This document shows, piece after piece, positions 1 through 49,247 of a DNA stretch of 49,247 bases (positions within the stretch are counted from its first letter, which is position 1; every line of letters begins with the position of its first letter). Both the position numbers and the translations under genes were made by a program. The notes under the pieces were generated by a model, which was not told the origin of the DNA, did no database searches, and was given only the letters and a program-made list of their open reading frames with translations. Origin of the DNA: Candidatus Woesearchaeota archaeon (lineage in GTDB: Archaea > Nanobdellota > Nanobdellia > Pacearchaeales > GW2011-AR1); contig CAZSNJ010000002.1 of NCBI GenBank assembly GCA_964608525.1, positions 1 through 49,247 on the forward strand, in the 5' to 3' direction.

Positions 1-230
1 ATAAGAGAGTTAGGTATGGGAAATAGGTTTGGAATTATTTGAAAACTCAACACCCCAATCAGCTTTTTCCTGACGTTTAATCTCTGCAATTTCTTGTAAT
101 AAATTCATTTCTTTACTTGATAAAAGGCCTTTATTTTTCTTAAAATTTTTAAATTGACTCTCAGAAATATCTGAAATAATTCTCTCTCAATCTTAGAACC
201 TTTAGCCTTATTTTTTGACATTTTAATTAT

Positions 231-599
231 TTACCCAATCCAATTACCAACCAAAAAACTAACCCCCATAACAACTCCCCCTAATATTAATCCCCAAATA
301 GTTTTTTTCAAATCAGTTTTAAGATAATATGAACTTCCCAACATTCCTAAAAATACAAAAACTATAAAATTAGTATATAGATTATTTTCATAAAATAGAG
401 AAGTAAACAAACCTAAAACAGCTGCTCTAGAGATATAATAATCTATTTTACCTCTAACAAAAATTTCAATAATTAAAATCAATACTCCTGCAACAATCAA
501 ATGAGTTAGATAAGTATATCTTGTTGGAAGTATTAAAATTTTAATTAATACCAATACAAAAAACACCCAACTCCCTAAAGCCAAGAAATCTCTAGCCAA
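231..599 (-). CDS. hypothetical multi-pass membrane protein
   Basis: 122-aa ORF with ATG start and several hydrophobic segments (LGSWVFFVLVLIKILIL, LIVAGVLILIIEIFV, FIVFVFLGMLG, GLILGGVVMGVSFLV). No family motif recognised. Confidence 0.45.
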   Translation of the reverse strand: MARDFLALGSWVFFVLVLIKILILPTRYTYLTHLIVAGVLILIIEIFVRGKIDYYISRAAVLGLFTSLFYENNLYTNFIVFVFLGMLGSSYYLKTDLKKTIWGLILGGVVMGVSFLVGNWIG

Positions 600-703
600 T
601 TCTTTTTTTCAATCATTATATTCAGTCTTCATAATTTTATTTCCACTTCTTAACAAGATAAATAAAAGACTATATTTAAATATTTCATATTCTATTTCAT
701 TAT

Positions 704-1447
704 ATGAAAAAAAATAAGGGCATTAAAAAATCCAATTTAAATAAAATTTTAATTAATCTTGGAAAAGGAATTTTACTTATTTTTATATTATGGCTGATAA
801 ATGTTTTCATAGCATTTGTTATTTTTAAGCCAGTTGATGAACATACAAAAATAATAAATATTTCTTGGCTAATAACAGATATTGCAATTTATACTTTATT
901 TATAAAACTAAAACAAATAAATTGGCAGGTTAATCTATTCGCATTGCTTACAATACTTTTCCTAATAGGATTATATCTAGTACCTATTAACAATAATATA
1001 TCCCTAGAAGCTAGAGAAATAAATAATATAATAAGTAATAAAAATGATAATAAATATGATTATGCAAAAGAATTATTTTATGAAATAGAGAAAAATTGGG
1101 ACAGCCCGATAAGACAATATTTATTAGAACCTCATAAAATATTCTTCATTAGAGATTTTAATTATTTTTGGAATGTAAAAGGATATGTTGATAGCAAGAT
1201 TCAAGCACAGATTTATCAAAGATTATTGATAGATAGCAAAAGATTTGATGATAATGAAGTTATATTAAAACAAAAATGGTGTGTTAATTCTCCTCATGGA
1301 ATGATTATAATAAAACATTCAGAACAAGATATTTATGCAGATTTTTGGGCTGTAGATGGATTTCCAAGACCAGGAATTCCGGAAGAATATAATTTTGGAC
1401 AATATGCGGTTAAGCCTTGCAACAAATTAGAAGGAGTACCTTATTGA
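704..1447 (+). CDS. hypothetical membrane-anchored protein
   Basis: 247-aa ORF. The N-terminal half has about 3 TM segments (ILLIFILWLINVFIAFVIF, WLITDIAIYTLFI, LFALLTILFLIGLYLV) and the C-terminal half is soluble. No motif recognised. Confidence 0.45.
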   Translation: MKKNKGIKKSNLNKILINLGKGILLIFILWLINVFIAFVIFKPVDEHTKIINISWLITDIAIYTLFIKLKQINWQVNLFALLTILFLIGLYLVPINNNISLEAREINNIISNKNDNKYDYAKELFYEIEKNWDSPIRQYLLEPHKIFFIRDFNYFWNVKGYVDSKIQAQIYQRLLIDSKRFDDNEVILKQKWCVNSPHGMIIIKHSEQDIYADFWAVDGFPRPGIPEEYNFGQYAVKPCNKLEGVPY

Positions 1448-1456
1448 TTAATCATC

Positions 1457-2080
1457 TCACAAATCTCTCGCAAAAAGCGTCCTCCTTTGATTTGCCTTAA
1501 CTCTTGCAATAGCCTTCTTCAAATCCTCAACTTCCACATTAACAGAATCAATAGCATCAACTCCTGCCACTTTACCTACAAATCCTAAGAATCTAATCAC
1601 ATTCCCAGTTATCCCACCTCCTACATCCCCATCATCACTTTCCTCACCTTCACTAGGTTCATCCTGAGCTTCCTCTGTAGAACTACCAATATCTATACCT
1701 TCAATCTCTTCAAGCTCTTCAAGCTCTTCAATCTCTTCAATCTCTTCAATCTCTTCTTCCCCATCACCCCCAATTACCTCAGTTAATTCACCTTCCTCGC
1801 CATCACTCTCACTTTCTTGAGTATATTCTACAGAACTACCAACATCCTCTTCAGCACTATCACTCACCACACCATCACCAGACTCCCCTTCAATTTCTTC
1901 TGTAGAACTAATAGTATTCTCACTTTCCTCACTCTCACTACCTTCAACAATCTCCACTTCTTCACTCTCACCATCATCACTTACCTCTTCTTCCTCAGAT
2001 TCACTAGTCGTTCCTTCTGTAGAACTACTAATACTTTCACCTCCACTTGTACTACCTGACTCCCCCTCAACAACAGGCAA
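1457..2080 (-). CDS. hyper-acidic low-complexity (E/S/G/D-rich) protein, function unknown; no ATG start
   Basis: 207-codon open frame with no ATG anywhere. The ORF-track start is a TTG at 2078-2080, and the frame stays open upstream to 2113. Contains the EIEEIEEIEELEELEEIE repeat and a non-acidic C-terminal tail (GNVIRFLGFVGKVAGVDAIDSVNVEVEDLKKAIARVKANQRR). Lies in a patch of higher G+C. Confidence 0.35.
   Translation of the reverse strand: MPVVEGESGSTSGGESISSSTEGTTSESEEEEVSDDGESEEVEIVEGSESEESENTISSTEEIEGESGDGVVSDSAEEDVGSSVEYTQESESDGEEGELTEVIGGDGEEEIEEIEEIEELEELEEIEGIDIGSSTEEAQDEPSEGEESDDGDVGGGITGNVIRFLGFVGKVAGVDAIDSVNVEVEDLKKAIARVKANQRRTLFARDL
1701..1754 (-). repeat. six tandem in-frame 9-bp units (tcaatctct / tcaagctct)
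   Basis: Read directly: tcaatctct tcaagctct tcaagctct tcaatctct tcaatctct tcaatctct. Encodes the (E-I/L-E)n stretch of the acidic ORF. Confidence 0.9.
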
Positions 2081-2108
2081 TATTTCATCCTCAACTACAA
2101 TATCTCTC

Positions 2109-2606
2109 TCATCTTACTTTAACCTCCATCCTCCAACTATTACCCTTACCAACCTTCTTGCCACCTTCAACCTTAAGCTTCTTCTTAAACAACGGACAAT
2201 TAACAACAAATGTCTCTGCCTCTCCACCTTCAAAAGACAAATGGATCTTATATTTCTGACATATATCTTTCAGCCTCTTCAAATTTTTCTTATTAATCTC
2301 TAAACCTAACCAACTCTCATCAAGACCCTCAGCACTTACTCCAGTGATAATGATTTCAAACCCATTTTTCAGTAACTCATTCCAATATTCCTCAGGATCC
2401 TTCTGCCAAAGTGGATTAAAGCATTCAAGATCTAACCTATTACAAATTTTTTCAATCCTGCTAGCCTGATAAACACTCTCAACCGCACCACTAACAATCC
2501 CCTCAACCCCAAAATCCGCAACAGCTCTCTTAATAGCCTTCTCCAAATCAACCAACTCTTTCTCCTTAATCCCAACCGTTTTAACCACTACTAATGGAAC
2601 TCCCAT
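2109..2606 (-). pseudogene. 5'-truncated diphthine-ammonia ligase / MJ0570-family (Dph6-like) ATP pyrophosphatase fragment; PP-loop missing
   Basis: From the ATG at 2606 the product (MGVPLVVVKTVGIKEKE...GIVSGAVESVYQASRIEKICNRLDLECFNPLW...GVSAEGLDESWLG...SFEGGEAETFVVNCPLF) matches, from memory, the central and C-terminal parts of the MJ0570/Dph6 N-type ATP-PPase domain. The roughly 55-60 N-terminal residues with the SGGKDS PP-loop are absent. The 22 extra N-terminal codons in the ORF track are antisense to a + strand small ORF. Confidence 0.55.
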
Positions 2607-2831
2607 CAGCCCTTGCCACAGGAGCTTTATTAGGAATAGGTATTGGAAATTTAAAATTATTACCTTTAGCAATTCTTCCGGGATTAGCTAATTCATTTAT
2701 TTATAATCAATATAAAAATACAAAAAAAGAAGAATTAACACAACCTACTAAAAGAGTAGATTTTCAAATATAATTTATTCTTATAAAAGATAAGTAAAAC
2801 TTAAATAGGCATCACTTGAGAATTAATTATA

Positions 2832-4712
2832 ATGAAAGCATTAATTTTAGCAGGTGGACGAGGAACAAGATTAAAGGAATTTACAAAAGATAAAAATAAA
2901 AGTATGATTAAATTGTACGAAAAATCTTTAATAGAATATAATTTAGACCAAGCTGTAGAAATTGGTGTAAAGGAAATAATAATTGCTATTTGTTATCAAA
3001 AACAAGAAATTATTAAAAATATTGGAGAAAAATACAAAGGAATTAAAGTTACTTATGTGTATGTACCTGAAAAAAAAATAAAAGAGGGGTTAGTTACGGG
3101 AATAGAAGTATCTAAAAAAGCTATTGGAAAAAGTGATTTTATTTTAATGCTTGCTGACGAGATAATTGTTGATGCAAAAATTAAAGAAATGACTAAGAAA
3201 TTTAAAGAAGAAAATTTATTTGCAATTTGTGGAATTGTTAGTGAAAAAGATAAATATAGTATTGGAAAAACATATACTGCAATGCCTAATGAGAAAGGGC
3301 GTGTTTTTAGATTGATCGAAAAACCAAAAGTAAAAATAAATAATGTTAAAGGAACAGGCCACATAATCTTCAAAAATGAAATTTTAGATTATATTAAAAG
3401 AACTCCCATACATCCATTCAGAAATCAAAAAGAATTAGTTGATATGATCCAAGTTGCAATAGATGATAGCAGGAAAGTTTACATTTATCCTATTACAAAA
3501 AATTACATTAATATTAACACAAAAGAAGATTATAATTTAGCAAAAAAAAGTATTAAAGAAAATAATCCAAAAGTATTAATTATCCATAACCAAATGAAAT
3601 ATTATGGTGGTGCAGAATTATTAATTGTAGAACTCGCTAACTGGATGACTAAAATGGGAATTAAAAATGATATTTTAACACTTTCTAAATCAAAAAAAGT
3701 TGAAGATTTATTAATTGATACGGATATAATTATCCCTCCAAATAATATAGATTTAAGACCTCCTGGATATAAAGATATTAAAGATATTTTTAAAGCAATA
3801 AAAGTTTTTAGAAAAAAATTAAGAGAAATAAAAAATAATTATGATGTAATAAATTTTCATGATTTTCCTGTTACTTGGAGTTTATGGCCAAGAAAAAAAT
3901 CAAGTGTTTGGTTTATGAATCAACCCCCTAATTTATGGAGTAAACCTAATGCAGGATGGTTTTATAAGTTACTTAATAAAGTAAGAATCTGGTTTGATAG
4001 ATTTATTGTAAGACACGGAATAGATGAAGTATGTGTTTTAGACAGTTCATTTCATAAGCAAGCGTATGATAGATATGGTATTAATTCTAATATTGTTTAT
4101 TGTGGAGTTAATTATAATTTTTTCACTTATGGAAACCGAGAAAAAGCAATTAAAGAACATGGTTTGAAAGGGAAATTCGTTGTGATGTATTCTGGACAAA
4201 TTGCAGAAGGAAAAAATACTCTTGATTGTGTTAAAGCAATTGAAAAAATAAAAAATAAAATTCCGAATATTCTTTTAGTTTTAACTGGAAAAGATAATAT
4301 AGAATATAGAAAAAAAATAGATTTATATATTAAAGAAAAAAAACTTGAAAAATATGTTCAATTTATTGGTATGTTTAAAAAACGAGAAAGATTACAGGAT
4401 TTATATAAGGCAGCAAATATAGGTTTATTTCCAGTTGGAAAACAAGGAGGATGGATTGCCCCATTTGAGATGGTCTCAGCAGGAATTCCAACAATAATGT
4501 CAAGTGATATGGGAAGTTCTACTGTTGCTAAAGAACATAATTTATGTGTTGTTACAAAAGACTATAGTAATGCAATACTTGAAATTTATAATAAATATAA
4601 TAAATATAAAGAAAATACAAGAAAAGCAGCAATTTACATAAAAAATAATCTTTCATGGAAACAATATGCTGAAAGAATGATTTTAACTTTTAGAGGAGCT
4701 TGGAAGAAATAA
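2832..4712 (+). CDS. bifunctional sugar-1-phosphate nucleotidyltransferase / GT4-type glycosyltransferase fusion
   Basis: N-terminal MKALILAGGRGTRL (GxGTRL nucleotidyltransferase signature) over about 235 aa. The C-terminal ~390 aa is GT-B/GT4-like (IIHNQMKYYGGAELL, GLFPVGKQGGWIAPFEMVSAGIPTI). Confidence 0.8.
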   Translation: MKALILAGGRGTRLKEFTKDKNKSMIKLYEKSLIEYNLDQAVEIGVKEIIIAICYQKQEIIKNIGEKYKGIKVTYVYVPEKKIKEGLVTGIEVSKKAIGKSDFILMLADEIIVDAKIKEMTKKFKEENLFAICGIVSEKDKYSIGKTYTAMPNEKGRVFRLIEKPKVKINNVKGTGHIIFKNEILDYIKRTPIHPFRNQKELVDMIQVAIDDSRKVYIYPITKNYININTKEDYNLAKKSIKENNPKVLIIHNQMKYYGGAELLIVELANWMTKMGIKNDILTLSKSKKVEDLLIDTDIIIPPNNIDLRPPGYKDIKDIFKAIKVFRKKLREIKNNYDVINFHDFPVTWSLWPRKKSSVWFMNQPPNLWSKPNAGWFYKLLNKVRIWFDRFIVRHGIDEVCVLDSSFHKQAYDRYGINSNIVYCGVNYNFFTYGNREKAIKEHGLKGKFVVMYSGQIAEGKNTLDCVKAIEKIKNKIPNILLVLTGKDNIEYRKKIDLYIKEKKLEKYVQFIGMFKKRERLQDLYKAANIGLFPVGKQGGWIAPFEMVSAGIPTIMSSDMGSSTVAKEHNLCVVTKDYSNAILEIYNKYNKYKENTRKAAIYIKNNLSWKQYAERMILTFRGAWKK

Positions 4713-4714
4713 AT

Positions 4715-5461
4715 TTATTCTTTAAAGGCATATGACCCTAAGGTCTTAGTATTCATCTCTTGGATATAATGATCTGAAAAAACTAATTTAAGAGGTCCCA
4801 TATTAAAAGTTCCAAGTTCTTCATTTTTATTTGCATCAATATATTTTAGAACATCTTCTTTATTTTCTTGTCCTGTAAATCTTGTTAAATTAACTACTCT
4901 TAATTGGACTTTATGTTTTGAAAGTCCCCATTGAAAATCCATAGAAGGAACTTCTTTTCTTACTTTTTCTCCTAATCGTGATGTTAAATTAATCATTCTT
5001 TTATCATCATACCAAACTTGTGCAACAAGTCCATCTCCTCCAAAAACAACACCTTTTAATTCTGCTTGAAAAGTACTCTCTTTACTAATTTCTTCGTTTA
5101 ATATTTGCTTGTAAGCTTCTAGTTCTTTAGGACTTATTAACCATCTTTGTTGCCCATTTAAAGAAAAATCATTTATATTCTCTACAAGTTTATCAGAATA
5201 TTTATGACGATCTACTGTAAAATGAAGTATATTTTGAAAATAAAATTCAGGAAATCTTTCAAGAATTTCATTAGAAATTCCTACTAAAGAGTCAAATATG
5301 TTAAAGTGGGAATCAATTCTATCAATTAATGTAACACATTTTCTTTTCTCATTTTTAATATCTTCTAAAGAAATTACTCTATTTTTACCTTCAACATAAT
5401 TTTGTCTAAATTTTAAAGAAGCATCTTCATGTGCTTTTGTTTGTTCTCTTGACCATTTCAT
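4715..5461 (-). CDS. hypothetical protein
   Basis: 248-aa soluble ORF, convergent with the upstream gene (2-nt gap). No confident motif. Confidence 0.45.
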   Translation of the reverse strand: MKWSREQTKAHEDASLKFRQNYVEGKNRVISLEDIKNEKRKCVTLIDRIDSHFNIFDSLVGISNEILERFPEFYFQNILHFTVDRHKYSDKLVENINDFSLNGQQRWLISPKELEAYKQILNEEISKESTFQAELKGVVFGGDGLVAQVWYDDKRMINLTSRLGEKVRKEVPSMDFQWGLSKHKVQLRVVNLTRFTGQENKEDVLKYIDANKNEELGTFNMGPLKLVFSDHYIQEMNTKTLGSYAFKE

Positions 5462-5573
5462 AAAAACCTTTAAAAATCCAACCTTATAAGCTTTATGTTC
5501 CTCTAATAACTTTAAAATGTATATTCTATTAAACCTTAATTAAATATATAAACTGGTTATTTTAGAATAATTC

Positions 5574-6929
5574 ATGGCAAAATTAGTACTTGTAAATTCT
5601 GGAAGAGATTATGAATATGGAGTTCATGAACCTTTACACTTGCTAGTTCTTGCAGCATATGCAAAAAAACATGGCCATCAAGTTGCAATTGCAGACCAAA
5701 TAGCAGGTGAAGATATATTTAAAAAAATAAAAAAATTAAATCCAGATTATGTAGGAATAACTGGAACAACTGCTGTAATTAATGAAGCATATGAAATATC
5801 TGATTGGTGCAGGAAAAATGGATTTAAAACAATTCTTGGAGGAGTCCATGTTAGTGTTATGCCTGAGGAAGGTTTAGAACATGCAGATTATGTTGTTAAG
5901 GGAGAAGGGGAAGAAGCACTAATTAAAATTCTAAAAGGAACAAAAGAAAGAATAGTTACAGGAAACCCTATAACTGATTTAGATAAACTTCCAAAAATAA
6001 ATAGAGATTTAATAAATACTAAATATTATCAAAAAGGAAAAGATAGAAATCCAGGAACTCATTTGCATTTTGTCCCTCCAAATACAAAACTAAATTCAGT
6101 TTTATTTACTCGTGGTTGTCCATTTAATTGTATTTTTTGTCATAACAGTTGGAGAGGATTAAAAGTTAGATTTCATAGTGCGAAAAGAATGATAGAAGAA
6201 TTAAAAGAATTAGAAACAAAATATGGAACAGAAGCTGTATTTTTTATGGATGATGATTTATTATGTCATAAACAAAGAATTGTTGAATTTTGTGAATTGT
6301 TTATTAAAGAAAAGTTAAAAATTTTCTGGGGATGTCAGGCAAGAGTTTCAATGGTTAATAAAGATTTATTACAATTATTAAAAAAAGCTAATTGCAAACA
6401 AATTACCTTTGGATTAGAAGCAGGAAGTCAAAGAATATTAAGTATGTTAAAAAACGATACAACAACAATTGAACAAAATAAAAAAGCAATTAAAATGGTA
6501 AAGGATTCAGGAATTCTTGCTTGCGGCTCATTTATGATTGGAAGCCCTGGAGAAACTGAAGATGAAATAATGCAGACAAAAAAATTCATAATTGAAAATG
6601 ATTTAGATGGATTTGGAGCAACAGTTACAACTCCATTTCCTGGAACAAAATTATGGGAAATGTGTAAAGAAAAGAAAATTCTTCCTCCAAAAATAAACTG
6701 GAAAAATTTTAATTTGAATCAACTAACATTTGGTTTAACTGAAATTTCCCAAGAAAGAATGGAAAATATAAAAAAAGAATTTATAAATTTGGCATTAAAA
6801 AGAAATCCTGGAATGACTCCAAAAGATATGCTAAAAATATCTATAAAACATCCAAATAAAGCAATTACAAGAATTATTGAAAATCCTAAATCAATTATTA
6901 CAATTCTAAAACGATTAACAAATTTTTAA
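5574..6929 (+). CDS. radical SAM enzyme with N-terminal cobalamin-binding-type domain (class B / COG1032-like)
   Basis: N-domain motifs YVGITGTT, ILGGVHVS and KGEGEEALIKIL, then TRGCPFNCIFCHN (CX3CX2C at nt 6117-6140). Confidence 0.85.
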   Translation: MAKLVLVNSGRDYEYGVHEPLHLLVLAAYAKKHGHQVAIADQIAGEDIFKKIKKLNPDYVGITGTTAVINEAYEISDWCRKNGFKTILGGVHVSVMPEEGLEHADYVVKGEGEEALIKILKGTKERIVTGNPITDLDKLPKINRDLINTKYYQKGKDRNPGTHLHFVPPNTKLNSVLFTRGCPFNCIFCHNSWRGLKVRFHSAKRMIEELKELETKYGTEAVFFMDDDLLCHKQRIVEFCELFIKEKLKIFWGCQARVSMVNKDLLQLLKKANCKQITFGLEAGSQRILSMLKNDTTTIEQNKKAIKMVKDSGILACGSFMIGSPGETEDEIMQTKKFIIENDLDGFGATVTTPFPGTKLWEMCKEKKILPPKINWKNFNLNQLTFGLTEISQERMENIKKEFINLALKRNPGMTPKDMLKISIKHPNKAITRIIENPKSIITILKRLTNF

Positions 6930-6944
6930 GGATTAAAAAAATAT

Positions 6945-8048
6945 CTATCCTCGTCCAACATATACTGGACAATTAGCACATTCTTTTGGACATTTATTTT
7001 GCCTTATTTGTTTTCTTAAATTAACATATTTCTCTGAATACCAAATTTTTCTAAAAGGAGTTTTTAATGCATTGCCAAGTGAATTTTCATGCTGCCATGT
7101 TCTTTGATTGTTTTCATTTTGACCACAACAAGGAGTTACATTTCCTCCAACAAAAACAAATGGCATAATATACTGTTTACAATTAGTAATATCAGATTTC
7201 TCTTCTTCTGAACATTGATTAAAAGTTACAGGCAATCCTTTACTATGTGCATAATTAATTATTTTCTTTCTATAGGCTTCATCTACTTTTACCTGAAAAC
7301 CTTTCGCATGTTTAAATCCATGTAAAAGAGGTGTAATTAATACCTCGCCAACTTCAGTATTTAAACTTGCAATAAAATCAACAAATCCGAATAACTCATC
7401 TTTTGATTGTTTAGTTACAATAAAATGAAAGCTAAGAATTGGAAATCTTTTTTTCATTTGTTTTTTTAGTCTTACAAAAGTTTTTATGTTTTTAACAACA
7501 TTATCAAAATTAGATCCCTTACATATATATTCGGAGGTCTTTTTTGTCCCGCCATAAATAGAAACAAACTGAAAATCGGGTCCAATTTCAATTAATTCTT
7601 TAATTTGATTATCATCTCTAAAATTACCGAAATGATCAAATATTTCAATTATTGTTCCTCTTGATTTTATGTAAGCCATCATTTTATGATAATCTTTATT
7701 TAAATATCCTGAACCAATCCCTGTAAGACCAATCCATTTTGGTCTCCCAAAATCATCGAATACTTTTTTAAAATCAGAAAAGGACATACTCTCTGAAGGT
7801 TCCTTCCAATATGTTCTTTCACAAATTTTACATCTAAAATTACAAACAGTTGTTGGTTCTATTTCTAAAAATGGGGGAAATAAATCAATTCCAAATTTTG
7901 GAAAAAGTTTATTTAATAGAAAAGAACTCATCTTATGATTCCACCACAAAGGATATACCCAAAACATATTGTAAATTTCCCTAAATCTTCTAGCTTTAAT
8001 AAAATTAGAAAACAATTTCAATTTATGACTTAAGGACATCGATGGCAT
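6945..8048 (-). CDS. radical SAM enzyme with SPASM/twitch-like Cys-rich C-terminal domain
   Basis: EIEPTTVCNFRCKICE (CX3CX2C). C-terminal GGNVTPCCGQ ... CPKECANCPVY. Paralog of 11541..12602. Confidence 0.8.
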   Translation of the reverse strand: MPSMSLSHKLKLFSNFIKARRFREIYNMFWVYPLWWNHKMSSFLLNKLFPKFGIDLFPPFLEIEPTTVCNFRCKICERTYWKEPSESMSFSDFKKVFDDFGRPKWIGLTGIGSGYLNKDYHKMMAYIKSRGTIIEIFDHFGNFRDDNQIKELIEIGPDFQFVSIYGGTKKTSEYICKGSNFDNVVKNIKTFVRLKKQMKKRFPILSFHFIVTKQSKDELFGFVDFIASLNTEVGEVLITPLLHGFKHAKGFQVKVDEAYRKKIINYAHSKGLPVTFNQCSEEEKSDITNCKQYIMPFVFVGGNVTPCCGQNENNQRTWQHENSLGNALKTPFRKIWYSEKYVNLRKQIRQNKCPKECANCPVYVGRG

Positions 8049-8131
8049 ATAATTCTTAAAAAAATAGGGTTTATAAAAATGGTGTAAGAAAACTACAAAA
8101 CCTATTTAAATTCAAATATTCCAATTATTCA

Positions 8132-9643
8132 ATGAAGAAAATATTGTTTTTAAGAGCAAGTAGTGGATGGAAAGACCCTTCTCCTCCAATGGCTTTTAGC
8201 TATTTAGGTAAAATTGCAAAAGATAATGGTTTTGAAGTTTTAGTTGAAAATTTAAATGCTCAATATACTGCAAAAACTACTGAAGATATAATTAATTTAA
8301 TAAAAAAAGAAAAACCAACAATTGTTGGAATAAGTATATTTACTAATTACGCTATAGATTCATATGAATTATTAAGAAAAATAAGAAAATATTGTAAATT
8401 AATTATTGCAGGAGGTCCCCATGTTACTATCTATCCTGAAGAAGTTCTAGAAAAAGGAGCAAATATAGCTTTTATTGGAGAAGCAGAAAATTCATTTAAT
8501 GATTTTTTAAAAACAATTAATTCAAAAAAGAATTTAAGCAGTGTTAAGGGAATTATCTACAAAGATAATGGTAAAATTAAAAAAACAAAACCTCCAGAAG
8601 TTTATAATATAAATCAACTTCCTATCCCTGATAAAGAGGTTCATAGAAAAGAAGATTATATTAAAATAAAAGAAGAAATAGATAATTTTGGAGGAATATT
8701 ATCCAGCAGAGGATGTCCTGGGAAATGCACTTACTGTTACCATTCCTTATTTGGAAGAGCTTTTAGATATAGATCTACTGAAAAAATCTTTAAAGAAATT
8801 GAATATCTTTACAAAAATTATGGTATTAAACATATTAATTTTATAGATGATGCTTTTACAATTAATAAGCCAAGATTAATTGAATTATGTAATAAATTTA
8901 TTGATTCAAGATTACCTTTAGAATGGGTATGTGCAACCAGGATAGATTTCTTAGATAAAGAAATTATTTTGAAAATGAAAAAAGCAGGGTGCGTTATGAT
9001 AAGTCTTGGTGTTGAAAATTGTATTCCTGAAACATTAATAAAAATGAAAAAAACAGGAAACCCTAAATGGTATATAGAGCATGTTGGAAATATCTTAAAA
9101 TGGTGTAAGGAAGCAAAAATAAGAGTTGGAGTTAATATTCTTACTGGTTTTCCATGGGATAGTGTTAAAGATATTAAAAAATTACAGGCATATGTAAAAA
9201 GAATCAGTCCATATATTACTCAGGGTTTTTGTGGAGGAATTTTACAACCATTACCTAATACAGAAATTTATGATAAATATGCAAAAAAATATGGATTTGA
9301 AAAGTGGTGGTTATATAAAAAACCTTTATTTACAGAAAACTATCATCCATTTTTTATGCTCTATTATCATCCATTTTGGGAGCAATTAAATAATAATTTT
9401 TTTAATTTAGATAAAGGAGTTTTCAGAGAAATTGATAAACTTTATAGGATAATGGGAAAATGGAATTTAAGAATACTCGTTAAAAGACGTTTTAAAAATC
9501 CAATAATAAGGTCTATTTTATATAGCGGATTATTAATATCAAGCAATATTTCTCTTTTTCTATATAAAATTTCACCTAATTTAGAAAAAAAGATAATGAA
9601 AAATCTCTCTAATTTTAGTTATAAATTTAAATACAAAAAATAA
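8132..9643 (+). CDS. radical SAM enzyme with N-terminal cobalamin-binding-type domain (class B-like)
   Basis: IVGISIFT, IIAGGPHVT and IGEAENSF, then SSRGCPGKCTYCYH. The stop overlaps the next start (TAATG). Confidence 0.85.
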   Translation: MKKILFLRASSGWKDPSPPMAFSYLGKIAKDNGFEVLVENLNAQYTAKTTEDIINLIKKEKPTIVGISIFTNYAIDSYELLRKIRKYCKLIIAGGPHVTIYPEEVLEKGANIAFIGEAENSFNDFLKTINSKKNLSSVKGIIYKDNGKIKKTKPPEVYNINQLPIPDKEVHRKEDYIKIKEEIDNFGGILSSRGCPGKCTYCYHSLFGRAFRYRSTEKIFKEIEYLYKNYGIKHINFIDDAFTINKPRLIELCNKFIDSRLPLEWVCATRIDFLDKEIILKMKKAGCVMISLGVENCIPETLIKMKKTGNPKWYIEHVGNILKWCKEAKIRVGVNILTGFPWDSVKDIKKLQAYVKRISPYITQGFCGGILQPLPNTEIYDKYAKKYGFEKWWLYKKPLFTENYHPFFMLYYHPFWEQLNNNFFNLDKGVFREIDKLYRIMGKWNLRILVKRRFKNPIIRSILYSGLLISSNISLFLYKISPNLEKKIMKNLSNFSYKFKYKK

Positions 9644-10818
9644 TGAAACAAAAATTAAAAGTAATTCATATTGAACATTGTTCACATTCTTATTTTGTGT
9701 CAAATGATAAAAATCTTGATGATGTTGTTAGAGGAAGTTGGGGAACTCAGGTTGCAAGAGAAGTTAAAAAATTTTATCCAAATATTGAAATTGAATGCTG
9801 GTTTCCTGAAAAAATTGAAAAAGAAAAAAGAGAATTTAATTATCTTAATATGAAAATGAGAATTTTTCCAACAACATTCTCTCCTATGTATGCTCTTGAT
9901 TTTTCAATGCAAATGATAAATGCCTTAAAAGAAGAAATAAATAAATGTAAAAAGGAAAATACAAGATTAATAATACATATACATGAGTATCATAACCTTC
10001 ATGGACTCATAATTGCAGGATTATTTAAAAAACAAAAAATGATTGCACAACATCATGGAGGCAGTTGGCCATTAAAACATTTAAAACAAACAAGAAAGTA
10101 TCTTTTATTTTTTCCATTTTTTTTAATTGGACAAATATTAGAAAAAAGAGTTTTAAAAAATATTAAGTGTTTTTTTGCACTAAGCAAAGAAGAAATGAAT
10201 TATATAAAAAAAACTTCTCCGAATTCTAAAGTAAAATTTCAAACAATGGGAATTGAAGAAGAATATTTTGAAAATATAAGTAAAAAATTAGCAAGAAAGA
10301 AATTAAAATTACCACTAAACAAAAAAATATTTATTTTTATAGGAAGAATTAACAAAGAAAAAGGGATAAAATATCTACTCGATTCTATGAAGAAATTAAA
10401 AGATATAGATTTAAAGATACTCGGTTACACTCAAAGCATTAATTATTTTAAAGAATATTCAAAAAAACTTAAATTAAAAAATGTTGAATTTCTAGGAGGG
10501 GTTTTTGGTAAAAGAAAGTTATTATATCTAAGTGCTGCAGATGGATTAATCCTTCCATCCTCTAAGGAAGGTGCTCCGGTAACAATAATGGAGGCATTTG
10601 CAAGAAATCTTCCTGTAATTACAACTAATGTTGGAGGAGTTCCTTTAATGGTAAAAGATAAAAAGAATAGTTTAATTATAAAAGAGAAAAATTCACAAGA
10701 TATTGTTAGAGCAGTTAATCAATTTGTAAAAAAACCAATAAAAAATGTTAAAAAATATAGTGATAAATATAAATGGAAAAATATAATTAAAGATACAATT
10801 AAAGAATATGAAAATTAA
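9643..10818 (+). CDS. glycosyltransferase, GT4/GT-B family
   Basis: FIGRINKEKGI ... LILPSSKEGAPVTIMEAFARNLPVITTNVGG (E-x7-E type motif). Confidence 0.8.
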   Translation: MKQKLKVIHIEHCSHSYFVSNDKNLDDVVRGSWGTQVAREVKKFYPNIEIECWFPEKIEKEKREFNYLNMKMRIFPTTFSPMYALDFSMQMINALKEEINKCKKENTRLIIHIHEYHNLHGLIIAGLFKKQKMIAQHHGGSWPLKHLKQTRKYLLFFPFFLIGQILEKRVLKNIKCFFALSKEEMNYIKKTSPNSKVKFQTMGIEEEYFENISKKLARKKLKLPLNKKIFIFIGRINKEKGIKYLLDSMKKLKDIDLKILGYTQSINYFKEYSKKLKLKNVEFLGGVFGKRKLLYLSAADGLILPSSKEGAPVTIMEAFARNLPVITTNVGGVPLMVKDKKNSLIIKEKNSQDIVRAVNQFVKKPIKNVKKYSDKYKWKNIIKDTIKEYEN

Positions 10819-11539
10819 TGAAAATAGATGGAATATTGCTCAAGAATCAGAGAAAAGATATTGGGAACAATTTAAAACAAAATCTCTTTTAGAATACCTT
10901 GAAAAAGAATATAAAAAAGATTTAGATATACTTTTAAAAAAATTAGAAAAAACTATAAAAATAAATAAAAATACAAAAATCCTTCAAATTGGATGTGGCC
11001 CATTAGATATTATAAATTATTTTAAAAAAGGGAAAACATATTCAATAGATCCTCTAGCTAATTTTTATAAAAAAAGATTTAAAATAGATTATAAATCAAC
11101 TCATTTAAAAGAAGCCCCTGGAGAACAAATTCCCTACAAAGATAATTATTTTGATTTAGTTATAATAAATAATGTTTTAGATCATACTAAAGATCCTGAA
11201 AAAGTGCTCTCTGAAACTTACCGTGTTTTAAAAAAAGATGGAATACTTCATTTAGAAATTCAGATTTATCAAAAGATCTTTTTATTGCTTACAAAAATAT
11301 GGGGTCCTCTTAAAAAATTATTTACAAGGGAGATGTTTAATATCCATCACCCACACATGTTTCTCTCTTATGATGTGGAAAAAATCATATCTAAAAAATT
11401 CATAGTTATCAATAAAGAATATGAAGATATAGAAAAATTAAAAGAAGAAAGAAAAAAACAAAGATTTACTTTAAGATTCTTAGCATTATTTAAAATTTTG
11501 GGAAATATAAACTACAGATTTGTTTGCAAGAAAAAATAA
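10808..11539 (+). CDS. class I SAM-dependent methyltransferase
   Basis: ILQIGCGPLDI (motif I), FDLVIINNVLDHTKDPEKVLSETYRVLKKDGILHL. Overlaps the upstream gene by 11 nt. Confidence 0.75.
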   Translation: MKINENRWNIAQESEKRYWEQFKTKSLLEYLEKEYKKDLDILLKKLEKTIKINKNTKILQIGCGPLDIINYFKKGKTYSIDPLANFYKKRFKIDYKSTHLKEAPGEQIPYKDNYFDLVIINNVLDHTKDPEKVLSETYRVLKKDGILHLEIQIYQKIFLLLTKIWGPLKKLFTREMFNIHHPHMFLSYDVEKIISKKFIVINKEYEDIEKLKEERKKQRFTLRFLALFKILGNINYRFVCKKK

Positions 11540-11540
11540 T

Positions 11541-12602
11541 ATGTCTTATAAAACTATGAAAATAAAAAAGTATTATGATTTTTTAAGAAGTAATAATTCA
11601 TTTTTGAAAACTAAATCTAATCAAAAGATAAAAATTCTTCTTAATATTCTAAAATACCTAAAATCAAACAAAAAATTAATTGTTAAAAATAAACCAATAA
11701 TTGCTCAAATAGAACCAACTTCTCATTGCAATCTTAAATGTGAGATGTGTATTAGAGAGAAAATAAATGTTTCTATTGGAACAATGTCTTTTAAAAATTT
11801 TAAAACAATCTTAGAAAAATTAGATTCATTATCTAAAATACATATTTCAGGACAAGGTGAACCTTTTCTTAATAAAGAATTATTTGATATGATAAAATAT
11901 GCAAATAAAAGAGGGATAACTGTTTTTTTTACAACAAATGGGACAATGTTAACAAAAGAAATTATTCATACGATATGCAAGGTAGATATAGGTGAAATAG
12001 GAATATCAATTGATTCTACAATTAAGGAAAAATATGAAAAAATAAGAAAAGGTGCCAATTTTAATAAAGTTAAAACAAATATAAAAAATTTAGTTAATGA
12101 GTTACAAAAGAGTAAGAAAAAAACGATTGTAAGTACAAGTGCAGTTATTTTAAAAGATAATTTTAATGAAATACCTGAATTTATAAAATTAGCAAATAGT
12201 CTTGGTATAAAAAAAGTTGGATTTCAAACAATTCAAGAAAAAAAAGATTATATTGATAAATATAATTCAAAAACAAAAACTCAAGTAGTTTCAAATTTTA
12301 ACAAAGAATTAAAAGAAAAAATAAAACAAGCAAAAAAAATTGCAAAAAAATACAAGATAACAGTTATATTTGATGAAGAAAAAAGTCCAGGATGTATCTG
12401 GCCTTGGAGAAGCATTTATATTACGTGGAATGGAAATATTACTCCTTGTTGTAAAATACTTGATTATAAAAAACCCTATTTTGGAAATATTTTAAAAGAA
12501 GATTTCTGGAAAATTTGGAATGGAAAAGAATATCAATTAACTAGGAAATTATTGAAACAAAGAAAAGCGCCTTTAACATGCAAGGGATGTAATATGGTTT
12601 AA
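11541..12602 (+). CDS. radical SAM enzyme with SPASM/twitch-like C-terminal domain
   Basis: IEPTSHCNLKCEMC, SGQGEPFLNK, C-terminal NGNITPCCK ... CKGCNM. The ATG at 11541 directly follows the upstream stop (11537-11539). The ORF track starts at 11520. Confidence 0.8.
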   Translation: MSYKTMKIKKYYDFLRSNNSFLKTKSNQKIKILLNILKYLKSNKKLIVKNKPIIAQIEPTSHCNLKCEMCIREKINVSIGTMSFKNFKTILEKLDSLSKIHISGQGEPFLNKELFDMIKYANKRGITVFFTTNGTMLTKEIIHTICKVDIGEIGISIDSTIKEKYEKIRKGANFNKVKTNIKNLVNELQKSKKKTIVSTSAVILKDNFNEIPEFIKLANSLGIKKVGFQTIQEKKDYIDKYNSKTKTQVVSNFNKELKEKIKQAKKIAKKYKITVIFDEEKSPGCIWPWRSIYITWNGNITPCCKILDYKKPYFGNILKEDFWKIWNGKEYQLTRKLLKQRKAPLTCKGCNMV

Positions 12603-13213
12603 GAAAGAACATATAAAATATCTCTTGCAAAACTTTGAGGAAATATCTTTGCTAAAAAATTCTTAAAAAATTGCGGTAAAAAGGAAGGGTTAGTTGGAGG
12701 AACATAATCTTTTTTTAAAATTTTAAATCCATTATTAATTAAGAATTTTTCTCCTGTTCTTATTGAAAAAAAATGTAAATGCCCGTATGGATCAAAAGGA
12801 TCTTTTGTTATAGGTTTATTAAAAAGAAATCTAATCTTATTTAAAACATGATAATCATTAGGAAAAGTTATAATTATTTTTCCATTTTCATTTAATCTTC
12901 TTTTTGAATCATAAAGAAGTTTTTTTGAATCTATTACATGTTCTAGTATATCTAATAAAAGGACATAATCAAATTTCTTATTTTTAAATGGAATTTCATC
13001 TTTATTCAAATCTGCTTGTTTCACATTTATATTTTTTTTAATTAATTCATTAACTAAATTTTTATCTATATCAACTCCAGAATATTTGCAATTTGGAATA
13101 AAATTCCGAAATATCCCCTTATTACATCCGATATCAAGTACTTGAGAATTATCTTTAATTAATTCTGCAACTTTCTTAAACTTATTTTCTAAAAAAATTT
13201 GATGATTGTCCAT
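12599..13213 (-). CDS. class I SAM-dependent methyltransferase
   Basis: VLDIGCNKGIF, SGVDID, FDYVLLLDILEHVIDSKKLL, NGKIIITFPN. Confidence 0.75.
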   Translation of the reverse strand: MDNHQIFLENKFKKVAELIKDNSQVLDIGCNKGIFRNFIPNCKYSGVDIDKNLVNELIKKNINVKQADLNKDEIPFKNKKFDYVLLLDILEHVIDSKKLLYDSKRRLNENGKIIITFPNDYHVLNKIRFLFNKPITKDPFDPYGHLHFFSIRTGEKFLINNGFKILKKDYVPPTNPSFLPQFFKNFLAKIFPQSFARDILYVLS

Positions 13214-13243
13214 TTGATAATTAGTAAATCTTTCCTTAAAAAT

Positions 13244-14146
13244 TTAAGTAGATTGTATTTCTTTTATTTCTACGCTTGTATGACCCAGTTCTTGTTTATT
13301 ATTTGTTGTAACCTTGACATCACAAGGATTGCATTGCCCATATTTATCACAATCCATAAAATCATCTTCAACAGAAAAAGAATTATCCGTTATATTCCCA
13401 ATAGGATTCTCTCTTGCATAAAGATCTCTATGACATCTATAAGTATCTCCTTTTGGTCCAATTAATAATTCAGAAGTTTTACATTTACAAGATTTTGTTT
13501 TTTCTTGAAGGGTAGACTTTGGAAATTTGGAATAATCCCCATAAGGTTCTCCCTTATATACTCCTGTAAAACTCTTAGTTCTAAAATCAATCTCTTTATC
13601 CTTACATATAAATTGCATTGTATCAGATATACTCGAAAGTTGTGTTGAACTAGGATATAGAACACTCCAAATTCCAATACTAAATCCTTTATCTTGTAAT
13701 AATTTTACATTATCTGCAAGTTTTACTGCATCATTCATCGCTTCTGGATGATAACTAACCCTTATAGAAGAATAAGGAGAATCTCTTTTAACTCTATTGG
13801 GGTCAACGTCAGATATAAACTTTTCTAATCCTTTTTTTCCCCACATTAAATTAGTAAGTATATCAATATTAAGTTCTGGTTTTAAATTATTAATTATATA
13901 AATAAAATCTTTATGTAAAAAAGGTTCTCCTCCGCCAAGAGTTATAGGTAAATTTTGTTTTGATTCAATCTTATTCAAGGCATTAACCCATTCTTCTCCT
14001 GAAATTTCGTTAAATTCATTTCTATTAAATTTAACCTCATTGCCTAAAGAATTTATACAAAAACTACAACTAAGATTGCATCTCATAGTTAAAAATGCTG
14101 CAATGTATTTATAGGTATCTGGAATAATTATTTCCCCTTTTTTCAT
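13244..14146 (-). CDS. radical SAM enzyme (Cys-rich C-terminus)
   Basis: FLTMRCNLSCSFCIN (CX3CX2C), LGGGEPFLHK, C-terminal CKCK...YRCH...CDKYGQCNPC. Confidence 0.75.
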   Translation of the reverse strand: MKKGEIIIPDTYKYIAAFLTMRCNLSCSFCINSLGNEVKFNRNEFNEISGEEWVNALNKIESKQNLPITLGGGEPFLHKDFIYIINNLKPELNIDILTNLMWGKKGLEKFISDVDPNRVKRDSPYSSIRVSYHPEAMNDAVKLADNVKLLQDKGFSIGIWSVLYPSSTQLSSISDTMQFICKDKEIDFRTKSFTGVYKGEPYGDYSKFPKSTLQEKTKSCKCKTSELLIGPKGDTYRCHRDLYARENPIGNITDNSFSVEDDFMDCDKYGQCNPCDVKVTTNNKQELGHTSVEIKEIQST

Positions 14147-14203
14147 AAATTGAGATTAAAAATAGGGTTTAAAAGAATTATTATGGATGAATATATACAA
14201 AAA

Positions 14204-14602
14204 CTATAGTCCTAATTTTTCCTTATTTTTTAAAATAAAATCCATGTAATAAGGGGCCAATTTTATTTTATGCAATTCTTCAAATCTAAAATAATTTAAT
14301 CTTTGACCTTCATTTAATTTAATTTTATTTAAAGGAGTATTTACTTGACCAATAAAGATAGAATTATTACAATTGTCCCCTGCCAAAATATTTCCAATAA
14401 ATTCTATTTTTCCTATATTAACATTTTCTATCTCCTCGTCTATTTCTCTTTTAATTGATTCTAAATCTGTTTCATCTTTTTCTGTTTCCCCTCCAATAAA
14501 ATCCCAATATCCTGGAAAAGGTATATCTAATTTATTATCTCTTAAAAATAACAAGAATTCTTTTTTAGAATTTAATAATATTATTTTTGATGCTCTTCTC
14601 AT
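14204..14602 (-). CDS. Nudix hydrolase (canonical Nudix box)
   Basis: GGETEKDETDLESIKREIDEEIE fits GX5EX7REUXEE exactly. Confidence 0.8.
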   Translation of the reverse strand: MRRASKIILLNSKKEFLLFLRDNKLDIPFPGYWDFIGGETEKDETDLESIKREIDEEIENVNIGKIEFIGNILAGDNCNNSIFIGQVNTPLNKIKLNEGQRLNYFRFEELHKIKLAPYYMDFILKNKEKLGL

Positions 14603-14669
14603 TTTATATAAATCTGCTTTATGATTTTTAATTCTTTTGGATGAATTATATCTTTTTTATAAAAAAGAA

Positions 14670-15650
14670 TTATTCTTTATGGATATATTCTAAGGGAAGT
14701 GTTTTAATTACGTTCCAATTTTTATCTACCCACTGAATACATTGTTCAATTCCCTTATCAAAATCTACTTCTGGTTTCCAATCCAAGCTGTCTCTTGCTT
14801 TGCTTGAATCTAAAAGATATTCTGAATCCTGTCCTTTTCTTTCGTCAACTACTTTAACAGAATCTTCAAAATTTTTCCCTACTTTTTTAAGAATCTTCCT
14901 AACCAAATTATTAATACTAATTCCTGAATCTGGAGATAAATGATATACTTCTCCATGATTAATATCTTCTAATATTTTCAATATACCGGCACAATCATCT
15001 TGAACATGAAGATATGATTTTATTGCTTTTCCTCCTCCATGAAGCTGTATTTTCTCTCCTAATTTTGTATAAATTATTGTACGCGGAATAATTCTAAACA
15101 ATTGTTGACCTGGACCATATACATTAGTAGATCTTACAAAACTTGCAGGAAAATTAAATTGTTTTATTAAATTTTGGATAAACATATCTCCTGCTGCTTT
15201 TGAAGATGCATAAGGGGTACTTGGATTAAAGGAGGTATCTTCATTAATTTCATTGCACGAACCATAAACTTCGGGAGTAGATACCTGAACATACTTTTCA
15301 AAGGATTTTATTCTCCTTGATTTATTTGTTAAATTAACAATTCCTAAACAATTAGTACGGAACCAATGTTCCGGATTATCCCAACTTTGTCCTACCATCC
15401 CTTGGGCAGCAAAATTAACTACTTTTTTTACCTTTTCTCCTTCAAAAATATCAATTATATCATCTAAGCCATTATTTATATTTCCTTGAAAAAATTTAAA
15501 TCCCTCCTTACCTTTATATGGAAGAAATATTGGATTGTATTCTGCAGATCTACTAATCCCAATTACTTTATAATTTGTATTCTCTAAAACATGATTAACA
15601 AAATGAGCTCCTGAAAATGAATTACTTCCAATAACTGCAATTTTGTCCAT
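14670..15650 (-). CDS. NAD(P)-dependent sugar epimerase/dehydratase (extended SDR)
   Basis: IAVIGSNSFSGAHFVNHV (Rossmann), STPEVYG, YASSKAAGD (YxxxK). Confidence 0.85.
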   Translation of the reverse strand: MDKIAVIGSNSFSGAHFVNHVLENTNYKVIGISRSAEYNPIFLPYKGKEGFKFFQGNINNGLDDIIDIFEGEKVKKVVNFAAQGMVGQSWDNPEHWFRTNCLGIVNLTNKSRRIKSFEKYVQVSTPEVYGSCNEINEDTSFNPSTPYASSKAAGDMFIQNLIKQFNFPASFVRSTNVYGPGQQLFRIIPRTIIYTKLGEKIQLHGGGKAIKSYLHVQDDCAGILKILEDINHGEVYHLSPDSGISINNLVRKILKKVGKNFEDSVKVVDERKGQDSEYLLDSSKARDSLDWKPEVDFDKGIEQCIQWVDKNWNVIKTLPLEYIHKE

Positions 15651-15689
15651 TTTTTAAATTAAGTAAGTTGATTTTTAAATATTTGTATA

Positions 15690-16814
15690 TTAAATAAAAT
15701 TAATATGTTGAGGGGGTTTTCCTTTTGGTTCTTCTAATTTAATACTTCCTTGTTTTACATTCCATAAATATTCATTAATTCTATCTTGACAACACATAAT
15801 TCCGCAATCAGTATGAACATTATGATTATCAGACGCTAGATGGTTTATAACTTCCCAATATTTATCGCTTTTCAAGATATCTTTAAAAGATGTTTCTGTA
15901 ATATTTCCTATGTGGTGCTGTTTATATTTTGAATTAAAAAGTTGTCCACATGGAGCAACTAATCCTGAACCTGATAATTGCATAAGAAAAGGAGTTCCAT
16001 AGCATTTAGAATATTTCTTTTCTCCTCCACTTAGAATTTTTGACCATTTAGCTTTAACGAAATAATTGTCCGTAGAGTATGCTTCAGCTTCTTCTAAAGT
16101 ATTAATTAAATCAGAATCAAGATATTCTTTATAATTTGATCCAAGTTCTCTTTTTTCATCATCACTACAATGTTTTATTACTAAATAATCTACTCCAAGA
16201 TCTTTTCCTAATTTTGTAAGAGGAATAACATCTTCCTTAAATTTTGGTAGAAATACCATTTGCATCCCAATTGTCACATCTAATTTTTTGTCTTTTTTAA
16301 TTTTAACACTTTTTTTAATATTTTCTATAACTTTATAGAAATCTTTTTCCTTACAACCATGAATTTCAGAGTATCTTTTTGGAACTCCTGCAGAAATATT
16401 AAACCTAAACCATGTAGAGGACCCTAATATTTTCTCTAGCTCTTCTTCCTTTAAAAGAGCCCCGTTTGTTGCAACAGCCATATCTACTCCTTTCTTTTTT
16501 CCATAAACTAAAGTTTCTGCAAAATGAGGTGAAACAGTACTTTCACCATCTCCCATAAGAATTACTCCTTTAACCCCTAATTCTGCACAATCATCTAAGA
16601 ATCTAAAGGTATGATCTTTAGTCATTTTTGTATTATCATTCTTTTGCAATTGACTGTAGCAATAAGTGCATTTAAAATTACAAGCTCTTGTTAAAGCATA
16701 ATCTATTGTAATTGGAACTATTCTTTCTCCTTTTAACCATGCTTCAACTCTATCTTTGTGCCAAGCTAATTTATGCCCATCCAAAATTATTGGTTCATTT
16801 CTCTTTTTATCCAT
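15690..16814 (-). CDS. radical SAM enzyme (paralog family with 18008..19057 and 22903..24063)
   Basis: DGHKLAWHKDRVEAW N-terminus, LTRACNFKCTYCY, MGDGESTVSP, C-terminal CYGTPF...APCG...CGIMCC. Confidence 0.8.
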   Translation of the reverse strand: MDKKRNEPIILDGHKLAWHKDRVEAWLKGERIVPITIDYALTRACNFKCTYCYSQLQKNDNTKMTKDHTFRFLDDCAELGVKGVILMGDGESTVSPHFAETLVYGKKKGVDMAVATNGALLKEEELEKILGSSTWFRFNISAGVPKRYSEIHGCKEKDFYKVIENIKKSVKIKKDKKLDVTIGMQMVFLPKFKEDVIPLTKLGKDLGVDYLVIKHCSDDEKRELGSNYKEYLDSDLINTLEEAEAYSTDNYFVKAKWSKILSGGEKKYSKCYGTPFLMQLSGSGLVAPCGQLFNSKYKQHHIGNITETSFKDILKSDKYWEVINHLASDNHNVHTDCGIMCCQDRINEYLWNVKQGSIKLEEPKGKPPQHINFI

Positions 16815-18006
16815 TTTTAGAGTATAATTCTTTTTTTTCTATAATTATTGCCGAGTTCTTAAAGGTTCCTAAGGTTTGATATGTTTCAAGAATTTGACTT
16901 GCAGTTTGAGGTTTATATATTGGTAAAGAAAATAAATTCTCAAAAGCTTTTGTAAAATTTTGAATATGTTGAGGTCCCGGATAAAGAGGAGTTTCTTCTC
17001 CTGCAACTGCTCTTATTAACACAGGTGCTTTAAATTGTCCTTCGGACATTGCTTCTAATTTATCTAAATGATTTACTAATGAATCTAGAGCAATCAACAT
17101 AAAATCATGTCTTTCAAAAAATAAAACAGGCTTGTAATTTGTTAAAGCTAAACCAATTGCTAATCCTGACATTAAATTTTCTGCTAGAGGAGTTTCTAAT
17201 AATTGGTTTTTAGGAATATTTGAAAGAGTACCATATGCTTTTGTTCCATATTTTATATTATAACCAATAAAAATTGCTTTTTTATCTTCTGCTAATTTTT
17301 CCATTGATTGTTTAATTGCTTCTCCGTAGGCAAGACTTGTTTCTAATTTAGAAGATTTTTCCTTTTTATGTTTTATTTTTTTATACCACTTTTTAATTTT
17401 TAGATTAGAGAAATCTATTCTTTTTCCAGTATCATAATGAGGATATGTTGATTTGTAATTATATCTTTTAACACATGAAGGCCAATTAAATTCAGATTGA
17501 TTATAACGATCTTTTTTTGGTGTAGCAACAGATCTATTATTATCTTCAATAATAAAAGTACAAGGGAGATTCCAACCATCAACATATCTTGCTGCTTCAG
17601 AAAAATGTCCTTCTTCCTCGGCACCATCACCTAAAAAACACCAAACATGATTTTTGCTTTTGTTTTTTTTAAGTCCTAAAGCTACTCCTGCAGCAATTGG
17701 TGTACCGCCTGCAACAATTGATGAAGTAAGAAAATTTATATCTTTATCAAAAATGTGCATACTTTTTCCATCTAAAATCTTCTTTTCTAAAACTTTTGGA
17801 GAACCCCCTTTTAAAAGATAATGATAATGACTTCTATGTGTTGAAAATACATAATCTTCTTCTTTTATATCTTTAAAAATTTCAATTAATTGTTCTTCAT
17901 TTCCTCCAGAAAGATGAATTGGACAAGAAAGTTTGCCTTTTTCCCAAAGATTAGCAATATGCCTTTCAAAATCAATTAATTCTTGTTTGGTTATCTTCTT
18001 TCTCAT
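16807..18006 (-). CDS. ThDP-dependent dehydrogenase E1-like protein, compact alpha-beta fusion
   Basis: The N-half is E1-alpha-like (STHRSHYHYLLKGG; GDGAEEEG...IIEDNN = GDG-X27-NN ThDP motif). The C-half is like the E1-beta pyrimidine-binding domain (LETPLAENLMSGLAIGLAL, FFERHDF). The ATG at 18006 lies 1 nt after the upstream stop, giving 399 aa. The ORF track starts at 18033. Confidence 0.7.
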   Translation of the reverse strand: MRKKITKQELIDFERHIANLWEKGKLSCPIHLSGGNEEQLIEIFKDIKEEDYVFSTHRSHYHYLLKGGSPKVLEKKILDGKSMHIFDKDINFLTSSIVAGGTPIAAGVALGLKKNKSKNHVWCFLGDGAEEEGHFSEAARYVDGWNLPCTFIIEDNNRSVATPKKDRYNQSEFNWPSCVKRYNYKSTYPHYDTGKRIDFSNLKIKKWYKKIKHKKEKSSKLETSLAYGEAIKQSMEKLAEDKKAIFIGYNIKYGTKAYGTLSNIPKNQLLETPLAENLMSGLAIGLALTNYKPVLFFERHDFMLIALDSLVNHLDKLEAMSEGQFKAPVLIRAVAGEETPLYPGPQHIQNFTKAFENLFSLPIYKPQTASQILETYQTLGTFKNSAIIIEKKELYSKNG

Positions 18007-18007
18007 T

Positions 18008-19057
18008 TTATATAAAATTATCATGCGGTTCATGATTTTTTAATCTATGTAAATACCTATTAATTGGATCTAATCTGCATCCCTTTCTACATTCCGAAAT
18101 TCCCTGTTGTCTTATTTTTTCTATCACTTGTTTTCTTTTAGCTCCCTTCCAAATTTCATTAAAATTAGCTTTATATATATTCCCATAGCTAAATTCTTCA
18201 TTTTTATAAAATAGATTGCACGGAATAACATTCCCTTTTGAATCTATTAATGTAAAAAAAGGAAGACCATAACATTCAGAATAATTAATTCCTTCATTAA
18301 TCCTTTTTGCTGTTTGTTTCCTAAATAATACTTTAAAATTATCTGAATCAAATTCAGTTAATTTTTCTTCAAGTTGATTAAATACATCAATTCCTACTGA
18401 ATAATCATTAATACTACTAGGGTGATGGGAATAAGGTTTAATCTGAAGATTATCTGCCCCAATATTTTTTAATATTTTTGCCAGTTTTGGTGCTTCATTT
18501 ATATTTTTGGATATTGCTAAAAATTGAGTCCCTATTGTTGGATCTAAATTATTCTTCTCTTTATATTCAACACATTTTCTTATATTTTTTATTACTCTAA
18601 AAAAATCTTCTTTTTTTGTCTTATGAACTTGTGAATAATTTTTAGAACTACCTGAATTAATGCTAAATCTTAGCCATGAAAGATTTGGTAAAATTTGTTT
18701 TATTTTTTCATCAGTAAAAGGAACACCATTTGTAGTCATAGAGACATCTATTCCAGATTTTTTTGCTGTTTCTACAAATAAGCCTATATTCTTATGTAAT
18801 AAAGGTTCTCCTTCTCCTGCAAACATAACTGATTTTACCCCTTGCTCCCCCATATTTTTTAATGTTGATACCATAATATCCTTGTCAATAAAATCTCTTC
18901 CATATTCTAAATAATCAAGAGCACAAAAAGCACATCTATGATTACAAGTATTAGTTGGTCCTATTTCCACATAAATTGGATAACAATCTTCCTCTTTTTT
19001 CCATTCAGCAACTCTTTCAGGATGAAACATTAATTTATGGTTATCTACATCTATCAT
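18008..19057 (-). CDS. radical SAM enzyme (paralog of 15690..16814)
   Basis: DNHKLMFHPERVAEW, PTNTCNHRCAFC, AGEGEPLLHK, C-terminal CYGLPF...IPCN...CRKGC. Confidence 0.8.
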   Translation of the reverse strand: MIDVDNHKLMFHPERVAEWKKEEDCYPIYVEIGPTNTCNHRCAFCALDYLEYGRDFIDKDIMVSTLKNMGEQGVKSVMFAGEGEPLLHKNIGLFVETAKKSGIDVSMTTNGVPFTDEKIKQILPNLSWLRFSINSGSSKNYSQVHKTKKEDFFRVIKNIRKCVEYKEKNNLDPTIGTQFLAISKNINEAPKLAKILKNIGADNLQIKPYSHHPSSINDYSVGIDVFNQLEEKLTEFDSDNFKVLFRKQTAKRINEGINYSECYGLPFFTLIDSKGNVIPCNLFYKNEEFSYGNIYKANFNEIWKGAKRKQVIEKIRQQGISECRKGCRLDPINRYLHRLKNHEPHDNFI

Positions 19058-19085
19058 TTTTTATATAATGAGACTAAAATTTCTA

Positions 19086-19319
19086 TTAAAGAAAATCAGA
19101 ATGTTCTTTTGATACATCACAATTATCTAGAGTTATTTCTAATTTTCCGGAGGTTATTTTTCCGTCTTTTATTTCTTGCTCCATAATCTCATTGAATGAA
19201 TCAAGAACTTTCTTGTATTTTTCACTATCTTCTTTACTAATATTTGAATTTGTCAATAAACCTACTGCTCCATAAGATTCTATATTTGTAAGGTCATATC
19301 CTATTTTAAGTTTTCTCAT
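19086..19319 (-). CDS. small hypothetical protein (77 aa)
   Basis: ATG ORF wedged between the aminotransferase and a radical SAM gene on the same strand. No motif. Confidence 0.4.
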   Translation of the reverse strand: MRKLKIGYDLTNIESYGAVGLLTNSNISKEDSEKYKKVLDSFNEIMEQEIKDGKITSGKLEITLDNCDVSKEHSDFL

Positions 19320-19331
19320 TTTTACCTCCTT

Positions 19332-20450
19332 TCATTTTTTATATTTAAAAAATTTATGAATAGTTTCTATTACATACTCTACTTGTTCATTAGTTAATTC
19401 AGGGTGAATTGGAAGAGATAAAATTTCCTTACATATTTTTTCATTTATTGGAAAATTGTAATTAGGCAAATTTAATTTTTGATTATGGTGCAATGGTTCT
19501 GAAAAATGAGCAAATACTTCTATACCATTTAGTTCTAAAAAATCCATAAGCTCTTGCTGATAAGATGTACGAATTACATATGAATTATATGTATCAAAAT
19601 AATCTTGTTGTGAAAGCAAAGGAGGTAGTATTAAAGGTAAATCTGCTAATCTTTCAGCGTAGATTGATGCTATTTCTCTTCTTCTTTTTATAAATTGATC
19701 AAGTAATTTAAATTTAACATTTAAGATAGCTGCTTGTAAATTATCTAATCTAGAATTAAAACCAAAGCAGACAATTTTTTTCCCTTTTTCAGTTAATTTT
19801 TGACAATGGTCTCTTAAATATCTTATTTTTTCAGCTATTTCATCATTATTTGTAGAAACAAAGCCTCCATCTCCTCCACAACTTAAAGTTTTCATTGGGT
19901 GTGTAGAAAAACAACCAGTTAATCCAAAACTGCCTGCTTTTTTTCCCTTATAAAGTGAGCCAAGAGATTGACAAGCATCTTCAATAATTATTAAATTATA
20001 TTTTCGTGCTATTTCTATTAATCTATCCATATTACACATTCTTCCATTTAAATGAACAGGAATTATTGCTTTTGTCTTATCTGTTATTGCCTTTTCAACT
20101 TCTTCAATATCCATATTAAAATCCTCTTTGATATCAACTAAAACTGGCTTAGCTTTTCTATGAACTATTGCAGCAATTGTTGCAACAAATGTATGAGCTA
20201 CAGTTATTACCTCATCTCCTTCTTTTATCCCTGCAGCTTCTACAGAAAGGGATAAAGCATCTGTTCCAGAATTAACTCCAATAACATGTTTTACATCTAG
20301 ATAAGAGGCCATATTATCTTCAAATTTTTTAACATCATCTCTAAGAATAAAACTTCCTTCTTTCATAACTCTTTTAAATTCTTCTGTAAGTTCTTTTTCT
20401 GAATTTTCAAATTGTAAAGAAAGATCAATATAAGGTACTTTCCATTTCAT
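19332..20450 (-). CDS. DegT/DnrJ/EryC1/StrS-family PLP-dependent sugar aminotransferase
   Basis: FEDNMASYLDVKHVIGVNSGTDAL, VITVAHTFVAT, STHPMKTLSCGGDGGF (Lys-containing PLP motif). Confidence 0.85.
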   Translation of the reverse strand: MKWKVPYIDLSLQFENSEKELTEEFKRVMKEGSFILRDDVKKFEDNMASYLDVKHVIGVNSGTDALSLSVEAAGIKEGDEVITVAHTFVATIAAIVHRKAKPVLVDIKEDFNMDIEEVEKAITDKTKAIIPVHLNGRMCNMDRLIEIARKYNLIIIEDACQSLGSLYKGKKAGSFGLTGCFSTHPMKTLSCGGDGGFVSTNNDEIAEKIRYLRDHCQKLTEKGKKIVCFGFNSRLDNLQAAILNVKFKLLDQFIKRRREIASIYAERLADLPLILPPLLSQQDYFDTYNSYVIRTSYQQELMDFLELNGIEVFAHFSEPLHHNQKLNLPNYNFPINEKICKEILSLPIHPELTNEQVEYVIETIHKFFKYKK

Positions 20451-20453
20451 TTT

Positions 20454-21413
20454 TTAATAAATTTTTTTTACCTCCTTATAAACAGTTTCAGGAAAAATAG
20501 ATTCCATACATTGTTTCTCTTCATTACACTTTATATCAAAACAAGGAATACATTTTTTATATTTTTGAGATTGTTCTGGCAAAAGGGCTTTTCCTCTCTC
20601 ATAAAAATAAACTTCTTTATGAGGTGTTGGTCCAAAAAGTCCTAATACTTTTTTCTTGAGAGCTATCCCTAAATGCATTCCTAAACTATCATTTGTTACA
20701 ATTAACTTACAAGAATTAATCCAATCCATATATTTATTCAAATCAGTAGTTATCTCTTTATGTTTTTTATCATCTTGCCTGCTTACTTTAAATCCATCTC
20801 CTTTCAAAAGTTTCTCTAATCTATCCCAATTTTTTTTAGGCCAACTTTTTATAGGCCACTTGGGACCAATTTGAGTATTTAATCCAATATCATAAATTTC
20901 TCCATTATTTGGTTTGTAACCCAAAACATATTCTTCTCCATCCCATTCTTTTCCTACAACTTTAAATAAAAGTTTTTGAGCAGTCTGTAAATTACTTTTT
21001 TTAAGATGAGGGCTAACGCTTAAAGACAATATATCAAGAGCATTATCAAAAGCTTTAGTTTTTCCTGCACTCTTATCAAATCTAAATCCCTTTTTGTTCC
21101 AAGCATCCACTTTATTTGCAAATTTACAAATATCTATATTCTTCTCTAAATTAATTAATATATCAAATTCTTCATCTAACAAATGCATTGCATTTTCAAA
21201 ATCAAGAGGCAATAATCTGTTAATGTATTTATTTTGCTCCAGTAAAGGATATGCGGCTTTATCTGTTAACCAAGTAACATTATCTTTTGCATAAAGATGT
21301 AATAATGTTGTTGATCTTAAAACATCACCTAAACTAACTTTTTTTAAATGATTCTCAACATCTAGTATCTCAGAATAACCTGTTTTAATGATTAATACTC
21401 TCTCTTTTTCCAT
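20454..21413 (-). CDS. glycosyltransferase family 9 (heptosyltransferase-like)
   Basis: LIVTNDSLGMHLGIALKKKVLGLFGPT matches the GT9 signature (xxDSGxMHLAxAxxxPxxxLFGPT). Confidence 0.7.
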   Translation of the reverse strand: MEKERVLIIKTGYSEILDVENHLKKVSLGDVLRSTTLLHLYAKDNVTWLTDKAAYPLLEQNKYINRLLPLDFENAMHLLDEEFDILINLEKNIDICKFANKVDAWNKKGFRFDKSAGKTKAFDNALDILSLSVSPHLKKSNLQTAQKLLFKVVGKEWDGEEYVLGYKPNNGEIYDIGLNTQIGPKWPIKSWPKKNWDRLEKLLKGDGFKVSRQDDKKHKEITTDLNKYMDWINSCKLIVTNDSLGMHLGIALKKKVLGLFGPTPHKEVYFYERGKALLPEQSQKYKKCIPCFDIKCNEEKQCMESIFPETVYKEVKKIY

Positions 21414-21464
21414 AAGAAATCAGGATAGAAATGAATTTAAAAGTATTATGTATCTAAAATTCAA

Positions 21465-22730
21465 CTATTTATTTTCCACAACTTCCTTAATAAACTTTTC
21501 TAATCTTTGAAAATTTTTATCCATATCAAAATCTTCTCTTGCTTTTTTAACATTTCTTATAAGTTGGGAATAATTTAATTTTTTTAATCTTTTTTTTAAT
21601 GTCTTTAAATTCTGAATTTTATAAGGAATACTAACTCCATATTTATCTAATAATTCTCCTGTAAAAATAGCATCATCCTCATATATTAACGGAAGCCCTG
21701 CTTCTAGATAAGAAGCTATTTTATTTCCTGTTGAAAATTTTAATTCTAAGTCATATTTTGAAAGTTCTGTTTTGGGTCCTGAAGGATAAAGCCCATAATC
21801 ATATTTTGATATTTCAGCTGCTATTTTATCTGGTTCTAAAGGTAAATGGAAATGGAAATATTTTGATTTTAAAAGATCTCCATATGCTCTTGTAAATGCA
21901 GAATCTTCTTTAAAGAATTTTGTTAGTTGTTCTTTTGAAATAGAATTTGGTCTTGAATATATATGTATATGAATTTGTTGGTTTACTAAATCATTTAGAG
22001 TATTATAAACATATTTTGCTCCAATAGGTCCAACATTTCCCATAGAATCAATATGAACTATATGGATTTCTTTATCTTTCTTTGAAAGCTTATTTTTATT
22101 AATAGGAACATTAAATTCTTTTAAACAATAAGGAAGAAAACTTAGAGTGAGAGGAGATAATTTTATGTTGTCTCCTAACATTCTTCCATTTAAAAATTCC
22201 AATTCTTTATTATATCCCTTATGCATTATTCCTTTAGCATTCTCAAAACAAAATCTTTCTGCATTAAGTTCAAATTTTGACATTCCTCCAAACTTTATTG
22301 CATGTTCAACACTTTTGTAATACTGGCAACGAATATCATAAGGAAAATAAATTATTGGGATTTTTTTAAATAATTTCATAGTTAATGCACATGGCCAACT
22401 TGGAGAGCCCCTGGTAAAGATTGCATAAGGTCTTAGTTTTAAGATAGAAATCATAGATTTAAAGAGCTCTTTAGATTGTTTAATTAAAGATAATAAAATT
22501 AAATGAGCATTTTTTAAATTTATTTTAAAAAAACTAAGATCCAAGAAGATTATTTTATCAAAAGCTCCTTTATGAAATTCTTTTGATGCTCCTTTTGATT
22601 CTAAAAGAATTATTAAAGTTGTTTCATATCCTTTTTTCTTAAATAATCTAGCTATTTTATAGACCATAACTGTTGGAAAGGGTTCTAGAAAAACTATTTG
22701 TTTTTTGTTTTTCTGTTTAAGTTTCATCAT
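21465..22730 (-). CDS. putative GT-B fold glycosyltransferase-like protein
   Basis: 421 aa. Two Rossmann-like halves, with the C-terminal STGNKIASYLEAGLPLIYEDD resembling the GT1/GT4 donor-binding region. First gene of the long minus-strand operon. Confidence 0.4.
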   Translation of the reverse strand: MMKLKQKNKKQIVFLEPFPTVMVYKIARLFKKKGYETTLIILLESKGASKEFHKGAFDKIIFLDLSFFKINLKNAHLILLSLIKQSKELFKSMISILKLRPYAIFTRGSPSWPCALTMKLFKKIPIIYFPYDIRCQYYKSVEHAIKFGGMSKFELNAERFCFENAKGIMHKGYNKELEFLNGRMLGDNIKLSPLTLSFLPYCLKEFNVPINKNKLSKKDKEIHIVHIDSMGNVGPIGAKYVYNTLNDLVNQQIHIHIYSRPNSISKEQLTKFFKEDSAFTRAYGDLLKSKYFHFHLPLEPDKIAAEISKYDYGLYPSGPKTELSKYDLELKFSTGNKIASYLEAGLPLIYEDDAIFTGELLDKYGVSIPYKIQNLKTLKKRLKKLNYSQLIRNVKKAREDFDMDKNFQRLEKFIKEVVENK

Positions 22731-22776
22731 ATTTCCTAATTTAATTATTTTATAAATTTATTCATAAAAAAATAAT

Positions 22777-22816
22777 AGGATTCATACATAAATCTTTAAA
22801 AAGATTTTAAAATCCT
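22777..22816. promoter_or_regulatory. nested inverted repeat in divergent intergenic region
   Basis: AGGATT-n7-AAATCTTT-aa-AAAGATTT-taa-AATCCT read directly. It lies between the divergent starts at 22730 (-) and 22903 (+). Confidence 0.25.
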
Positions 22817-22902
22817 TATTAAAAAGAATGTGATTAGTATATATTCGAATTTATATTAATAACTATCGAAATGCTTTAAAACTATATAAATAAAAAAATA
22901 AC

Positions 22903-24063
22903 ATGAGAGATGATTGGCAAGAAAAAGCAAAGAGAAAAGAGTGGAGTAATAAAAGTCAATACAATTCCTTTAATTCATATAAGGGTTTAACTTACTTTGA
23001 AAGCCATTATAAACCAATAGCTAAGTGGTTTAACTCTCCTGAACTTCCTCCTCCAATTGAACTTTCTTTAGATCCTACACATCTATGTAATTTTAAATGT
23101 GATCATTGTAATGCTCAAAGATATCTTGTGCACAATCCTAGTGAAGTTCCAGAGGACAAAAAAGTTATGACTATTGAACATCTAAGAAAATTAGTAGATT
23201 TTGCAGCTAAATGGGGTGTTAGAGGAGTTTGTATTGGTGGTGGTGGAGAACCACTTATGAATAAAAATGTTTGGGAACTTCCAGCATATATTTCAAACAA
23301 AGGGATGGTATCTTCATTTGCTACAAATGGGGCTTTAATTAATGAACAAATTGCTAGACAAATGATGTTTTGCAGATGGGTTGGTGTTTCTGTTGATGCA
23401 GGATCAAGAGAAACATTTCAAAGAGTTCATGGTGTAGATAATTTTGATAAGGTAATAGAAAACTTAAGGCTTCTTGTAGAGACTAAAAAAAGTACTGGTT
23501 CTAAAATTGATATCTCTTATAAGTTTTTGATTTCTCCATACAATTGGAAAGATATAGAAAAAGCTTGTAAACTTGCAAAGGAAATTGGAGTTAGAGATTT
23601 TCATGCGCGACCGGCTGATTTTCAAAGAAAAGATTTTAAAGAAATAACTGAACTTAATTATAATTTTCAAGAAATTCATGAACTTTTTGAAAAATGTCAT
23701 GAAATGGAAGATGAAAATTTTAGAGTATTTACTGTAATGCATAAATATGATCCTGAATTTAAAATAAAACACACTTTTAAGAAATGTTGCAGCTCAACTT
23801 TAATGTTGCAAGCATGTTCTGATGGAAATTGTTATATTTGTGCAGATCATAGAATAGAACAAAGGTTTTTATTGTGCAATCATTTTCCTAATCCAGAAAA
23901 AATAACGGAAGTTTGGGGAAGTGATAAACATAGAAAACTTTTAAATTCAGTTGATGTTAATAAGGAATGTGCAAGATGTACTTATGGAGAATATGCAAGA
24001 CAAATTGAAGAATTAGCAATAGGCTCTATAGAAGATGATCCTATGTGTGTTGATTTTCCTTAA
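22903..24063 (+). CDS. radical SAM enzyme (third member of the 15690/18008 paralog family)
   Basis: DPTHLCNFKCDHCNA, GGGGEPLMNK, C-terminal CCSS...CSDGNCYIC...CARC. Confidence 0.8.
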   Translation: MRDDWQEKAKRKEWSNKSQYNSFNSYKGLTYFESHYKPIAKWFNSPELPPPIELSLDPTHLCNFKCDHCNAQRYLVHNPSEVPEDKKVMTIEHLRKLVDFAAKWGVRGVCIGGGGEPLMNKNVWELPAYISNKGMVSSFATNGALINEQIARQMMFCRWVGVSVDAGSRETFQRVHGVDNFDKVIENLRLLVETKKSTGSKIDISYKFLISPYNWKDIEKACKLAKEIGVRDFHARPADFQRKDFKEITELNYNFQEIHELFEKCHEMEDENFRVFTVMHKYDPEFKIKHTFKKCCSSTLMLQACSDGNCYICADHRIEQRFLLCNHFPNPEKITEVWGSDKHRKLLNSVDVNKECARCTYGEYARQIEELAIGSIEDDPMCVDFP

Positions 24064-24147
24064 GATAGAAAGATATTTAATCTATTCCTCTTAGAATTTA
24101 TTATGAATTAGGTAACTATTTTTAAATTATATGGTTGAAAAAAATTA

Positions 24148-24840
24148 TTAATCTTCTGCGTTTGATGCTTTAATTAAATCTTCTTGATTGTATACAAAAT
24201 CATCAGTATAATTATTATAAGATCTTCTTGGAAGTCCGATTGGCTCTGCACTAATTTGTTTTGGATGGGGAATATTTGATTTGTACTTCCAGTTTAATAT
24301 GTGTGCTGTAACGTGAGCAGTTGAAAATTCTCCACGAGGACTTTTAGCCAATTGTTCAAGAGTAAAGACTCCTATATTTCCTTCTGTAACAATATTCTTC
24401 TTATCTTTAAGATTTTTTTCTACACATTCAATAACTTCTCCATTGATTGATGTATAAAAAACACTATAAACACCTTGATAAGGTTTATTTCCTCCTTCAA
24501 TGACTTCTGGTTGTCTTACCATAAAATCTTGTAATGGTTGAACATTTCCTAACAATCCGTTTCGGACTAGGCGAATATCTTCTTTAGAAGCCCAATCAAC
24601 TTTTCCCACATACATTTTTTCTTCTGGATGATTTGGATCAAATTCTTCTGAAATTTCTCTTAACAAAACATTTTCAGTGGTTGTATCTTTGGGTTCTGGA
24701 TTTCCTCCAATATTATTTGCAGATAATCTATAAGCCTTTCTTGGATAACCTTCATCATAAACACTCATTAAAAATTTTCCTACATCCTTTGAGTAAGCAA
24801 CTACAACAGATGGATGGCAATCCGATTTTTCTTTTACCAT
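24148..24840 (-). CDS. Nudix-like protein with variant Nudix box
   Basis: GGNPEPKDTTTENVLLREISEEF. REUxEE is retained, but the upstream E is replaced by D and there is a one-residue insertion. Confidence 0.4.
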   Translation of the reverse strand: MVKEKSDCHPSVVVAYSKDVGKFLMSVYDEGYPRKAYRLSANNIGGNPEPKDTTTENVLLREISEEFDPNHPEEKMYVGKVDWASKEDIRLVRNGLLGNVQPLQDFMVRQPEVIEGGNKPYQGVYSVFYTSINGEVIECVEKNLKDKKNIVTEGNIGVFTLEQLAKSPRGEFSTAHVTAHILNWKYKSNIPHPKQISAEPIGLPRRSYNNYTDDFVYNQEDLIKASNAED

Positions 24841-24915
24841 TTTATTAGTTTTATAAATCAGTTTTTAAATTTAATTGTGGCATAATATATACAATTTAAA
24901 ATATATTTAGTATTC

Positions 24916-25731
24916 TTATATTTTCTCTCTTAATTTCTCCCCTAACTCTTTATTCCCTGCTGATATAATGGGGTATGTCTTGTCAAATTTAAATTCCTGA
25001 TTATCTAAAGAATTTCCTTTAAAGTCAACTAGATATCCTCCTGCTTCCTTAACAAGTAAATATCCTGCTCCAAGTTCATGTGCTTTTTGTTTATTCAAAA
25101 TATAAATATCGGCATGCCCGCTTGCAACACATGCAAGACCAAATCCTGCTGAAGAAACATTGTGTGACCAGCAAGAACCATAAACATTTGCAAACTTTTC
25201 CATCTCTTCTCTTGAAGGACATGGACCGTGGTCAATGTATGCAAAAACATCTCTTCCTAAATCTTTTATCTTAGAAGGTTTAACTTTTTCACCATTAAAA
25301 TAACATCCTTTATCTTTTTCAGCATACCATAAATTATTATTTTTTACGTCCATAACAGCTGCAAATACAGCCTCTTTGAATTTTGGAGTTTCTGAATGAT
25401 TAAAGGCAGATATAACTGTAGTTGATGGTAAAAGTCCTCCTCTTTGATAATTAAAAGTTCCATCTATTTCATCAAAATAAATTATATATCTTGGGTCTGA
25501 TGGAGAATTTATTATTCCTGCTTCTTCACTATGAAATATTGCATCTAAACTAGAATTTAAAAAATGCTTTTTTAATGTTTTAGATACTGCCATGTCTGAT
25601 TTTGTTAATGGCTCTCCTTGTTTTGGCAATTCTTTTCTTCCTTCTTCTCCAAGAGATTCTACTGTTTTTTTAGCTTCCCTTAAGGCACTAAGACATATCT
25701 TCTTTAGATTAGAGTGGTCTTCCATTCTCAC
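24916..25731 (-). CDS. inositol monophosphatase / FBPase-family phosphatase
   Basis: FHSEEAG, YFDEIDGTFNY (DPxDGT-type) and ELGAGYLLVKEAGG (WDxAAG-type, partly diverged). Confidence 0.7.
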   Translation of the reverse strand: MRMEDHSNLKKICLSALREAKKTVESLGEEGRKELPKQGEPLTKSDMAVSKTLKKHFLNSSLDAIFHSEEAGIINSPSDPRYIIYFDEIDGTFNYQRGGLLPSTTVISAFNHSETPKFKEAVFAAVMDVKNNNLWYAEKDKGCYFNGEKVKPSKIKDLGRDVFAYIDHGPCPSREEMEKFANVYGSCWSHNVSSAGFGLACVASGHADIYILNKQKAHELGAGYLLVKEAGGYLVDFKGNSLDNQEFKFDKTYPIISAGNKELGEKLREKI

Positions 25732-25742
25732 GTTATATAAAA

Positions 25743-26153
25743 ATGGTTTTTAAGGATTTAGATAATAAAATATATAAAGAGAAAAACAGCCTAAATCTTA
25801 TGATACAAAGAAACGTTGTAATTGCTATTATCTTAAACAATAATAATGAAGTTCTTCTTCAAAAAAAGGATTTGGGACATCCATGGCTTCCTGGAAAGTG
25901 GTGTTTTTTTGGAGGAAAGCTTGAAGAAGGGAGTAACTCTAAAGATATACTTAAAGAAATATTAAAAAGAAAAATTGGAATTGAAGTTGATATTATTAAA
26001 TTTTTAAAAACTTCTCCATACAAAATTGAACATTCAAAAGGGATAGAAGAGGGGGAAGATTATATCTATCTTTGTAGGTTTAATGGAAAACTATCTGATA
26101 TAAAACTTGATGAAGGGGCAGGTTTTGCATTTTTAGATAAAAAAGAATTATAA
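25743..26153 (+). CDS. Nudix-fold protein with degenerate Nudix box; possibly truncated by an in-frame TAA
   Basis: GGKLEEGSNSKDILKEILKRKIGI aligns to the Nudix box but has S, EI and RK at the GX5E, RE and EE catalytic positions. 21 sense codons continue in frame after the TAA at 26151-26153, up to 26219. Alternative start at 25800 (MIQRNVV). Confidence 0.6.
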   Translation: MVFKDLDNKIYKEKNSLNLMIQRNVVIAIILNNNNEVLLQKKDLGHPWLPGKWCFFGGKLEEGSNSKDILKEILKRKIGIEVDIIKFLKTSPYKIEHSKGIEEGEDYIYLCRFNGKLSDIKLDEGAGFAFLDKKEL

Positions 26154-26283
26154 ACAATTCCAATTACAAAACATAGTCTAAAAATTTTAAAAGAATATTT
26201 TGAATCCAGAGGTAAATAAAGAATTAAATTATTATAAAACATATTAATAAATCCTTATAAAATAAAAAATTATAAATTCATCA

Positions 26284-26976
26284 ATGACAAAAATATTAAA
26301 TTCAATTAGGGAATTCGTAAAACCCAAATATGAAAAATTAAAATGTTGGGTTCATAAATGGCATCATGTAGAGAGAGTTGCTTATTATTCAGGAATACTA
26401 GCAGAACTAGAAAATGCAGATAAAGAATCTTGTATTATTGCAGCTTATTGCCATGATTTGGGAAGAATTGAAGAAGAAAAGCTTAAGACAGAAAAAGGCT
26501 CTTCTTCACCACATCCATTACTCTCTATTGAACCAACTATAAAAATTTTACAGGAAAATGGAATTTCAGGGGTCAAGTTTAGCGAGATAATCGAAGCGAT
26601 AATTGTTCATTCTTACAAAATTTATGATGGCAATAATAAAGTTGCCCAGATTCTTCAAGATGCTGACAAAATGGCTGGCTTGGGTTTTCATGGTATTTTA
26701 GATGCTGTTAAATATTTTGGAGGAAAAGATTATATAGATTCTAAAAAAATAAGAGATAATCAAAAAGATTCTAGAAAACTTAAGGAATTCTGTGGGGAAA
26801 TTTTTAGAAAAATAGAGAAAGATGTTTTAGAGAAGACTTTAAGAGGATTAAAATTTAAAAGTGAATGGTTTGATATGCTTCATACAGAATCGGCAAAAAA
26901 AATAATTAGAAAAGACTATGAAGATTTTGAGTGGGCAAGAAACAAATTAATTAATCTCGAACAATCTTCTTTTTAG
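26284..26976 (+). CDS. HD-domain metal-dependent phosphohydrolase
   Basis: WHHVERVAYYSGILA ... AAYCHDLGR (H...HD signature), QDADKM. Confidence 0.7.
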   Translation: MTKILNSIREFVKPKYEKLKCWVHKWHHVERVAYYSGILAELENADKESCIIAAYCHDLGRIEEEKLKTEKGSSSPHPLLSIEPTIKILQENGISGVKFSEIIEAIIVHSYKIYDGNNKVAQILQDADKMAGLGFHGILDAVKYFGGKDYIDSKKIRDNQKDSRKLKEFCGEIFRKIEKDVLEKTLRGLKFKSEWFDMLHTESAKKIIRKDYEDFEWARNKLINLEQSSF

Positions 26977-27033
26977 TCTTAATTTTATCATTTCTTCTAT
27001 ATGTTGTCTTGTCTAAAAATAATAAAATTAATT

Positions 27034-27963
27034 TTACAAATTAAAATGATTGATAAATTCCATATATTTATCATCCTTGGAAAAAGGTTTAGTTGCAGCA
27101 ATATTCTCTTTAACTTCTTGAGGGGATGCTGAACCAATAAGGATTACACTAGAAGAATTATTTAAAATATAATTAAAATTAACTTGTTGTAAATTTAATC
27201 CATTTTCAATACACCAATCATACATTTTATATAACTTATTAAAATCAATTTCTTTATCGATATTAAGAAGATGTTTATCCATTATTTTTGGATTTTTTCC
27301 AGATAAACGGCCAAAACATAAAGCTGATCCTATCATTACTCCAACATTTTTCTCTTCGCAAGAAACTAATAAATCTTTAGCACTCTGCCTTAATAAATTA
27401 TGATCTAAGTAAGTAATAATTACATCTGCAAAACCTGATTCGATAAATCTTTTATGTAACTTATGAGATCTAACTCCAAGACCAAAATATTTAACTATTC
27501 CTTCCTTCCTCATTTTAATCATTTCTTTTATAGCTCCTTTTTTTCCTAAAGCTTGTTCAAATCCTACTTCATCAGGATCATGTATATGAAGAATATCAAT
27601 ATAATCTATATTTAATTTTTTCAAACTATTTTCAACACTTCTTCTAAAATTATCTTTAGAATATCCTAAATATCCTGGACCAGTACCAGCTTTAGTACTT
27701 AAAACAATGGAATCTCTATTTTTATAATCTTTAAAAAACAAACCAATTCTCCTCTCACTATCTCCATAAAATGGAGAAGTATCTATTAAATTAATTCCCT
27801 TTTCTACTGCAGTTTGAATAGTTTCTATTGCAAGACAATCATCCATAGGTCTTTCAAAGAAATTCACTGTTTTATTTGGAGCAAAACCTGCTCCACCCAG
27901 ACCAATAATAGTAACATCTAATCCTGTTTTTCCAAGTTTTCTTTTTGGAATATTATAATCCAT
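27034..27963 (-). CDS. aldo/keto reductase
   Basis: LGKTGLDVTIIGLGG, INLIDTSPFYGDSE (D/Y), LSTKAG (K), ILHIHDPD (H). Confidence 0.85.
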   Translation of the reverse strand: MDYNIPKRKLGKTGLDVTIIGLGGAGFAPNKTVNFFERPMDDCLAIETIQTAVEKGINLIDTSPFYGDSERRIGLFFKDYKNRDSIVLSTKAGTGPGYLGYSKDNFRRSVENSLKKLNIDYIDILHIHDPDEVGFEQALGKKGAIKEMIKMRKEGIVKYFGLGVRSHKLHKRFIESGFADVIITYLDHNLLRQSAKDLLVSCEEKNVGVMIGSALCFGRLSGKNPKIMDKHLLNIDKEIDFNKLYKMYDWCIENGLNLQQVNFNYILNNSSSVILIGSASPQEVKENIAATKPFSKDDKYMEFINHFNL

Positions 27964-28025
27964 AAATTTTATGGATAAAGATGATTTTTAAAGATTTGTG
28001 TTCTAAATTTTTTAGAATAAATAAA

Positions 28026-29513
28026 TTATTTTATATCTCCAAACAATTTTCTCTTTAATTTTATTTTTGTCATGTTTTCTATATGGTCTCTTGTTTTTTT
28101 CCCAAATTTCTTTTCTATCATCTCAAGATATCTTGGATTTTTAAAATAAACATCAAAAGCATAATCTCTAAATTCTAAAACATCTTTTGGAGAGAGTTTA
28201 TCTGTTGGAAGAGGAATAAATCCATGAGAATGTTGAGCGTAATCTGCCCATGCTTCTGGAAATTCTACTCCTTTTTTTAAAGAATCTCGATAGAGTTGAG
28301 ACCCTGGCCAAGCAATTGCACAATAGAAATTTATAAACTCACAATTCATCTCAATTGCCAGATTTAATGTTTCTTGCATAGTATCAAAATCATCTTCAGG
28401 CAAACCAAACATAAAATTTCCTAGAACATTAATATTAGCTTCTTTAATTTTATTTCTAACATCAAGCATATCTTTTTTTGTAAATCTTCCTTTTTCAGAT
28501 TCATGTAAAACTGCTTCATTTGCTGCTTCAAAACCAAAACACAGCCATTTAAATCCTGCTTTTCTTAATTTTTTTAAAAGTTCTAAATCTATATTTTTAG
28601 TTACATCAACTCTCGCATATGCCCAAATATTTAAATCATAATTTCTCTCGATAAGCCCTTCTGCAATTGCTAGACATTGTTTTGTATCAAAAAGAAACAT
28701 CTCATCTATAATTTTTATAACTTTAACATTATATTTATTTACGAGCATATCAATTTGTTTTAAAACCCATTCAGGCGTCCAATATCTAATTACTCTCTCT
28801 CCTCCAAAAGTTGCTTTAATTGAACAAAAACTACAATTAAAGGGGCATCCCATACTTGCAGATAAAGACGCATATTTTGGTCTTTGTTCTAAATTATCTA
28901 AACACTGCCAGTTGTGTGCTTTATATTTATCCATAGGCAATAAATCCCATGCAACTTCATCTAATTCAGATGTTAAATTATAAATATTTGAAGCTCTTGA
29001 GGTTGATTTTATTTCCCCATTTTCACGATACCACAAACCAGGAACTTCTTGAAAAGACTTGCCTTCTAATAAAGCTAAAAGTGTGTAAAATCCTTCACCT
29101 TCACATACAAAATCACACACTTCTTCTTTAATTGTTTTTTCTGGAAGAGCAGAAGGATGCAAACCTGTTAGAATTATTTTTCTCTCTGTATTTTTTAATT
29201 TTATTACTTTACAAAGATTTCTAACACTTGTCATTAATTGAGTAGACGCAGAAGGATGTTGTCCATAAACAACAATATTTACAAATAGAGGATTTTTCTT
29301 TTCAACTAAATCAGATGTTTCTTCATAAGTTAAATTTTCTGCATTTGCATCAATAATATCAATATTAAAACTTTTTTTTCTAATAAATCCTGCACTGAGT
29401 GCAGCCCAAAAAGGAGGCTCTATTGCAGAATAATCTTTACTTAAATCCTGATAAACTTTTTTTTTAGATCCACCAACATTAATAAATAACAGATCTAATT
29501 GATTTTCGGTCAT
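28026..29513 (-). CDS. radical SAM enzyme with N-terminal cobalamin-binding-type domain (class B-like)
   Basis: NIVVYGQHPS, ILTGLHPS and CEGEGFYTLLALLEG, then SMGCPFNCSFCS. Confidence 0.85.
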   Translation of the reverse strand: MTENQLDLLFINVGGSKKKVYQDLSKDYSAIEPPFWAALSAGFIRKKSFNIDIIDANAENLTYEETSDLVEKKNPLFVNIVVYGQHPSASTQLMTSVRNLCKVIKLKNTERKIILTGLHPSALPEKTIKEEVCDFVCEGEGFYTLLALLEGKSFQEVPGLWYRENGEIKSTSRASNIYNLTSELDEVAWDLLPMDKYKAHNWQCLDNLEQRPKYASLSASMGCPFNCSFCSIKATFGGERVIRYWTPEWVLKQIDMLVNKYNVKVIKIIDEMFLFDTKQCLAIAEGLIERNYDLNIWAYARVDVTKNIDLELLKKLRKAGFKWLCFGFEAANEAVLHESEKGRFTKKDMLDVRNKIKEANINVLGNFMFGLPEDDFDTMQETLNLAIEMNCEFINFYCAIAWPGSQLYRDSLKKGVEFPEAWADYAQHSHGFIPLPTDKLSPKDVLEFRDYAFDVYFKNPRYLEMIEKKFGKKTRDHIENMTKIKLKRKLFGDIK

Positions 29514-29611
29514 AATAAATCTGTATTATATTTATATTTAAATCTTATGTATTGGAATTAATTATACTTAATAATAGAAAAGATTAAAAACCAAAAAAAA
29601 TTAAGGATGAG

Positions 29612-30451
29612 ATGAAAGATATGAATTTAAAAGATTTACAAAACAAAGCAAATGAATTAAGAAAGATTACTTTGAATATGTGTATAAAAGCTGGAACAGG
29701 TCATGTAACATCTTCTTTTTCTTGTGCAGAAATCTTAACCTCATTATATCATGGAAATATTTTAAATTATAATTTAGAAAATCCTAATTGGGAAGGAAGA
29801 GATAGATTTATTTTAAGCAAGGGGCAGGCAAGTCCTATTTTGTATGCAACACTTGCAGATATTGGATTTTTTCCAAGAGATTGGCTAAGTAGCTTTTGTT
29901 GTGAAGATGCTCGCTTTGGAGTTCACTTGCAAAATGATATTCCTGGAGTAGAATTTACAACAGGTTCTTTAGGACATGGATTAGGATATGGGGCTGGAAT
30001 GGCTTTAGCAGCAAAAGTAGATAGAGAAAATTATCACACGTTTGTATTACTTGGAGATGCTGAATTACAAGAAGGAAGTAATTGGGAGGCTGCAATGTTT
30101 GCAAGCCATCATAAATTAAATAATCTTATTGCAATAGTTGATCGAAATGGTTATGGAGTATTAGCTCCAACAGAAGATGTCGTTTCATTAAATCCTTTAG
30201 ATAAAAAATTTGAAGCATTTGGATGGGATGTTAAAACAATAAATGGCCATTCTATTAAGGAATTATATGATGCAATAGAAAATTTTAGAGCTCATAAAAG
30301 AGATAAACCTTTAATGATTATCGCTGAAACAGTTAAAGGAAAAGGATTAAAGTCATGGGAAAATGTTGCATTAACTCATGGAATGGCACCTCAAGGAGAA
30401 GAAGCAAATAAATTAGTAAATGAATTAGAAGAATATTCTTTTAAAATATAA
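29612..30451 (+). CDS. transketolase, N-terminal (ThDP/PP-binding) subunit
   Basis: GHVTSSFSCAEIL, GSLGHGLGYGAGMALA, LLGDAELQEGSNWEA...VDRNG. Confidence 0.85.
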   Translation: MKDMNLKDLQNKANELRKITLNMCIKAGTGHVTSSFSCAEILTSLYHGNILNYNLENPNWEGRDRFILSKGQASPILYATLADIGFFPRDWLSSFCCEDARFGVHLQNDIPGVEFTTGSLGHGLGYGAGMALAAKVDRENYHTFVLLGDAELQEGSNWEAAMFASHHKLNNLIAIVDRNGYGVLAPTEDVVSLNPLDKKFEAFGWDVKTINGHSIKELYDAIENFRAHKRDKPLMIIAETVKGKGLKSWENVALTHGMAPQGEEANKLVNELEEYSFKI

Positions 30452-30453
30452 AA

Positions 30454-31380
30454 ATGAACACTAAAATTTCAATGAGAGATTCGTTTTGGAATAGAATTTA
30501 TGATCTTGCAAAAAAAGATAAAAATATTATGCTTGTTGATGGAGATATGGGCGCTCCTTCTCTTGATAAATTTAGAAAAGACCTAAATGGACAATATTTT
30601 AGTGTTGGAATTGCAGAACACAATATGATTGCAATTGCTTCAGGTTTAGCAAAAGAAGGAAAAAAGGTTTTTACATATGCTATTGCTCCATTTATTACAT
30701 CAAGATGTCATGAGTTTACAAAATTAAATTGTGGACTTATGAAAATTCCAATAAAGCTTGTTGGAGTTGGGGCAGGATTTAGTTATGATGATTCTGGACC
30801 CACGCATCACACAACAGAAGATATAACAATAATGAGAGCTATTCCAAATTTGGAAATTTATTCTCCATCAGATAGTTCTATGGCTTCAGAACTTGCAGAA
30901 AATATATGTAAATCAGATAAACCGGTTTATATACGATTAGATAGAGAAATTCATCCTAATCTTTCTCAAGAAGGAGAAAATTTTGAAAAGGGATTTAGAG
31001 AACTTAAAGAAGGAGAAAATGTAGCAATCATTGCAACAGGAAACCTTGTACATAAAGCATTAGAAGTTCATGATTATCTTATTAATAAAGGAATAAAAGT
31101 TGGAGTCATAGATTTATACAAACTAAAACCCTTGCCTCAAGAATTGAATATGACTTTAGCTAAATATAAAAAAATTATTTCTATAGAAGAACATATTCTT
31201 GATGGCGGTTTTGGAAGTATTATTGCAGAAACGATTGTTGATAATGATTTAGATGTTAAATTAAAAAGAATTGGTTTAAAGTCATATATCTATGCATATG
31301 GAGGACGAGAAAATATAAGAAAATCATGCGGAATAGATATAGATTCTATTATTAAAAAAGTAAGTGAATTTATTAATTAA
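30454..31380 (+). CDS. transketolase, C-terminal (pyrimidine-binding) subunit
   Basis: FSVGIAEHNMIAIASGLA, GPTHHTTEDITIMRAIPN. Starts 2 nt after the N-subunit stop. Confidence 0.85.
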   Translation: MNTKISMRDSFWNRIYDLAKKDKNIMLVDGDMGAPSLDKFRKDLNGQYFSVGIAEHNMIAIASGLAKEGKKVFTYAIAPFITSRCHEFTKLNCGLMKIPIKLVGVGAGFSYDDSGPTHHTTEDITIMRAIPNLEIYSPSDSSMASELAENICKSDKPVYIRLDREIHPNLSQEGENFEKGFRELKEGENVAIIATGNLVHKALEVHDYLINKGIKVGVIDLYKLKPLPQELNMTLAKYKKIISIEEHILDGGFGSIIAETIVDNDLDVKLKRIGLKSYIYAYGGRENIRKSCGIDIDSIIKKVSEFIN

Positions 31381-33007
31381 AAAAATTCAATGCTTCCCAA
31401 CTTTCTTTATCAAGAGCTCTTTCAAATAAATATTTAAAAATAAATTTTTTCCCTGGATAGGATAATAAAAATAATTTAAACATATATGGATCCAATATCT
31501 TTTTTTGTCTAACAAGAGAAAATAATTTATCAAAAAAAGGTGTATTAAAAACATTTTTCATATCTTTATAAGGAATTTTTCCCACACTTTGTATTTTAAC
31601 TAAGGGGATAGAGATAAATACTGTATTTTTATCATTTAATAAATTACAAACTTCTCCATGGAATAACTTTTGAAATGATTTTAAATTATTCAAAAAATAA
31701 TTTTTTCTTACCATTAATTGATTTATATTCAATATTTTGTAAAAATCCTCTTTTTTTAAGGTATTAAATGATTTTTTTGATAAGTTTACTAAATAATCTC
31801 CTAAAGATTCAGAATAAACAAGATAATCACAGCAACTTATATCTTTTTTAGAAATTTTTAAAGAATAAGATTGAAAATAATTCTTATGAGTGGATTTTTT
31901 ATTAGATGCTTTAGAAAAATCCACATAATCTGCATTTTTTAATTTTTCTTTTAATTTATTAATTGGCAAACTTATTTCGTTTTCAGATAGAGTAATTATT
32001 TTTTCACTAACTTCTGGAGGATTATAATGTTTAATTTTGTCTTTTTCTATTTTGTTAAAATAGTTTGTGAATAATTTTTCCCAAGAACGATTTTTTACAA
32101 TATGATTGTAACCTTCTTTTGCAAGATTTTTTCTTTCTTTTTCATGTTTAAGATAATATTTGATTTTTTTAAGGAGTTCTTCTTCGCTTCTAAAATTCAT
32201 CTCCTTATTGTCTGCAAGAAAATCTATAGTTTTACTTGTATATTCGGTTAATAAAAATGAATTACATGCAAGTATTTCTATTGGACGTCCTTTCATTTGC
32301 CCTAATTTTCCTTGTTTAAAAAAGGTTTTTGAAAAATTAAGATTTATTTTAGATTGATTAATCACTTTTATAAAATCATCCGGATACAAAAAACCTCCAT
32401 AAATCTCTTTTAAATCAGCATATTTATGCCATCCTCCTCCAAATAATCTAATATTTACTCCTTTTTTCATTAAAAATTTTATATAATCATATCTATCAGC
32501 TAAAGGTGCCCCTATGAAAGTTACATCATAAATTTCCTTAAGGTTAAGAGGCCTATGATAGCCAGGATTTACTCCAATCATAAAATCTACTTTTCTTATT
32601 CCATCGTCTTTAAATATTGAAATCTCTTTTTTAGTTGTTAAAATATAATCAAAAAATAATGCATAATATCTTGTCCAATCATCAAACCTGAATTCATCAT
32701 CTCCTGTCCACATCATTGTTTTTGTATCCGGAGTAATTTCTTTTATTTTTAATAAAGTATCTATTTCAAATTCATTAAGAACAGGACAAATTAATAGATA
32801 ATCTGGTTTTTCTTTTTTAAGAAGATCTAAAAAATTTTTATTTAATGCTTCTTTACCAAAATAATAAAATTCATTTTTTGTGCTAAAAAGTATAACTTTT
32901 TTGAATATTTTTTTAAACACCGGCGGCCAATCTCTGTATTCCTGACTAGTTTTAACCTTACAACCCCAGCTTGCAAGCAATATTTTTTTACTCTTCAAGG
33001 ATTTCAT
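31373..33007 (-). CDS. CgeB-like / GT-B glycosyltransferase-like protein
   Basis: 544 aa. The central region LNFSKTF...MKGRPIEILACNSFLLTEYT...FRSEEELLKKIKYYLKHEKERKNLAKEGYNHIVKNRSW resembles CgeB/DUF3880-type glycosyltransferase-like proteins (from memory). Confidence 0.5.
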   Translation of the reverse strand: MKSLKSKKILLASWGCKVKTSQEYRDWPPVFKKIFKKVILFSTKNEFYYFGKEALNKNFLDLLKKEKPDYLLICPVLNEFEIDTLLKIKEITPDTKTMMWTGDDEFRFDDWTRYYALFFDYILTTKKEISIFKDDGIRKVDFMIGVNPGYHRPLNLKEIYDVTFIGAPLADRYDYIKFLMKKGVNIRLFGGGWHKYADLKEIYGGFLYPDDFIKVINQSKINLNFSKTFFKQGKLGQMKGRPIEILACNSFLLTEYTSKTIDFLADNKEMNFRSEEELLKKIKYYLKHEKERKNLAKEGYNHIVKNRSWEKLFTNYFNKIEKDKIKHYNPPEVSEKIITLSENEISLPINKLKEKLKNADYVDFSKASNKKSTHKNYFQSYSLKISKKDISCCDYLVYSESLGDYLVNLSKKSFNTLKKEDFYKILNINQLMVRKNYFLNNLKSFQKLFHGEVCNLLNDKNTVFISIPLVKIQSVGKIPYKDMKNVFNTPFFDKLFSLVRQKKILDPYMFKLFLLSYPGKKFIFKYLFERALDKESWEALNFFN

Positions 33008-33052
33008 AAAAAACTAGAAAGATTAAACTTTATAAATTTAATCTATCCTAAA

Positions 33053-34474
33053 TCAAGTTTTATCAGAAATATATCTTTTGAATATTCTTAAGAAATTATT
33101 TGGATTTATTTTATTAATTAATTTTCTTTTTATAAAACCAGAAAAATCTCCATCATCTGCATAGAAATTAGTTATAAAACCTGTTTTAAAAGACCACCAC
33201 CATAATCTCCATTTAGGATGTTCAGCAGTATAAAGTGGACAAAGTCCTTCACTTAACCAATAATTATCTGTCATCAATCCTTTTTCTTTTGCTAATCTAT
33301 ATACTTCTGTTCCAGGAAAAACAATTAAAATAGCTGGTTCTGTTGGTACTCTTAATTTTTTAGCTAAAATTGCTGTTTCCATTGCACTTTTTGAATTTTC
33401 TCCAGGAAGCCCAACAATTGATAAAAAAGCAGTTTTAATGTTATATTTTTTACAAACCTTAAAGGCATTGATTATCTGAGAAACTTTTACTTTTTTTCCA
33501 ATATTATCTAAAATACGCTGTGAACCACTTTCTACACCAAAGATTATTTCCATACATCCGGCTTTTTTCATCCAACTTACAAGTTCATCATTTAATGATG
33601 AAACTCTGCCCAAGCATTTCCATTTTATCTTTAATTTATCTTTTAAAATCATTTTACATAAATCAATAATTCTTTTATTATTACAAATAAATTCATCATC
33701 TGTAAAAGCAATATAATTGATATAAGGATATTTTTTTACCAAATATTTCATTTCTTTTAAAACATTTTTTGCACTTCTTTGAATCATAAATCTCCCCCAA
33801 TGAACAGAACTAGGACAAAAAGCACAGTTAAAAGGACATCCTCTTGAAGACATTATTTGAGCAAACTTATATTTTTTTATTATTCTATCAAAAAATTCAT
33901 GTTTTGGAAAAGGTAAAGAATCTAAATTTCTAATTCTTTCCCGAGGAGGTGTTTTAAGAATCTTCCCATTATATTTAAATGCAATTCCATTTATTTTTTT
34001 AAAGACAGAGATTTGTTTTTTTTGTTTTATTGCATTTAATAATTCAATAAATGTTATTTCTCCTTCCCCAATAACAGTATAATCTATTGGATAATTGTTA
34101 AGGACTTGGTCATATAGGCAAGTAGTATGAACTCCTCCAGCAATAATTGTTGTATTTGGACTTACTTCTTTAACCATTTTGGTTAATTTTAATGCAGAAA
34201 TACGACTATTAGATAAAATACTTATTCCAAAAACATCTGGTTTTTCACTCTTAATTTTTTCTCTTGCATTTTCCATAATATTCTCCCACTTAGAATAAGT
34301 TAAATTCAATATGCTAACCTTATGCTTATTTTTTTCTAGAACTGCTCCTAGATAAGCCAAACCAACAGGATAAAGATCTTCATCTTCGTTTTCCCACATA
34401 TCCCATGGAGCAATAGCAAGCATAATTTTCATGAAAATTTCAAGATTATTGGTTTTATAAAGATAATCATTCAA
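33053..34474 (-). CDS. radical SAM enzyme with N-terminal cobalamin-binding-type domain (class B-like)
   Basis: VFGISILSN, IIAGGVHTT and IGEGEITFIELLNAI, then SSRGCPFNCAFCPS. Alternative start at 34432 (MKIMLAIAPW). Confidence 0.85.
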   Translation of the reverse strand: MNDYLYKTNNLEIFMKIMLAIAPWDMWENEDEDLYPVGLAYLGAVLEKNKHKVSILNLTYSKWENIMENAREKIKSEKPDVFGISILSNSRISALKLTKMVKEVSPNTTIIAGGVHTTCLYDQVLNNYPIDYTVIGEGEITFIELLNAIKQKKQISVFKKINGIAFKYNGKILKTPPRERIRNLDSLPFPKHEFFDRIIKKYKFAQIMSSRGCPFNCAFCPSSVHWGRFMIQRSAKNVLKEMKYLVKKYPYINYIAFTDDEFICNNKRIIDLCKMILKDKLKIKWKCLGRVSSLNDELVSWMKKAGCMEIIFGVESGSQRILDNIGKKVKVSQIINAFKVCKKYNIKTAFLSIVGLPGENSKSAMETAILAKKLRVPTEPAILIVFPGTEVYRLAKEKGLMTDNYWLSEGLCPLYTAEHPKWRLWWWSFKTGFITNFYADDGDFSGFIKRKLINKINPNNFLRIFKRYISDKT

Positions 34475-36003
34475 TCAAATATTTTCCTTTTAATTGTATT
34501 TAAAATCATTATATCATTCTCATCTAAACTCTTTGTTAAAAAAATTAAAAATAAATAAAATAAAATAAATAAAGATCCTTGAAAAAATAAGGTCAATAAA
34601 TTAGCTGTTATAAATTGCTTAAGATAAATTAATAAAATTGTTGGAGGAATTATTGAAATGAAAATTCTTGCCATTTTTCGCCTTAAAGGGATTATTGAAA
34701 CATAGTGTTTTGTTTGAAAAAAGAAAATAAAAGTTAATATTATTTGACTAATCATTGTTGCAAATGCTGCTCCTGAAATCCCATAAATTGGAACAAGGAA
34801 AATATTTAATATTAAATTTAAGAATGATGCAATAATTATATTTGTTAAAATTATTTTAGATTTTCCAGTCATTGAAATTAAATTATGGGAAATTATTGAA
34901 ATTGATGAAAAAAGATAAGCTGTTGCTAAGAATCTTAGTGAATTTTCTGCACCTAAATATTCTTGGCCAAATAAAATATTAATAAATACTCCTGGAAAAA
35001 GAATCATCAATAAAAAGAAAGGTAAATTGACAATTAATATCCATTTAACAATTTGTTTACTTAATTCACTAACAAGTCCTATGTTTTTTCTTGAAAATTC
35101 TTTATTTATTAATGGAGAAAAAAGCCTTATGAATAAACTTGGGAAAAATACTATTAACCATGCAATAGGGATTGCTGCATTATAAATTCCAACATCAAAT
35201 GTTCCATTAAAATATCCAATTATAAATGAATCTATATTTGGCATTATCTCACTTAAAATTCCGAGTAAAATTAAAGGCCAAGAATAGGTAAAAAGTTCCT
35301 TTCTTATTTTTTTCTTAGAAGATTTACTTAATTTAATTTTTTTGAAAATCTCTGAAAGTTTATATTTGCAATAAATAAATGACGCTAAAAAAACTCCTAA
35401 AACGCCTAAAAAGTATGAAAAAATTATCGCATTAGTATTTAATCCTATAAAAATTAACAAAATAAGGAAAATTACTTTAAGAAAATTTTGAAAAAAATCC
35501 ACAATGAATGAATGGGCGCCAATTCTTTCAAATGATTGAATTACTGTTAAAAGAGCGTATGAAATAATATAAAGGGGAATTAATAGACTAAAAATTTTAA
35601 GAAAAAATATTAAACTAACATCATTAAATATATTAATTGAAATAAATTCTGCTGAAAAAAATAATATTAATCCTGCAAAAATACTTGAAAAAAATAATAC
35701 TATTAATGAAAATTTAAACACATACCGAATATTATTAATTTTCTTTTTTCCATTATAAAATGGAATAAATCTAAGAAGGCCTTCAAATAATCCCAGTGAT
35801 GAAAAAACAACAAACCATAAAAATATTATTACTGCTAAAGAAAAAGACCCATAAATTTCTGGTCCAAAATATCTTGCAATAATTACTCTATAAATGTAAG
35901 AAAATATTTTTGATAAAAATATTCCAAAAAATACAAATAAGGAAGATTTTACAAGTAATTTGAAATACCTATTTAATTCTTCTTGATTTACTGGTTTTTG
36001 CAT
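34471..36003 (-). CDS. MOP-superfamily polysaccharide/oligosaccharide flippase (Wzx-like)
   Basis: 510 aa with about 14 hydrophobic segments. The N-terminal LVKSSLFVFFGIFLSKIFSYIYRVIIARYFGPEIYG is typical of polysaccharide biosynthesis (PST) transporters. Confidence 0.8.
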   Translation of the reverse strand: MQKPVNQEELNRYFKLLVKSSLFVFFGIFLSKIFSYIYRVIIARYFGPEIYGSFSLAVIIFLWFVVFSSLGLFEGLLRFIPFYNGKKKINNIRYVFKFSLIVLFFSSIFAGLILFFSAEFISINIFNDVSLIFFLKIFSLLIPLYIISYALLTVIQSFERIGAHSFIVDFFQNFLKVIFLILLIFIGLNTNAIIFSYFLGVLGVFLASFIYCKYKLSEIFKKIKLSKSSKKKIRKELFTYSWPLILLGILSEIMPNIDSFIIGYFNGTFDVGIYNAAIPIAWLIVFFPSLFIRLFSPLINKEFSRKNIGLVSELSKQIVKWILIVNLPFFLLMILFPGVFINILFGQEYLGAENSLRFLATAYLFSSISIISHNLISMTGKSKIILTNIIIASFLNLILNIFLVPIYGISGAAFATMISQIILTFIFFFQTKHYVSIIPLRRKMARIFISIIPPTILLIYLKQFITANLLTLFFQGSLFILFYLFLIFLTKSLDENDIMILNTIKRKIFD

Positions 36004-36041
36004 TATTCAAATAATTAAGTATTGTTTAAATATTTTTAAAA

Positions 36042-37652
36042 TTATATTCTTTTTTTCAAAAGATTATCTTTTATAGATAAATAATTTTTTCTAAAAAAAT
36101 CTAATTCATTATAATAATCAACCCCTATTTTGTATAATCGACTAACGACAAAAAAACGCATATGACATTTTCTACAAGAAACATGCATAGCATAATGAAA
36201 TTTGTTTTCTATAAGGCAATTTTTGTAATTAATATTCTCTTTACAATAAGGACATTTAACTAATAAATTATATTTATTTTTACTCTCTTTTTTGATTTTT
36301 AATGGAAGTATGTAAAAAGAATATTTTCTTCTTGCATTAATTATTTCTTCTTTTAATTCTTCTATTTCCTCATCAGTCATATTGTCAGTCATATTTAACC
36401 AATTAGTGTGACTAATTTTATTTTTTATAAAGAATAATTTATCTTTTATTATTCCTTTTTTGATACAACGATTATAAATTTCGCTTCCAGGATAAGGCTG
36501 AATAAAACCTAATTTAATTTGGCCTCTTGAATACTTCTTCCAATAATCAAGAGTTTCTTTTGCTGTTTCTTTTGTTTCTGCAGAATCTCCAAAAATAAAA
36601 TTTCCTTGCACGCTTAACCCCCTTTCCATTGAAAGTTTAAGTGCCTCATTAATTTGGCTTGATGTTATTGGCTTTTTCATGCTTTTAAGTACTGTTTGAC
36701 TATAACTTTCAAATCCGAAACTTATTGCATGGCATCCTGAATCTTTAAGTATAGTTAACATTTCTTTATCTACTGTATTTACTGACAACTGACATTCCCA
36801 TTTACATTCCCATGGTGTTTCATTTACTAATTTTTTAAGATGTTTGCAAAATTCATATAATCTTTTTTTGTCAATTGAAAACATATCATCAATAATTTCA
36901 ATTATATTAATTTTATATTTTTTAACTGCTATTTTTAATTCATCCATGACATTTTTAATTGATCTCATCCTATATTTTCGTCCGAGAGTATGATAACAAA
37001 AAGTACATTGAAATGGGCAACCCCTACTACTTAGTATTGGATAAGTTCTAGGAAAATTGAATAAATTATAGATATTAGAGTTATTACATTCATTATCTAG
37101 TTTTTTTTCAAATTCTAAACCTTCAAAATCAGGTGCAGGTAATGAATCTATATTTTTTATTGGCTCTCTTTGTTTTGTAAAAATAGTTTTTCCATTTTCA
37201 TCCTTATAGATTATTCCATTGACATTTTTCAAATCCTTATTTTTAACAATTGCCTTTAGTAATTCTATAATTGTTATTTCACCTTCACCTAAAATTGCAA
37301 AATCAGGTTTTAAATTTTCAAAAACCAATTTTGGTTCACTAGTAATCAAAGGTCCTCCAAAAATAACTTTTGGTTGAGAATTATGATTCTTTACAGTATT
37401 AATTATCTTTTCAACAATTGCATATCCAATTCCAATATGGCCGGTGCATACAAAATCATATTTTTTATGATTTAACTTTTTTGTAATTAAATCTTCTATT
37501 TTCCCATTAAAATGATTTAAATTTAAGCAATCTACATTATATTTTTCTTTTTTTAAAACAGATGAAATATACCCTAATCCTAGTGGAAAAACATACTGAT
37601 AATCTGCCTTATTAGTTAAATTATATCTAGGAATTATTAGTAAAATTTGCAT
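36042..37652 (-). CDS. radical SAM enzyme with cobalamin-binding-type N-domain and C-terminal Cys4 ribbon
   Basis: FVCTGHIG, VIFGGPLIT and LGEGEITIIELLKAI, then SSRGCPFQCTFCYH. Extra C-terminal CPYC-x22-CRKC (nt 36165-36254). Confidence 0.85.
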   Translation of the reverse strand: MQILLIIPRYNLTNKADYQYVFPLGLGYISSVLKKEKYNVDCLNLNHFNGKIEDLITKKLNHKKYDFVCTGHIGIGYAIVEKIINTVKNHNSQPKVIFGGPLITSEPKLVFENLKPDFAILGEGEITIIELLKAIVKNKDLKNVNGIIYKDENGKTIFTKQREPIKNIDSLPAPDFEGLEFEKKLDNECNNSNIYNLFNFPRTYPILSSRGCPFQCTFCYHTLGRKYRMRSIKNVMDELKIAVKKYKINIIEIIDDMFSIDKKRLYEFCKHLKKLVNETPWECKWECQLSVNTVDKEMLTILKDSGCHAISFGFESYSQTVLKSMKKPITSSQINEALKLSMERGLSVQGNFIFGDSAETKETAKETLDYWKKYSRGQIKLGFIQPYPGSEIYNRCIKKGIIKDKLFFIKNKISHTNWLNMTDNMTDEEIEELKEEIINARRKYSFYILPLKIKKESKNKYNLLVKCPYCKENINYKNCLIENKFHYAMHVSCRKCHMRFFVVSRLYKIGVDYYNELDFFRKNYLSIKDNLLKKRI

Positions 37653-37705
37653 GATAGTGGAATTTAGATTTAGTTTATAAATATTATGTAAGAATTATAG
37701 AAAAA

Positions 37706-38158
37706 TTAAAGATGTTTTAGTTTTTTGAATTTAAAAAAATCATGTACTAAAGAGATTCTATCTATTCTATCCATAAAAAATCTACTATAAGTTATATCTA
37801 GAAATAAATGAAAAGTAAACCCTATAAAAATAAATAGAAAATATTTTGAAAATATTGTAAATAGTAAAAGAACTAATAAAATTTCGGTTCCATGTAAAAA
37901 ACAAAAACCACCATATACTTTATTTCTTTGAGTTCTTGAAAGAGTATGGAATTTTTTTGTTTTTTTGATAAACCAACTATAAGCATTATTTATTTTCCAA
38001 TCTTTTTTCTTATAAACATAGTAGATATAATGGTCAACATCAATTAAAACAGTTGAAGAAAAAATTAATAAAAATCCAATTAATCCTATTTGTGGGAAAA
38101 TTGCAAGTAAAATCAATGCGAAAATTAATCCTAATGCTAAATGGCTTTGTACATACAT
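37706..38158 (-). CDS. small integral membrane protein, possibly YdjM/DUF457-like metal-dependent hydrolase
   Basis: 150 aa with 4 TM segments. The conserved-looking SHLALG start, LIDVDHYIYY and FLHGTE resemble the DUF457 pattern (weak). Confidence 0.35.
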   Translation of the reverse strand: MYVQSHLALGLIFALILLAIFPQIGLIGFLLIFSSTVLIDVDHYIYYVYKKKDWKINNAYSWFIKKTKKFHTLSRTQRNKVYGGFCFLHGTEILLVLLLFTIFSKYFLFIFIGFTFHLFLDITYSRFFMDRIDRISLVHDFFKFKKLKHL

Positions 38159-38206
38159 TTTAAGGTTAAACGGAAGGGGTTTTTAAATTTTAAGGAGAGA
38201 TAATTA

Positions 38207-39727
38207 TTAATCCTCTTCTATCATCTTTATCATATCACTAAACGCGGGTCTTGTAATTAATACTCCTGCTGTTATTCCAATAATAGTTGTTATTGCAAAT
38301 CCCTTAAGTAAACCTGCCCCTGCCCATAATAAAGGAAGTAATGCAACTAAAGCTGTAAAATAAGCACCTAAGATAATTGTAAAAGCTCTTTTTAATCTTT
38401 GTTTTATACTTAAAAATTTACTTTGTTTAGATTCATCTAAAATAATAATTTGCTGGTCTATTCCAGTACCAATTGTTGCTAAAATTCCTGCAATACTTGG
38501 TAAATCAAGGTTCCATTCTATAAAAGATGCAATTCCTAAGATTATGATAATTTCAGAAATACTAGTAATTAATAATGCTAATGACGACTTAAATTTTTTA
38601 TATCTAAAAAAGATAATAACTGATACTACTAATAATGATGCAATACCTGCTAAAAAAATAGATTTTATAAATTCTTTTCCAAGTAAGGGAGAAACAGTAT
38701 CTAATTTAACTATTTCTAATTTATATGGAAGACTTCCTGTGATTAATATTGTCTGTAATTTATGCATTGAATCACTTGCATCATTATATGCCTGATCGTG
38801 TGTTTCTCCAAATCCTGAACCTGAAATTGATATTTGTGTGGTTATTCTCCCTTTAAGTCCTTCTCCAATAAAAAGGCTATCAACAAGTTTATCGTCTAAA
38901 TAAAGATCTAATTTTTCAGATAAATATTCGGGATTTGTTTCATTTAAATCTAAGTTTCCTGTTACTTCTGCATGTCTTTTTGCAGCATCTTCACTTAAAA
39001 AAATAGAAAATCTAAATCTACAAAAATATCCTTCACTTGAAGGATCACAAGTTTCAATAAATGCTTCTTGAGCACTTCTACTAACAGATGCTATATCTCT
39101 TTCTCCTCCAATAAAGATAGTTTCATTTCCTATTTTTGCTTCAAATTTTCCTTGTTTAGAAAGTATTTCTTTCAAATCTTTTGGTGTTGCGCCTGCAATT
39201 TCAACTAACATGAAATGATCTCCGGATAAGTCTGATACTGGAAGAACTTTTAAATCAGTAAGTCCAAATTCATTAAGTCTGTTGTTTGTTATATCAACCA
39301 AATCATTTATTTCTTGCGAAGTTAATTTTCTATCTTGTGCTTGAACTAAAGCACGTGAGCCTCCTGCTAAATCAAGTCCTGTTTTAATATTTGTTTTTGG
39401 AATAACTGATACAGTTATTTCTGGTGCATTTTTTGAAAATAGAATTACTTCAGAATTTTTTGTATTAAATATTGTTTTTATACTTTCATTAGACAAATAT
39501 TTTCCTTTCATAATTTTTGAAAAATCCTCTAAATTATCTATTTTCTTTCCATCAACTCCAATAATTATTTGTCCTTGTCTTAATCCTTCTTCAAATGCAG
39601 TTGAATTTGTTTCAACACTTGTAATTAATACTCCTTTTTGAAAAAATTGAGGGGGAAATCCAAAAATAGATAATAGAGACAAAACTAAGATAACTATTAA
39701 CAACCAAATCTTCCAAGTTAATTTCAT
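38207..39727 (-). CDS. secD: protein-export membrane protein SecD
   Basis: N-terminal TM, large extracytoplasmic domain, C-terminal 5-6 TM bundle (LAGIASLLVVSVIIFF...IAGILATIGTGIDQQIII...). The ATG at 39727 overlaps the SecF TGA stop (ATGA). Confidence 0.8.
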   Translation of the reverse strand: MKLTWKIWLLIVILVLSLLSIFGFPPQFFQKGVLITSVETNSTAFEEGLRQGQIIIGVDGKKIDNLEDFSKIMKGKYLSNESIKTIFNTKNSEVILFSKNAPEITVSVIPKTNIKTGLDLAGGSRALVQAQDRKLTSQEINDLVDITNNRLNEFGLTDLKVLPVSDLSGDHFMLVEIAGATPKDLKEILSKQGKFEAKIGNETIFIGGERDIASVSRSAQEAFIETCDPSSEGYFCRFRFSIFLSEDAAKRHAEVTGNLDLNETNPEYLSEKLDLYLDDKLVDSLFIGEGLKGRITTQISISGSGFGETHDQAYNDASDSMHKLQTILITGSLPYKLEIVKLDTVSPLLGKEFIKSIFLAGIASLLVVSVIIFFRYKKFKSSLALLITSISEIIIILGIASFIEWNLDLPSIAGILATIGTGIDQQIIILDESKQSKFLSIKQRLKRAFTIILGAYFTALVALLPLLWAGAGLLKGFAITTIIGITAGVLITRPAFSDMIKMIEED

Positions 39728-40599
39728 TTCTTCTTCTCCACATACCATTTAAGTATTGAAACATTTGTAATCCATGTATTAAGAATATCAAAACCAAGAC
39801 CAATAACTAAAACAGTAAAAATCTGAGTTAAAACAATTGAAAAAGATTTTACAACAAATAAGGCAAAAGTTATTGCAAGTAATGAGGTTAATGTCATTGT
39901 TAGTCCTGTTTTAAATGCGCCATATATTCTCTCATTTAAACTTCCTTCATCTCTTTTTAAAATTCTTGTTGTAAGCAATATATCTGTATCAACTGAATAA
40001 CCAATAAGCATTAAAAATGCAACAATTCCTGCACTTGAAATTTTCATTCCTAAAATATTTATCATTGTTAATGTCATCAAAATATCTGCAAATGCAGCAA
40101 TAATTACTGCGAGTGACGGAACAAATGTTCTAAAAATAAAAAATACAACAATTGCCATTAAAATAAATGCAAATAAAATAGCAATTAAAAGTTGCTTGTA
40201 AAAACTTTCACTTAAACTTGAACCAGTAAATTCAAAACTAGCATTTTCTCCATTTATTAGTTCATATCCTAAAAATTCTTCAAGTATTTTTTTTGCATCA
40301 TTTTCGTCTGATTTGGTTTCAATAATTAGTGCTATTTGTTCTCTTGTGACTAGATCATAAACTTCCCTAATATTTACATCTTCAAGATTTTCTCCAAGAA
40401 ATTTTTCTAAATTGAGTATATCTACCTTGTCATAAATTGTAACACTTGTTCCTCCTGTTAAAGAAATATCCTTATAGGCAAAATCATTGTTTTTTGAATA
40501 AAATACACTCATGTAAAATATAGAGAAAATCAAGAGTATTAACGGTATTAATAATAACCATTTGTAATATCTATCATGCCAGTTTTTTTGTTGTTCCAT
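39724..40599 (-). CDS. secF: protein-export membrane protein SecF
   Basis: Start at MEQQKNWHDRYYKWLLLIPL (ATG 40599). C-terminal TM bundle (IAILFAFILMAIVVFFIFR, GIVAFLMLIGYSVDTDILL). The 16 extra codons in the ORF track run into tRNA-Gly. Confidence 0.8.
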   Translation of the reverse strand: MEQQKNWHDRYYKWLLLIPLILLIFSIFYMSVFYSKNNDFAYKDISLTGGTSVTIYDKVDILNLEKFLGENLEDVNIREVYDLVTREQIALIIETKSDENDAKKILEEFLGYELINGENASFEFTGSSLSESFYKQLLIAILFAFILMAIVVFFIFRTFVPSLAVIIAAFADILMTLTMINILGMKISSAGIVAFLMLIGYSVDTDILLTTRILKRDEGSLNERIYGAFKTGLTMTLTSLLAITFALFVVKSFSIVLTQIFTVLVIGLGFDILNTWITNVSILKWYVEKKK

Positions 40600-40617
40600 T
40601 TTTTTTAAAGTATGAAA

Positions 40618-40705
40618 TGCGCGGACTGGGAATCGAACCCAGGACAACTGGTTTCTTCAATTAAACTCTTGGAAGCCAGTGATTTTACCGCTAAACTATC
40701 CACGC
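40618..40705 (-). tRNA. tRNA-Gly(UCC) with 17-nt intron at 37/38; no encoded CCA
   Basis: Hand-folded. Acceptor GCGTGGA/TCCGCGC (one G-U). D arm GTTT-AGCGGTA-AAAT. Anticodon stem ACTGG/CCAGT. Loop CTTCCA[intron 40653-40669]A. T arm CTGGG-TTCGATT-CCCAG. Discriminator A. Oligo-T follows the 3' end. Confidence 0.7.
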
Positions 40706-40751
40706 ATAAAATAATTATCCATAAATAGGTTTTAAAGTTTACTAATTAAAA

Positions 40752-40826
40752 CGCTCTCGGCAGGATTTGAACCTGCAACCTACAGATTAGGAATCTGCTA
40801 CGCTATCCAGATTGCGCCACGAGAGC
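40752..40826 (-). tRNA. tRNA-Arg(CCU); no encoded CCA
   Basis: Hand-folded. Acceptor GCTCTCG/CGAGAGC. D arm GCGC-AATCTGGATA-GCGT. Anticodon arm GCAGA-TTCCTAA-TCTGT. Variable AGGTT. T arm GCAGG-TTCAAAT-CCTGC. Discriminator G. TTTT follows the 3' end. Confidence 0.85.
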
Positions 40827-41804
40827 ATTGATTTTATTAAGGTGTCTTGGATTAGATGATCCAATTTCTTTCATCCATTTTTTTAATTGTATACTTCCTT
40901 TTAAAGTTATTCTACTTTGTCCTTTTTTACTATCATTCCTATCTTTTTTATATATAACTTTAAACCCTTCTTTTTTAAGGATATCATTCATCTGTTTAAT
41001 TAAAATTGGCGCTTTCATTTCAATTGCAATACAGGGATAAGGATTACCTACTGGAGTTTTATCAAGGTAAAAACAACCATCTGTATCAAAAATTCCTCTT
41101 ATAACATACTTTAAACTATTAAATCCTAAATTTAAGATTTTTTTATGAATCTTTAAATTTATTTTTTTACCTATTGGAAATTCTAATTCTTTATTTAATG
41201 TCTTAAGCAATGCTTTATGACTTATTTGTAGTTCAATACTATTATAATTTGGTCTTTCTTTAAGATAAGCTTTCCTATTAAATAATTCTTTAATATTTCT
41301 TTTACAATATAAAAAAAACTCTCTATCTAATTTTGAATGACCACTTATTCCAATCAAATTAATAGTTTTGTTTTTATGATGATATATCCCAATCCATCCA
41401 TCTCCAAGAAGGATACCATAAAACTCTAAAAATAAAGAATTTTTTAAATCTAATTTAGAAAGTTGTTCTATATATTTTCTTTTAGATTTTTTCCCTCCAT
41501 TTGACTGCCGTTTTCTAATTTCTTCACTACCATATTTTTTAAGAAGAACCTTATAAGTCTTTTTACCTCCTTTTGCTCTTCCCCAATTATTATTTTGTTT
41601 ATCTAAGATTTCTAAATCTTTAAAAATCTCTTTAGGAATTAATTTTTTTGGAATATATCTTTTATAATTATATCTCCATTCATCCAAAGTATTTCTAGAA
41701 ATCATCATTTTTTTAGATAAGTTTGATAAACTATTTGATTTATAATTCTCTTTAAAAAAATTAAATAAAATCCTTCTAGAATTTTTTGATATTAATAATC
41801 TCAT
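40803..41804 (-). CDS. free-standing double-motif LAGLIDADG-family endonuclease-like protein with basic/HTH-like N-terminal region
   Basis: Two LAGLIDADG motifs: FYGILLGDGWIG and VIRGIFDTDGCFYL. The N-terminal ISRNTLDEWRYN is HTH-like, followed by a K/R-rich linker. The last 8 codons overlap the 5' end of tRNA-Arg. Confidence 0.75.
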   Translation of the reverse strand: MRLLISKNSRRILFNFFKENYKSNSLSNLSKKMMISRNTLDEWRYNYKRYIPKKLIPKEIFKDLEILDKQNNNWGRAKGGKKTYKVLLKKYGSEEIRKRQSNGGKKSKRKYIEQLSKLDLKNSLFLEFYGILLGDGWIGIYHHKNKTINLIGISGHSKLDREFFLYCKRNIKELFNRKAYLKERPNYNSIELQISHKALLKTLNKELEFPIGKKINLKIHKKILNLGFNSLKYVIRGIFDTDGCFYLDKTPVGNPYPCIAIEMKAPILIKQMNDILKKEGFKVIYKKDRNDSKKGQSRITLKGSIQLKKWMKEIGSSNPRHLNKINALVAQSG

Positions 41805-41903
41805 TAATCTTTAAAGCATTTATTATTTTTAAATATTTCCTTATCCTTCTAAGCTACAAGTGTTATAGATTAAATTTTTAAAGAGTAATTTAGTTTAAAA
41901 AAG

Positions 41904-42176
41904 ATGTTACTTAGAGTATTTGGTATATTTGACATAGTTGCAGGATTGGTTTTAATATTAGAAAAAAGTTTAGCTTTGTCAAGTCAAATATTAATAATAT
42001 TTGGAATAATACTTCTTGCTAAATCTTCCTTAGGATTACTTAGAAATTTTGGTAGTTGGATTGATTTTTTAGTAGGTATAATTTTTCTTTTATCAATAAT
42101 TATTAACATTCCAACAGCAATAAACTTTATTTTAGGGGTTTTAGTTATTCAAAAAGGAATATTTAGTTTATTGTAA
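41904..42176 (+). CDS. small hypothetical membrane protein (90 aa, 3 TM)
   Basis: ATG ORF, hydrophobic throughout (FGIFDIVAGLVLIL, ILIIFGIILLA, FLVGIIFLLSIIINI). Confidence 0.4.
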   Translation: MLLRVFGIFDIVAGLVLILEKSLALSSQILIIFGIILLAKSSLGLLRNFGSWIDFLVGIIFLLSIIINIPTAINFILGVLVIQKGIFSLL

Positions 42177-42189
42177 TTTAGAAATCTAA

Positions 42190-42336
42190 TTATTTATCTG
42201 ATTTATACAACCAAATTATACTAAAAATAAAACAAATTAAAAAAAGAGAAAAAGTAATATCAAAAGTTCTAGAGATAAAAAGATCTACAGTTCCTGCACC
42301 AGTAATAATACTTGCAATAATTGCCTGTTTATTCAT
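42190..42336 (-). CDS. possible 48-aa membrane peptide (not in ORF track)
   Basis: Hand-translated: MNKQAIIASIITGAGTVDLFISRTFDITFSLFLICFIFSIIWLYKSDK. ATG at 42336, TAA at 42190-42192. Confidence 0.2.
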   Translation of the reverse strand: MNKQAIIASIITGAGTVDLFISRTFDITFSLFLICFIFSIIWLYKSDK

Positions 42337-42389
42337 TTTATCTTAAAAATAATCTTATTTATATATTTTTTGCATTATTCGAATAAAAA

Positions 42390-42473
42390 TGCGAGAGAAA
42401 GGATTCGAACCTTCGTAGGCACTAAGCCAGTAGATTTTGAGTCTACCCCGTTTGACCACTCCGGCACTCTCGC
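42390..42473 (-). tRNA. tRNA-Leu(CAA), class II long variable arm; no encoded CCA
   Basis: Hand-folded. Acceptor GCGAGAG/CTCTCGC. Anticodon arm GTAGA-CTCAAAA-TCTAC. Variable arm GGC-TTAGT-GCC. T arm GAAGG-TTCGAAT-CCTTT. Discriminator A. TTTTT follows the 3' end. Confidence 0.85.
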
Positions 42474-42510
42474 ATAAAAATATTATTATATTGAACTTTT
42501 TAAAATAGAA

Positions 42511-43227
42511 CTATTTACTAATTTTCTTAGAAACATCTTTTAAACCTTTTCTTAATTCATCAATAGATTTCTTAAAAATTTCTTTAACATCCAACTGTCC
42601 AAAAGATTCTAAAGTTATCATTAATTCACCTGTTGGAATAAGCTTTATTGAATCCTTTCCTTTTTTATGACAAACTTCAATACAAGCCTCACAATCATCA
42701 CATTTAATATTATCGTCAACTACTATTTTCCCATTTTCTGATTTTAAGATATTTTGTGTGCAAGCTTCAATTACTTCCTTTGGACAATCCTTATCTATTT
42801 TTAATTCAATGATATTCCTATAAAACATTAATCCAGGAGAAAATTTTGAATGTTCGCTTCCTTTTCCAAGTTTAGTTGTTGCAGTAAATTCTAATTCATA
42901 ATTTTTATTTAAAGAAGTTATTGGAATATTTTCATAAGCAACTTTTGCCTTACCTTTTAATTCTCCTGAGAAAACAATTCCTTCTTTTTTAGAAGATAAT
43001 TTAAGTTTAATAGGTGTTTTTTCTAATTTATCCATTTTTAATGGAATAAGACCTGTTCTATGAGCTATTGTTTCATCATACAAAGGCGAATCATTTTTAG
43101 AAATTTCTAATTCATCTATTGCAAGAATTGGTATTTGATTTAAGTATCTTCTTATAGCATTTGCAAGAGTTTCTTCTATTTTTGTACTAAATACAATTTG
43201 ATTTGGTTTTTGTTCTATTAGTTTCAT
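42511..43227 (-). CDS. rpoD: DNA-directed RNA polymerase subunit D (Rpo3)
   Basis: LANAIRRYLNQIPILAIDELEI...DETIAHRTGLIPL. Ferredoxin-like CDDCEACIEVC (CX2CX2CX3C) insert. Confidence 0.85.
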   Translation of the reverse strand: MKLIEQKPNQIVFSTKIEETLANAIRRYLNQIPILAIDELEISKNDSPLYDETIAHRTGLIPLKMDKLEKTPIKLKLSSKKEGIVFSGELKGKAKVAYENIPITSLNKNYELEFTATTKLGKGSEHSKFSPGLMFYRNIIELKIDKDCPKEVIEACTQNILKSENGKIVVDDNIKCDDCEACIEVCHKKGKDSIKLIPTGELMITLESFGQLDVKEIFKKSIDELRKGLKDVSKKISK

Positions 43228-43239
43228 TTTATATTATTT

Positions 43240-43671
43240 TTAAGGTCGTCTTCCCCTTCTTCCACCTTTTTTCTTAGGTCCGCCCCTTGGATTTCTTGTA
43301 GTATCTAAAATATTTAGTATTTTAAACCCTTCTCTTGATAAACTTTTTATTATTGCATGTGCTCCTGGACCTGGTGCAGGATTTCTTGTTTTTGTTCTTA
43401 TTCTAACATATAATGACTTAATATGTAATTCTTTTATTTGTTCGGATATTCTCTTTGCAATAAACATTGCAATTGTGGGATTAGCTTTAAGTCTATCATG
43501 TTTTGTGACCATTCCCCCTGTAACTTTTGCAAGTGTTTTTCCAGACATATCTGTTACATGAACAAGAGTATTATTAAATGACGTATAAATATTAACAATT
43601 GCTTCTATATCTTTAAATGGTTTTTTTTGAATATCTGTTAGTTTTTCCTTAGTTTCTAATTCTTGTTTCAT
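43240..43671 (-). CDS. rps11: 30S ribosomal protein uS11
   Basis: IVNIYTSFNNTLVHVTDMSGKTLAKVTGGM ... PGPGAHAIIKSLSREGFKI. Confidence 0.9.
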   Translation of the reverse strand: MKQELETKEKLTDIQKKPFKDIEAIVNIYTSFNNTLVHVTDMSGKTLAKVTGGMVTKHDRLKANPTIAMFIAKRISEQIKELHIKSLYVRIRTKTRNPAPGPGAHAIIKSLSREGFKILNILDTTRNPRGGPKKKGGRRGRRP

Positions 43672-44213
43672 TTTTTAATTTCCTCCTTATTTTCTTTTAC
43701 AGGAGTTTCTTCTTTTACTTCTTCTTGATTTTCCTCATTTTTAACCTCTTGCTTTTTTTCTTTCTTTGCTTTCTTTTTTAAAGAAATTTTTCCTTCTAAT
43801 TCTATTGGGACAATATATGAAGGACTATCAACAATATTTCCATTAACCAAAACTTTTTTATGAGTTATTAATTGCCTTGCACTTTTTGAAGTTGTTGAAA
43901 ATTTTTTTGATACAAGAATTGTCTGCAATCTTCTTTTTAAATAATCTTGTTTTTCTAAAGATAAAATATCTGCAATTGAATTTACATTTAATCCTATTTT
44001 TTTAAGTCTATTAAATAATGCTTTTTGTTCTTCTGGACTTGCAGAAATTAATGTTTTAGCTTTTTCTCTTATAGATTTAATTCTAGCTTCTGATTTCCAA
44101 ATTTCTTTTTTATTTTTCAATCCAAATTCTTTTTTTATTGATTCTTCCTGAACAAGTCTTTCTTTGTCAAATGGTCTTTTTGGTCTTGAATAGGATTTAT
44201 GTTTTCGTTTCAT
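43668..44213 (-). CDS. rps4: 30S ribosomal protein uS4
   Basis: KHKSYSRPKRPFDKERLVQE...FGLKNKKEIWK, S4 domain RRLQTILVSKKFSTTSKSARQLITHKKVLVNG. 4-nt overlaps with both neighbours. Confidence 0.9.
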   Translation of the reverse strand: MKRKHKSYSRPKRPFDKERLVQEESIKKEFGLKNKKEIWKSEARIKSIREKAKTLISASPEEQKALFNRLKKIGLNVNSIADILSLEKQDYLKRRLQTILVSKKFSTTSKSARQLITHKKVLVNGNIVDSPSYIVPIELEGKISLKKKAKKEKKQEVKNEENQEEVKEETPVKENKEEIKK

Positions 44214-44683
44214 TTCTTTACTCCTTTCTTTTTAATTCCTGCACCTCTACGCCTATTCCTTCTAAAATTACTTCTTGTTCTTTGACCTCTTACTGGCAAA
44301 TTTGACATATGCCGATATCCCTTATAACTTTTAATTTTTTTTAGTCTTTTAATATCAAATTCTGTTTGTAAATCTAAATTGCCTCCAACTAAATGTTTAT
44401 CCTCTCCTGTTTCAAAATCAGTTCTTCTGTTAATTAAATGTCTTAGTAACTTTGGATTTTTTATGAATTCTGAAATTTTTTTAATTTCTTCGTCTGTTAA
44501 AGATCCTATCTTTCTATTTTTATCAAATTTTAATATTTTGCAAACAGCATTAGACATTGCCCATGAAACCCCTTTTATTTTTGCAAGTCCCGGATAAAGT
44601 TTCATTTTTCCTTCTATATCTTTTGATAAAATTCTAACTATTCTTTCTTCATGTTTTTTTTCTAATTCTGTTTTTTGTTCCAT
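44210..44683 (-). CDS. rps13: 30S ribosomal protein uS13
   Basis: IVRILSKDIEGKMKLYPGLAKIKGVSWAMSNAVC ... SYKGYRHMSNLPVRGQRTRSN. Confidence 0.9.
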   Translation of the reverse strand: MEQKTELEKKHEERIVRILSKDIEGKMKLYPGLAKIKGVSWAMSNAVCKILKFDKNRKIGSLTDEEIKKISEFIKNPKLLRHLINRRTDFETGEDKHLVGGNLDLQTEFDIKRLKKIKSYKGYRHMSNLPVRGQRTRSNFRRNRRRGAGIKKKGVKK

Positions 44684-44684
44684 T

Positions 44685-45221
44685 TTATTGTGTAAATAAA
44701 TTATATCTTTCTATATTTGTTAATTCCTGAATTATTCTTTTTTCAATTGCTTTTTCTGGATGAGGAAGATTTGATATTCTTTTACTTATATCGTCATATG
44801 ACTCAAATTCTTTTTGTTCTCTTTGTTCTAGAATTTCGTGCATATATTTTTTCCCTAAACCCGGAAGCAATTCTAATTGATGTAGTCTTTTATTTATTGC
44901 ATCTGCCTTATTAAAAAATTCAATAAATTCTTTTTCTCTTTCTTTTACTATTTTACTAATAAATGTTTCTAATTGCTCTTTTGCAGCTTCTGTTAATTTT
45001 TCTTTATGAAGTCTTCCAAGAATATAATAGATCTTATCCCTTTTACCTTCTCCAATATAAACTTTTTCTCCAATTTCAAGAGATTCTCCTTTTCTAGGAA
45101 CTAATTCTAAAAGAGTTAATTTTGTTTCTCCAATTGCTTGAGCAATAGGCATCATTTTCCCTTCTAAAGGATACCCATTTGGTAAATATTCTAAGACTAT
45201 TGCAGATTCTTCTTTTTCCAT
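44685..45221 (-). CDS. DUF655/COG1491-type predicted RNA-binding protein (archaeal)
   Basis: AIVLEYLPNGYP...AQAIGETKLTLLELVPRKG...FFNKADAINKRLHQLELLPGLGKK (HhH-like). Usual archaeal neighbour of rpoF and eL21. Confidence 0.65.
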   Translation of the reverse strand: MEKEESAIVLEYLPNGYPLEGKMMPIAQAIGETKLTLLELVPRKGESLEIGEKVYIGEGKRDKIYYILGRLHKEKLTEAAKEQLETFISKIVKEREKEFIEFFNKADAINKRLHQLELLPGLGKKYMHEILEQREQKEFESYDDISKRISNLPHPEKAIEKRIIQELTNIERYNLFTQ

Positions 45222-45226
45222 TTTTC

Positions 45227-45517
45227 TTATTTGAATTCTTTGACTGTTTCAAGTATTTTTTTTGTTTCATCCTCATCTAAACTAACCCCTACAAAAATTT
45301 TATTTAAATCTTCTGTATTTTCTGGGAAAATGTCAATTATTTTAGCTATATGTTCTTCTTTTAGTTTCATTAAATCAAGGGAATTTAGTTTATTTTTTAA
45401 TTCACTTGCATCTTTTGAATCTACTTTTATAAATTTTTTTATAAATCCTTCTGTTTCGCTTTTCTTTAGATATTTAAGACCTTCAGCCATACTTATCGGT
45501 TGCATGTTTTTTATCAT
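45227..45517 (-). CDS. rpoF: DNA-directed RNA polymerase subunit F (Rpo4)
   Basis: 96 aa. ISMAEGLKYLKK...ASELKNKLNSLDLMKLKEEHIAKIIDIFPENTEDLNKIF pattern, and conserved position between eL21 and DUF655. Confidence 0.6.
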   Translation of the reverse strand: MIKNMQPISMAEGLKYLKKSETEGFIKKFIKVDSKDASELKNKLNSLDLMKLKEEHIAKIIDIFPENTEDLNKIFVGVSLDEDETKKILETVKEFK

Positions 45518-45518
45518 T

Positions 45519-45776
45519 TTATTTAATCTGTTTTATTTTTTTTAAATGTATTGGCTCAATTAAAAACCTTTTTTCCTTATTTATATCCTTAATTCTTATA
45601 ATATATGCTTTTCCCCTTTTAGATTCAATTACTCCTGTTTTGCCTTGAAGTCTTTTTGGAAAACTTGCAGAAACTGCTAATTCTCTAACAACTGCTACAC
45701 TATCTCCTTTAACAAATTCTTGAAAGTACTTACTAAGCTGCAATTTTCCTTTTGTTCGAACTAGCTTTTTCTTCAT
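45519..45776 (-). CDS. rpl21e: 50S ribosomal protein eL21 (L21e)
   Basis: KGDSVAVVRE...FPKRLQGKTGVIESKRGKAYIIRIKD..KEKRFLIEPIHLKKI. Confidence 0.85.
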   Translation of the reverse strand: MKKKLVRTKGKLQLSKYFQEFVKGDSVAVVRELAVSASFPKRLQGKTGVIESKRGKAYIIRIKDINKEKRFLIEPIHLKKIKQIK

Positions 45777-45817
45777 AAATAAACCAGAAATAATCTATTT
45801 AAAAAACTTCTCTTTAG

Positions 45818-45982
45818 TTAATTTGTATGGCATAAATCTCCTTTTTCTCTTGCGTCTTCCATATTCTTAACAATTGTATTAAACATTTTTTCTCCCCATG
45901 CTCCTTTTCCACATTTATCACAAACATCAATAACACTCTCTTTAGGAACATCTGTTTTACAATAAATACATTTTTTGATCAT
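45818..45982 (-). CDS. possible 54-aa zinc-ribbon protein (not in ORF track)
   Basis: Hand-translated: MIKKCIYCKTDVPKESVIDVCDKCGKGAWGEKMFNTIVKNMEDAREKGDLCHTN. CxxC-x12-CxxC. Confidence 0.4.
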   Translation of the reverse strand: MIKKCIYCKTDVPKESVIDVCDKCGKGAWGEKMFNTIVKNMEDAREKGDLCHTN

Positions 45983-46010
45983 CTTTTTTATTTGAAAAGA
46001 AAAATAGTTT

Positions 46011-46217
46011 TTAAAAGTTTGGTAGATTCTCTGGATACTCTAAAACATCTTCATTTAAATCTATTGCCTGTGTTCTAGCATTAAGATAAATCTCATTATG
46101 TACTTTTAAAATTTTTTTGTTTATACTTCCTTCTCCTTTTCGATCTTCATACCATGAAAGTTGTTGTTTCATCCTATCCACTGCATCTTTTCCATTTAGG
46201 AATATATAATTCTTCAT
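46011..46217 (-). CDS. small hypothetical protein (68 aa)
   Basis: ATG ORF, no motif. Confidence 0.35.
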   Translation of the reverse strand: MKNYIFLNGKDAVDRMKQQLSWYEDRKGEGSINKKILKVHNEIYLNARTQAIDLNEDVLEYPENLPNF

Positions 46218-46522
46218 TTTATTTATCTTAAAATAAATAATCTTTTTAAATCTTTTACAGGATTATCTGTAACTTTTTTACGTTCTAATCCAGTCATTTC
46301 TCCAAACTTATTTACAATATTCATTGCCCCATTATGGATAAAACAATGTTTGTTCTAAACAATACTTCATTACTTCCTGAGTTAATTCGGTTTTAGAATA
46401 ACTCTTTTCACCTAGTAATTTCCTTACATATTCCCTACATTTGTCTCTTTCCATAAAATATCCTGATATTTCCCCTACATAATAAAGACATCGTACATTG
46501 TATTAGGAAAATTTATAAAGAA

Positions 46523-47404
46523 TTGATGTTGATTAGAATTATGGATAAAAAAAATAAAATTGTATTAAGTATTTTTATAATAGTCTTATTTGTAAATATA
46601 TCTTTTTTATCTGCTTTTTGTGATTTAGATGCAGTAATGATTAATCAAGATCCTTACCCTGCTGTACCAGGAGATTATGTAAGATTAATCTTTCAAGTAA
46701 CAGGAATTGAAAATCCCGACTGTGGTTATGTTTCTTTTGAATTGCTTCCAGAATATCCTATTTCATTTGATCCAAATACCAGTTCTAAAGTTGTAGTAAA
46801 AAGCGGGACTTTTGTTAAGAATTTTACTTCATCCCTAATTGTTCCTTATAAAGTTAGAGTTGATTCTAATGCATTAGATGGAGATAATCCTTTAGAGGTT
46901 AAATTTAGTTCAGGATTAATTGAAGCTGATGTTTTCAAATTAAAACAATTTAATCTTTATGCAGAAGATGTTAAAGCAGATTTTGAAATTCATATAAAAA
47001 ATTATGAGATAACTACAAACACTATTACCTTTGAGGTATTAAACATAGGAAGTAGTGATATTGAAGCACTTACAATCGAAGTTCCAAACCAAAAAAATAT
47101 CATGATTAAGGGGGCTAACAAAAATATTGTTGGAGGATTAGATTCAAACGATTTTACAACTGCAGAGTTTGAAGCTATTCCAACAAAAGGAGATATAAAT
47201 TTAATTTTACACTATACTGATATAATTGATGAAAGAAGAACTGCAAATGAAGTTGTTTCTTTTGATCCTACATTTTTTGAAGAGAGAAAAAAAGATGAGA
47301 AAAAAAGATCTTCTTTAACTTATGTTATTATTTTTTTAGTTGTTGTTTTTATTATATACTTTATCTATACAAGATCTAAGAGAAAGGAAAAAAGACGTTT
47401 TTGA
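46523..47404 (+). CDS. secreted / C-terminally anchored surface protein (beta-rich, CARDB/S-layer-domain-like)
   Basis: N-terminal signal/TM (IVLSIFIIVLFVNISFLSAF), beta-strand-like repeats, C-terminal TM (LTYVIIFLVVVFIIYFIY) plus a basic tail. Convergent with the neighbouring FtsX-type permease genes on the minus strand. Confidence 0.5.
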   Translation: MMLIRIMDKKNKIVLSIFIIVLFVNISFLSAFCDLDAVMINQDPYPAVPGDYVRLIFQVTGIENPDCGYVSFELLPEYPISFDPNTSSKVVVKSGTFVKNFTSSLIVPYKVRVDSNALDGDNPLEVKFSSGLIEADVFKLKQFNLYAEDVKADFEIHIKNYEITTNTITFEVLNIGSSDIEALTIEVPNQKNIMIKGANKNIVGGLDSNDFTTAEFEAIPTKGDINLILHYTDIIDERRTANEVVSFDPTFFEERKKDEKKRSSLTYVIIFLVVVFIIYFIYTRSKRKEKRRF

Positions 47405-48616
47405 TTATTCATATCTTAAGGCATCTACAACATTTGTTTTTGAAGCTTTCCAAGCAGGAATTGCTCCTGAAATTGCTCCTGTAAACATTGCAAATAAAAT
47501 GCATCCAGCAAAAAGAACCCAGTGATAATGTGGGCTTAAAAATCCCCATCCTAAATTTTCTAAAATTCTGCCTACAAGGAATGTTACCCCATATCCTACA
47601 ACTACTCCCATTGCTCCAGATACAAATCCTAAAAATGCTGATTCAAATAAAAATATTTTTAATATTTCTGAGTTTTTAGCACCAATAGATTTTATTATTC
47701 CTATTTCCTTTGTTCTTTCTATTACTGAAGTTATCATGGTATTTGCAGTATTTACTGCTGAAACTAAAACCGAAATTAAAGCAATTAACACAACAAAGCC
47801 TATTATTATATTTAATGCTCCTGAAAACTGATTAAGCATTTCCTCAAATGATTGTACAAAAAAATCTTCTTGTCCTTTTTCTTGATCTTTATTTTTTCTA
47901 AGAGCTTTTTCAATATCTTCTCCAACTTTATCTATTTTTTCAACATCTACTTCTGCTATTACCCACCCATAACCTCCTTCTCTTTCAGGATATAATTCAT
48001 CAAAAAATTCTTGAGAAACATAAATATTTGAGTCGTCCTGGGGATTTCCTACAGCTTCCATAAAACCTACAACTTTTACTTTTTCTCCGTTTAAATCAAA
48101 GTTGTCATTTACTTCTAATCCTTTAGGAAAAATTTTATCGTCTAGTTGAAAATTATATCCTAAAACTACTTTTCCCTTATCTTTATCTTCTAATCCCTTA
48201 CCTTCTAACAAACCTATATTTGAAATATCCCAAATTAAAGGTTTTTTTGGATCATAACTCATGATAAAAACATATCTTTTAAAAGTTTTATATTGTATTT
48301 CTGCAATATCAAATGAAGAACCAGTTACATCATATACTCCTGCTACTTTTTTTACTGAATCTAAATCACTTTCTGTTAAGGCAAAAGTATCATCCAATCC
48401 TGGAGCTCCTACTCCTTTTGGTTGAATAATTACCTTGTTAATTGAACTTGCTGTTGTAAACTCATTAACATAATCATATAATCCCCATCCAAAACTTACA
48501 AAAATAAATATTGCTGTAATGCCTACAAAAATAGAAAGTATTGTTAGTGAACTTCTTGATTTACTCATCTTAAGATTTCTTAATGAGTATTTTATGCTTT
48601 CTTCACTTATTACCAT
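47405..48616 (-). CDS. ABC transporter permease, MacB/FtsX family
   Basis: N-terminal TM, ~220-aa extracytoplasmic domain, C-terminal FtsX 3-TM bundle with ERTKEIGIIKSIGA. Confidence 0.8.
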   Translation of the reverse strand: MVISEESIKYSLRNLKMSKSRSSLTILSIFVGITAIFIFVSFGWGLYDYVNEFTTASSINKVIIQPKGVGAPGLDDTFALTESDLDSVKKVAGVYDVTGSSFDIAEIQYKTFKRYVFIMSYDPKKPLIWDISNIGLLEGKGLEDKDKGKVVLGYNFQLDDKIFPKGLEVNDNFDLNGEKVKVVGFMEAVGNPQDDSNIYVSQEFFDELYPEREGGYGWVIAEVDVEKIDKVGEDIEKALRKNKDQEKGQEDFFVQSFEEMLNQFSGALNIIIGFVVLIALISVLVSAVNTANTMITSVIERTKEIGIIKSIGAKNSEILKIFLFESAFLGFVSGAMGVVVGYGVTFLVGRILENLGWGFLSPHYHWVLFAGCILFAMFTGAISGAIPAWKASKTNVVDALRYE

Positions 48617-48617
48617 T

Positions 48618-49247
48618 TTAACTTCTTAATGCCTCCACAGGATTTTCTTTTGCAGCACTTATTGCAGGAACTATTCCTGCAATTGCTCCTATCATAAAAC
48701 TTCCGATTAATGAAGAAATTATTAAGATCCAATTTATTTGAGATACTGTTTCTGCTCCGATAAAATTATTGAGTGCTGCAGTTCCTGCAAATCCTATTAT
48801 TATCCCTACAATTACTCCTATTAATCCTCCAACCAATCCAAGTAATCCTGATTCAACAAAAAATTGTAAAAATATTTGTCCATTAGTTGCTCCAATAGAT
48901 TTCATAATTCCTATTTCTTTTTTTCTTTCCATTACAGAAGTAGTCATGGTATTTACTATTCCAATAGCTCCGATAAATATAGATAATGAAGCAATTATGA
49001 GAATAAATGCTCTTACTCCTCCAAGAACATTATTTACTGTTTCTAGTGTTGCTTCAGGGGTTGAAACTTCAAAATCCTCTTCTCCTAACTTCACATCTCT
49101 AGTTTTTCTAAGAACTTTTTCTATTTCTTCTTTTGTACTATTCATTAATTCTTTATCTTTTACTTGCACTGCAATTATATCTATTTCATCTTCATAATCA
49201 AATAAATCAGCTAATGGTTCTTCATTAACATATACCATATTATCAAA
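48618..49247 (-). CDS. ABC transporter permease, MacB/FtsX family (partial; 5' end beyond window)
   Basis: ERKKEIGIMKSIGA and the C-terminal TM bundle. The frame stays open upstream of the ATG at 49238 to the window edge. Confidence 0.7.
   Translation of the reverse strand, partial: FDNMVYVNEEPLADLFDYEDEIDIIAVQVKDKELMNSTKEEIEKVLRKTRDVKLGEEDFEVSTPEATLETVNNVLGGVRAFILIIASLSIFIGAIGIVNTMTTSVMERKKEIGIMKSIGATNGQIFLQFFVESGLLGLVGGLIGVIVGIIIGFAGTAALNNFIGAETVSQINWILIISSLIGSFMIGAIAGIVPAISAAKENPVEALRS

Follow-up and report, generated by a model that had tools for sequence, protein, structure and literature searches.

A modular archaeal island joins eleven radical SAM genes to ThDP enzymes and glycosyltransferases, with a probable role in cell-envelope glycan biosynthesis

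The E1-like proteins AviB1/AviB2 and Pau11/Pau12 are proposed to form a C-4 acetyl branch from pyruvate that then undergoes ketoreduction, and the ThDP enzyme YerE is used for the yersiniose of O-antigens (PMC4753412). Here we describe a 35-kb surface-sugar island in which ThDP enzymes and glycosyltransferases (GTs) accompany eleven uncharacterised radical SAM enzymes, a combination that points to unusual, as yet undescribed sugar chemistry. The host, a marine DPANN archaeon, belongs to Candidatus Pacearchaeota; the initial annotation had correctly guessed at a reduced-genome archaeon, and identical proteins carry the Candidatus Pacearchaeota name at NCBI. The island occupies positions 2832–37652 of the window, the whole 49,247-nucleotide stretch analysed (Table 1). 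Radical SAM genes account for 11 of its 32 genes, in line with the initial count of about one in three, and for 40% of its bases, a density with a binomial P of 1e-14 to 1e-9 under an assumed genome-wide radical SAM gene frequency of 1–3%.

Table 1 Features of the island and its right flank, with occurrence in related loci (L numbers).
Feature	Position	Strand	Evidence	Related loci
Sugar-1-phosphate nucleotidyltransferase-GT4/GT1 fusion	2832..4712	+	PF00483 103.6 bits, PF00534 59.5 bits, PF13439	
248-aa protein	4715..5461	-	no Pfam/PHROG match, no TM segment	
B12rSAM_a	5574..6929	+	PF04055 102 bits, PF02310 69 bits; CPFNCIFC at residue 182	adjoins GT1 in L014, L015 (64-65% identity)
SPASM_a, 7 C-terminal Cys	6945..8048	-	PF04055 40.6 bits, PF13186 38.5 bits	L010, L015 (63-65%)
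B12rSAM_b	8132..9643	+	PF04055 72.5 bits, PF02310 61.5 bits	adjoins GT1 in L010, L015, L072 (63-68%)
GT1-family (GT-B) glycosyltransferase	9643..10818	+	PF00534 117 bits	
MT1, class I SAM methyltransferase	10808..11539	+	PF08241 59.9 bits	
SPASM_b	11520..12602	+	PF04055 70.2 bits, PF13186 56.2 bits	convergent pair with MT2 kept in L017, L104, L105
MT2, MetW-like class I methyltransferase	12599..13213	-	PF13489, PF07021, 68 bits each	
rSAM_c, 300 aa, Cys-rich C-terminus	13244..14146	-	PF04055 36.6 bits; SPASM 18.9 bits, sub-threshold	homologue adjoins ThDP gene in L010
NUDIX hydrolase 1	14204..14602	-	PF00293 40 bits	alongside ThDP/radical SAM core in L017, L020, L021; missing from strain variant L003
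SDR, NDP-hexose 4,6-dehydratase-like	14670..15650	-	PF16363 167.6 bits	
SPASM_d, radical SAM/twitch-like	15690..16814	-	PF04055 63.3 bits, PF13186 28.9 bits	adjoins ThDP in L007, L008, L016, L017 (49-65%); by score also L067, L072
Minimal E1-like ThDP enzyme	16807..18033	-	PF00676 72.3 bits, PF02779 30.1 bits	
SPASM_e, one conserved 4-Cys auxiliary site	18008..19057	-	PF04055 72.5 bits, PF13186 36.3 bits	
77-aa ORF	19086..19319	-	gene-finder call	all strain contigs L001-L006
DegT/DnrJ/EryC1-type sugar aminotransferase	19332..20450	-	PF01041 356.7 bits	
GT9-family (heptosyltransferase-like) glycosyltransferase	20454..21413	-	PF01075 49.8 bits	alongside radical SAM/ThDP cassettes in L007, L010, L014, L017, L067, L072, L103
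Gtf3_C-like GT-B glycosyltransferase, 421 aa	21465..22730	-	precomputed PF26337 Gtf3_C on identical protein; no match in our Pfam scan	L010, L014, L017
rSAM_f, 16 Cys	22903..24063	+	PF04055 77.1 bits	
unk230	24148..24840	-	no match in Pfam, PHROG or PDB searches	L104, L105 (69-70%)
Inositol-monophosphatase-family phosphatase	24916..25731	-	PF00459 78.1 bits	L104, L105
NUDIX hydrolase 2	25743..26153	+	PF00293 31.4 bits	
HD-domain phosphohydrolase	26284..26976	+	PF01966 38.7 bits	L104, L105 (50-53%)
Aldo/keto reductase	27034..27963	-	PF00248 141.7 bits	not kept in L103-L105
B12rSAM_c	28026..29513	-	PF04055 60.6 bits, PF02310 44.4 bits	adjoins TK in L103-L105 (62-75%)
Split transketolase (TK_N 29612-30451, TK_C 30454-31380)	29612..31380	+	PF00456 142.9 bits, PF02779 99.9 bits, PF02780 76.1 bits	
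Glyco_trans_1_2-type glycosyltransferase, 544 aa	31373..33007	-	PF13524 87.3 bits	closes cassette 2 in L103-L105 (38-42%)
B12rSAM_d	33053..34474	-	PF04055 81.9 bits, PF02310 74.1 bits	
Wzx/MOP-type flippase, 14 TM-like segments	34471..36003	-	PF01943 68.2 bits, PF13440, PF01554	
B12rSAM_e	36042..37652	-	PF04055 65.9 bits, PF02310 46.7 bits	L009, L017 (50-54%); high-scoring relative in L027
150-aa 4-TM protein, SecD, SecF (right flank)	37706..40647	-		

All eleven candidate ORFs score above the PF04055 gathering threshold of 29.5 bits (36.6 to 102 bits), which confirms the initial observation. Of the 40 window proteins examined, these are the only ones with the canonical CxxxCxxC motif, and each has exactly one copy; when residues are shuffled within each protein, 0.08 proteins on average bear the motif, and at most 2 do. 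Five ORFs (5574, 8132, 28026, 33053 and 36042) add a PF02310 B12-binding domain, for which cobalamin binding is predicted from sequence, and four (6945, 11520, 15690 and 18008) have a SPASM/twitch domain above gathering. ORF 13244 matches SPASM only below threshold, and ORF 22903 has no SPASM match and a Cys-rich C-terminus. The longest frame of SPASM_b starts at TTG 11520; gene callers use ATG 11541, the likely start. B12rSAM_b opens a four-gene plus-strand unit.

The eleven proteins share at most 34% pairwise identity and none reaches an NCBIfam equivalog cut-off, so each assigned chemistry rests on analogy. HpnJ is the top NCBIfam match of B12rSAM_c and B12rSAM_e (156 and 181 bits vs a 578-bit cut-off). 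In the PDB, AprD4 is matched by B12rSAM_c and is the best match of B12rSAM_d (72 bits), followed by OxsB, CysS and TokK. AprD4, the closest solved relative of the B12-like-domain proteins, is not known to be a methyltransferase. SPASM_e and rSAM_f match DesII, BtrN and BlsE, together with SkfB, MoaA and PqqE. A high-confidence AF2 model of SPASM_e (pLDDT 92; conserved C38/C42/C45 and C262/C280/C323/C327) retrieves SuiB, DesII, SkfB and BlsE in Foldseek at TM 0.62–0.69, and is as close to the peptide maturases SuiB/SkfB as to the sugar enzymes DesII/BlsE.

The companions listed in the initial annotation agree with their profile matches: the nucleotidyltransferase-GT fusion, four further GTs (GT1, GT9, Gtf3_C-like and Glyco_trans_1_2), Wzx, an SDR, DegT, two methyltransferases and two ThDP enzymes. 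Two NUDIX proteins are also present. The fusion (AglF/RmlA-like) and DegT (PseC, LegC and 4-amino-4,6-dideoxy transaminases) have only sub-cut-off NCBIfam matches, and the SDR best matches dTDP-glucose 4,6-dehydratase (217 bits vs a 365-bit cut-off). As previously noted, the window yielded no initiating phosphoglycosyltransferase or AglB, and likewise no Wzy; apart from Wzx, a 150-aa protein, SecD and SecF, no protein in it is multi-TM. Candidate acceptors are therefore a lipid-linked glycan, a protein or a lipid. The glycan reading is strengthened by nucleotide-sugar activation, a 4,6-dehydratase, an aminotransferase, five GTs and Wzx within the island, by similar islands at the corresponding chromosomal site next to secDF in other Nanoarchaeota, by an internal strain breakpoint, and by homologous cassettes elsewhere, which always lie amid GT and sugar genes. 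With moderate confidence, we regard the 2.8–37.7 kb region as a cell-envelope glycan biosynthesis island beside secDF, a mosaic of four modules with the chemistry proposed below.

The contig is not chimeric, since the same sequence was recovered independently: five of six assemblies, from different samples and different assemblers, carry it at 99.6–100% identity over 14–21 kb. The sixth is a strain variant, and a recombination breakpoint between strains falls inside the island, mosaicism of the kind expected for a surface-glycan locus. A homologue of the 77-aa ORF was sought in L007–L017 and none was found; this ORF is probably not a core part.

Our comparison newly reveals that the island is modular and recurrent rather than a single pathway. 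The initial annotation had suggested searching for conserved neighbourhoods, and two cassettes of radical SAM, ThDP and GT genes are indeed conserved across Nanoarchaeota: SPASM_e / E1-like ThDP / SPASM_d / rSAM_c, and rSAM_f / B12rSAM_c / split transketolase / large GT, which rSAM_f opens. A Phycisphaerae MAG also has one of them, with a 726-aa protein as the analogue of the large GT, and a Paceibacterota-labelled MAG has the other; the cassettes are thus common to archaea and bacteria. The SDR and DegT genes are absent from both these versions, which argues that the radical SAM/ThDP core does not strictly need an NDP-4-keto-6-deoxyhexose. Eleven GTDB species encode the ThDP enzyme at 57–67% identity, in loci with 2–7 radical SAM genes each (one 21-kb locus excepted) and with GT, MT and DegT genes whose order varies. 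The 150-aa protein borders four related loci, three of them beside secDF; this right flank is seen at related islands in L008, L013, L017 and L027. Islands of this kind are frequent in the archaeal lineage and not peculiar to this contig. Orthologues of rSAM_f at 65–73% identity are present in numerous Nanoarchaeota and in a single Paceibacterota-labelled MAG, and the family includes NUDIX-fused (P0358) and intein-bearing variants; this unusual conservation and the intein-bearing variant would suit a core function better than a variable glycan gene.

The coupling of radical SAM to ThDP enzymes is systematic. The E1-like enzyme fuses PP (E1-alpha-like) and PYR (E1-beta-like) domains without the E1-beta C-terminal domain, matches PDH E1 alpha and beta in the PDB and phrog_34187 at 433 bits, and has more than 1100 homologues and an invariant GDG...N ThDP motif. 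Its gene overlaps that of SPASM_d by 8 nt, and radical SAM genes adjoin ThDP genes in Nanoarchaeota, a Phycisphaerae MAG and many metagenome contigs. Natural fusions join ThDP to an rSAM_c-like protein (P0014) and SPASM_e to Transket_pyr (P0182), and B12rSAM_c relatives adjoin a split E1-like ThDP enzyme in L064, L066, L073 and L092. In cyanomyophage P-TIM68, a ThDP homologue is flanked by a Zn-ADH and a carbohydrate kinase, upstream of an epimerase, nucleotidyltransferases, phosphoheptose isomerase and a GT; the Zn-ADH/ThDP/PfkB trio recurs in about 30 metagenome contigs as well as in Wolfebacteria. The family therefore belongs to nucleotide-sugar cassettes, and archaea share it with cyanophages. 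The split transketolase, whose genes are oriented divergently from B12rSAM_c, could instead be the cell's ordinary pentose-phosphate enzyme; its orthologues (63–71% identity) hold the matching cassette position in L103–L105. We treat the transketolase as a cassette member in what follows.

By analogy with characterised enzymes, the most likely role of the island is to tailor envelope sugars by radical chemistry, to branch or extend them by two carbons and to C-methylate them; sugar C-methylation, deoxygenation or branching is a plausible task for the radical SAM enzymes. Modules 3 and 4 (5574–12602 and 33053–37652), where B12-domain and SPASM radical SAM genes stand alongside GT1, methyltransferase and Wzx genes, would C-methylate or otherwise change unactivated carbons of the growing glycan. 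Module 2 (22903–33007), a cassette conserved at 62–75% identity that contains rSAM_f, the conserved uncharacterised protein unk230, two phosphohydrolases, B12rSAM_c, the split transketolase and the large GT, may yield a second, chain-extended or rearranged sugar. Five soluble GT-B transferases would extend the glycan on a lipid carrier for flipping by Wzx, with initiation and final transfer presumably encoded outside the island. Module 1 (12599–22730) is one minus-strand operon of SDR, DegT, E1-like ThDP, SPASM_e, SPASM_d, rSAM_c, NUDIX, methyltransferase and two GT genes; MT2 closes this long operon. Its SDR would produce an NDP-4-keto-6-deoxyhexose, and the ThDP enzyme would take two carbons from a 2-oxoacid and add them to a sugar carbonyl, a step modelled on the proposals for AviB1/AviB2 and Pau11/Pau12. 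Such carbonyls may be generated or further converted by the twitch-type radical SAM enzymes, through steps of radical redox chemistry, deamination, dehydration or epimerisation that follow the logic of DesII, BtrN and BlsE.

A Pfam scan of every window ORF of at least 100 aa confirms the eleven radical SAM genes of the initial annotation, with PF04055 matching all eleven proteins at 36.6-102 bits (gathering score 29.5). Each protein contains exactly one canonical CxxxCxxC motif, found in none of the 29 other window proteins examined; within-protein residue shuffling gives a mean of 0.08 motif-bearing proteins. Together these genes make up 11 of the 32 genes of the island and 40% of its bases. 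Five proteins (B12rSAM_a to B12rSAM_e) carry a B12-binding domain (PF02310) N-terminal to the radical SAM core (44.4-74.1 bits, gathering score 32.1), and four (SPASM_a, SPASM_b, SPASM_d and SPASM_e) exceed the gathering score of 21.5 for the SPASM domain PF13186. The short rSAM_c falls below it (18.9 bits), and rSAM_f has no SPASM match in the Pfam scan, though its C terminus contains nine cysteines. The SPASM_e motif cysteines C38, C42 and C45 are invariant across 30 aligned homologues, as is a second set (C262, C280, C323 and C327), and the alignment suggests that this second set forms one auxiliary cluster. A DxHxxG motif is absent from all five B12-domain proteins, which is uninformative on cobalamin because class B enzymes generally bind it base-off/His-off. 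Recent duplication was considered as the origin of the eleven genes and ruled out, since their highest pairwise identity is 34%.

Coordinates of the island, its genes and modules, neighbouring features and related loci (a single number is an ORF start).
Feature	Contig or locus	Coordinates	Strand	Description
Island	window	2832-37652		32 genes
Nucleotidyltransferase-domain gene	window	2832-4712
Module 3	window	5574-12602		B12rSAM_a, SPASM_a, B12rSAM_b, GT1, MT1, SPASM_b; recurs in pieces
B12rSAM_a	window	5574		B12-domain radical SAM
SPASM_a	window	6945		SPASM, 38.5 bits
B12rSAM_b	window	8132		B12-domain radical SAM
SPASM_b	window	11520		SPASM, 56.2 bits
Module 1	window	12599-22730		cassette 1 (conserved core): SPASM_e, E1-like ThDP, SPASM_d, with rSAM_c, NUDIX, MetW-like methyltransferase, GT9
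rSAM_c	window	13244		radical SAM
SDR	window	14670-15650		4,6-dehydratase-like
SPASM_d	window	15690		SPASM, 28.9 bits
ThDP	window	16807-18033		E1-like ThDP protein
SPASM_e	window	18008		SPASM, 36.3 bits
Module 2	window	22903-33007		cassette 2 (conserved core): rSAM_f, unk230, IMPase-like, HD, B12rSAM_c, TK_N, TK_C, large Glyco_trans_1_2 GT
rSAM_f	window	22903		radical SAM
unk230	window	24148-24840	-	cassette 2 gene
B12rSAM_c	window	28026		B12-domain radical SAM
TK	window	29612-31380		split transketolase (TK_N, TK_C)
Module 4	window	33053-37652		B12rSAM_d, Wzx, B12rSAM_e; recurs in pieces
B12rSAM_d	window	33053		B12-domain radical SAM
B12rSAM_e	window	36042		B12-domain radical SAM
Acidic ORF	window	1457-2080	-	just left of the island
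Two tRNA genes	window	40617-40827 and 40803-41804	-	directly downstream of secF
tRNA-Leu(CAA)	window	42389-42474		third tRNA
Two permease genes and 293-aa protein	window	47405-49238 and 46523-47404	- and +	right end of window
Strain variant	L003 (JGI 3300035206)	14390-17415		aligns to window ~11141-14668
Phycisphaerae cassette 1	L007/L023	532-12257
Minimal cassette 2	L103	6016-13265
Fusion P0014	L020; L021	1557-3650; 190-2283		697 aa
P-TIM68 ThDP locus	L022 (KM359505.1)	166688-173051

The source is a metagenome-assembled genome, and the clustering could in principle reflect a chimeric contig or an assembly or binning artefact. However, five of six loci from independent assemblies (NCBI GCA_002688755.1 and GCA_001039965.1 and ENA MEGAHIT and SPAdes contigs; the sixth is JGI 3300035206) match the window at 99.6-100% identity along 14-21 kb, so the contig is not chimeric, a possibility that the initial annotation had left standing. 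Gene order is also kept in other species and the GC content is uniform (23-30%), leaving an artefact with a negligible probability. The exact SPASM_e protein occurs on 22 contigs, and identical proteins are named Candidatus Pacearchaeota archaeon at NCBI. The sixth locus, L003, is a strain variant with 99.96% identity to the window until the SDR gene; beyond window ~14.67 kb identity falls to 81% and the NUDIX1 gene is missing. This drop marks a recombination breakpoint inside the island operon.

The window is densely coded and low in GC (23-34%), and its flanks encode archaeal RpoD/Rpb3, ribosomal proteins S11, S4 and S13, a DUF655 protein, a diphthamide-synthase-like protein and SecDF. The acidic ORF encodes a 207-aa, extremely acidic Glu/Ser/Gly-rich low-complexity protein with no Pfam match. 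The first of the tRNA genes downstream of secF (90 nt, anticodon uncalled by ARAGORN) overlaps the predicted SecF start, and a free-standing 333-aa double-LAGLIDADG ORF has its 3' end overlapped by tRNA-Arg(CCT). The adjacent permease genes that close the window on the right are of the MacB/FtsX type, and the neighbouring 293-aa protein has hydrophobic stretches at both ends, as judged by eye, and no Pfam match.

None of the eleven radical SAM enzymes reaches a curated equivalog cut-off in NCBIfam. The B12-type proteins were considered against BchE, HpnJ, HpnR, PhpK, BzaD, Mmp10-type, AprD4, KedN5 and TsrM-type equivalogs; their best scores on BchE, HpnJ, PhpK and ApyD are 129-186 bits, where the cut-offs are 480-750. 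For the SPASM-type proteins, the tungsten-cofactor maturase model gives 72-144 bits (cut-off 380), and on DesII TIGR04426 (cut-off 450) SPASM_e, SPASM_d and SPASM_a reach 53, 30 and 19.5 bits, respectively. Sequence neighbours in the PDB are weak throughout: DesII, BtrN, SkfB and BlsE for SPASM_e; MoaA, BlsE and DesII for rSAM_f; SkfB and viperins for SPASM_d; AprD4 (a dehydratase, not a methyltransferase), the unnamed protein 9ccb, OxsB, CysS and TokK for B12rSAM_d; and 9ccb and AprD4 for B12rSAM_c. The AF2 model of SPASM_e is confident (pLDDT 92), and Foldseek places it near SuiB, DesII, SkfB, BlsE, anSME and viperin at TM 0.53-0.69, with DesII at TM 0.62-0.69 and 15-16% identity. BtrN is a weak match both by sequence (24 bits) and by fold (TMq 0.40), and SPASM_e has four invariant C-terminal cysteines. 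Because these neighbours mix peptide maturases with sugar enzymes, the substrate class (sugar or peptide) is unreadable from the SPASM_e fold. Viral contigs scanned for close relatives of SPASM_e and rSAM_c yielded none.

Two known pathways were considered and set aside. For an oxetanocin-type OxsB/OxsA pair, the PDB sequence search returned no OxsB for B12rSAM_c and no OxsA for the HD protein. For a phosphonate pathway, which would combine a ThDP decarboxylase with a radical SAM enzyme of the Fom3/PhpK type, PEP mutase is missing, PhpK scores lie far under the cut-off, and the ThDP enzyme is of the E1/transketolase type rather than the TPP_enzyme_N/C type.

The surroundings of these enzymes point to sugars. 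All of the companion genes claimed in the initial annotation are present by Pfam and NCBIfam: an NTP-transferase/GT4 fusion, four further GTs, Wzx, an SDR, a DegT aminotransferase, two methyltransferases and two ThDP enzymes (an E1-like protein and a split transketolase). The MOP-family flippase Wzx matches PF01943 at 68.2 bits (threshold 28.2) and has 14 TM-like segments. Also as claimed, no window ORF has a Pfam match to an initiating phosphoglycosyltransferase or to AglB, the latter being absent within the 49-kb window. Wzy is likewise not found in the window by Pfam, where the multi-TM proteins are only Wzx, a 150-aa 4-TM protein, SecD and SecF. The initiating phosphoglycosyltransferase and Wzy genes may lie elsewhere in the genome. 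Tailoring of envelope sugars by these radical SAM enzymes is, in our view, the probable role of the island.

Two other substrates deserve consideration. SuiB and SkfB are top structural neighbours of SPASM_e, a 77-aa ORF adjoins its gene, and RiPP clusters with SPASM and B12 radical SAM enzymes and a methyltransferase are known; the SPASM-type enzymes might thus be RiPP maturases and the product a modified, glycosylated peptide instead of a glycan. This is very improbable given the build of the proteins and of the locus. The CxxxCxxC motif starts at residue 23-70, and the 22-69 aa ahead of it leave no space for an RRE/PqqD-like leader-binding domain of ~100 aa. The Pfam scan of the window found no PqqD, peptidase or ABC exporter, and the intergenic gaps are too short for precursors, except for the 77-aa ORF, which has one cysteine and is absent from related loci. 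The genes conserved alongside them encode ThDP enzymes, GTs and sugar enzymes.

Lipids are the other candidate, either scavenged archaeal isoprenoids or glycolipid head groups, tailored in the manner of HpnH/HpnJ/HpnR or the GDGT modifiers. HpnJ is the best NCBIfam match of B12rSAM_c (156 bits) and B12rSAM_e (181 bits), all five B12-type proteins match HpnR as well as the 'ladder' lipid family of B12 radical SAM proteins, and soluble GT-B GTs could make glycolipids; DPANN cells are, moreover, thought to depend on hosts for lipids. However, the HpnJ scores of 156-181 bits compare with a cut-off of 578, and Tes (GDGT synthase) scores 27 against 450. The island contains nucleotide-sugar enzymes and a Wzx flippase and no isoprenoid or lipid-synthesis genes, and the substrate of HpnJ is itself a sugar moiety. 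We regard lipid tailoring as improbable, if less so than a peptide product, and retain envelope sugars as the preferred substrate.

The E1-like ThDP protein is a minimal fusion, 408 aa long, in which a diphosphate-binding domain resembling E1-alpha is joined to a pyrimidine-binding domain resembling E1-beta; in several relatives it is split over two ORFs. The GDG-X(24-27)-N motif and the PYR-domain glutamate (G135, D136, G137...N165 and E285) are invariant in 15 homologues at 47-67% identity. On the pyruvate dehydrogenase E1 equivalogs the protein scores 94 bits for alpha (cut-off 394) and 72 bits for beta (cut-off 321). It lacks a Transketolase_C domain, and neither an E2 nor an E3 gene lies close by. 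The family has more than 1100 homologues and corresponds to phrog_34187, annotated as of unknown function. The split transketolase retains all three domains over two adjacent ORFs (PF00456, 142.9 bits; PF02779, 99.9 bits; PF02780, 76.1 bits), its N-terminal half scoring 274 bits on an NCBIfam transketolase equivalog whose cut-off is for the unsplit protein.

A metagenome scan with the ThDP protein returned 80 loci of three kinds. At 45-53% identity, ThDP is grouped with a Zn-ADH and a kinase of the PfkB family, and in many cases with a GmhA-like isomerase too, an arrangement seen in the cyanomyophages P-TIM68 and S-SM2, a T4-like 199-kb contig and a Wolfebacteria MAG. Annotated neighbours in P-TIM68 and S-SM2 are a carbohydrate kinase, a nucleotide-sugar epimerase, a nucleotidyltransferase, a phosphoheptose isomerase and a glycosyltransferase. 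At 57% identity or more, the flanking genes are SPASM_e, SPASM_d and rSAM_c, the same neighbours that ThDP has in the window. At 37-41% identity the alpha and beta parts are split and accompanied by DegT, several SDRs and PfkB; B12rSAM_c relatives (297-416 bits) are present in some of these loci, a split transketolase is present in others, and L101, one of the latter, also has AKRs. From these three genomic contexts we conclude that the ThDP family belongs to nucleotide-sugar cassettes, and in its DPANN branch radical SAM enzymes take the place beside ThDP that is held elsewhere by the Zn-ADH. In the window, the 4,6-dehydratase-like SDR shares the ThDP operon, two genes away, and would supply a 4-keto sugar. 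Copies of the family occur in P-TIM68, S-SM2, L018 and LR756501, and the copy in a 735-kb 'uncultured phage' record is 55% identical.

Scanning one genome per GTDB species for ThDP gave 11 loci (57-67% identity); the MAGs that carry them belong to Pacearchaeota, Nanoarchaeota and Woesearchaeota and, in one case, to Phycisphaerae. The 21-kb loci around ThDP contain two to seven radical SAM genes in all but one case, with GT1, GT9, Gtf3_C-like, methyltransferase, DegT and Wzx genes in shuffled order, and include orthologues of eight of the eleven window radical SAM enzymes (47-68% identity). Three loci (L008, L013 and L017) end like the window, with the 150-aa protein followed by secD and secF, and a fourth (L027) also borders the 150-aa protein. 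Since related loci recur beside the 150-aa protein and secDF with shuffled content, the island is lineage-typical and variable at a fixed site.

Two sets of genes recur as compact cassettes. The Phycisphaerae cassette 1 lies on a contig of 49% GC near FtsH, a signal peptidase and a SpoIIE-type phosphatase, in the order methyltransferase, GT9, 726-aa Glyco_trans_1_2, B12 radical SAM, rSAM_c, SPASM_e, a 742-aa unknown protein, ThDP alpha and beta, and SPASM_d; the genes in common with the window are 35-58% identical at the amino-acid level. Cassette 2 occurs in two further Nanoarchaeota-type contigs (L104 and L105) at 62-75% identity, with lower values for the IMPase-like and HD proteins (33-53%) and the GT (38-42%). 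A minimal version in L103, from a MAG of 27% GC labelled Paceibacterota at NCBI, consists of a GT9-like gene, rSAM_f, B12rSAM_c, TK_N, TK_C and a GT, with 62-68% identity to the window for the radical SAM and transketolase genes and 29-38% for the GTs. Compact cassettes in bacterial MAGs (L103 being bacterial by its NCBI label) suggest cross-domain transfer. Within cassette 2, unk230 is 69-70% conserved and has no match in Pfam, PHROG or a PDB profile search; its single-sequence AF2 model has a pLDDT of 30. A REISEE stretch had raised a third NUDIX protein as a candidate identity for unk230, which was rejected, BLASTP against NUDIX2 being insignificant and the PDB profile search empty.

Natural fusions join the same partners. 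P0014 combines ThDP with an rSAM_c-like radical SAM domain, next to a SPASM radical SAM enzyme, a NUDIX protein, a polysaccharide deacetylase and a MetW-like methyltransferase, and P0182 (513 aa) combines SPASM_e with a Transket_pyr domain. Such fused proteins support radical SAM-ThDP coupling in the proposed cassettes.

Cassette 2 might instead serve a conserved core function in nucleotide, cofactor or central-carbon metabolism of DPANN and CPR, and merely sit inside the island, so that only some of the eleven enzymes tailor sugars. Orthologues of rSAM_f are 65-73% identical in many Nanoarchaeota and the Paceibacterota-labelled MAG, one of them bearing an intein (P0300, 549 aa) and another fused to NUDIX (P0358, 517 aa). 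B12rSAM_c and the transketolase are conserved at 62-75%, well above the adjoining GT (38-42%), a split transketolase is the usual archaeal form, and the HD, NUDIX and IMPase proteins hydrolyse nucleotides or sugar phosphates. Yet the same large Glyco_trans_1_2 GT closes cassette 2 in all four genomes examined, and a GT9-like gene opens it in L103. The flanks in L104 and L105 are polysaccharide deacetylase, GT and methyltransferase genes, with a PglF-like dehydratase-aminotransferase fusion also in L104, and B12rSAM_c relatives and split transketolase genes accompany DegT, SDR and AKR sugar genes in unrelated metagenome contigs. The cassette 2 radical SAM enzymes also match no known cofactor or tRNA-modification equivalog in NCBIfam. 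On balance a core function is unlikely, though it is the most credible of the alternatives, and we continue to favour envelope-sugar tailoring for the island.

We observe the gene identities, their couplings and their conservation directly, and we infer every chemical step of the following scheme. The nucleotidyltransferase domain at the left end of the island would activate a hexose-1-phosphate, which the SDR would dehydrate to an NDP-4-keto-6-deoxyhexose; DegT would then transaminate the keto sugar. Twitch-type radical SAM enzymes could carry out radical deamination, dehydration, oxidation or epimerisation by the logic of DesII, BtrN and BlsE. The E1-like ThDP enzyme, or the transketolase in cassette 2, would add two-carbon units to sugar carbonyls, and B12-type enzymes could methylate or rearrange unactivated carbons by the logic of GenK, HpnJ and AprD4. 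NUDIX, HD and IMPase-type hydrolases would edit nucleotide or phosphate groups, five soluble GT-B enzymes would assemble the glycan, and Wzx would export it. Any one of these reactions, taken singly, is at best a doubtful assignment. We tentatively propose that portable cassettes of radical SAM, ThDP and GT genes in DPANN, at least one CPR-labelled bacterium and a planctomycete might work together, the radical SAM enzymes generating reactive sugar carbonyls or radicals to which a ThDP enzyme, either minimal E1-like or of the transketolase type, adds two-carbon units. With five B12-type enzymes, this could yield a class of envelope sugars unlike any characterised so far, branched, extended in chain length and C-methylated. 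In ultra-small episymbionts, host and viruses would encounter a cell surface made of such sugars.

A glycan island with a Wzx flippase is a known type of locus. This one is unusual in how densely packed and diverse its uncharacterised radical SAM enzymes are and in how systematically they are paired with ThDP enzymes. Its distribution is unusual too, the cassettes occurring in DPANN, a CPR-labelled MAG and a planctomycete, and the ThDP family extending to cyanophages. The open-access literature yielded no description of radical-SAM-rich glycan islands in DPANN or of radical SAM-ThDP coupling in glycan loci, which is absence of evidence only. Pacearchaeota and related DPANN, none of them in culture, have very small genomes and presumably live attached to other cells; their surface is the interface with hosts and viruses; to our knowledge, almost nothing is known of DPANN surface chemistry. 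That 40% of a 35-kb island is devoted to radical SAM enzymes outside any characterised family, with relatives alike at the same site, points to sugar chemistry beyond the current catalogue. The recurrent pairing and the natural fusions define a small testable unit, either the roughly five genes of L103 or the SPASM_e/ThDP/SPASM_d core. Five B12-type domains raise the question of where a reduced marine cell obtains cobalamin, and the occurrence of the cassettes in a planctomycete and a CPR-labelled MAG, like that of the ThDP family in cyanomyophages, is relevant to how small-celled lineages and their viruses exchange genes.

By enzyme type and operon setting, the branched-chain octose pathways with avilamycin AviB1/AviB2, paulomycin Pau11/Pau12 and YerE offer the closest parallel to the ThDP enzyme: a ThDP enzyme of the pyruvate dehydrogenase E1 alpha/beta type shares a deoxysugar operon with an NDP-hexose 4,6-dehydratase, and its proposed role is to transfer a two-carbon unit to a 4-keto sugar before ketoreduction. 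The E1-like AviB1/AviB2 and Pau11/Pau12 are proposed to use pyruvate to attach an acetyl branch at C-4, with a ketoreductase acting on it next, and YerE performs the equivalent step for yersiniose in O-antigens (PMC4753412). The Zn-ADH beside the phage and CPR relatives of ThDP fits the ketoreductase step of the octose pathway. Unlike AviB1/AviB2, the island protein has its alpha-like and beta-like halves fused into a minimal 408 aa and no E1-beta C-terminal domain; and in place of a ketoreductase it is flanked by, and elsewhere fused to, radical SAM enzymes.

The radical SAM enzymes fall into the same two classes, twitch/SPASM and B12-like domain plus radical SAM, as the antibiotic sugar-tailoring enzymes DesII, BtrN, BlsE, AprD4, GenK/GenD1, NeoN and AviX12. 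These are the nearest solved relatives by sequence, with DesII and BlsE also among the nearest by fold, and the suppliers of a DesII-type substrate, a 4,6-dehydratase and DegT, share the island operon. Identities are, however, 13-20%, and NCBIfam scores are 53 against 450 bits for DesII and 48-88 against 500 for AprD4. Antibiotic pathways use one or two radical SAM enzymes to make secreted antibiotics in actinomycetes or Bacillus, whereas eleven occur here in an archaeal envelope-glycan locus with Wzx.

The hopanoid side-chain cluster HpnH/HpnI/HpnJ/HpnK/HpnO likewise combines radical SAM enzymes, including the sugar-acting HpnJ with its B12 domain, with a glycosyltransferase and an aminotransferase, but the scores here are about one-third of the family cut-off, and the island has no squalene-hopene cyclase or other lipid gene. 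The cyanomyophage cassette of P-TIM68 and S-SM2 resembles the island in its phrog_34187 ThDP protein (45% identity over the full length) and its nucleotide-sugar setting, with a Zn-ADH, a 'transketolase central region' protein, a carbohydrate kinase, a nucleotidyltransferase, a phosphoheptose isomerase and a GT; unlike the island, it has no radical SAM partners. In overall plan, the island resembles Wzx-dependent O-antigen and capsule loci and archaeal agl clusters. It differs from these in lacking, within the window, an initiating phosphoglycosyltransferase, Wzy, a chain-length regulator and AglB, and in having two ThDP enzymes and radical SAM enzymes as one gene in three. With them it shares nucleotide-sugar genes, several GT-B GTs, methyltransferases and a MOP/Wzx flippase, as well as strain-variable content at a fixed chromosomal site.

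What the first reader, a model, noticed from the sequence alone, without database searches (positions are those of the whole stretch)
12599..22730. Eleven-gene co-directional operon with DesI/DesII-like logic plus a ThDP two-carbon enzyme
Seen: an uninterrupted minus-strand run with tiny gaps or overlaps. The order is GT-B-like (21465-22730), GT9 (20454-21413), DegT aminotransferase (19332-20450), 77-aa ORF, radical SAM (18008-19057), fused E1 (16807-18006, 1-nt spacing), radical SAM (15690-16814, 8-nt overlap), SDR epimerase/dehydratase (14670-15650), Nudix (14204-14602), radical SAM (13244-14146) and methyltransferase (12599-13213).

Established: in desosamine synthesis a 4,6-dehydratase, the DegT-family aminotransferase DesI and the radical SAM deaminase DesII together remove the C4 hydroxyl. 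ThDP enzymes add two-carbon branches to keto-sugars (YerE in yersiniose). From memory, and to be verified, PDH-E1-like alpha/beta pairs such as AviB1/AviB2 in avilamycin do the same.

Inference: this operon makes a deoxy, two-carbon-branched and methylated nucleotide sugar and transfers it.
Basis: partly seen in the sequence, partly recalled or inferred. Interest (0 to 1): 0.75.

Follow-up and report, generated by a model that had tools for sequence, protein, structure and literature searches.

The report
Radical-SAM and thiamine sugar-tailoring operon
The eleven-gene run is real and sits in a marine DPANN archaeon, but its core is an uncharacterised, widely conserved cassette (glycosyltransferase, two paralogous radical SAM enzymes and a stripped-down thiamine enzyme), not a desosamine-style DesI/DesII pathway; it probably builds an unusual surface sugar.

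Summary
Eleven minus-strand ORFs lie at the stated coordinates with gaps of at most 67 nt, and every domain call holds, including the GT-B fold of the first gene.

The radical SAM enzymes 18008 and 15690 are paralogs with one 4-Cys auxiliary cluster. They fail the DesII model, although DesII is their nearest solved relative. The DegT resembles C3-aminotransferases more than DesI.

The conserved unit elsewhere is GT9, rSAM349, E1, rSAM374 and often rSAM300. It occurs in DPANN, CPR and anaerobic bacteria. Gene fusions link GT9 to rSAM349, the E1 Pyr domain to rSAM374, and E1 to rSAM300. The DegT and SDR genes are almost never part of this unit.

A second class of close E1 orthologs has a Zn-alcohol dehydrogenase directly upstream and no radical SAM genes; the two classes never overlap. 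Both recur beside heptose-pathway genes.

Best model: a radical SAM (or NAD-dependent) dehydrogenase makes a sugar carbonyl, and the E1-like enzyme adds a two-carbon unit, as AviB1/AviB2 do. Amination, methylation and transfer follow.

I found no description of this cassette. I rate it a new variant of known chemistry, with moderate to high interest.

The parts
21465..22730 (-). GT-B fold glycosyltransferase (GT4-like, 421 aa), first gene of the run
   Evidence: No Pfam hit. Homologs carry precomputed PF26337 Gtf3_C. The AlphaFold model has pLDDT 91. Foldseek best matches are MshA, BshA, sucrose-phosphate synthase and Gtf3. Orthologs lie next to GT9 in L009 and L088; an L089 homolog lies about 7 kb from GT9.
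20454..21413 (-). GT9 (heptosyltransferase family) glycosyltransferase, 319 aa
   Evidence: PF01075 scores 49.8 bits. It falls below the cutoffs of all the WaaC/WaaF/WaaQ NCBIfam models. It is present in 8 of 16 loci with the rSAM374 ortholog. It is fused to the rSAM349 ortholog in L089.
19332..20450 (-). DegT-family PLP sugar aminotransferase, 372 aa (lineage-specific insertion into the conserved scaffold)
   Evidence: PF01041 scores 357 bits. The motif STHPMK is present in the sequence; I take its Lys to be the PLP-binding lysine by recalled analogy with other DegT enzymes, not by alignment. Best PDB matches: 7b0d at 321 bits, QdtB 268, DesV 236, WbpE 219, DesI only 115. Orthologs at 39-55% identity lie directly beside two-subunit E1 genes in L011, L021, L022 and L023. 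L154 also has DegT genes, the second ending 186 nt from the divergently transcribed split E1.
19086..19319 (-). 77-aa ORF of unknown function, lineage-specific
   Evidence: No Pfam or NCBIfam hit. No tblastn match in any of 169 related loci, even at E up to 10. The identical protein is on record in 22 contigs.
18008..19057 (-). rSAM349: radical SAM enzyme with one auxiliary 4-Cys cluster site (twitch-like), paralog of 15690
   Evidence: CNHRCAFC motif at residue 38. It is 33% identical to rSAM374 (E 5e-54). The four invariant C-terminal Cys of the family are present, here C262, C280, C323 and C327. Best PDB match by sequence is DesII (E 3e-5), then BtrN. It co-occurs with the rSAM374 ortholog in 14 of 16 loci.
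16807..18006 (-). Minimal fused E1-like ThDP enzyme (PP domain + Pyr domain, about 399 aa; ORF extends to 18033)
   Evidence: E1_dh matches profile positions 6-175 of 300 only. Transket_pyr matches 4-172 of 174. There is no Transketolase_C domain. The GDG...N ThDP motif and the Pyr-domain residue E285 (in the ETPLAENL motif) are invariant; I take E285 to be the cofactor-activating Glu by recalled analogy with E1 beta, not by alignment. PDB matches are PDH E1 alpha (residues 36-172) and E1 beta (residues 236-404) at about E 1e-10. The family has at least 1151 members.
15690..16814 (-). rSAM374: radical SAM enzyme with one auxiliary 4-Cys cluster site; the most conserved member of the cassette
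   Evidence: CNFKCTYC motif at residue 45. Invariant residues are C271, C289, C337 and C341, an N-terminal D-x-HKL-x-x-H motif and a C-terminal H-x-NFI motif. It is 59-71% identical to the 120 best-scoring hits, which include DPANN, CPR, Omnitrophica and Deltaproteobacteria members. Six fusion clusters join a Transket_pyr domain to this family. The model has pLDDT 92; best fold match is DesII, then SkfB, anSME, SuiB and BlsE.
14670..15650 (-). Extended SDR of the dTDP-glucose 4,6-dehydratase type, 326 aa (lineage-specific insertion)
   Evidence: TIGR01181 scores 217 bits against a cutoff of 365. Best PDB match is RmlB 6bi4 at 169 bits; the alignment shows STPEVYG against STDEVYG. The YxxxK motif is present. 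No ortholog is found in 16 triad loci.
14204..14602 (-). Nudix hydrolase, 132 aa
   Evidence: PF00293 scores 40 bits. The Nudix box G-x5-E-x7-REIxEE is readable in the sequence. Orthologs follow the cassette in L005, L009 and L088.
13244..14146 (-). rSAM300: third radical SAM enzyme with a Cys-rich C-terminus, a core cassette member
   Evidence: CNLSCSFC motif at residue 23 and six C-terminal Cys. SPASM hit is weak. It is present in 9 of 16 triad loci. It is fused to the C-terminus of E1 in P0014, 697 aa, seen in L005 and L006.
12599..13213 (-). MetW-like class I SAM methyltransferase, 204 aa, last gene of the run
   Evidence: PF13489 and PF07021 each score about 68 bits. A 59%-identical ortholog lies downstream of the E1-rSAM300 fusion in L005.

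Best explanation
The run is a surface-glycan sugar-tailoring and sugar-transfer operon of a marine Pacearchaeota (DPANN) archaeon.

**Architecture.** It is built on a conserved scaffold: GT-B, GT9, rSAM349, E1-like ThDP enzyme, rSAM374, Nudix, rSAM300 and a methyltransferase. A DegT aminotransferase (with a 77-aa ORF) and an SDR have been inserted into that scaffold.

**Proposed mechanism**
1. *Carbonyl formation (inferred).* One of the two paralogous radical SAM enzymes acts as an anaerobic dehydrogenase, like BtrN, or like DesII acting on a hydroxy substrate. Each has a single fully Cys-ligated auxiliary cluster site. The enzyme oxidises a secondary alcohol of an activated sugar to a ketone. 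The sugar is most likely a heptose-pathway intermediate.
2. *Two-carbon addition (by analogy with AviB1/AviB2 and Pau11/Pau12).* The minimal E1-like ThDP enzyme decarboxylates pyruvate. It has lost the parts of PDH E1 that serve the lipoyl-E2 complex. It adds the two-carbon unit to the new carbonyl.
3. *Further tailoring (inferred).* The second paralog and rSAM300 perform further radical steps, such as a second oxidation, an epimerisation or a deoxygenation. In this archaeon the SDR and the C3-type DegT add a keto-to-amino conversion. The methyltransferase methylates the product.
4. *Transfer (inferred).* GT9 and the GT-B enzyme transfer the product. The surrounding island supplies the flippase, more glycosyltransferases and five B12-radical SAM enzymes, which I take to be C-methylases on general knowledge (not tested).

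**Shown:** gene content, domain anatomy, conservation, fusions and the two alternative dehydrogenase contexts.

**Inferred:** every chemical step and the identity of the sugar.
For: **Cassette conservation.** Of 16 loci with an rSAM374 ortholog (at least 45% identity):
- 15 have E1
- 14 have rSAM349
- 9 have rSAM300
- 8 have GT9
- 9 have a B12-radical SAM
- 1 has the DegT
- 0 have the SDR

These loci come from Nanoarchaeota, Magasanikbacteria-like CPR, Desulfobacterales, Desulfuromonadaceae, Nitrospirae and Elusimicrobia.

**Fusions.**
- E1 + rSAM300: P0014, 697 aa.
- Transket_pyr + rSAM374: six 90%-identity clusters.
- L089 carries both a GT9 + rSAM349 fusion and a Pyr + rSAM374 fusion, in the same gene order as the window.

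**Alternative dehydrogenase.** In 52 loci, a close E1 ortholog (at least 40% identity) lies in the same locus and orientation as a Zn-ADH gene (at least 35% identity to the L008 ADH). In 44 of them the ADH ends within about 165 nt upstream of E1, mostly within 25 nt. None of these loci has the radical SAM orthologs, and none of the 16 radical SAM loci has the ADH.

**Heptose link.**
- L001: GT9, GmhB, GmhA, PfkB, cytidylyltransferase-like and epimerase genes beside rSAM + E1.
- L008: ADH, E1, GmhB, HldE.
- L122: adh_short, ADH, E1, PfkB, epimerase, cupin, GHMP kinase, SIS.
- L154: GmhA, SDR, HldE-like, epimerase, rSAM374 ortholog, two DegT genes, split E1, Wzx.
- HldE-like genes are present in 18 of 31 well-flanked E1 loci.

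**Radical SAM anatomy.** CxxxCxxC plus exactly four invariant C-terminal Cys. A twitch domain binds one auxiliary cluster, and BtrN's is 4-Cys ligated and proposed as the electron acceptor in a two-electron oxidation (PMC9012708). The nearest fold is DesII, which dehydrogenates the 4-hydroxy analogue. BlsE, which acts on a sugar nucleoside, also ranks high.

**E1 anatomy.** The ThDP motif is intact. Half of E1 alpha and the whole Transketolase_C domain are missing. No E2 or E3 gene is found in the 49-kb window.

**Precedent.** PDH-like AviB1/AviB2 and Pau11/Pau12 install two-carbon sugar branches (PMC4425429).

**DegT-E1 link.** DegT lies beside E1 in five loci: directly adjacent in L011, L021, L022 and L023, and across a 186-nt divergent gap in L154.
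Against: - No enzyme of this cassette has been characterised, so every step rests on analogy.
- The window itself has no GmhA, GmhB or HldE homolog. The heptose assignment comes only from related loci.
- Fold similarity to DesII (TM 0.66-0.69) is only slightly better than to the peptide maturases SkfB and SuiB (TM 0.60-0.63).
- In many ADH-type loci a PfkB-like kinase directly follows E1. This would fit E1 acting on a sugar phosphate before nucleotide activation, not on a keto-sugar nucleotide.
- The mutual exclusion of ADH and radical SAM genes is a correlation, not proof that they catalyse the same step.
- The roles of rSAM300, the Nudix hydrolase and the second paralog are guesses.
Confidence: 0.5

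Rival explanations
1. A 4,6-dehydratase (the SDR), a DesI-like DegT and a DesII-like radical SAM remove the C4 hydroxyl of an NDP-hexose. The E1 enzyme then adds a two-carbon branch and the methyltransferase finishes the sugar.
For: - All the required enzyme classes are present in the run.
- DesII is the top PDB relative of both paralogs.
- L011 shows an SDR, E1 alpha/beta, DegT and methyltransferase set without radical SAM genes. An NDP-6-deoxyhexose route with E1 and DegT therefore exists in nature.
Against: - DesII model: 53 and 30 bits against a cutoff of 450. DesI model: 142 bits against 650.
- The paralogs have an auxiliary 4-Cys cluster site and lack DesII's N-terminal domain.
- The DegT is nearer to C3-aminotransferases than to DesI.
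- The SDR lacks the catalytic Asp of RmlB.
- The radical SAM enzymes occur with a DegT ortholog in only 1 of 16 orthologous loci.
Confidence: 0.15
2. E1 works like DXS or transketolase at the sugar-phosphate level. It condenses a two-carbon unit with an aldose phosphate to build a new deoxy-ketose or higher-carbon skeleton. A dehydrogenase, a kinase and a nucleotidyltransferase then process and activate it, and GT9 transfers it.
For: - E1 has weak DXP_synthase_N hits.
- A PfkB-like kinase directly follows E1 in L003 and L122, and an HldE-like kinase-nucleotidyltransferase is present in 18 of 31 E1 loci.
- From general knowledge, the pairing of a Zn-ADH with a cytidylyltransferase-like gene recalls TarJ/TarI and the MEP pathway.
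Against: - GmhA, GmhB and HldD homologs in several loci point to the ordinary heptose route, not a new skeleton.
- Radical SAM dehydrogenases run only in the oxidative direction. They cannot replace a ketoreductase acting after E1.
- The GT9-rSAM and E1-rSAM fusions suggest action on or near the transferred sugar.
Confidence: 0.15
3. E1 is not a carbon-carbon bond-forming enzyme here. It acts as a dedicated pyruvate-oxidising electron source, a miniature PFOR, that reduces the iron-sulfur clusters of the fused or adjacent radical SAM enzymes. This would suit organisms with minimal redox metabolism.
For: - E1 domains are fused to two different radical SAM families, rSAM300 and rSAM374.
- From general knowledge, DPANN and CPR genomes are metabolically reduced.
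Against: - 52 loci carry close E1 orthologs paired with a Zn-ADH and no orthologs of these radical SAM genes.
- Two-subunit E1 pairs with DegT without any radical SAM in L011 and L021-L023.
- E1 shows no iron-sulfur Cys motif beyond residues that, from my recollection of the human E1 alpha sequence (not checked with a tool), are also present in ordinary E1 alpha.
Confidence: 0.06
4. The SPASM-type radical SAM enzymes mature a ribosomal peptide, with the 77-aa ORF as precursor, or modify a protein. The glycosyltransferases then glycosylate it.
For: - Pfam SPASM hits.
- Peptide maturases such as SkfB, SuiB and PapB appear among the weak matches.
- From general knowledge, some GT9 enzymes glycosylate proteins.
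Against: - The 77-aa ORF is absent from all 169 related loci.
- The N-terminal extension is about 35 residues, too short for a peptide-recognition domain.
- Only one auxiliary cluster site is present.
- The neighbourhood consists of sugar genes, a Wzx flippase and heptose-pathway genes.
- The best fold match is DesII.
Confidence: 0.03

Closest known systems
AviB1/AviB2 (avilamycin) and Pau11/Pau12 (paulomycin): PDH-E1-like alpha/beta pairs that install a two-carbon branch on a keto-sugar
   Same: Both are E1-type ThDP enzymes encoded in a sugar-tailoring cluster without E2 or E3. Pyruvate is the presumed two-carbon donor. The more distant relatives in L012-L016, L087 and similar loci are still two full-length subunits. 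The precedent is documented in PMC4425429.
   Different: - The window enzyme is a single, roughly 400-aa fusion that has lost half of E1 alpha and the whole Transketolase_C domain.
- It is flanked by, and in other genomes fused to, radical SAM enzymes.
- It occurs in archaeal, CPR and anaerobe glycan loci linked to heptose genes, not in actinomycete antibiotic clusters.
- I could not obtain the AviB1/B2 sequences, so no direct sequence comparison was made.
DesI/DesII (TDP-desosamine C4 deoxygenation)
   Same: A DegT aminotransferase and a radical SAM enzyme lie in one sugar operon. DesII is the nearest solved structure to both paralogs. DesII can also act as a dehydrogenase on the hydroxy analogue (PMC11434129).
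   Different: - Scores are far below the family cutoffs.
- An auxiliary 4-Cys cluster site is present and the N-terminal helical domain is absent.
- The DegT is of the C3-aminotransferase type.
- The radical SAM enzymes are conserved without any DegT.
BtrN (butirosin), a twitch-domain radical SAM dehydrogenase
   Same: Both have a radical SAM core plus one auxiliary [4Fe-4S] site with four Cys ligands, and both act on a small carbohydrate-like substrate. BtrN performs a two-electron oxidation of an alcohol to a ketone that feeds an aminotransferase (PMC9012708). The replacement of the radical SAM genes by a Zn-ADH in other E1 loci parallels, from my own knowledge, the BtrN versus NAD-dependent NeoA situation.
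   Different: Sequence similarity is weak (E 1e-4, core only) and Foldseek ranks BtrN only 36th. The new family has its own invariant N-terminal D-x-HKL-x-x-H and C-terminal H-x-NFI motifs.
ADP-heptose pathway (GmhA, HldE, GmhB, HldD) with GT9 heptosyltransferases
   Same: A GT9 enzyme is in the operon. GmhA-, GmhB-, HldE- and HldD-like genes lie beside the E1 module in L001, L008, L122, L154 and other loci.
   Different: The window has none of the heptose-synthesis genes. Its GT9 scores below every WaaC/WaaF/WaaQ cutoff. The hosts are an archaeon and CPR bacteria without LPS.
YerE (yersiniose), a ThDP flavoenzyme that adds a two-carbon branch
   Same: The same proposed chemical outcome: a two-carbon branch from pyruvate on a keto-sugar (cited in PMC4425429).
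   Different: From general knowledge, YerE belongs to the acetolactate-synthase-type ThDP family with Pyr-then-PP domain order. The window enzyme is E1/transketolase-type, with PP-then-Pyr order.

Membership tests
DesII (dTDP-4-amino-4,6-dideoxy-D-glucose ammonia-lyase, TIGR04426) | Score at or above the curated equivalog cutoff (450 bits) | tested here: not met
   rSAM349 scores 53.4 bits and rSAM374 scores 30 bits.
DesII | Single [4Fe-4S] cluster, an N-terminal six-helix domain of about 130 residues and a cluster-free C-terminal domain | tested here: not met
   Four invariant C-terminal Cys form an auxiliary cluster site, and the N-terminal extension is only about 35 residues. DesII architecture is taken from PMC11434129.
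DesII | Overall fold similarity | tested here: met
   DesII 8hzv is the top Foldseek hit for the rSAM374 model, with E 6e-16 and TM 0.66-0.69. It is also the top sequence hit for rSAM349, at E 3e-5.
DesI (TIGR04427) | Score at or above the cutoff (650 bits), and closer to DesI than to other sugar aminotransferases | tested here: not met
   The model score is 142 bits. PDB comparison gives DesI 2po3 at 115 bits against QdtB 268, DesV 236 and WbpE 219.
dTDP-glucose 4,6-dehydratase RmlB (TIGR01181) | Score at or above the cutoff (365 bits) and the catalytic T-D-E plus YxxxK motifs | tested here: not met
   The score is 217 bits. The alignment to 6bi4 shows TPE in place of TDE. YxxxK is present. 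From general knowledge GMD-type dehydratases also lack the Asp, so dehydratase activity is not excluded.
Pyruvate dehydrogenase complex E1 (alpha + beta) | Full-length E1 alpha, E1 beta with Transketolase_C, and partner E2/E3 genes | tested here: not met
   Only E1_dh profile positions 6-175 of 300 are matched and PF02780 is absent. NCBIfam scores are 94 against 394 (alpha) and 72 against 321 (beta). No E2 or E3 domain is found in any window ORF of at least 100 aa.
ThDP-dependent enzyme (transketolase/E1 superfamily) | GDG...N cofactor motif in the PP domain and a cofactor-activating Glu in the Pyr domain | tested here: met
   G135, D136, G137, E163, N165 and E285 are invariant in 16 sequences. 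That E285 is the cofactor-activating Glu is assumed by analogy with E1 beta, not shown by alignment.
AviB1/AviB2-type sugar two-carbon branching E1 | E1-like genes inside a sugar-tailoring cluster, without a PDH complex | tested here: met
   The context is shown.
AviB1/AviB2-type sugar two-carbon branching E1 | Specific sequence relationship to AviB1/AviB2, and a demonstrated two-carbon transfer | not testable with these tools
Twitch-domain radical SAM dehydrogenases (BtrN-like) | CxxxCxxC motif plus one auxiliary cluster site ligated by four Cys | tested here: met
   C45, C49 and C52, plus C271, C289, C337 and C341, are invariant across both paralog groups. The definition is from PMC9012708.
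Twitch-domain radical SAM dehydrogenases (BtrN-like) | Two-electron alcohol oxidation activity | not testable with these tools
   This needs anaerobic enzymology.
RiPP radical SAM/SPASM maturases | Peptide-recognition domain, two auxiliary clusters (7-8 Cys) and a conserved adjacent precursor peptide | tested here: not met
   The N-terminus is short, only four conserved C-terminal Cys are present, and orf77 is not conserved.
GT9 heptosyltransferases | PF01075 above the gathering score; specific WaaC/WaaF/WaaQ equivalog | tested here: inconclusive
   PF01075 scores 49.8 against a threshold of 22, so the family criterion is met. All NCBIfam heptosyltransferase models score below cutoff, so donor and acceptor remain unknown.
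GT-B fold glycosyltransferases (GT4-like) | Two Rossmann-like domains that match solved GT-B enzymes | tested here: met
   The model has pLDDT 91. MshA, BshA and Gtf3 match with E 2e-11 to 3e-9.
Nudix hydrolases | Nudix box G-x5-E-x7-REUxEExGU | tested here: met
   PF00293 scores 40 bits. The sequence GETEKDETDLESIKREIDEE carries the G-x5-E-x7-RE-I-x-EE core; the final G is replaced by E.

The most novel reading that the evidence does not exclude
The E1-like ThDP enzyme and the radical SAM enzymes form a physical complex, as the E1-rSAM300, Pyr-rSAM374 and GT9-rSAM349 fusions suggest. In this complex a radical-generated sugar intermediate is coupled directly to the ThDP-bound two-carbon unit. 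The product would be a previously unknown branched or chain-extended heptose-derived sugar decorating the surfaces of DPANN archaea, CPR bacteria and many anaerobes. This would be a new enzymatic logic that merges radical SAM and thiamine chemistry.
Probability: 0.2. Interest if true: 0.9.

Novelty: new variant of a known kind. Interest (0 to 1): 0.66.

Why it matters
The surface chemistry of DPANN archaea and CPR bacteria is almost unknown, yet it must mediate their attachment to hosts.

This cassette is widespread. The E1 search returned at least 1151 proteins with E <= 0.001, and its 120 best hits are close full-length relatives. The 120 best-scoring rSAM374 relatives are 59-71% identical and include members of several phyla.

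The cassette repeatedly fuses a glycosyltransferase, a thiamine enzyme and radical SAM enzymes. I found no functional annotation and no paper about it.

If the model is right, three things follow:
- It defines an oxygen-independent route to branched or extended (heptose-type) sugars.
- It gives a natural experiment in which radical SAM dehydrogenases and NAD-dependent dehydrogenases replace each other.
- It offers a compact, roughly 400-aa ThDP carboligase scaffold of possible biocatalytic use.

Tried and rejected
- **Bacterial promoter and terminator scan**. Promoter-like hits equal the shuffled expectation, and the host is an archaeon, so the scan says nothing about the transcript.
- **Three literature searches** for the gene combination (and part of 31). 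None found a paper that describes the cassette.
- **The 77-aa ORF as a conserved partner or precursor.** There was no match in 169 loci, so I rejected this.
- **Heptose-synthesis genes in the window itself.** None were found.
- **NCBIfam equivalog assignment.** Every operon protein is below its cutoff, so no specific function can be transferred.
- **Genome-collection scan with the E1 profile**. I needed the metagenome scan to obtain enough close relatives.
- **E1 as a PFOR-like reductant source.** I considered this and ranked it low because of the ADH-type and DegT-type E1 loci that lack radical SAM genes.

Full report
**1. Observation**

The eleven minus-strand ORFs are present exactly as listed. 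Going downstream from 22730, the spacings are 51, 3, 12, 28, 1, -8 (overlap), 39, 67, 57 and 30 nt, so about 97% of the 10.1 kb is coding.

The E1 ORF opens at 18033 and public gene callers start it at 18024 (405 aa).

Upstream, a 172-nt AT-rich spacer separates the run from a divergently transcribed radical SAM gene at 22903-24063. Downstream, a convergent radical SAM/SPASM gene at 11520-12602 overlaps the last gene by 4 nt.

No terminator-like hairpin falls in a minus-strand gap. The scan uses bacterial patterns and the host is an archaeon, so it is not informative. Co-transcription is likely but not shown.

**2. Identity of the genes**

Pfam and NCBIfam confirm the following:
- a MetW-like methyltransferase (12599)
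- a radical SAM protein with a Cys-rich tail (13244, here rSAM300)
- a Nudix hydrolase (14204)
- an extended SDR of the dTDP-glucose 4,6-dehydratase type (14670)
- a radical SAM/SPASM protein (15690, rSAM374)
- a fusion of the N-terminal half of E1_dh with Transket_pyr (16807)
- a second radical SAM/SPASM protein (18008, rSAM349)
- a 77-aa ORF without hits
- a DegT aminotransferase (19332)
- a GT9 glycosyltransferase (20454)

No protein reaches the curated cutoff of any specific NCBIfam family.

The first gene (21465) had no Pfam hit. Its family carries a precomputed Gtf3_C assignment. A confident AlphaFold model (pLDDT 91) matches the GT-B enzymes MshA, BshA, sucrose-phosphate synthase and Gtf3.

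**3. Host and surroundings**

The proteins are identical to entries MAH03307 to MAH03317 of a Candidatus Pacearchaeota archaeon (DPANN) assembled from Tara Oceans data, all with generic names. The window also encodes the following, which fits an archaeal chromosome with about 26% G+C:
- an archaeal-type cluster of ribosomal protein genes with an RNA polymerase subunit gene (Rpb3/RpoA-type Pfam hits)
- a DUF655 gene and SecD/SecF genes
- a diphthamide-synthase-like gene

The operon lies inside a glycan island of about 35 kb with these features:
- eleven radical SAM genes, five of them B12-binding paralogs
- an NTP-transferase/GT4 fusion and further GT4-type genes
- methyltransferases
- a Wzx-type flippase
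- a split transketolase

No E2 or E3 component of a 2-oxoacid dehydrogenase complex is present.

**4. Tests of the DesI/DesII reading**

*The radical SAM paralogs.*
- rSAM349 and rSAM374 score 53 and 30 bits on the DesII equivalog model, against a cutoff of 450.
- They are paralogs (33% identity, E 5e-54).
- Both groups share an invariant CxxxCxxC motif and exactly four invariant C-terminal cysteines (C271, C289, C337 and C341 in rSAM374 numbering).
- Both also share a family-specific N-terminal D-x-HKL-x-x-H motif and a C-terminal H-x-NFI motif.
- Four C-terminal cysteines indicate one fully ligated auxiliary cluster, the twitch arrangement of BtrN (PMC9012708).
- DesII, by contrast, has a single cluster, a six-helix N-terminal domain and a cluster-free C-terminal domain (PMC11434129).

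*Similarity to DesII.*
- DesII is nevertheless the nearest solved relative. It is the best sequence hit for rSAM349 (E 3e-5).
- It is also the best Foldseek hit for a confident rSAM374 model (pLDDT 92; E 6e-16; TM 0.66-0.69). It ranks ahead of SkfB, anSME, SuiB and the sugar-nucleoside decarboxylase BlsE.

*The DegT.* It has the STHPMK motif; I read its Lys as the PLP lysine by recalled analogy with other DegT enzymes. It matches a glutamine:scyllo-inositol transaminase and the C3-aminotransferases QdtB, DesV and WbpE (321 to 219 bits) much better than DesI (115 bits).

*The SDR.* It aligns end to end with RmlB but reads STPEVYG where RmlB has the catalytic STDEVYG.

Membership in the DesI, DesII and RmlB families is therefore not met. 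A DesII-like or BtrN-like way of working remains plausible.

**5. Comparative genomics**

*Family size and sources.* The E1 fusion belongs to a large family of roughly 390-400-aa 'thiamine pyrophosphate-dependent enzymes' (at least 1151 hits). I collected 169 related loci from single look-ups, a genome scan and a metagenome scan. I then scored them by tblastn with the window proteins and with heptose-pathway queries.

*Finding (a): the conserved cassette.*
- Sixteen loci have an rSAM374 ortholog of at least 45% identity.
- Of these, 15 have E1, 14 rSAM349, 9 rSAM300, 8 GT9, 9 a B12-radical SAM and 11 a small GT2.
- Only 1 has a DegT ortholog and none has the SDR.
- The loci come from Nanoarchaeota, a Magasanikbacteria-like CPR bacterium, Desulfobacterales, Desulfuromonadaceae, Nitrospirae and Elusimicrobia.
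- The 120 best-scoring rSAM374 relatives are 59-71% identical to the window protein and include members of several phyla.
- L009 is almost collinear with the window: Wzx, GT-B, GT9, rSAM349, E1, rSAM374, Nudix, rSAM300.
- The DegT with orf77, and the SDR, are therefore insertions into a conserved scaffold.
- In the bacterial loci, E1 is still two full-length subunits with Transketolase_C. GT-C (PMT_2) glycosyltransferases accompany it in L012, L014 and L087.

*Finding (b): gene fusions.*
- P0014 is E1 + rSAM300, followed by Nudix and the MetW-like methyltransferase.
- Six 90%-identity clusters are Transket_pyr + rSAM374 fusions.
- L089 encodes a GT9 + rSAM349 fusion, a separate E1 PP-domain protein and a Pyr + rSAM374 fusion, in the window's gene order.

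*Finding (c): a second class of E1 loci.*
- In 52 loci, an E1 of at least 40% identity shares the locus and orientation with a Zn-ADH gene (at least 35% identity to the L008 ADH).
- In 44 of these the ADH ends within about 165 nt upstream of E1, mostly within 25 nt.
- These loci have no radical SAM orthologs.
- The two classes never overlap: 0 of 31 well-flanked loci, and 0 of 16 radical SAM loci.

*Finding (d): the heptose link.* Heptose-pathway genes recur next to both classes.
- L001: GT9, GmhB, GmhA, PfkB, cytidylyltransferase-like and epimerase genes.
- L008, a Prochlorococcus single-cell genome: ADH, E1, GmhB, HldE.
- L122.
- L154, a DPANN-like locus: GmhA, SDR, HldE-like, epimerase, rSAM374 ortholog, two DegT genes, split E1 and Wzx.
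- HldE-like genes are found in 18 of 31 well-flanked E1 loci.
- The window itself has none of these genes.

*Finding (e): the DegT-E1 link.* DegT orthologs (39-55% identity) lie directly beside two-subunit E1 genes in four other loci. One of these, L011, reads SDR, E1 alpha, E1 beta, DegT, methyltransferase. In L154 the nearer DegT gene ends 186 nt from the divergently transcribed split E1.

**6. Anatomy of E1**

- The GDG...N ThDP motif and the Pyr-domain residue E285 are invariant. I take E285 to be the cofactor-activating glutamate by analogy with E1 beta.
- The enzyme keeps only E1_dh profile positions 6-175 of 300 and lacks Transketolase_C.
- From general knowledge, these missing parts of PDH E1 form the lipoyl-domain channel and bind E2.
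- Together with the absence of E2 and E3 genes, this points to a free-standing decarboxylase or carboligase, not a dehydrogenase complex.
- PDH-like AviB1/AviB2 and Pau11/Pau12 are the documented precedent for such enzymes adding a two-carbon branch to a 4-keto-sugar, possibly after the sugar has been attached (PMC4425429).

**7. Most likely mechanism**

1. A dehydrogenase creates a sugar carbonyl. Here it is a twitch-type radical SAM enzyme. Elsewhere it is a Zn-ADH, sometimes with an adh_short enzyme.
2. The E1-like enzyme decarboxylates pyruvate and adds the two-carbon unit to that carbonyl.
3. The second paralog and rSAM300 carry out further radical steps.
4. In this archaeon the SDR and the C3-type DegT add a keto-to-amino conversion, and the methyltransferase methylates the product.
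5. GT9 and the GT-B enzyme transfer the product, and the Wzx flippase exports the glycan.

The sugar is most likely derived from the heptose pathway. The supporting points are GT9 and the heptose genes in related loci. From general knowledge, Nudix enzymes often act on ADP-sugars.

The logic that a radical SAM dehydrogenase can only oxidise argues that the exchangeable dehydrogenase acts before E1, not after it.

Gene content, anatomy, conservation and fusions are shown. Every chemical step is inferred. I put 0.5 on this model as a whole.

**8. Rivals**

- E1 as a DXS- or transketolase-like builder of a sugar-phosphate skeleton (0.15) is suggested by the PfkB-like kinase that follows E1 in ADH-type loci.
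- E1 as a pyruvate-driven reductant for the radical SAM clusters (0.06) is suggested by the fusions. It is contradicted by the many E1 loci without these radical SAM genes.
- Peptide maturation (0.03) is contradicted by the missing recognition domain, the single auxiliary cluster, the non-conserved 77-aa ORF and the sugar context.

**9. Novelty**

The individual chemistries have precedents: an E1-type two-carbon branch, twitch radical SAM oxidation, DegT amination and GT9 transfer.

The following features carry only generic annotation and did not appear in three literature searches:
- the conserved and repeatedly fused GT9, rSAM, E1, rSAM, rSAM cassette
- the roughly 400-aa minimal E1
- the alternation with NAD-dependent dehydrogenases
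- the spread through DPANN, CPR and anaerobic bacteria

I therefore classify it as a new variant of a known kind. There is a minority chance (about 0.2) that radical SAM and ThDP chemistry are directly coupled, which would be categorically new.

**10. Limits**

- Identity thresholds for paralog-rich families were set by hand.
- Some loci are duplicates of the same genome (L001/L002, L003/L004 and L131/L132).
- Many metagenomic loci are short.
- The taxonomy of the metagenome loci is unknown.
- Reference sequences for AviB1/B2, AprD4 and AviX12 could not be obtained.

Noticed in passing
window 5574-37652: The window has eleven radical SAM genes in about 32 kb. Five are B12-binding paralogs (5574, 8132, 28026, 33053, 36042) that are 22-34% identical to each other. 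B12-radical SAM genes also accompany the cassette in L009 and L087-L089. This suggests extensive radical C-methylation of the same glycan.
   Followed up: partly
window 22903-24063 (+) and 11520-12602 (+): Two further radical SAM genes flank the operon, one divergent and one convergent. They are distant paralogs (22-26% identity) of rSAM349 and rSAM374. The convergent gene overlaps the last operon gene by 4 nt.
   Followed up: partly
window 29612-31380: A split transketolase (N-terminal part 279 aa, C-terminal part 308 aa) is encoded inside the glycan island. It could supply sedoheptulose-7-phosphate for a heptose route, or it may be ordinary pentose-phosphate metabolism.
   Followed up: no
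window 40617-42474: A tRNA cluster includes a 90-nt tRNA that ARAGORN could not assign ('tRNA-???'). A LAGLIDADG homing-endonuclease-like ORF (40803-41804) overlaps tRNA-Arg(CCT) (40751-40827) at its 3' end.
   Followed up: no
window 43001-45221: AT skew is strongly negative (-0.31 to -0.35) over an archaeal ribosomal-protein cluster (S11, S4, S13) with a DUF655 gene on the minus strand; the Rpb3-type RNA polymerase subunit gene lies just below it at 42511-43227.
   Followed up: partly
L008 (Prochlorococcus sp. AG-402-G19, QCHU01000030.1) 1624-5695: A single-cell genome labelled Prochlorococcus carries the NAD-dependent version of the module: Zn-ADH, a roughly 400-aa E1, GmhB and HldE. The minimal E1 family therefore also occurs in aerobic marine bacteria, unless the contig is a contaminant.
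   Followed up: partly
L012, L014 and L087: In some bacterial versions of the cassette, GT-C (PMT_2, ArnT-like) glycosyltransferases accompany the radical SAM/E1 genes: three in L014 and one each in L012 and L087. A small GT2 recurs in 11 of 16 cassette loci. TPR proteins were seen in L014 only. This hints that the modified sugar may be carried on a polyprenyl phosphate and transferred outside the membrane.
   Followed up: partly
window 24916-27963: An inositol-monophosphatase-family gene, a second Nudix gene (30% identical to the operon Nudix), an HD-domain gene and an aldo-keto reductase gene sit between the operon and the next B12-radical SAM gene. An aldo-keto reductase is listed as pau7 in the paulomycin gene cluster (PMC4425429).
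   Followed up: no
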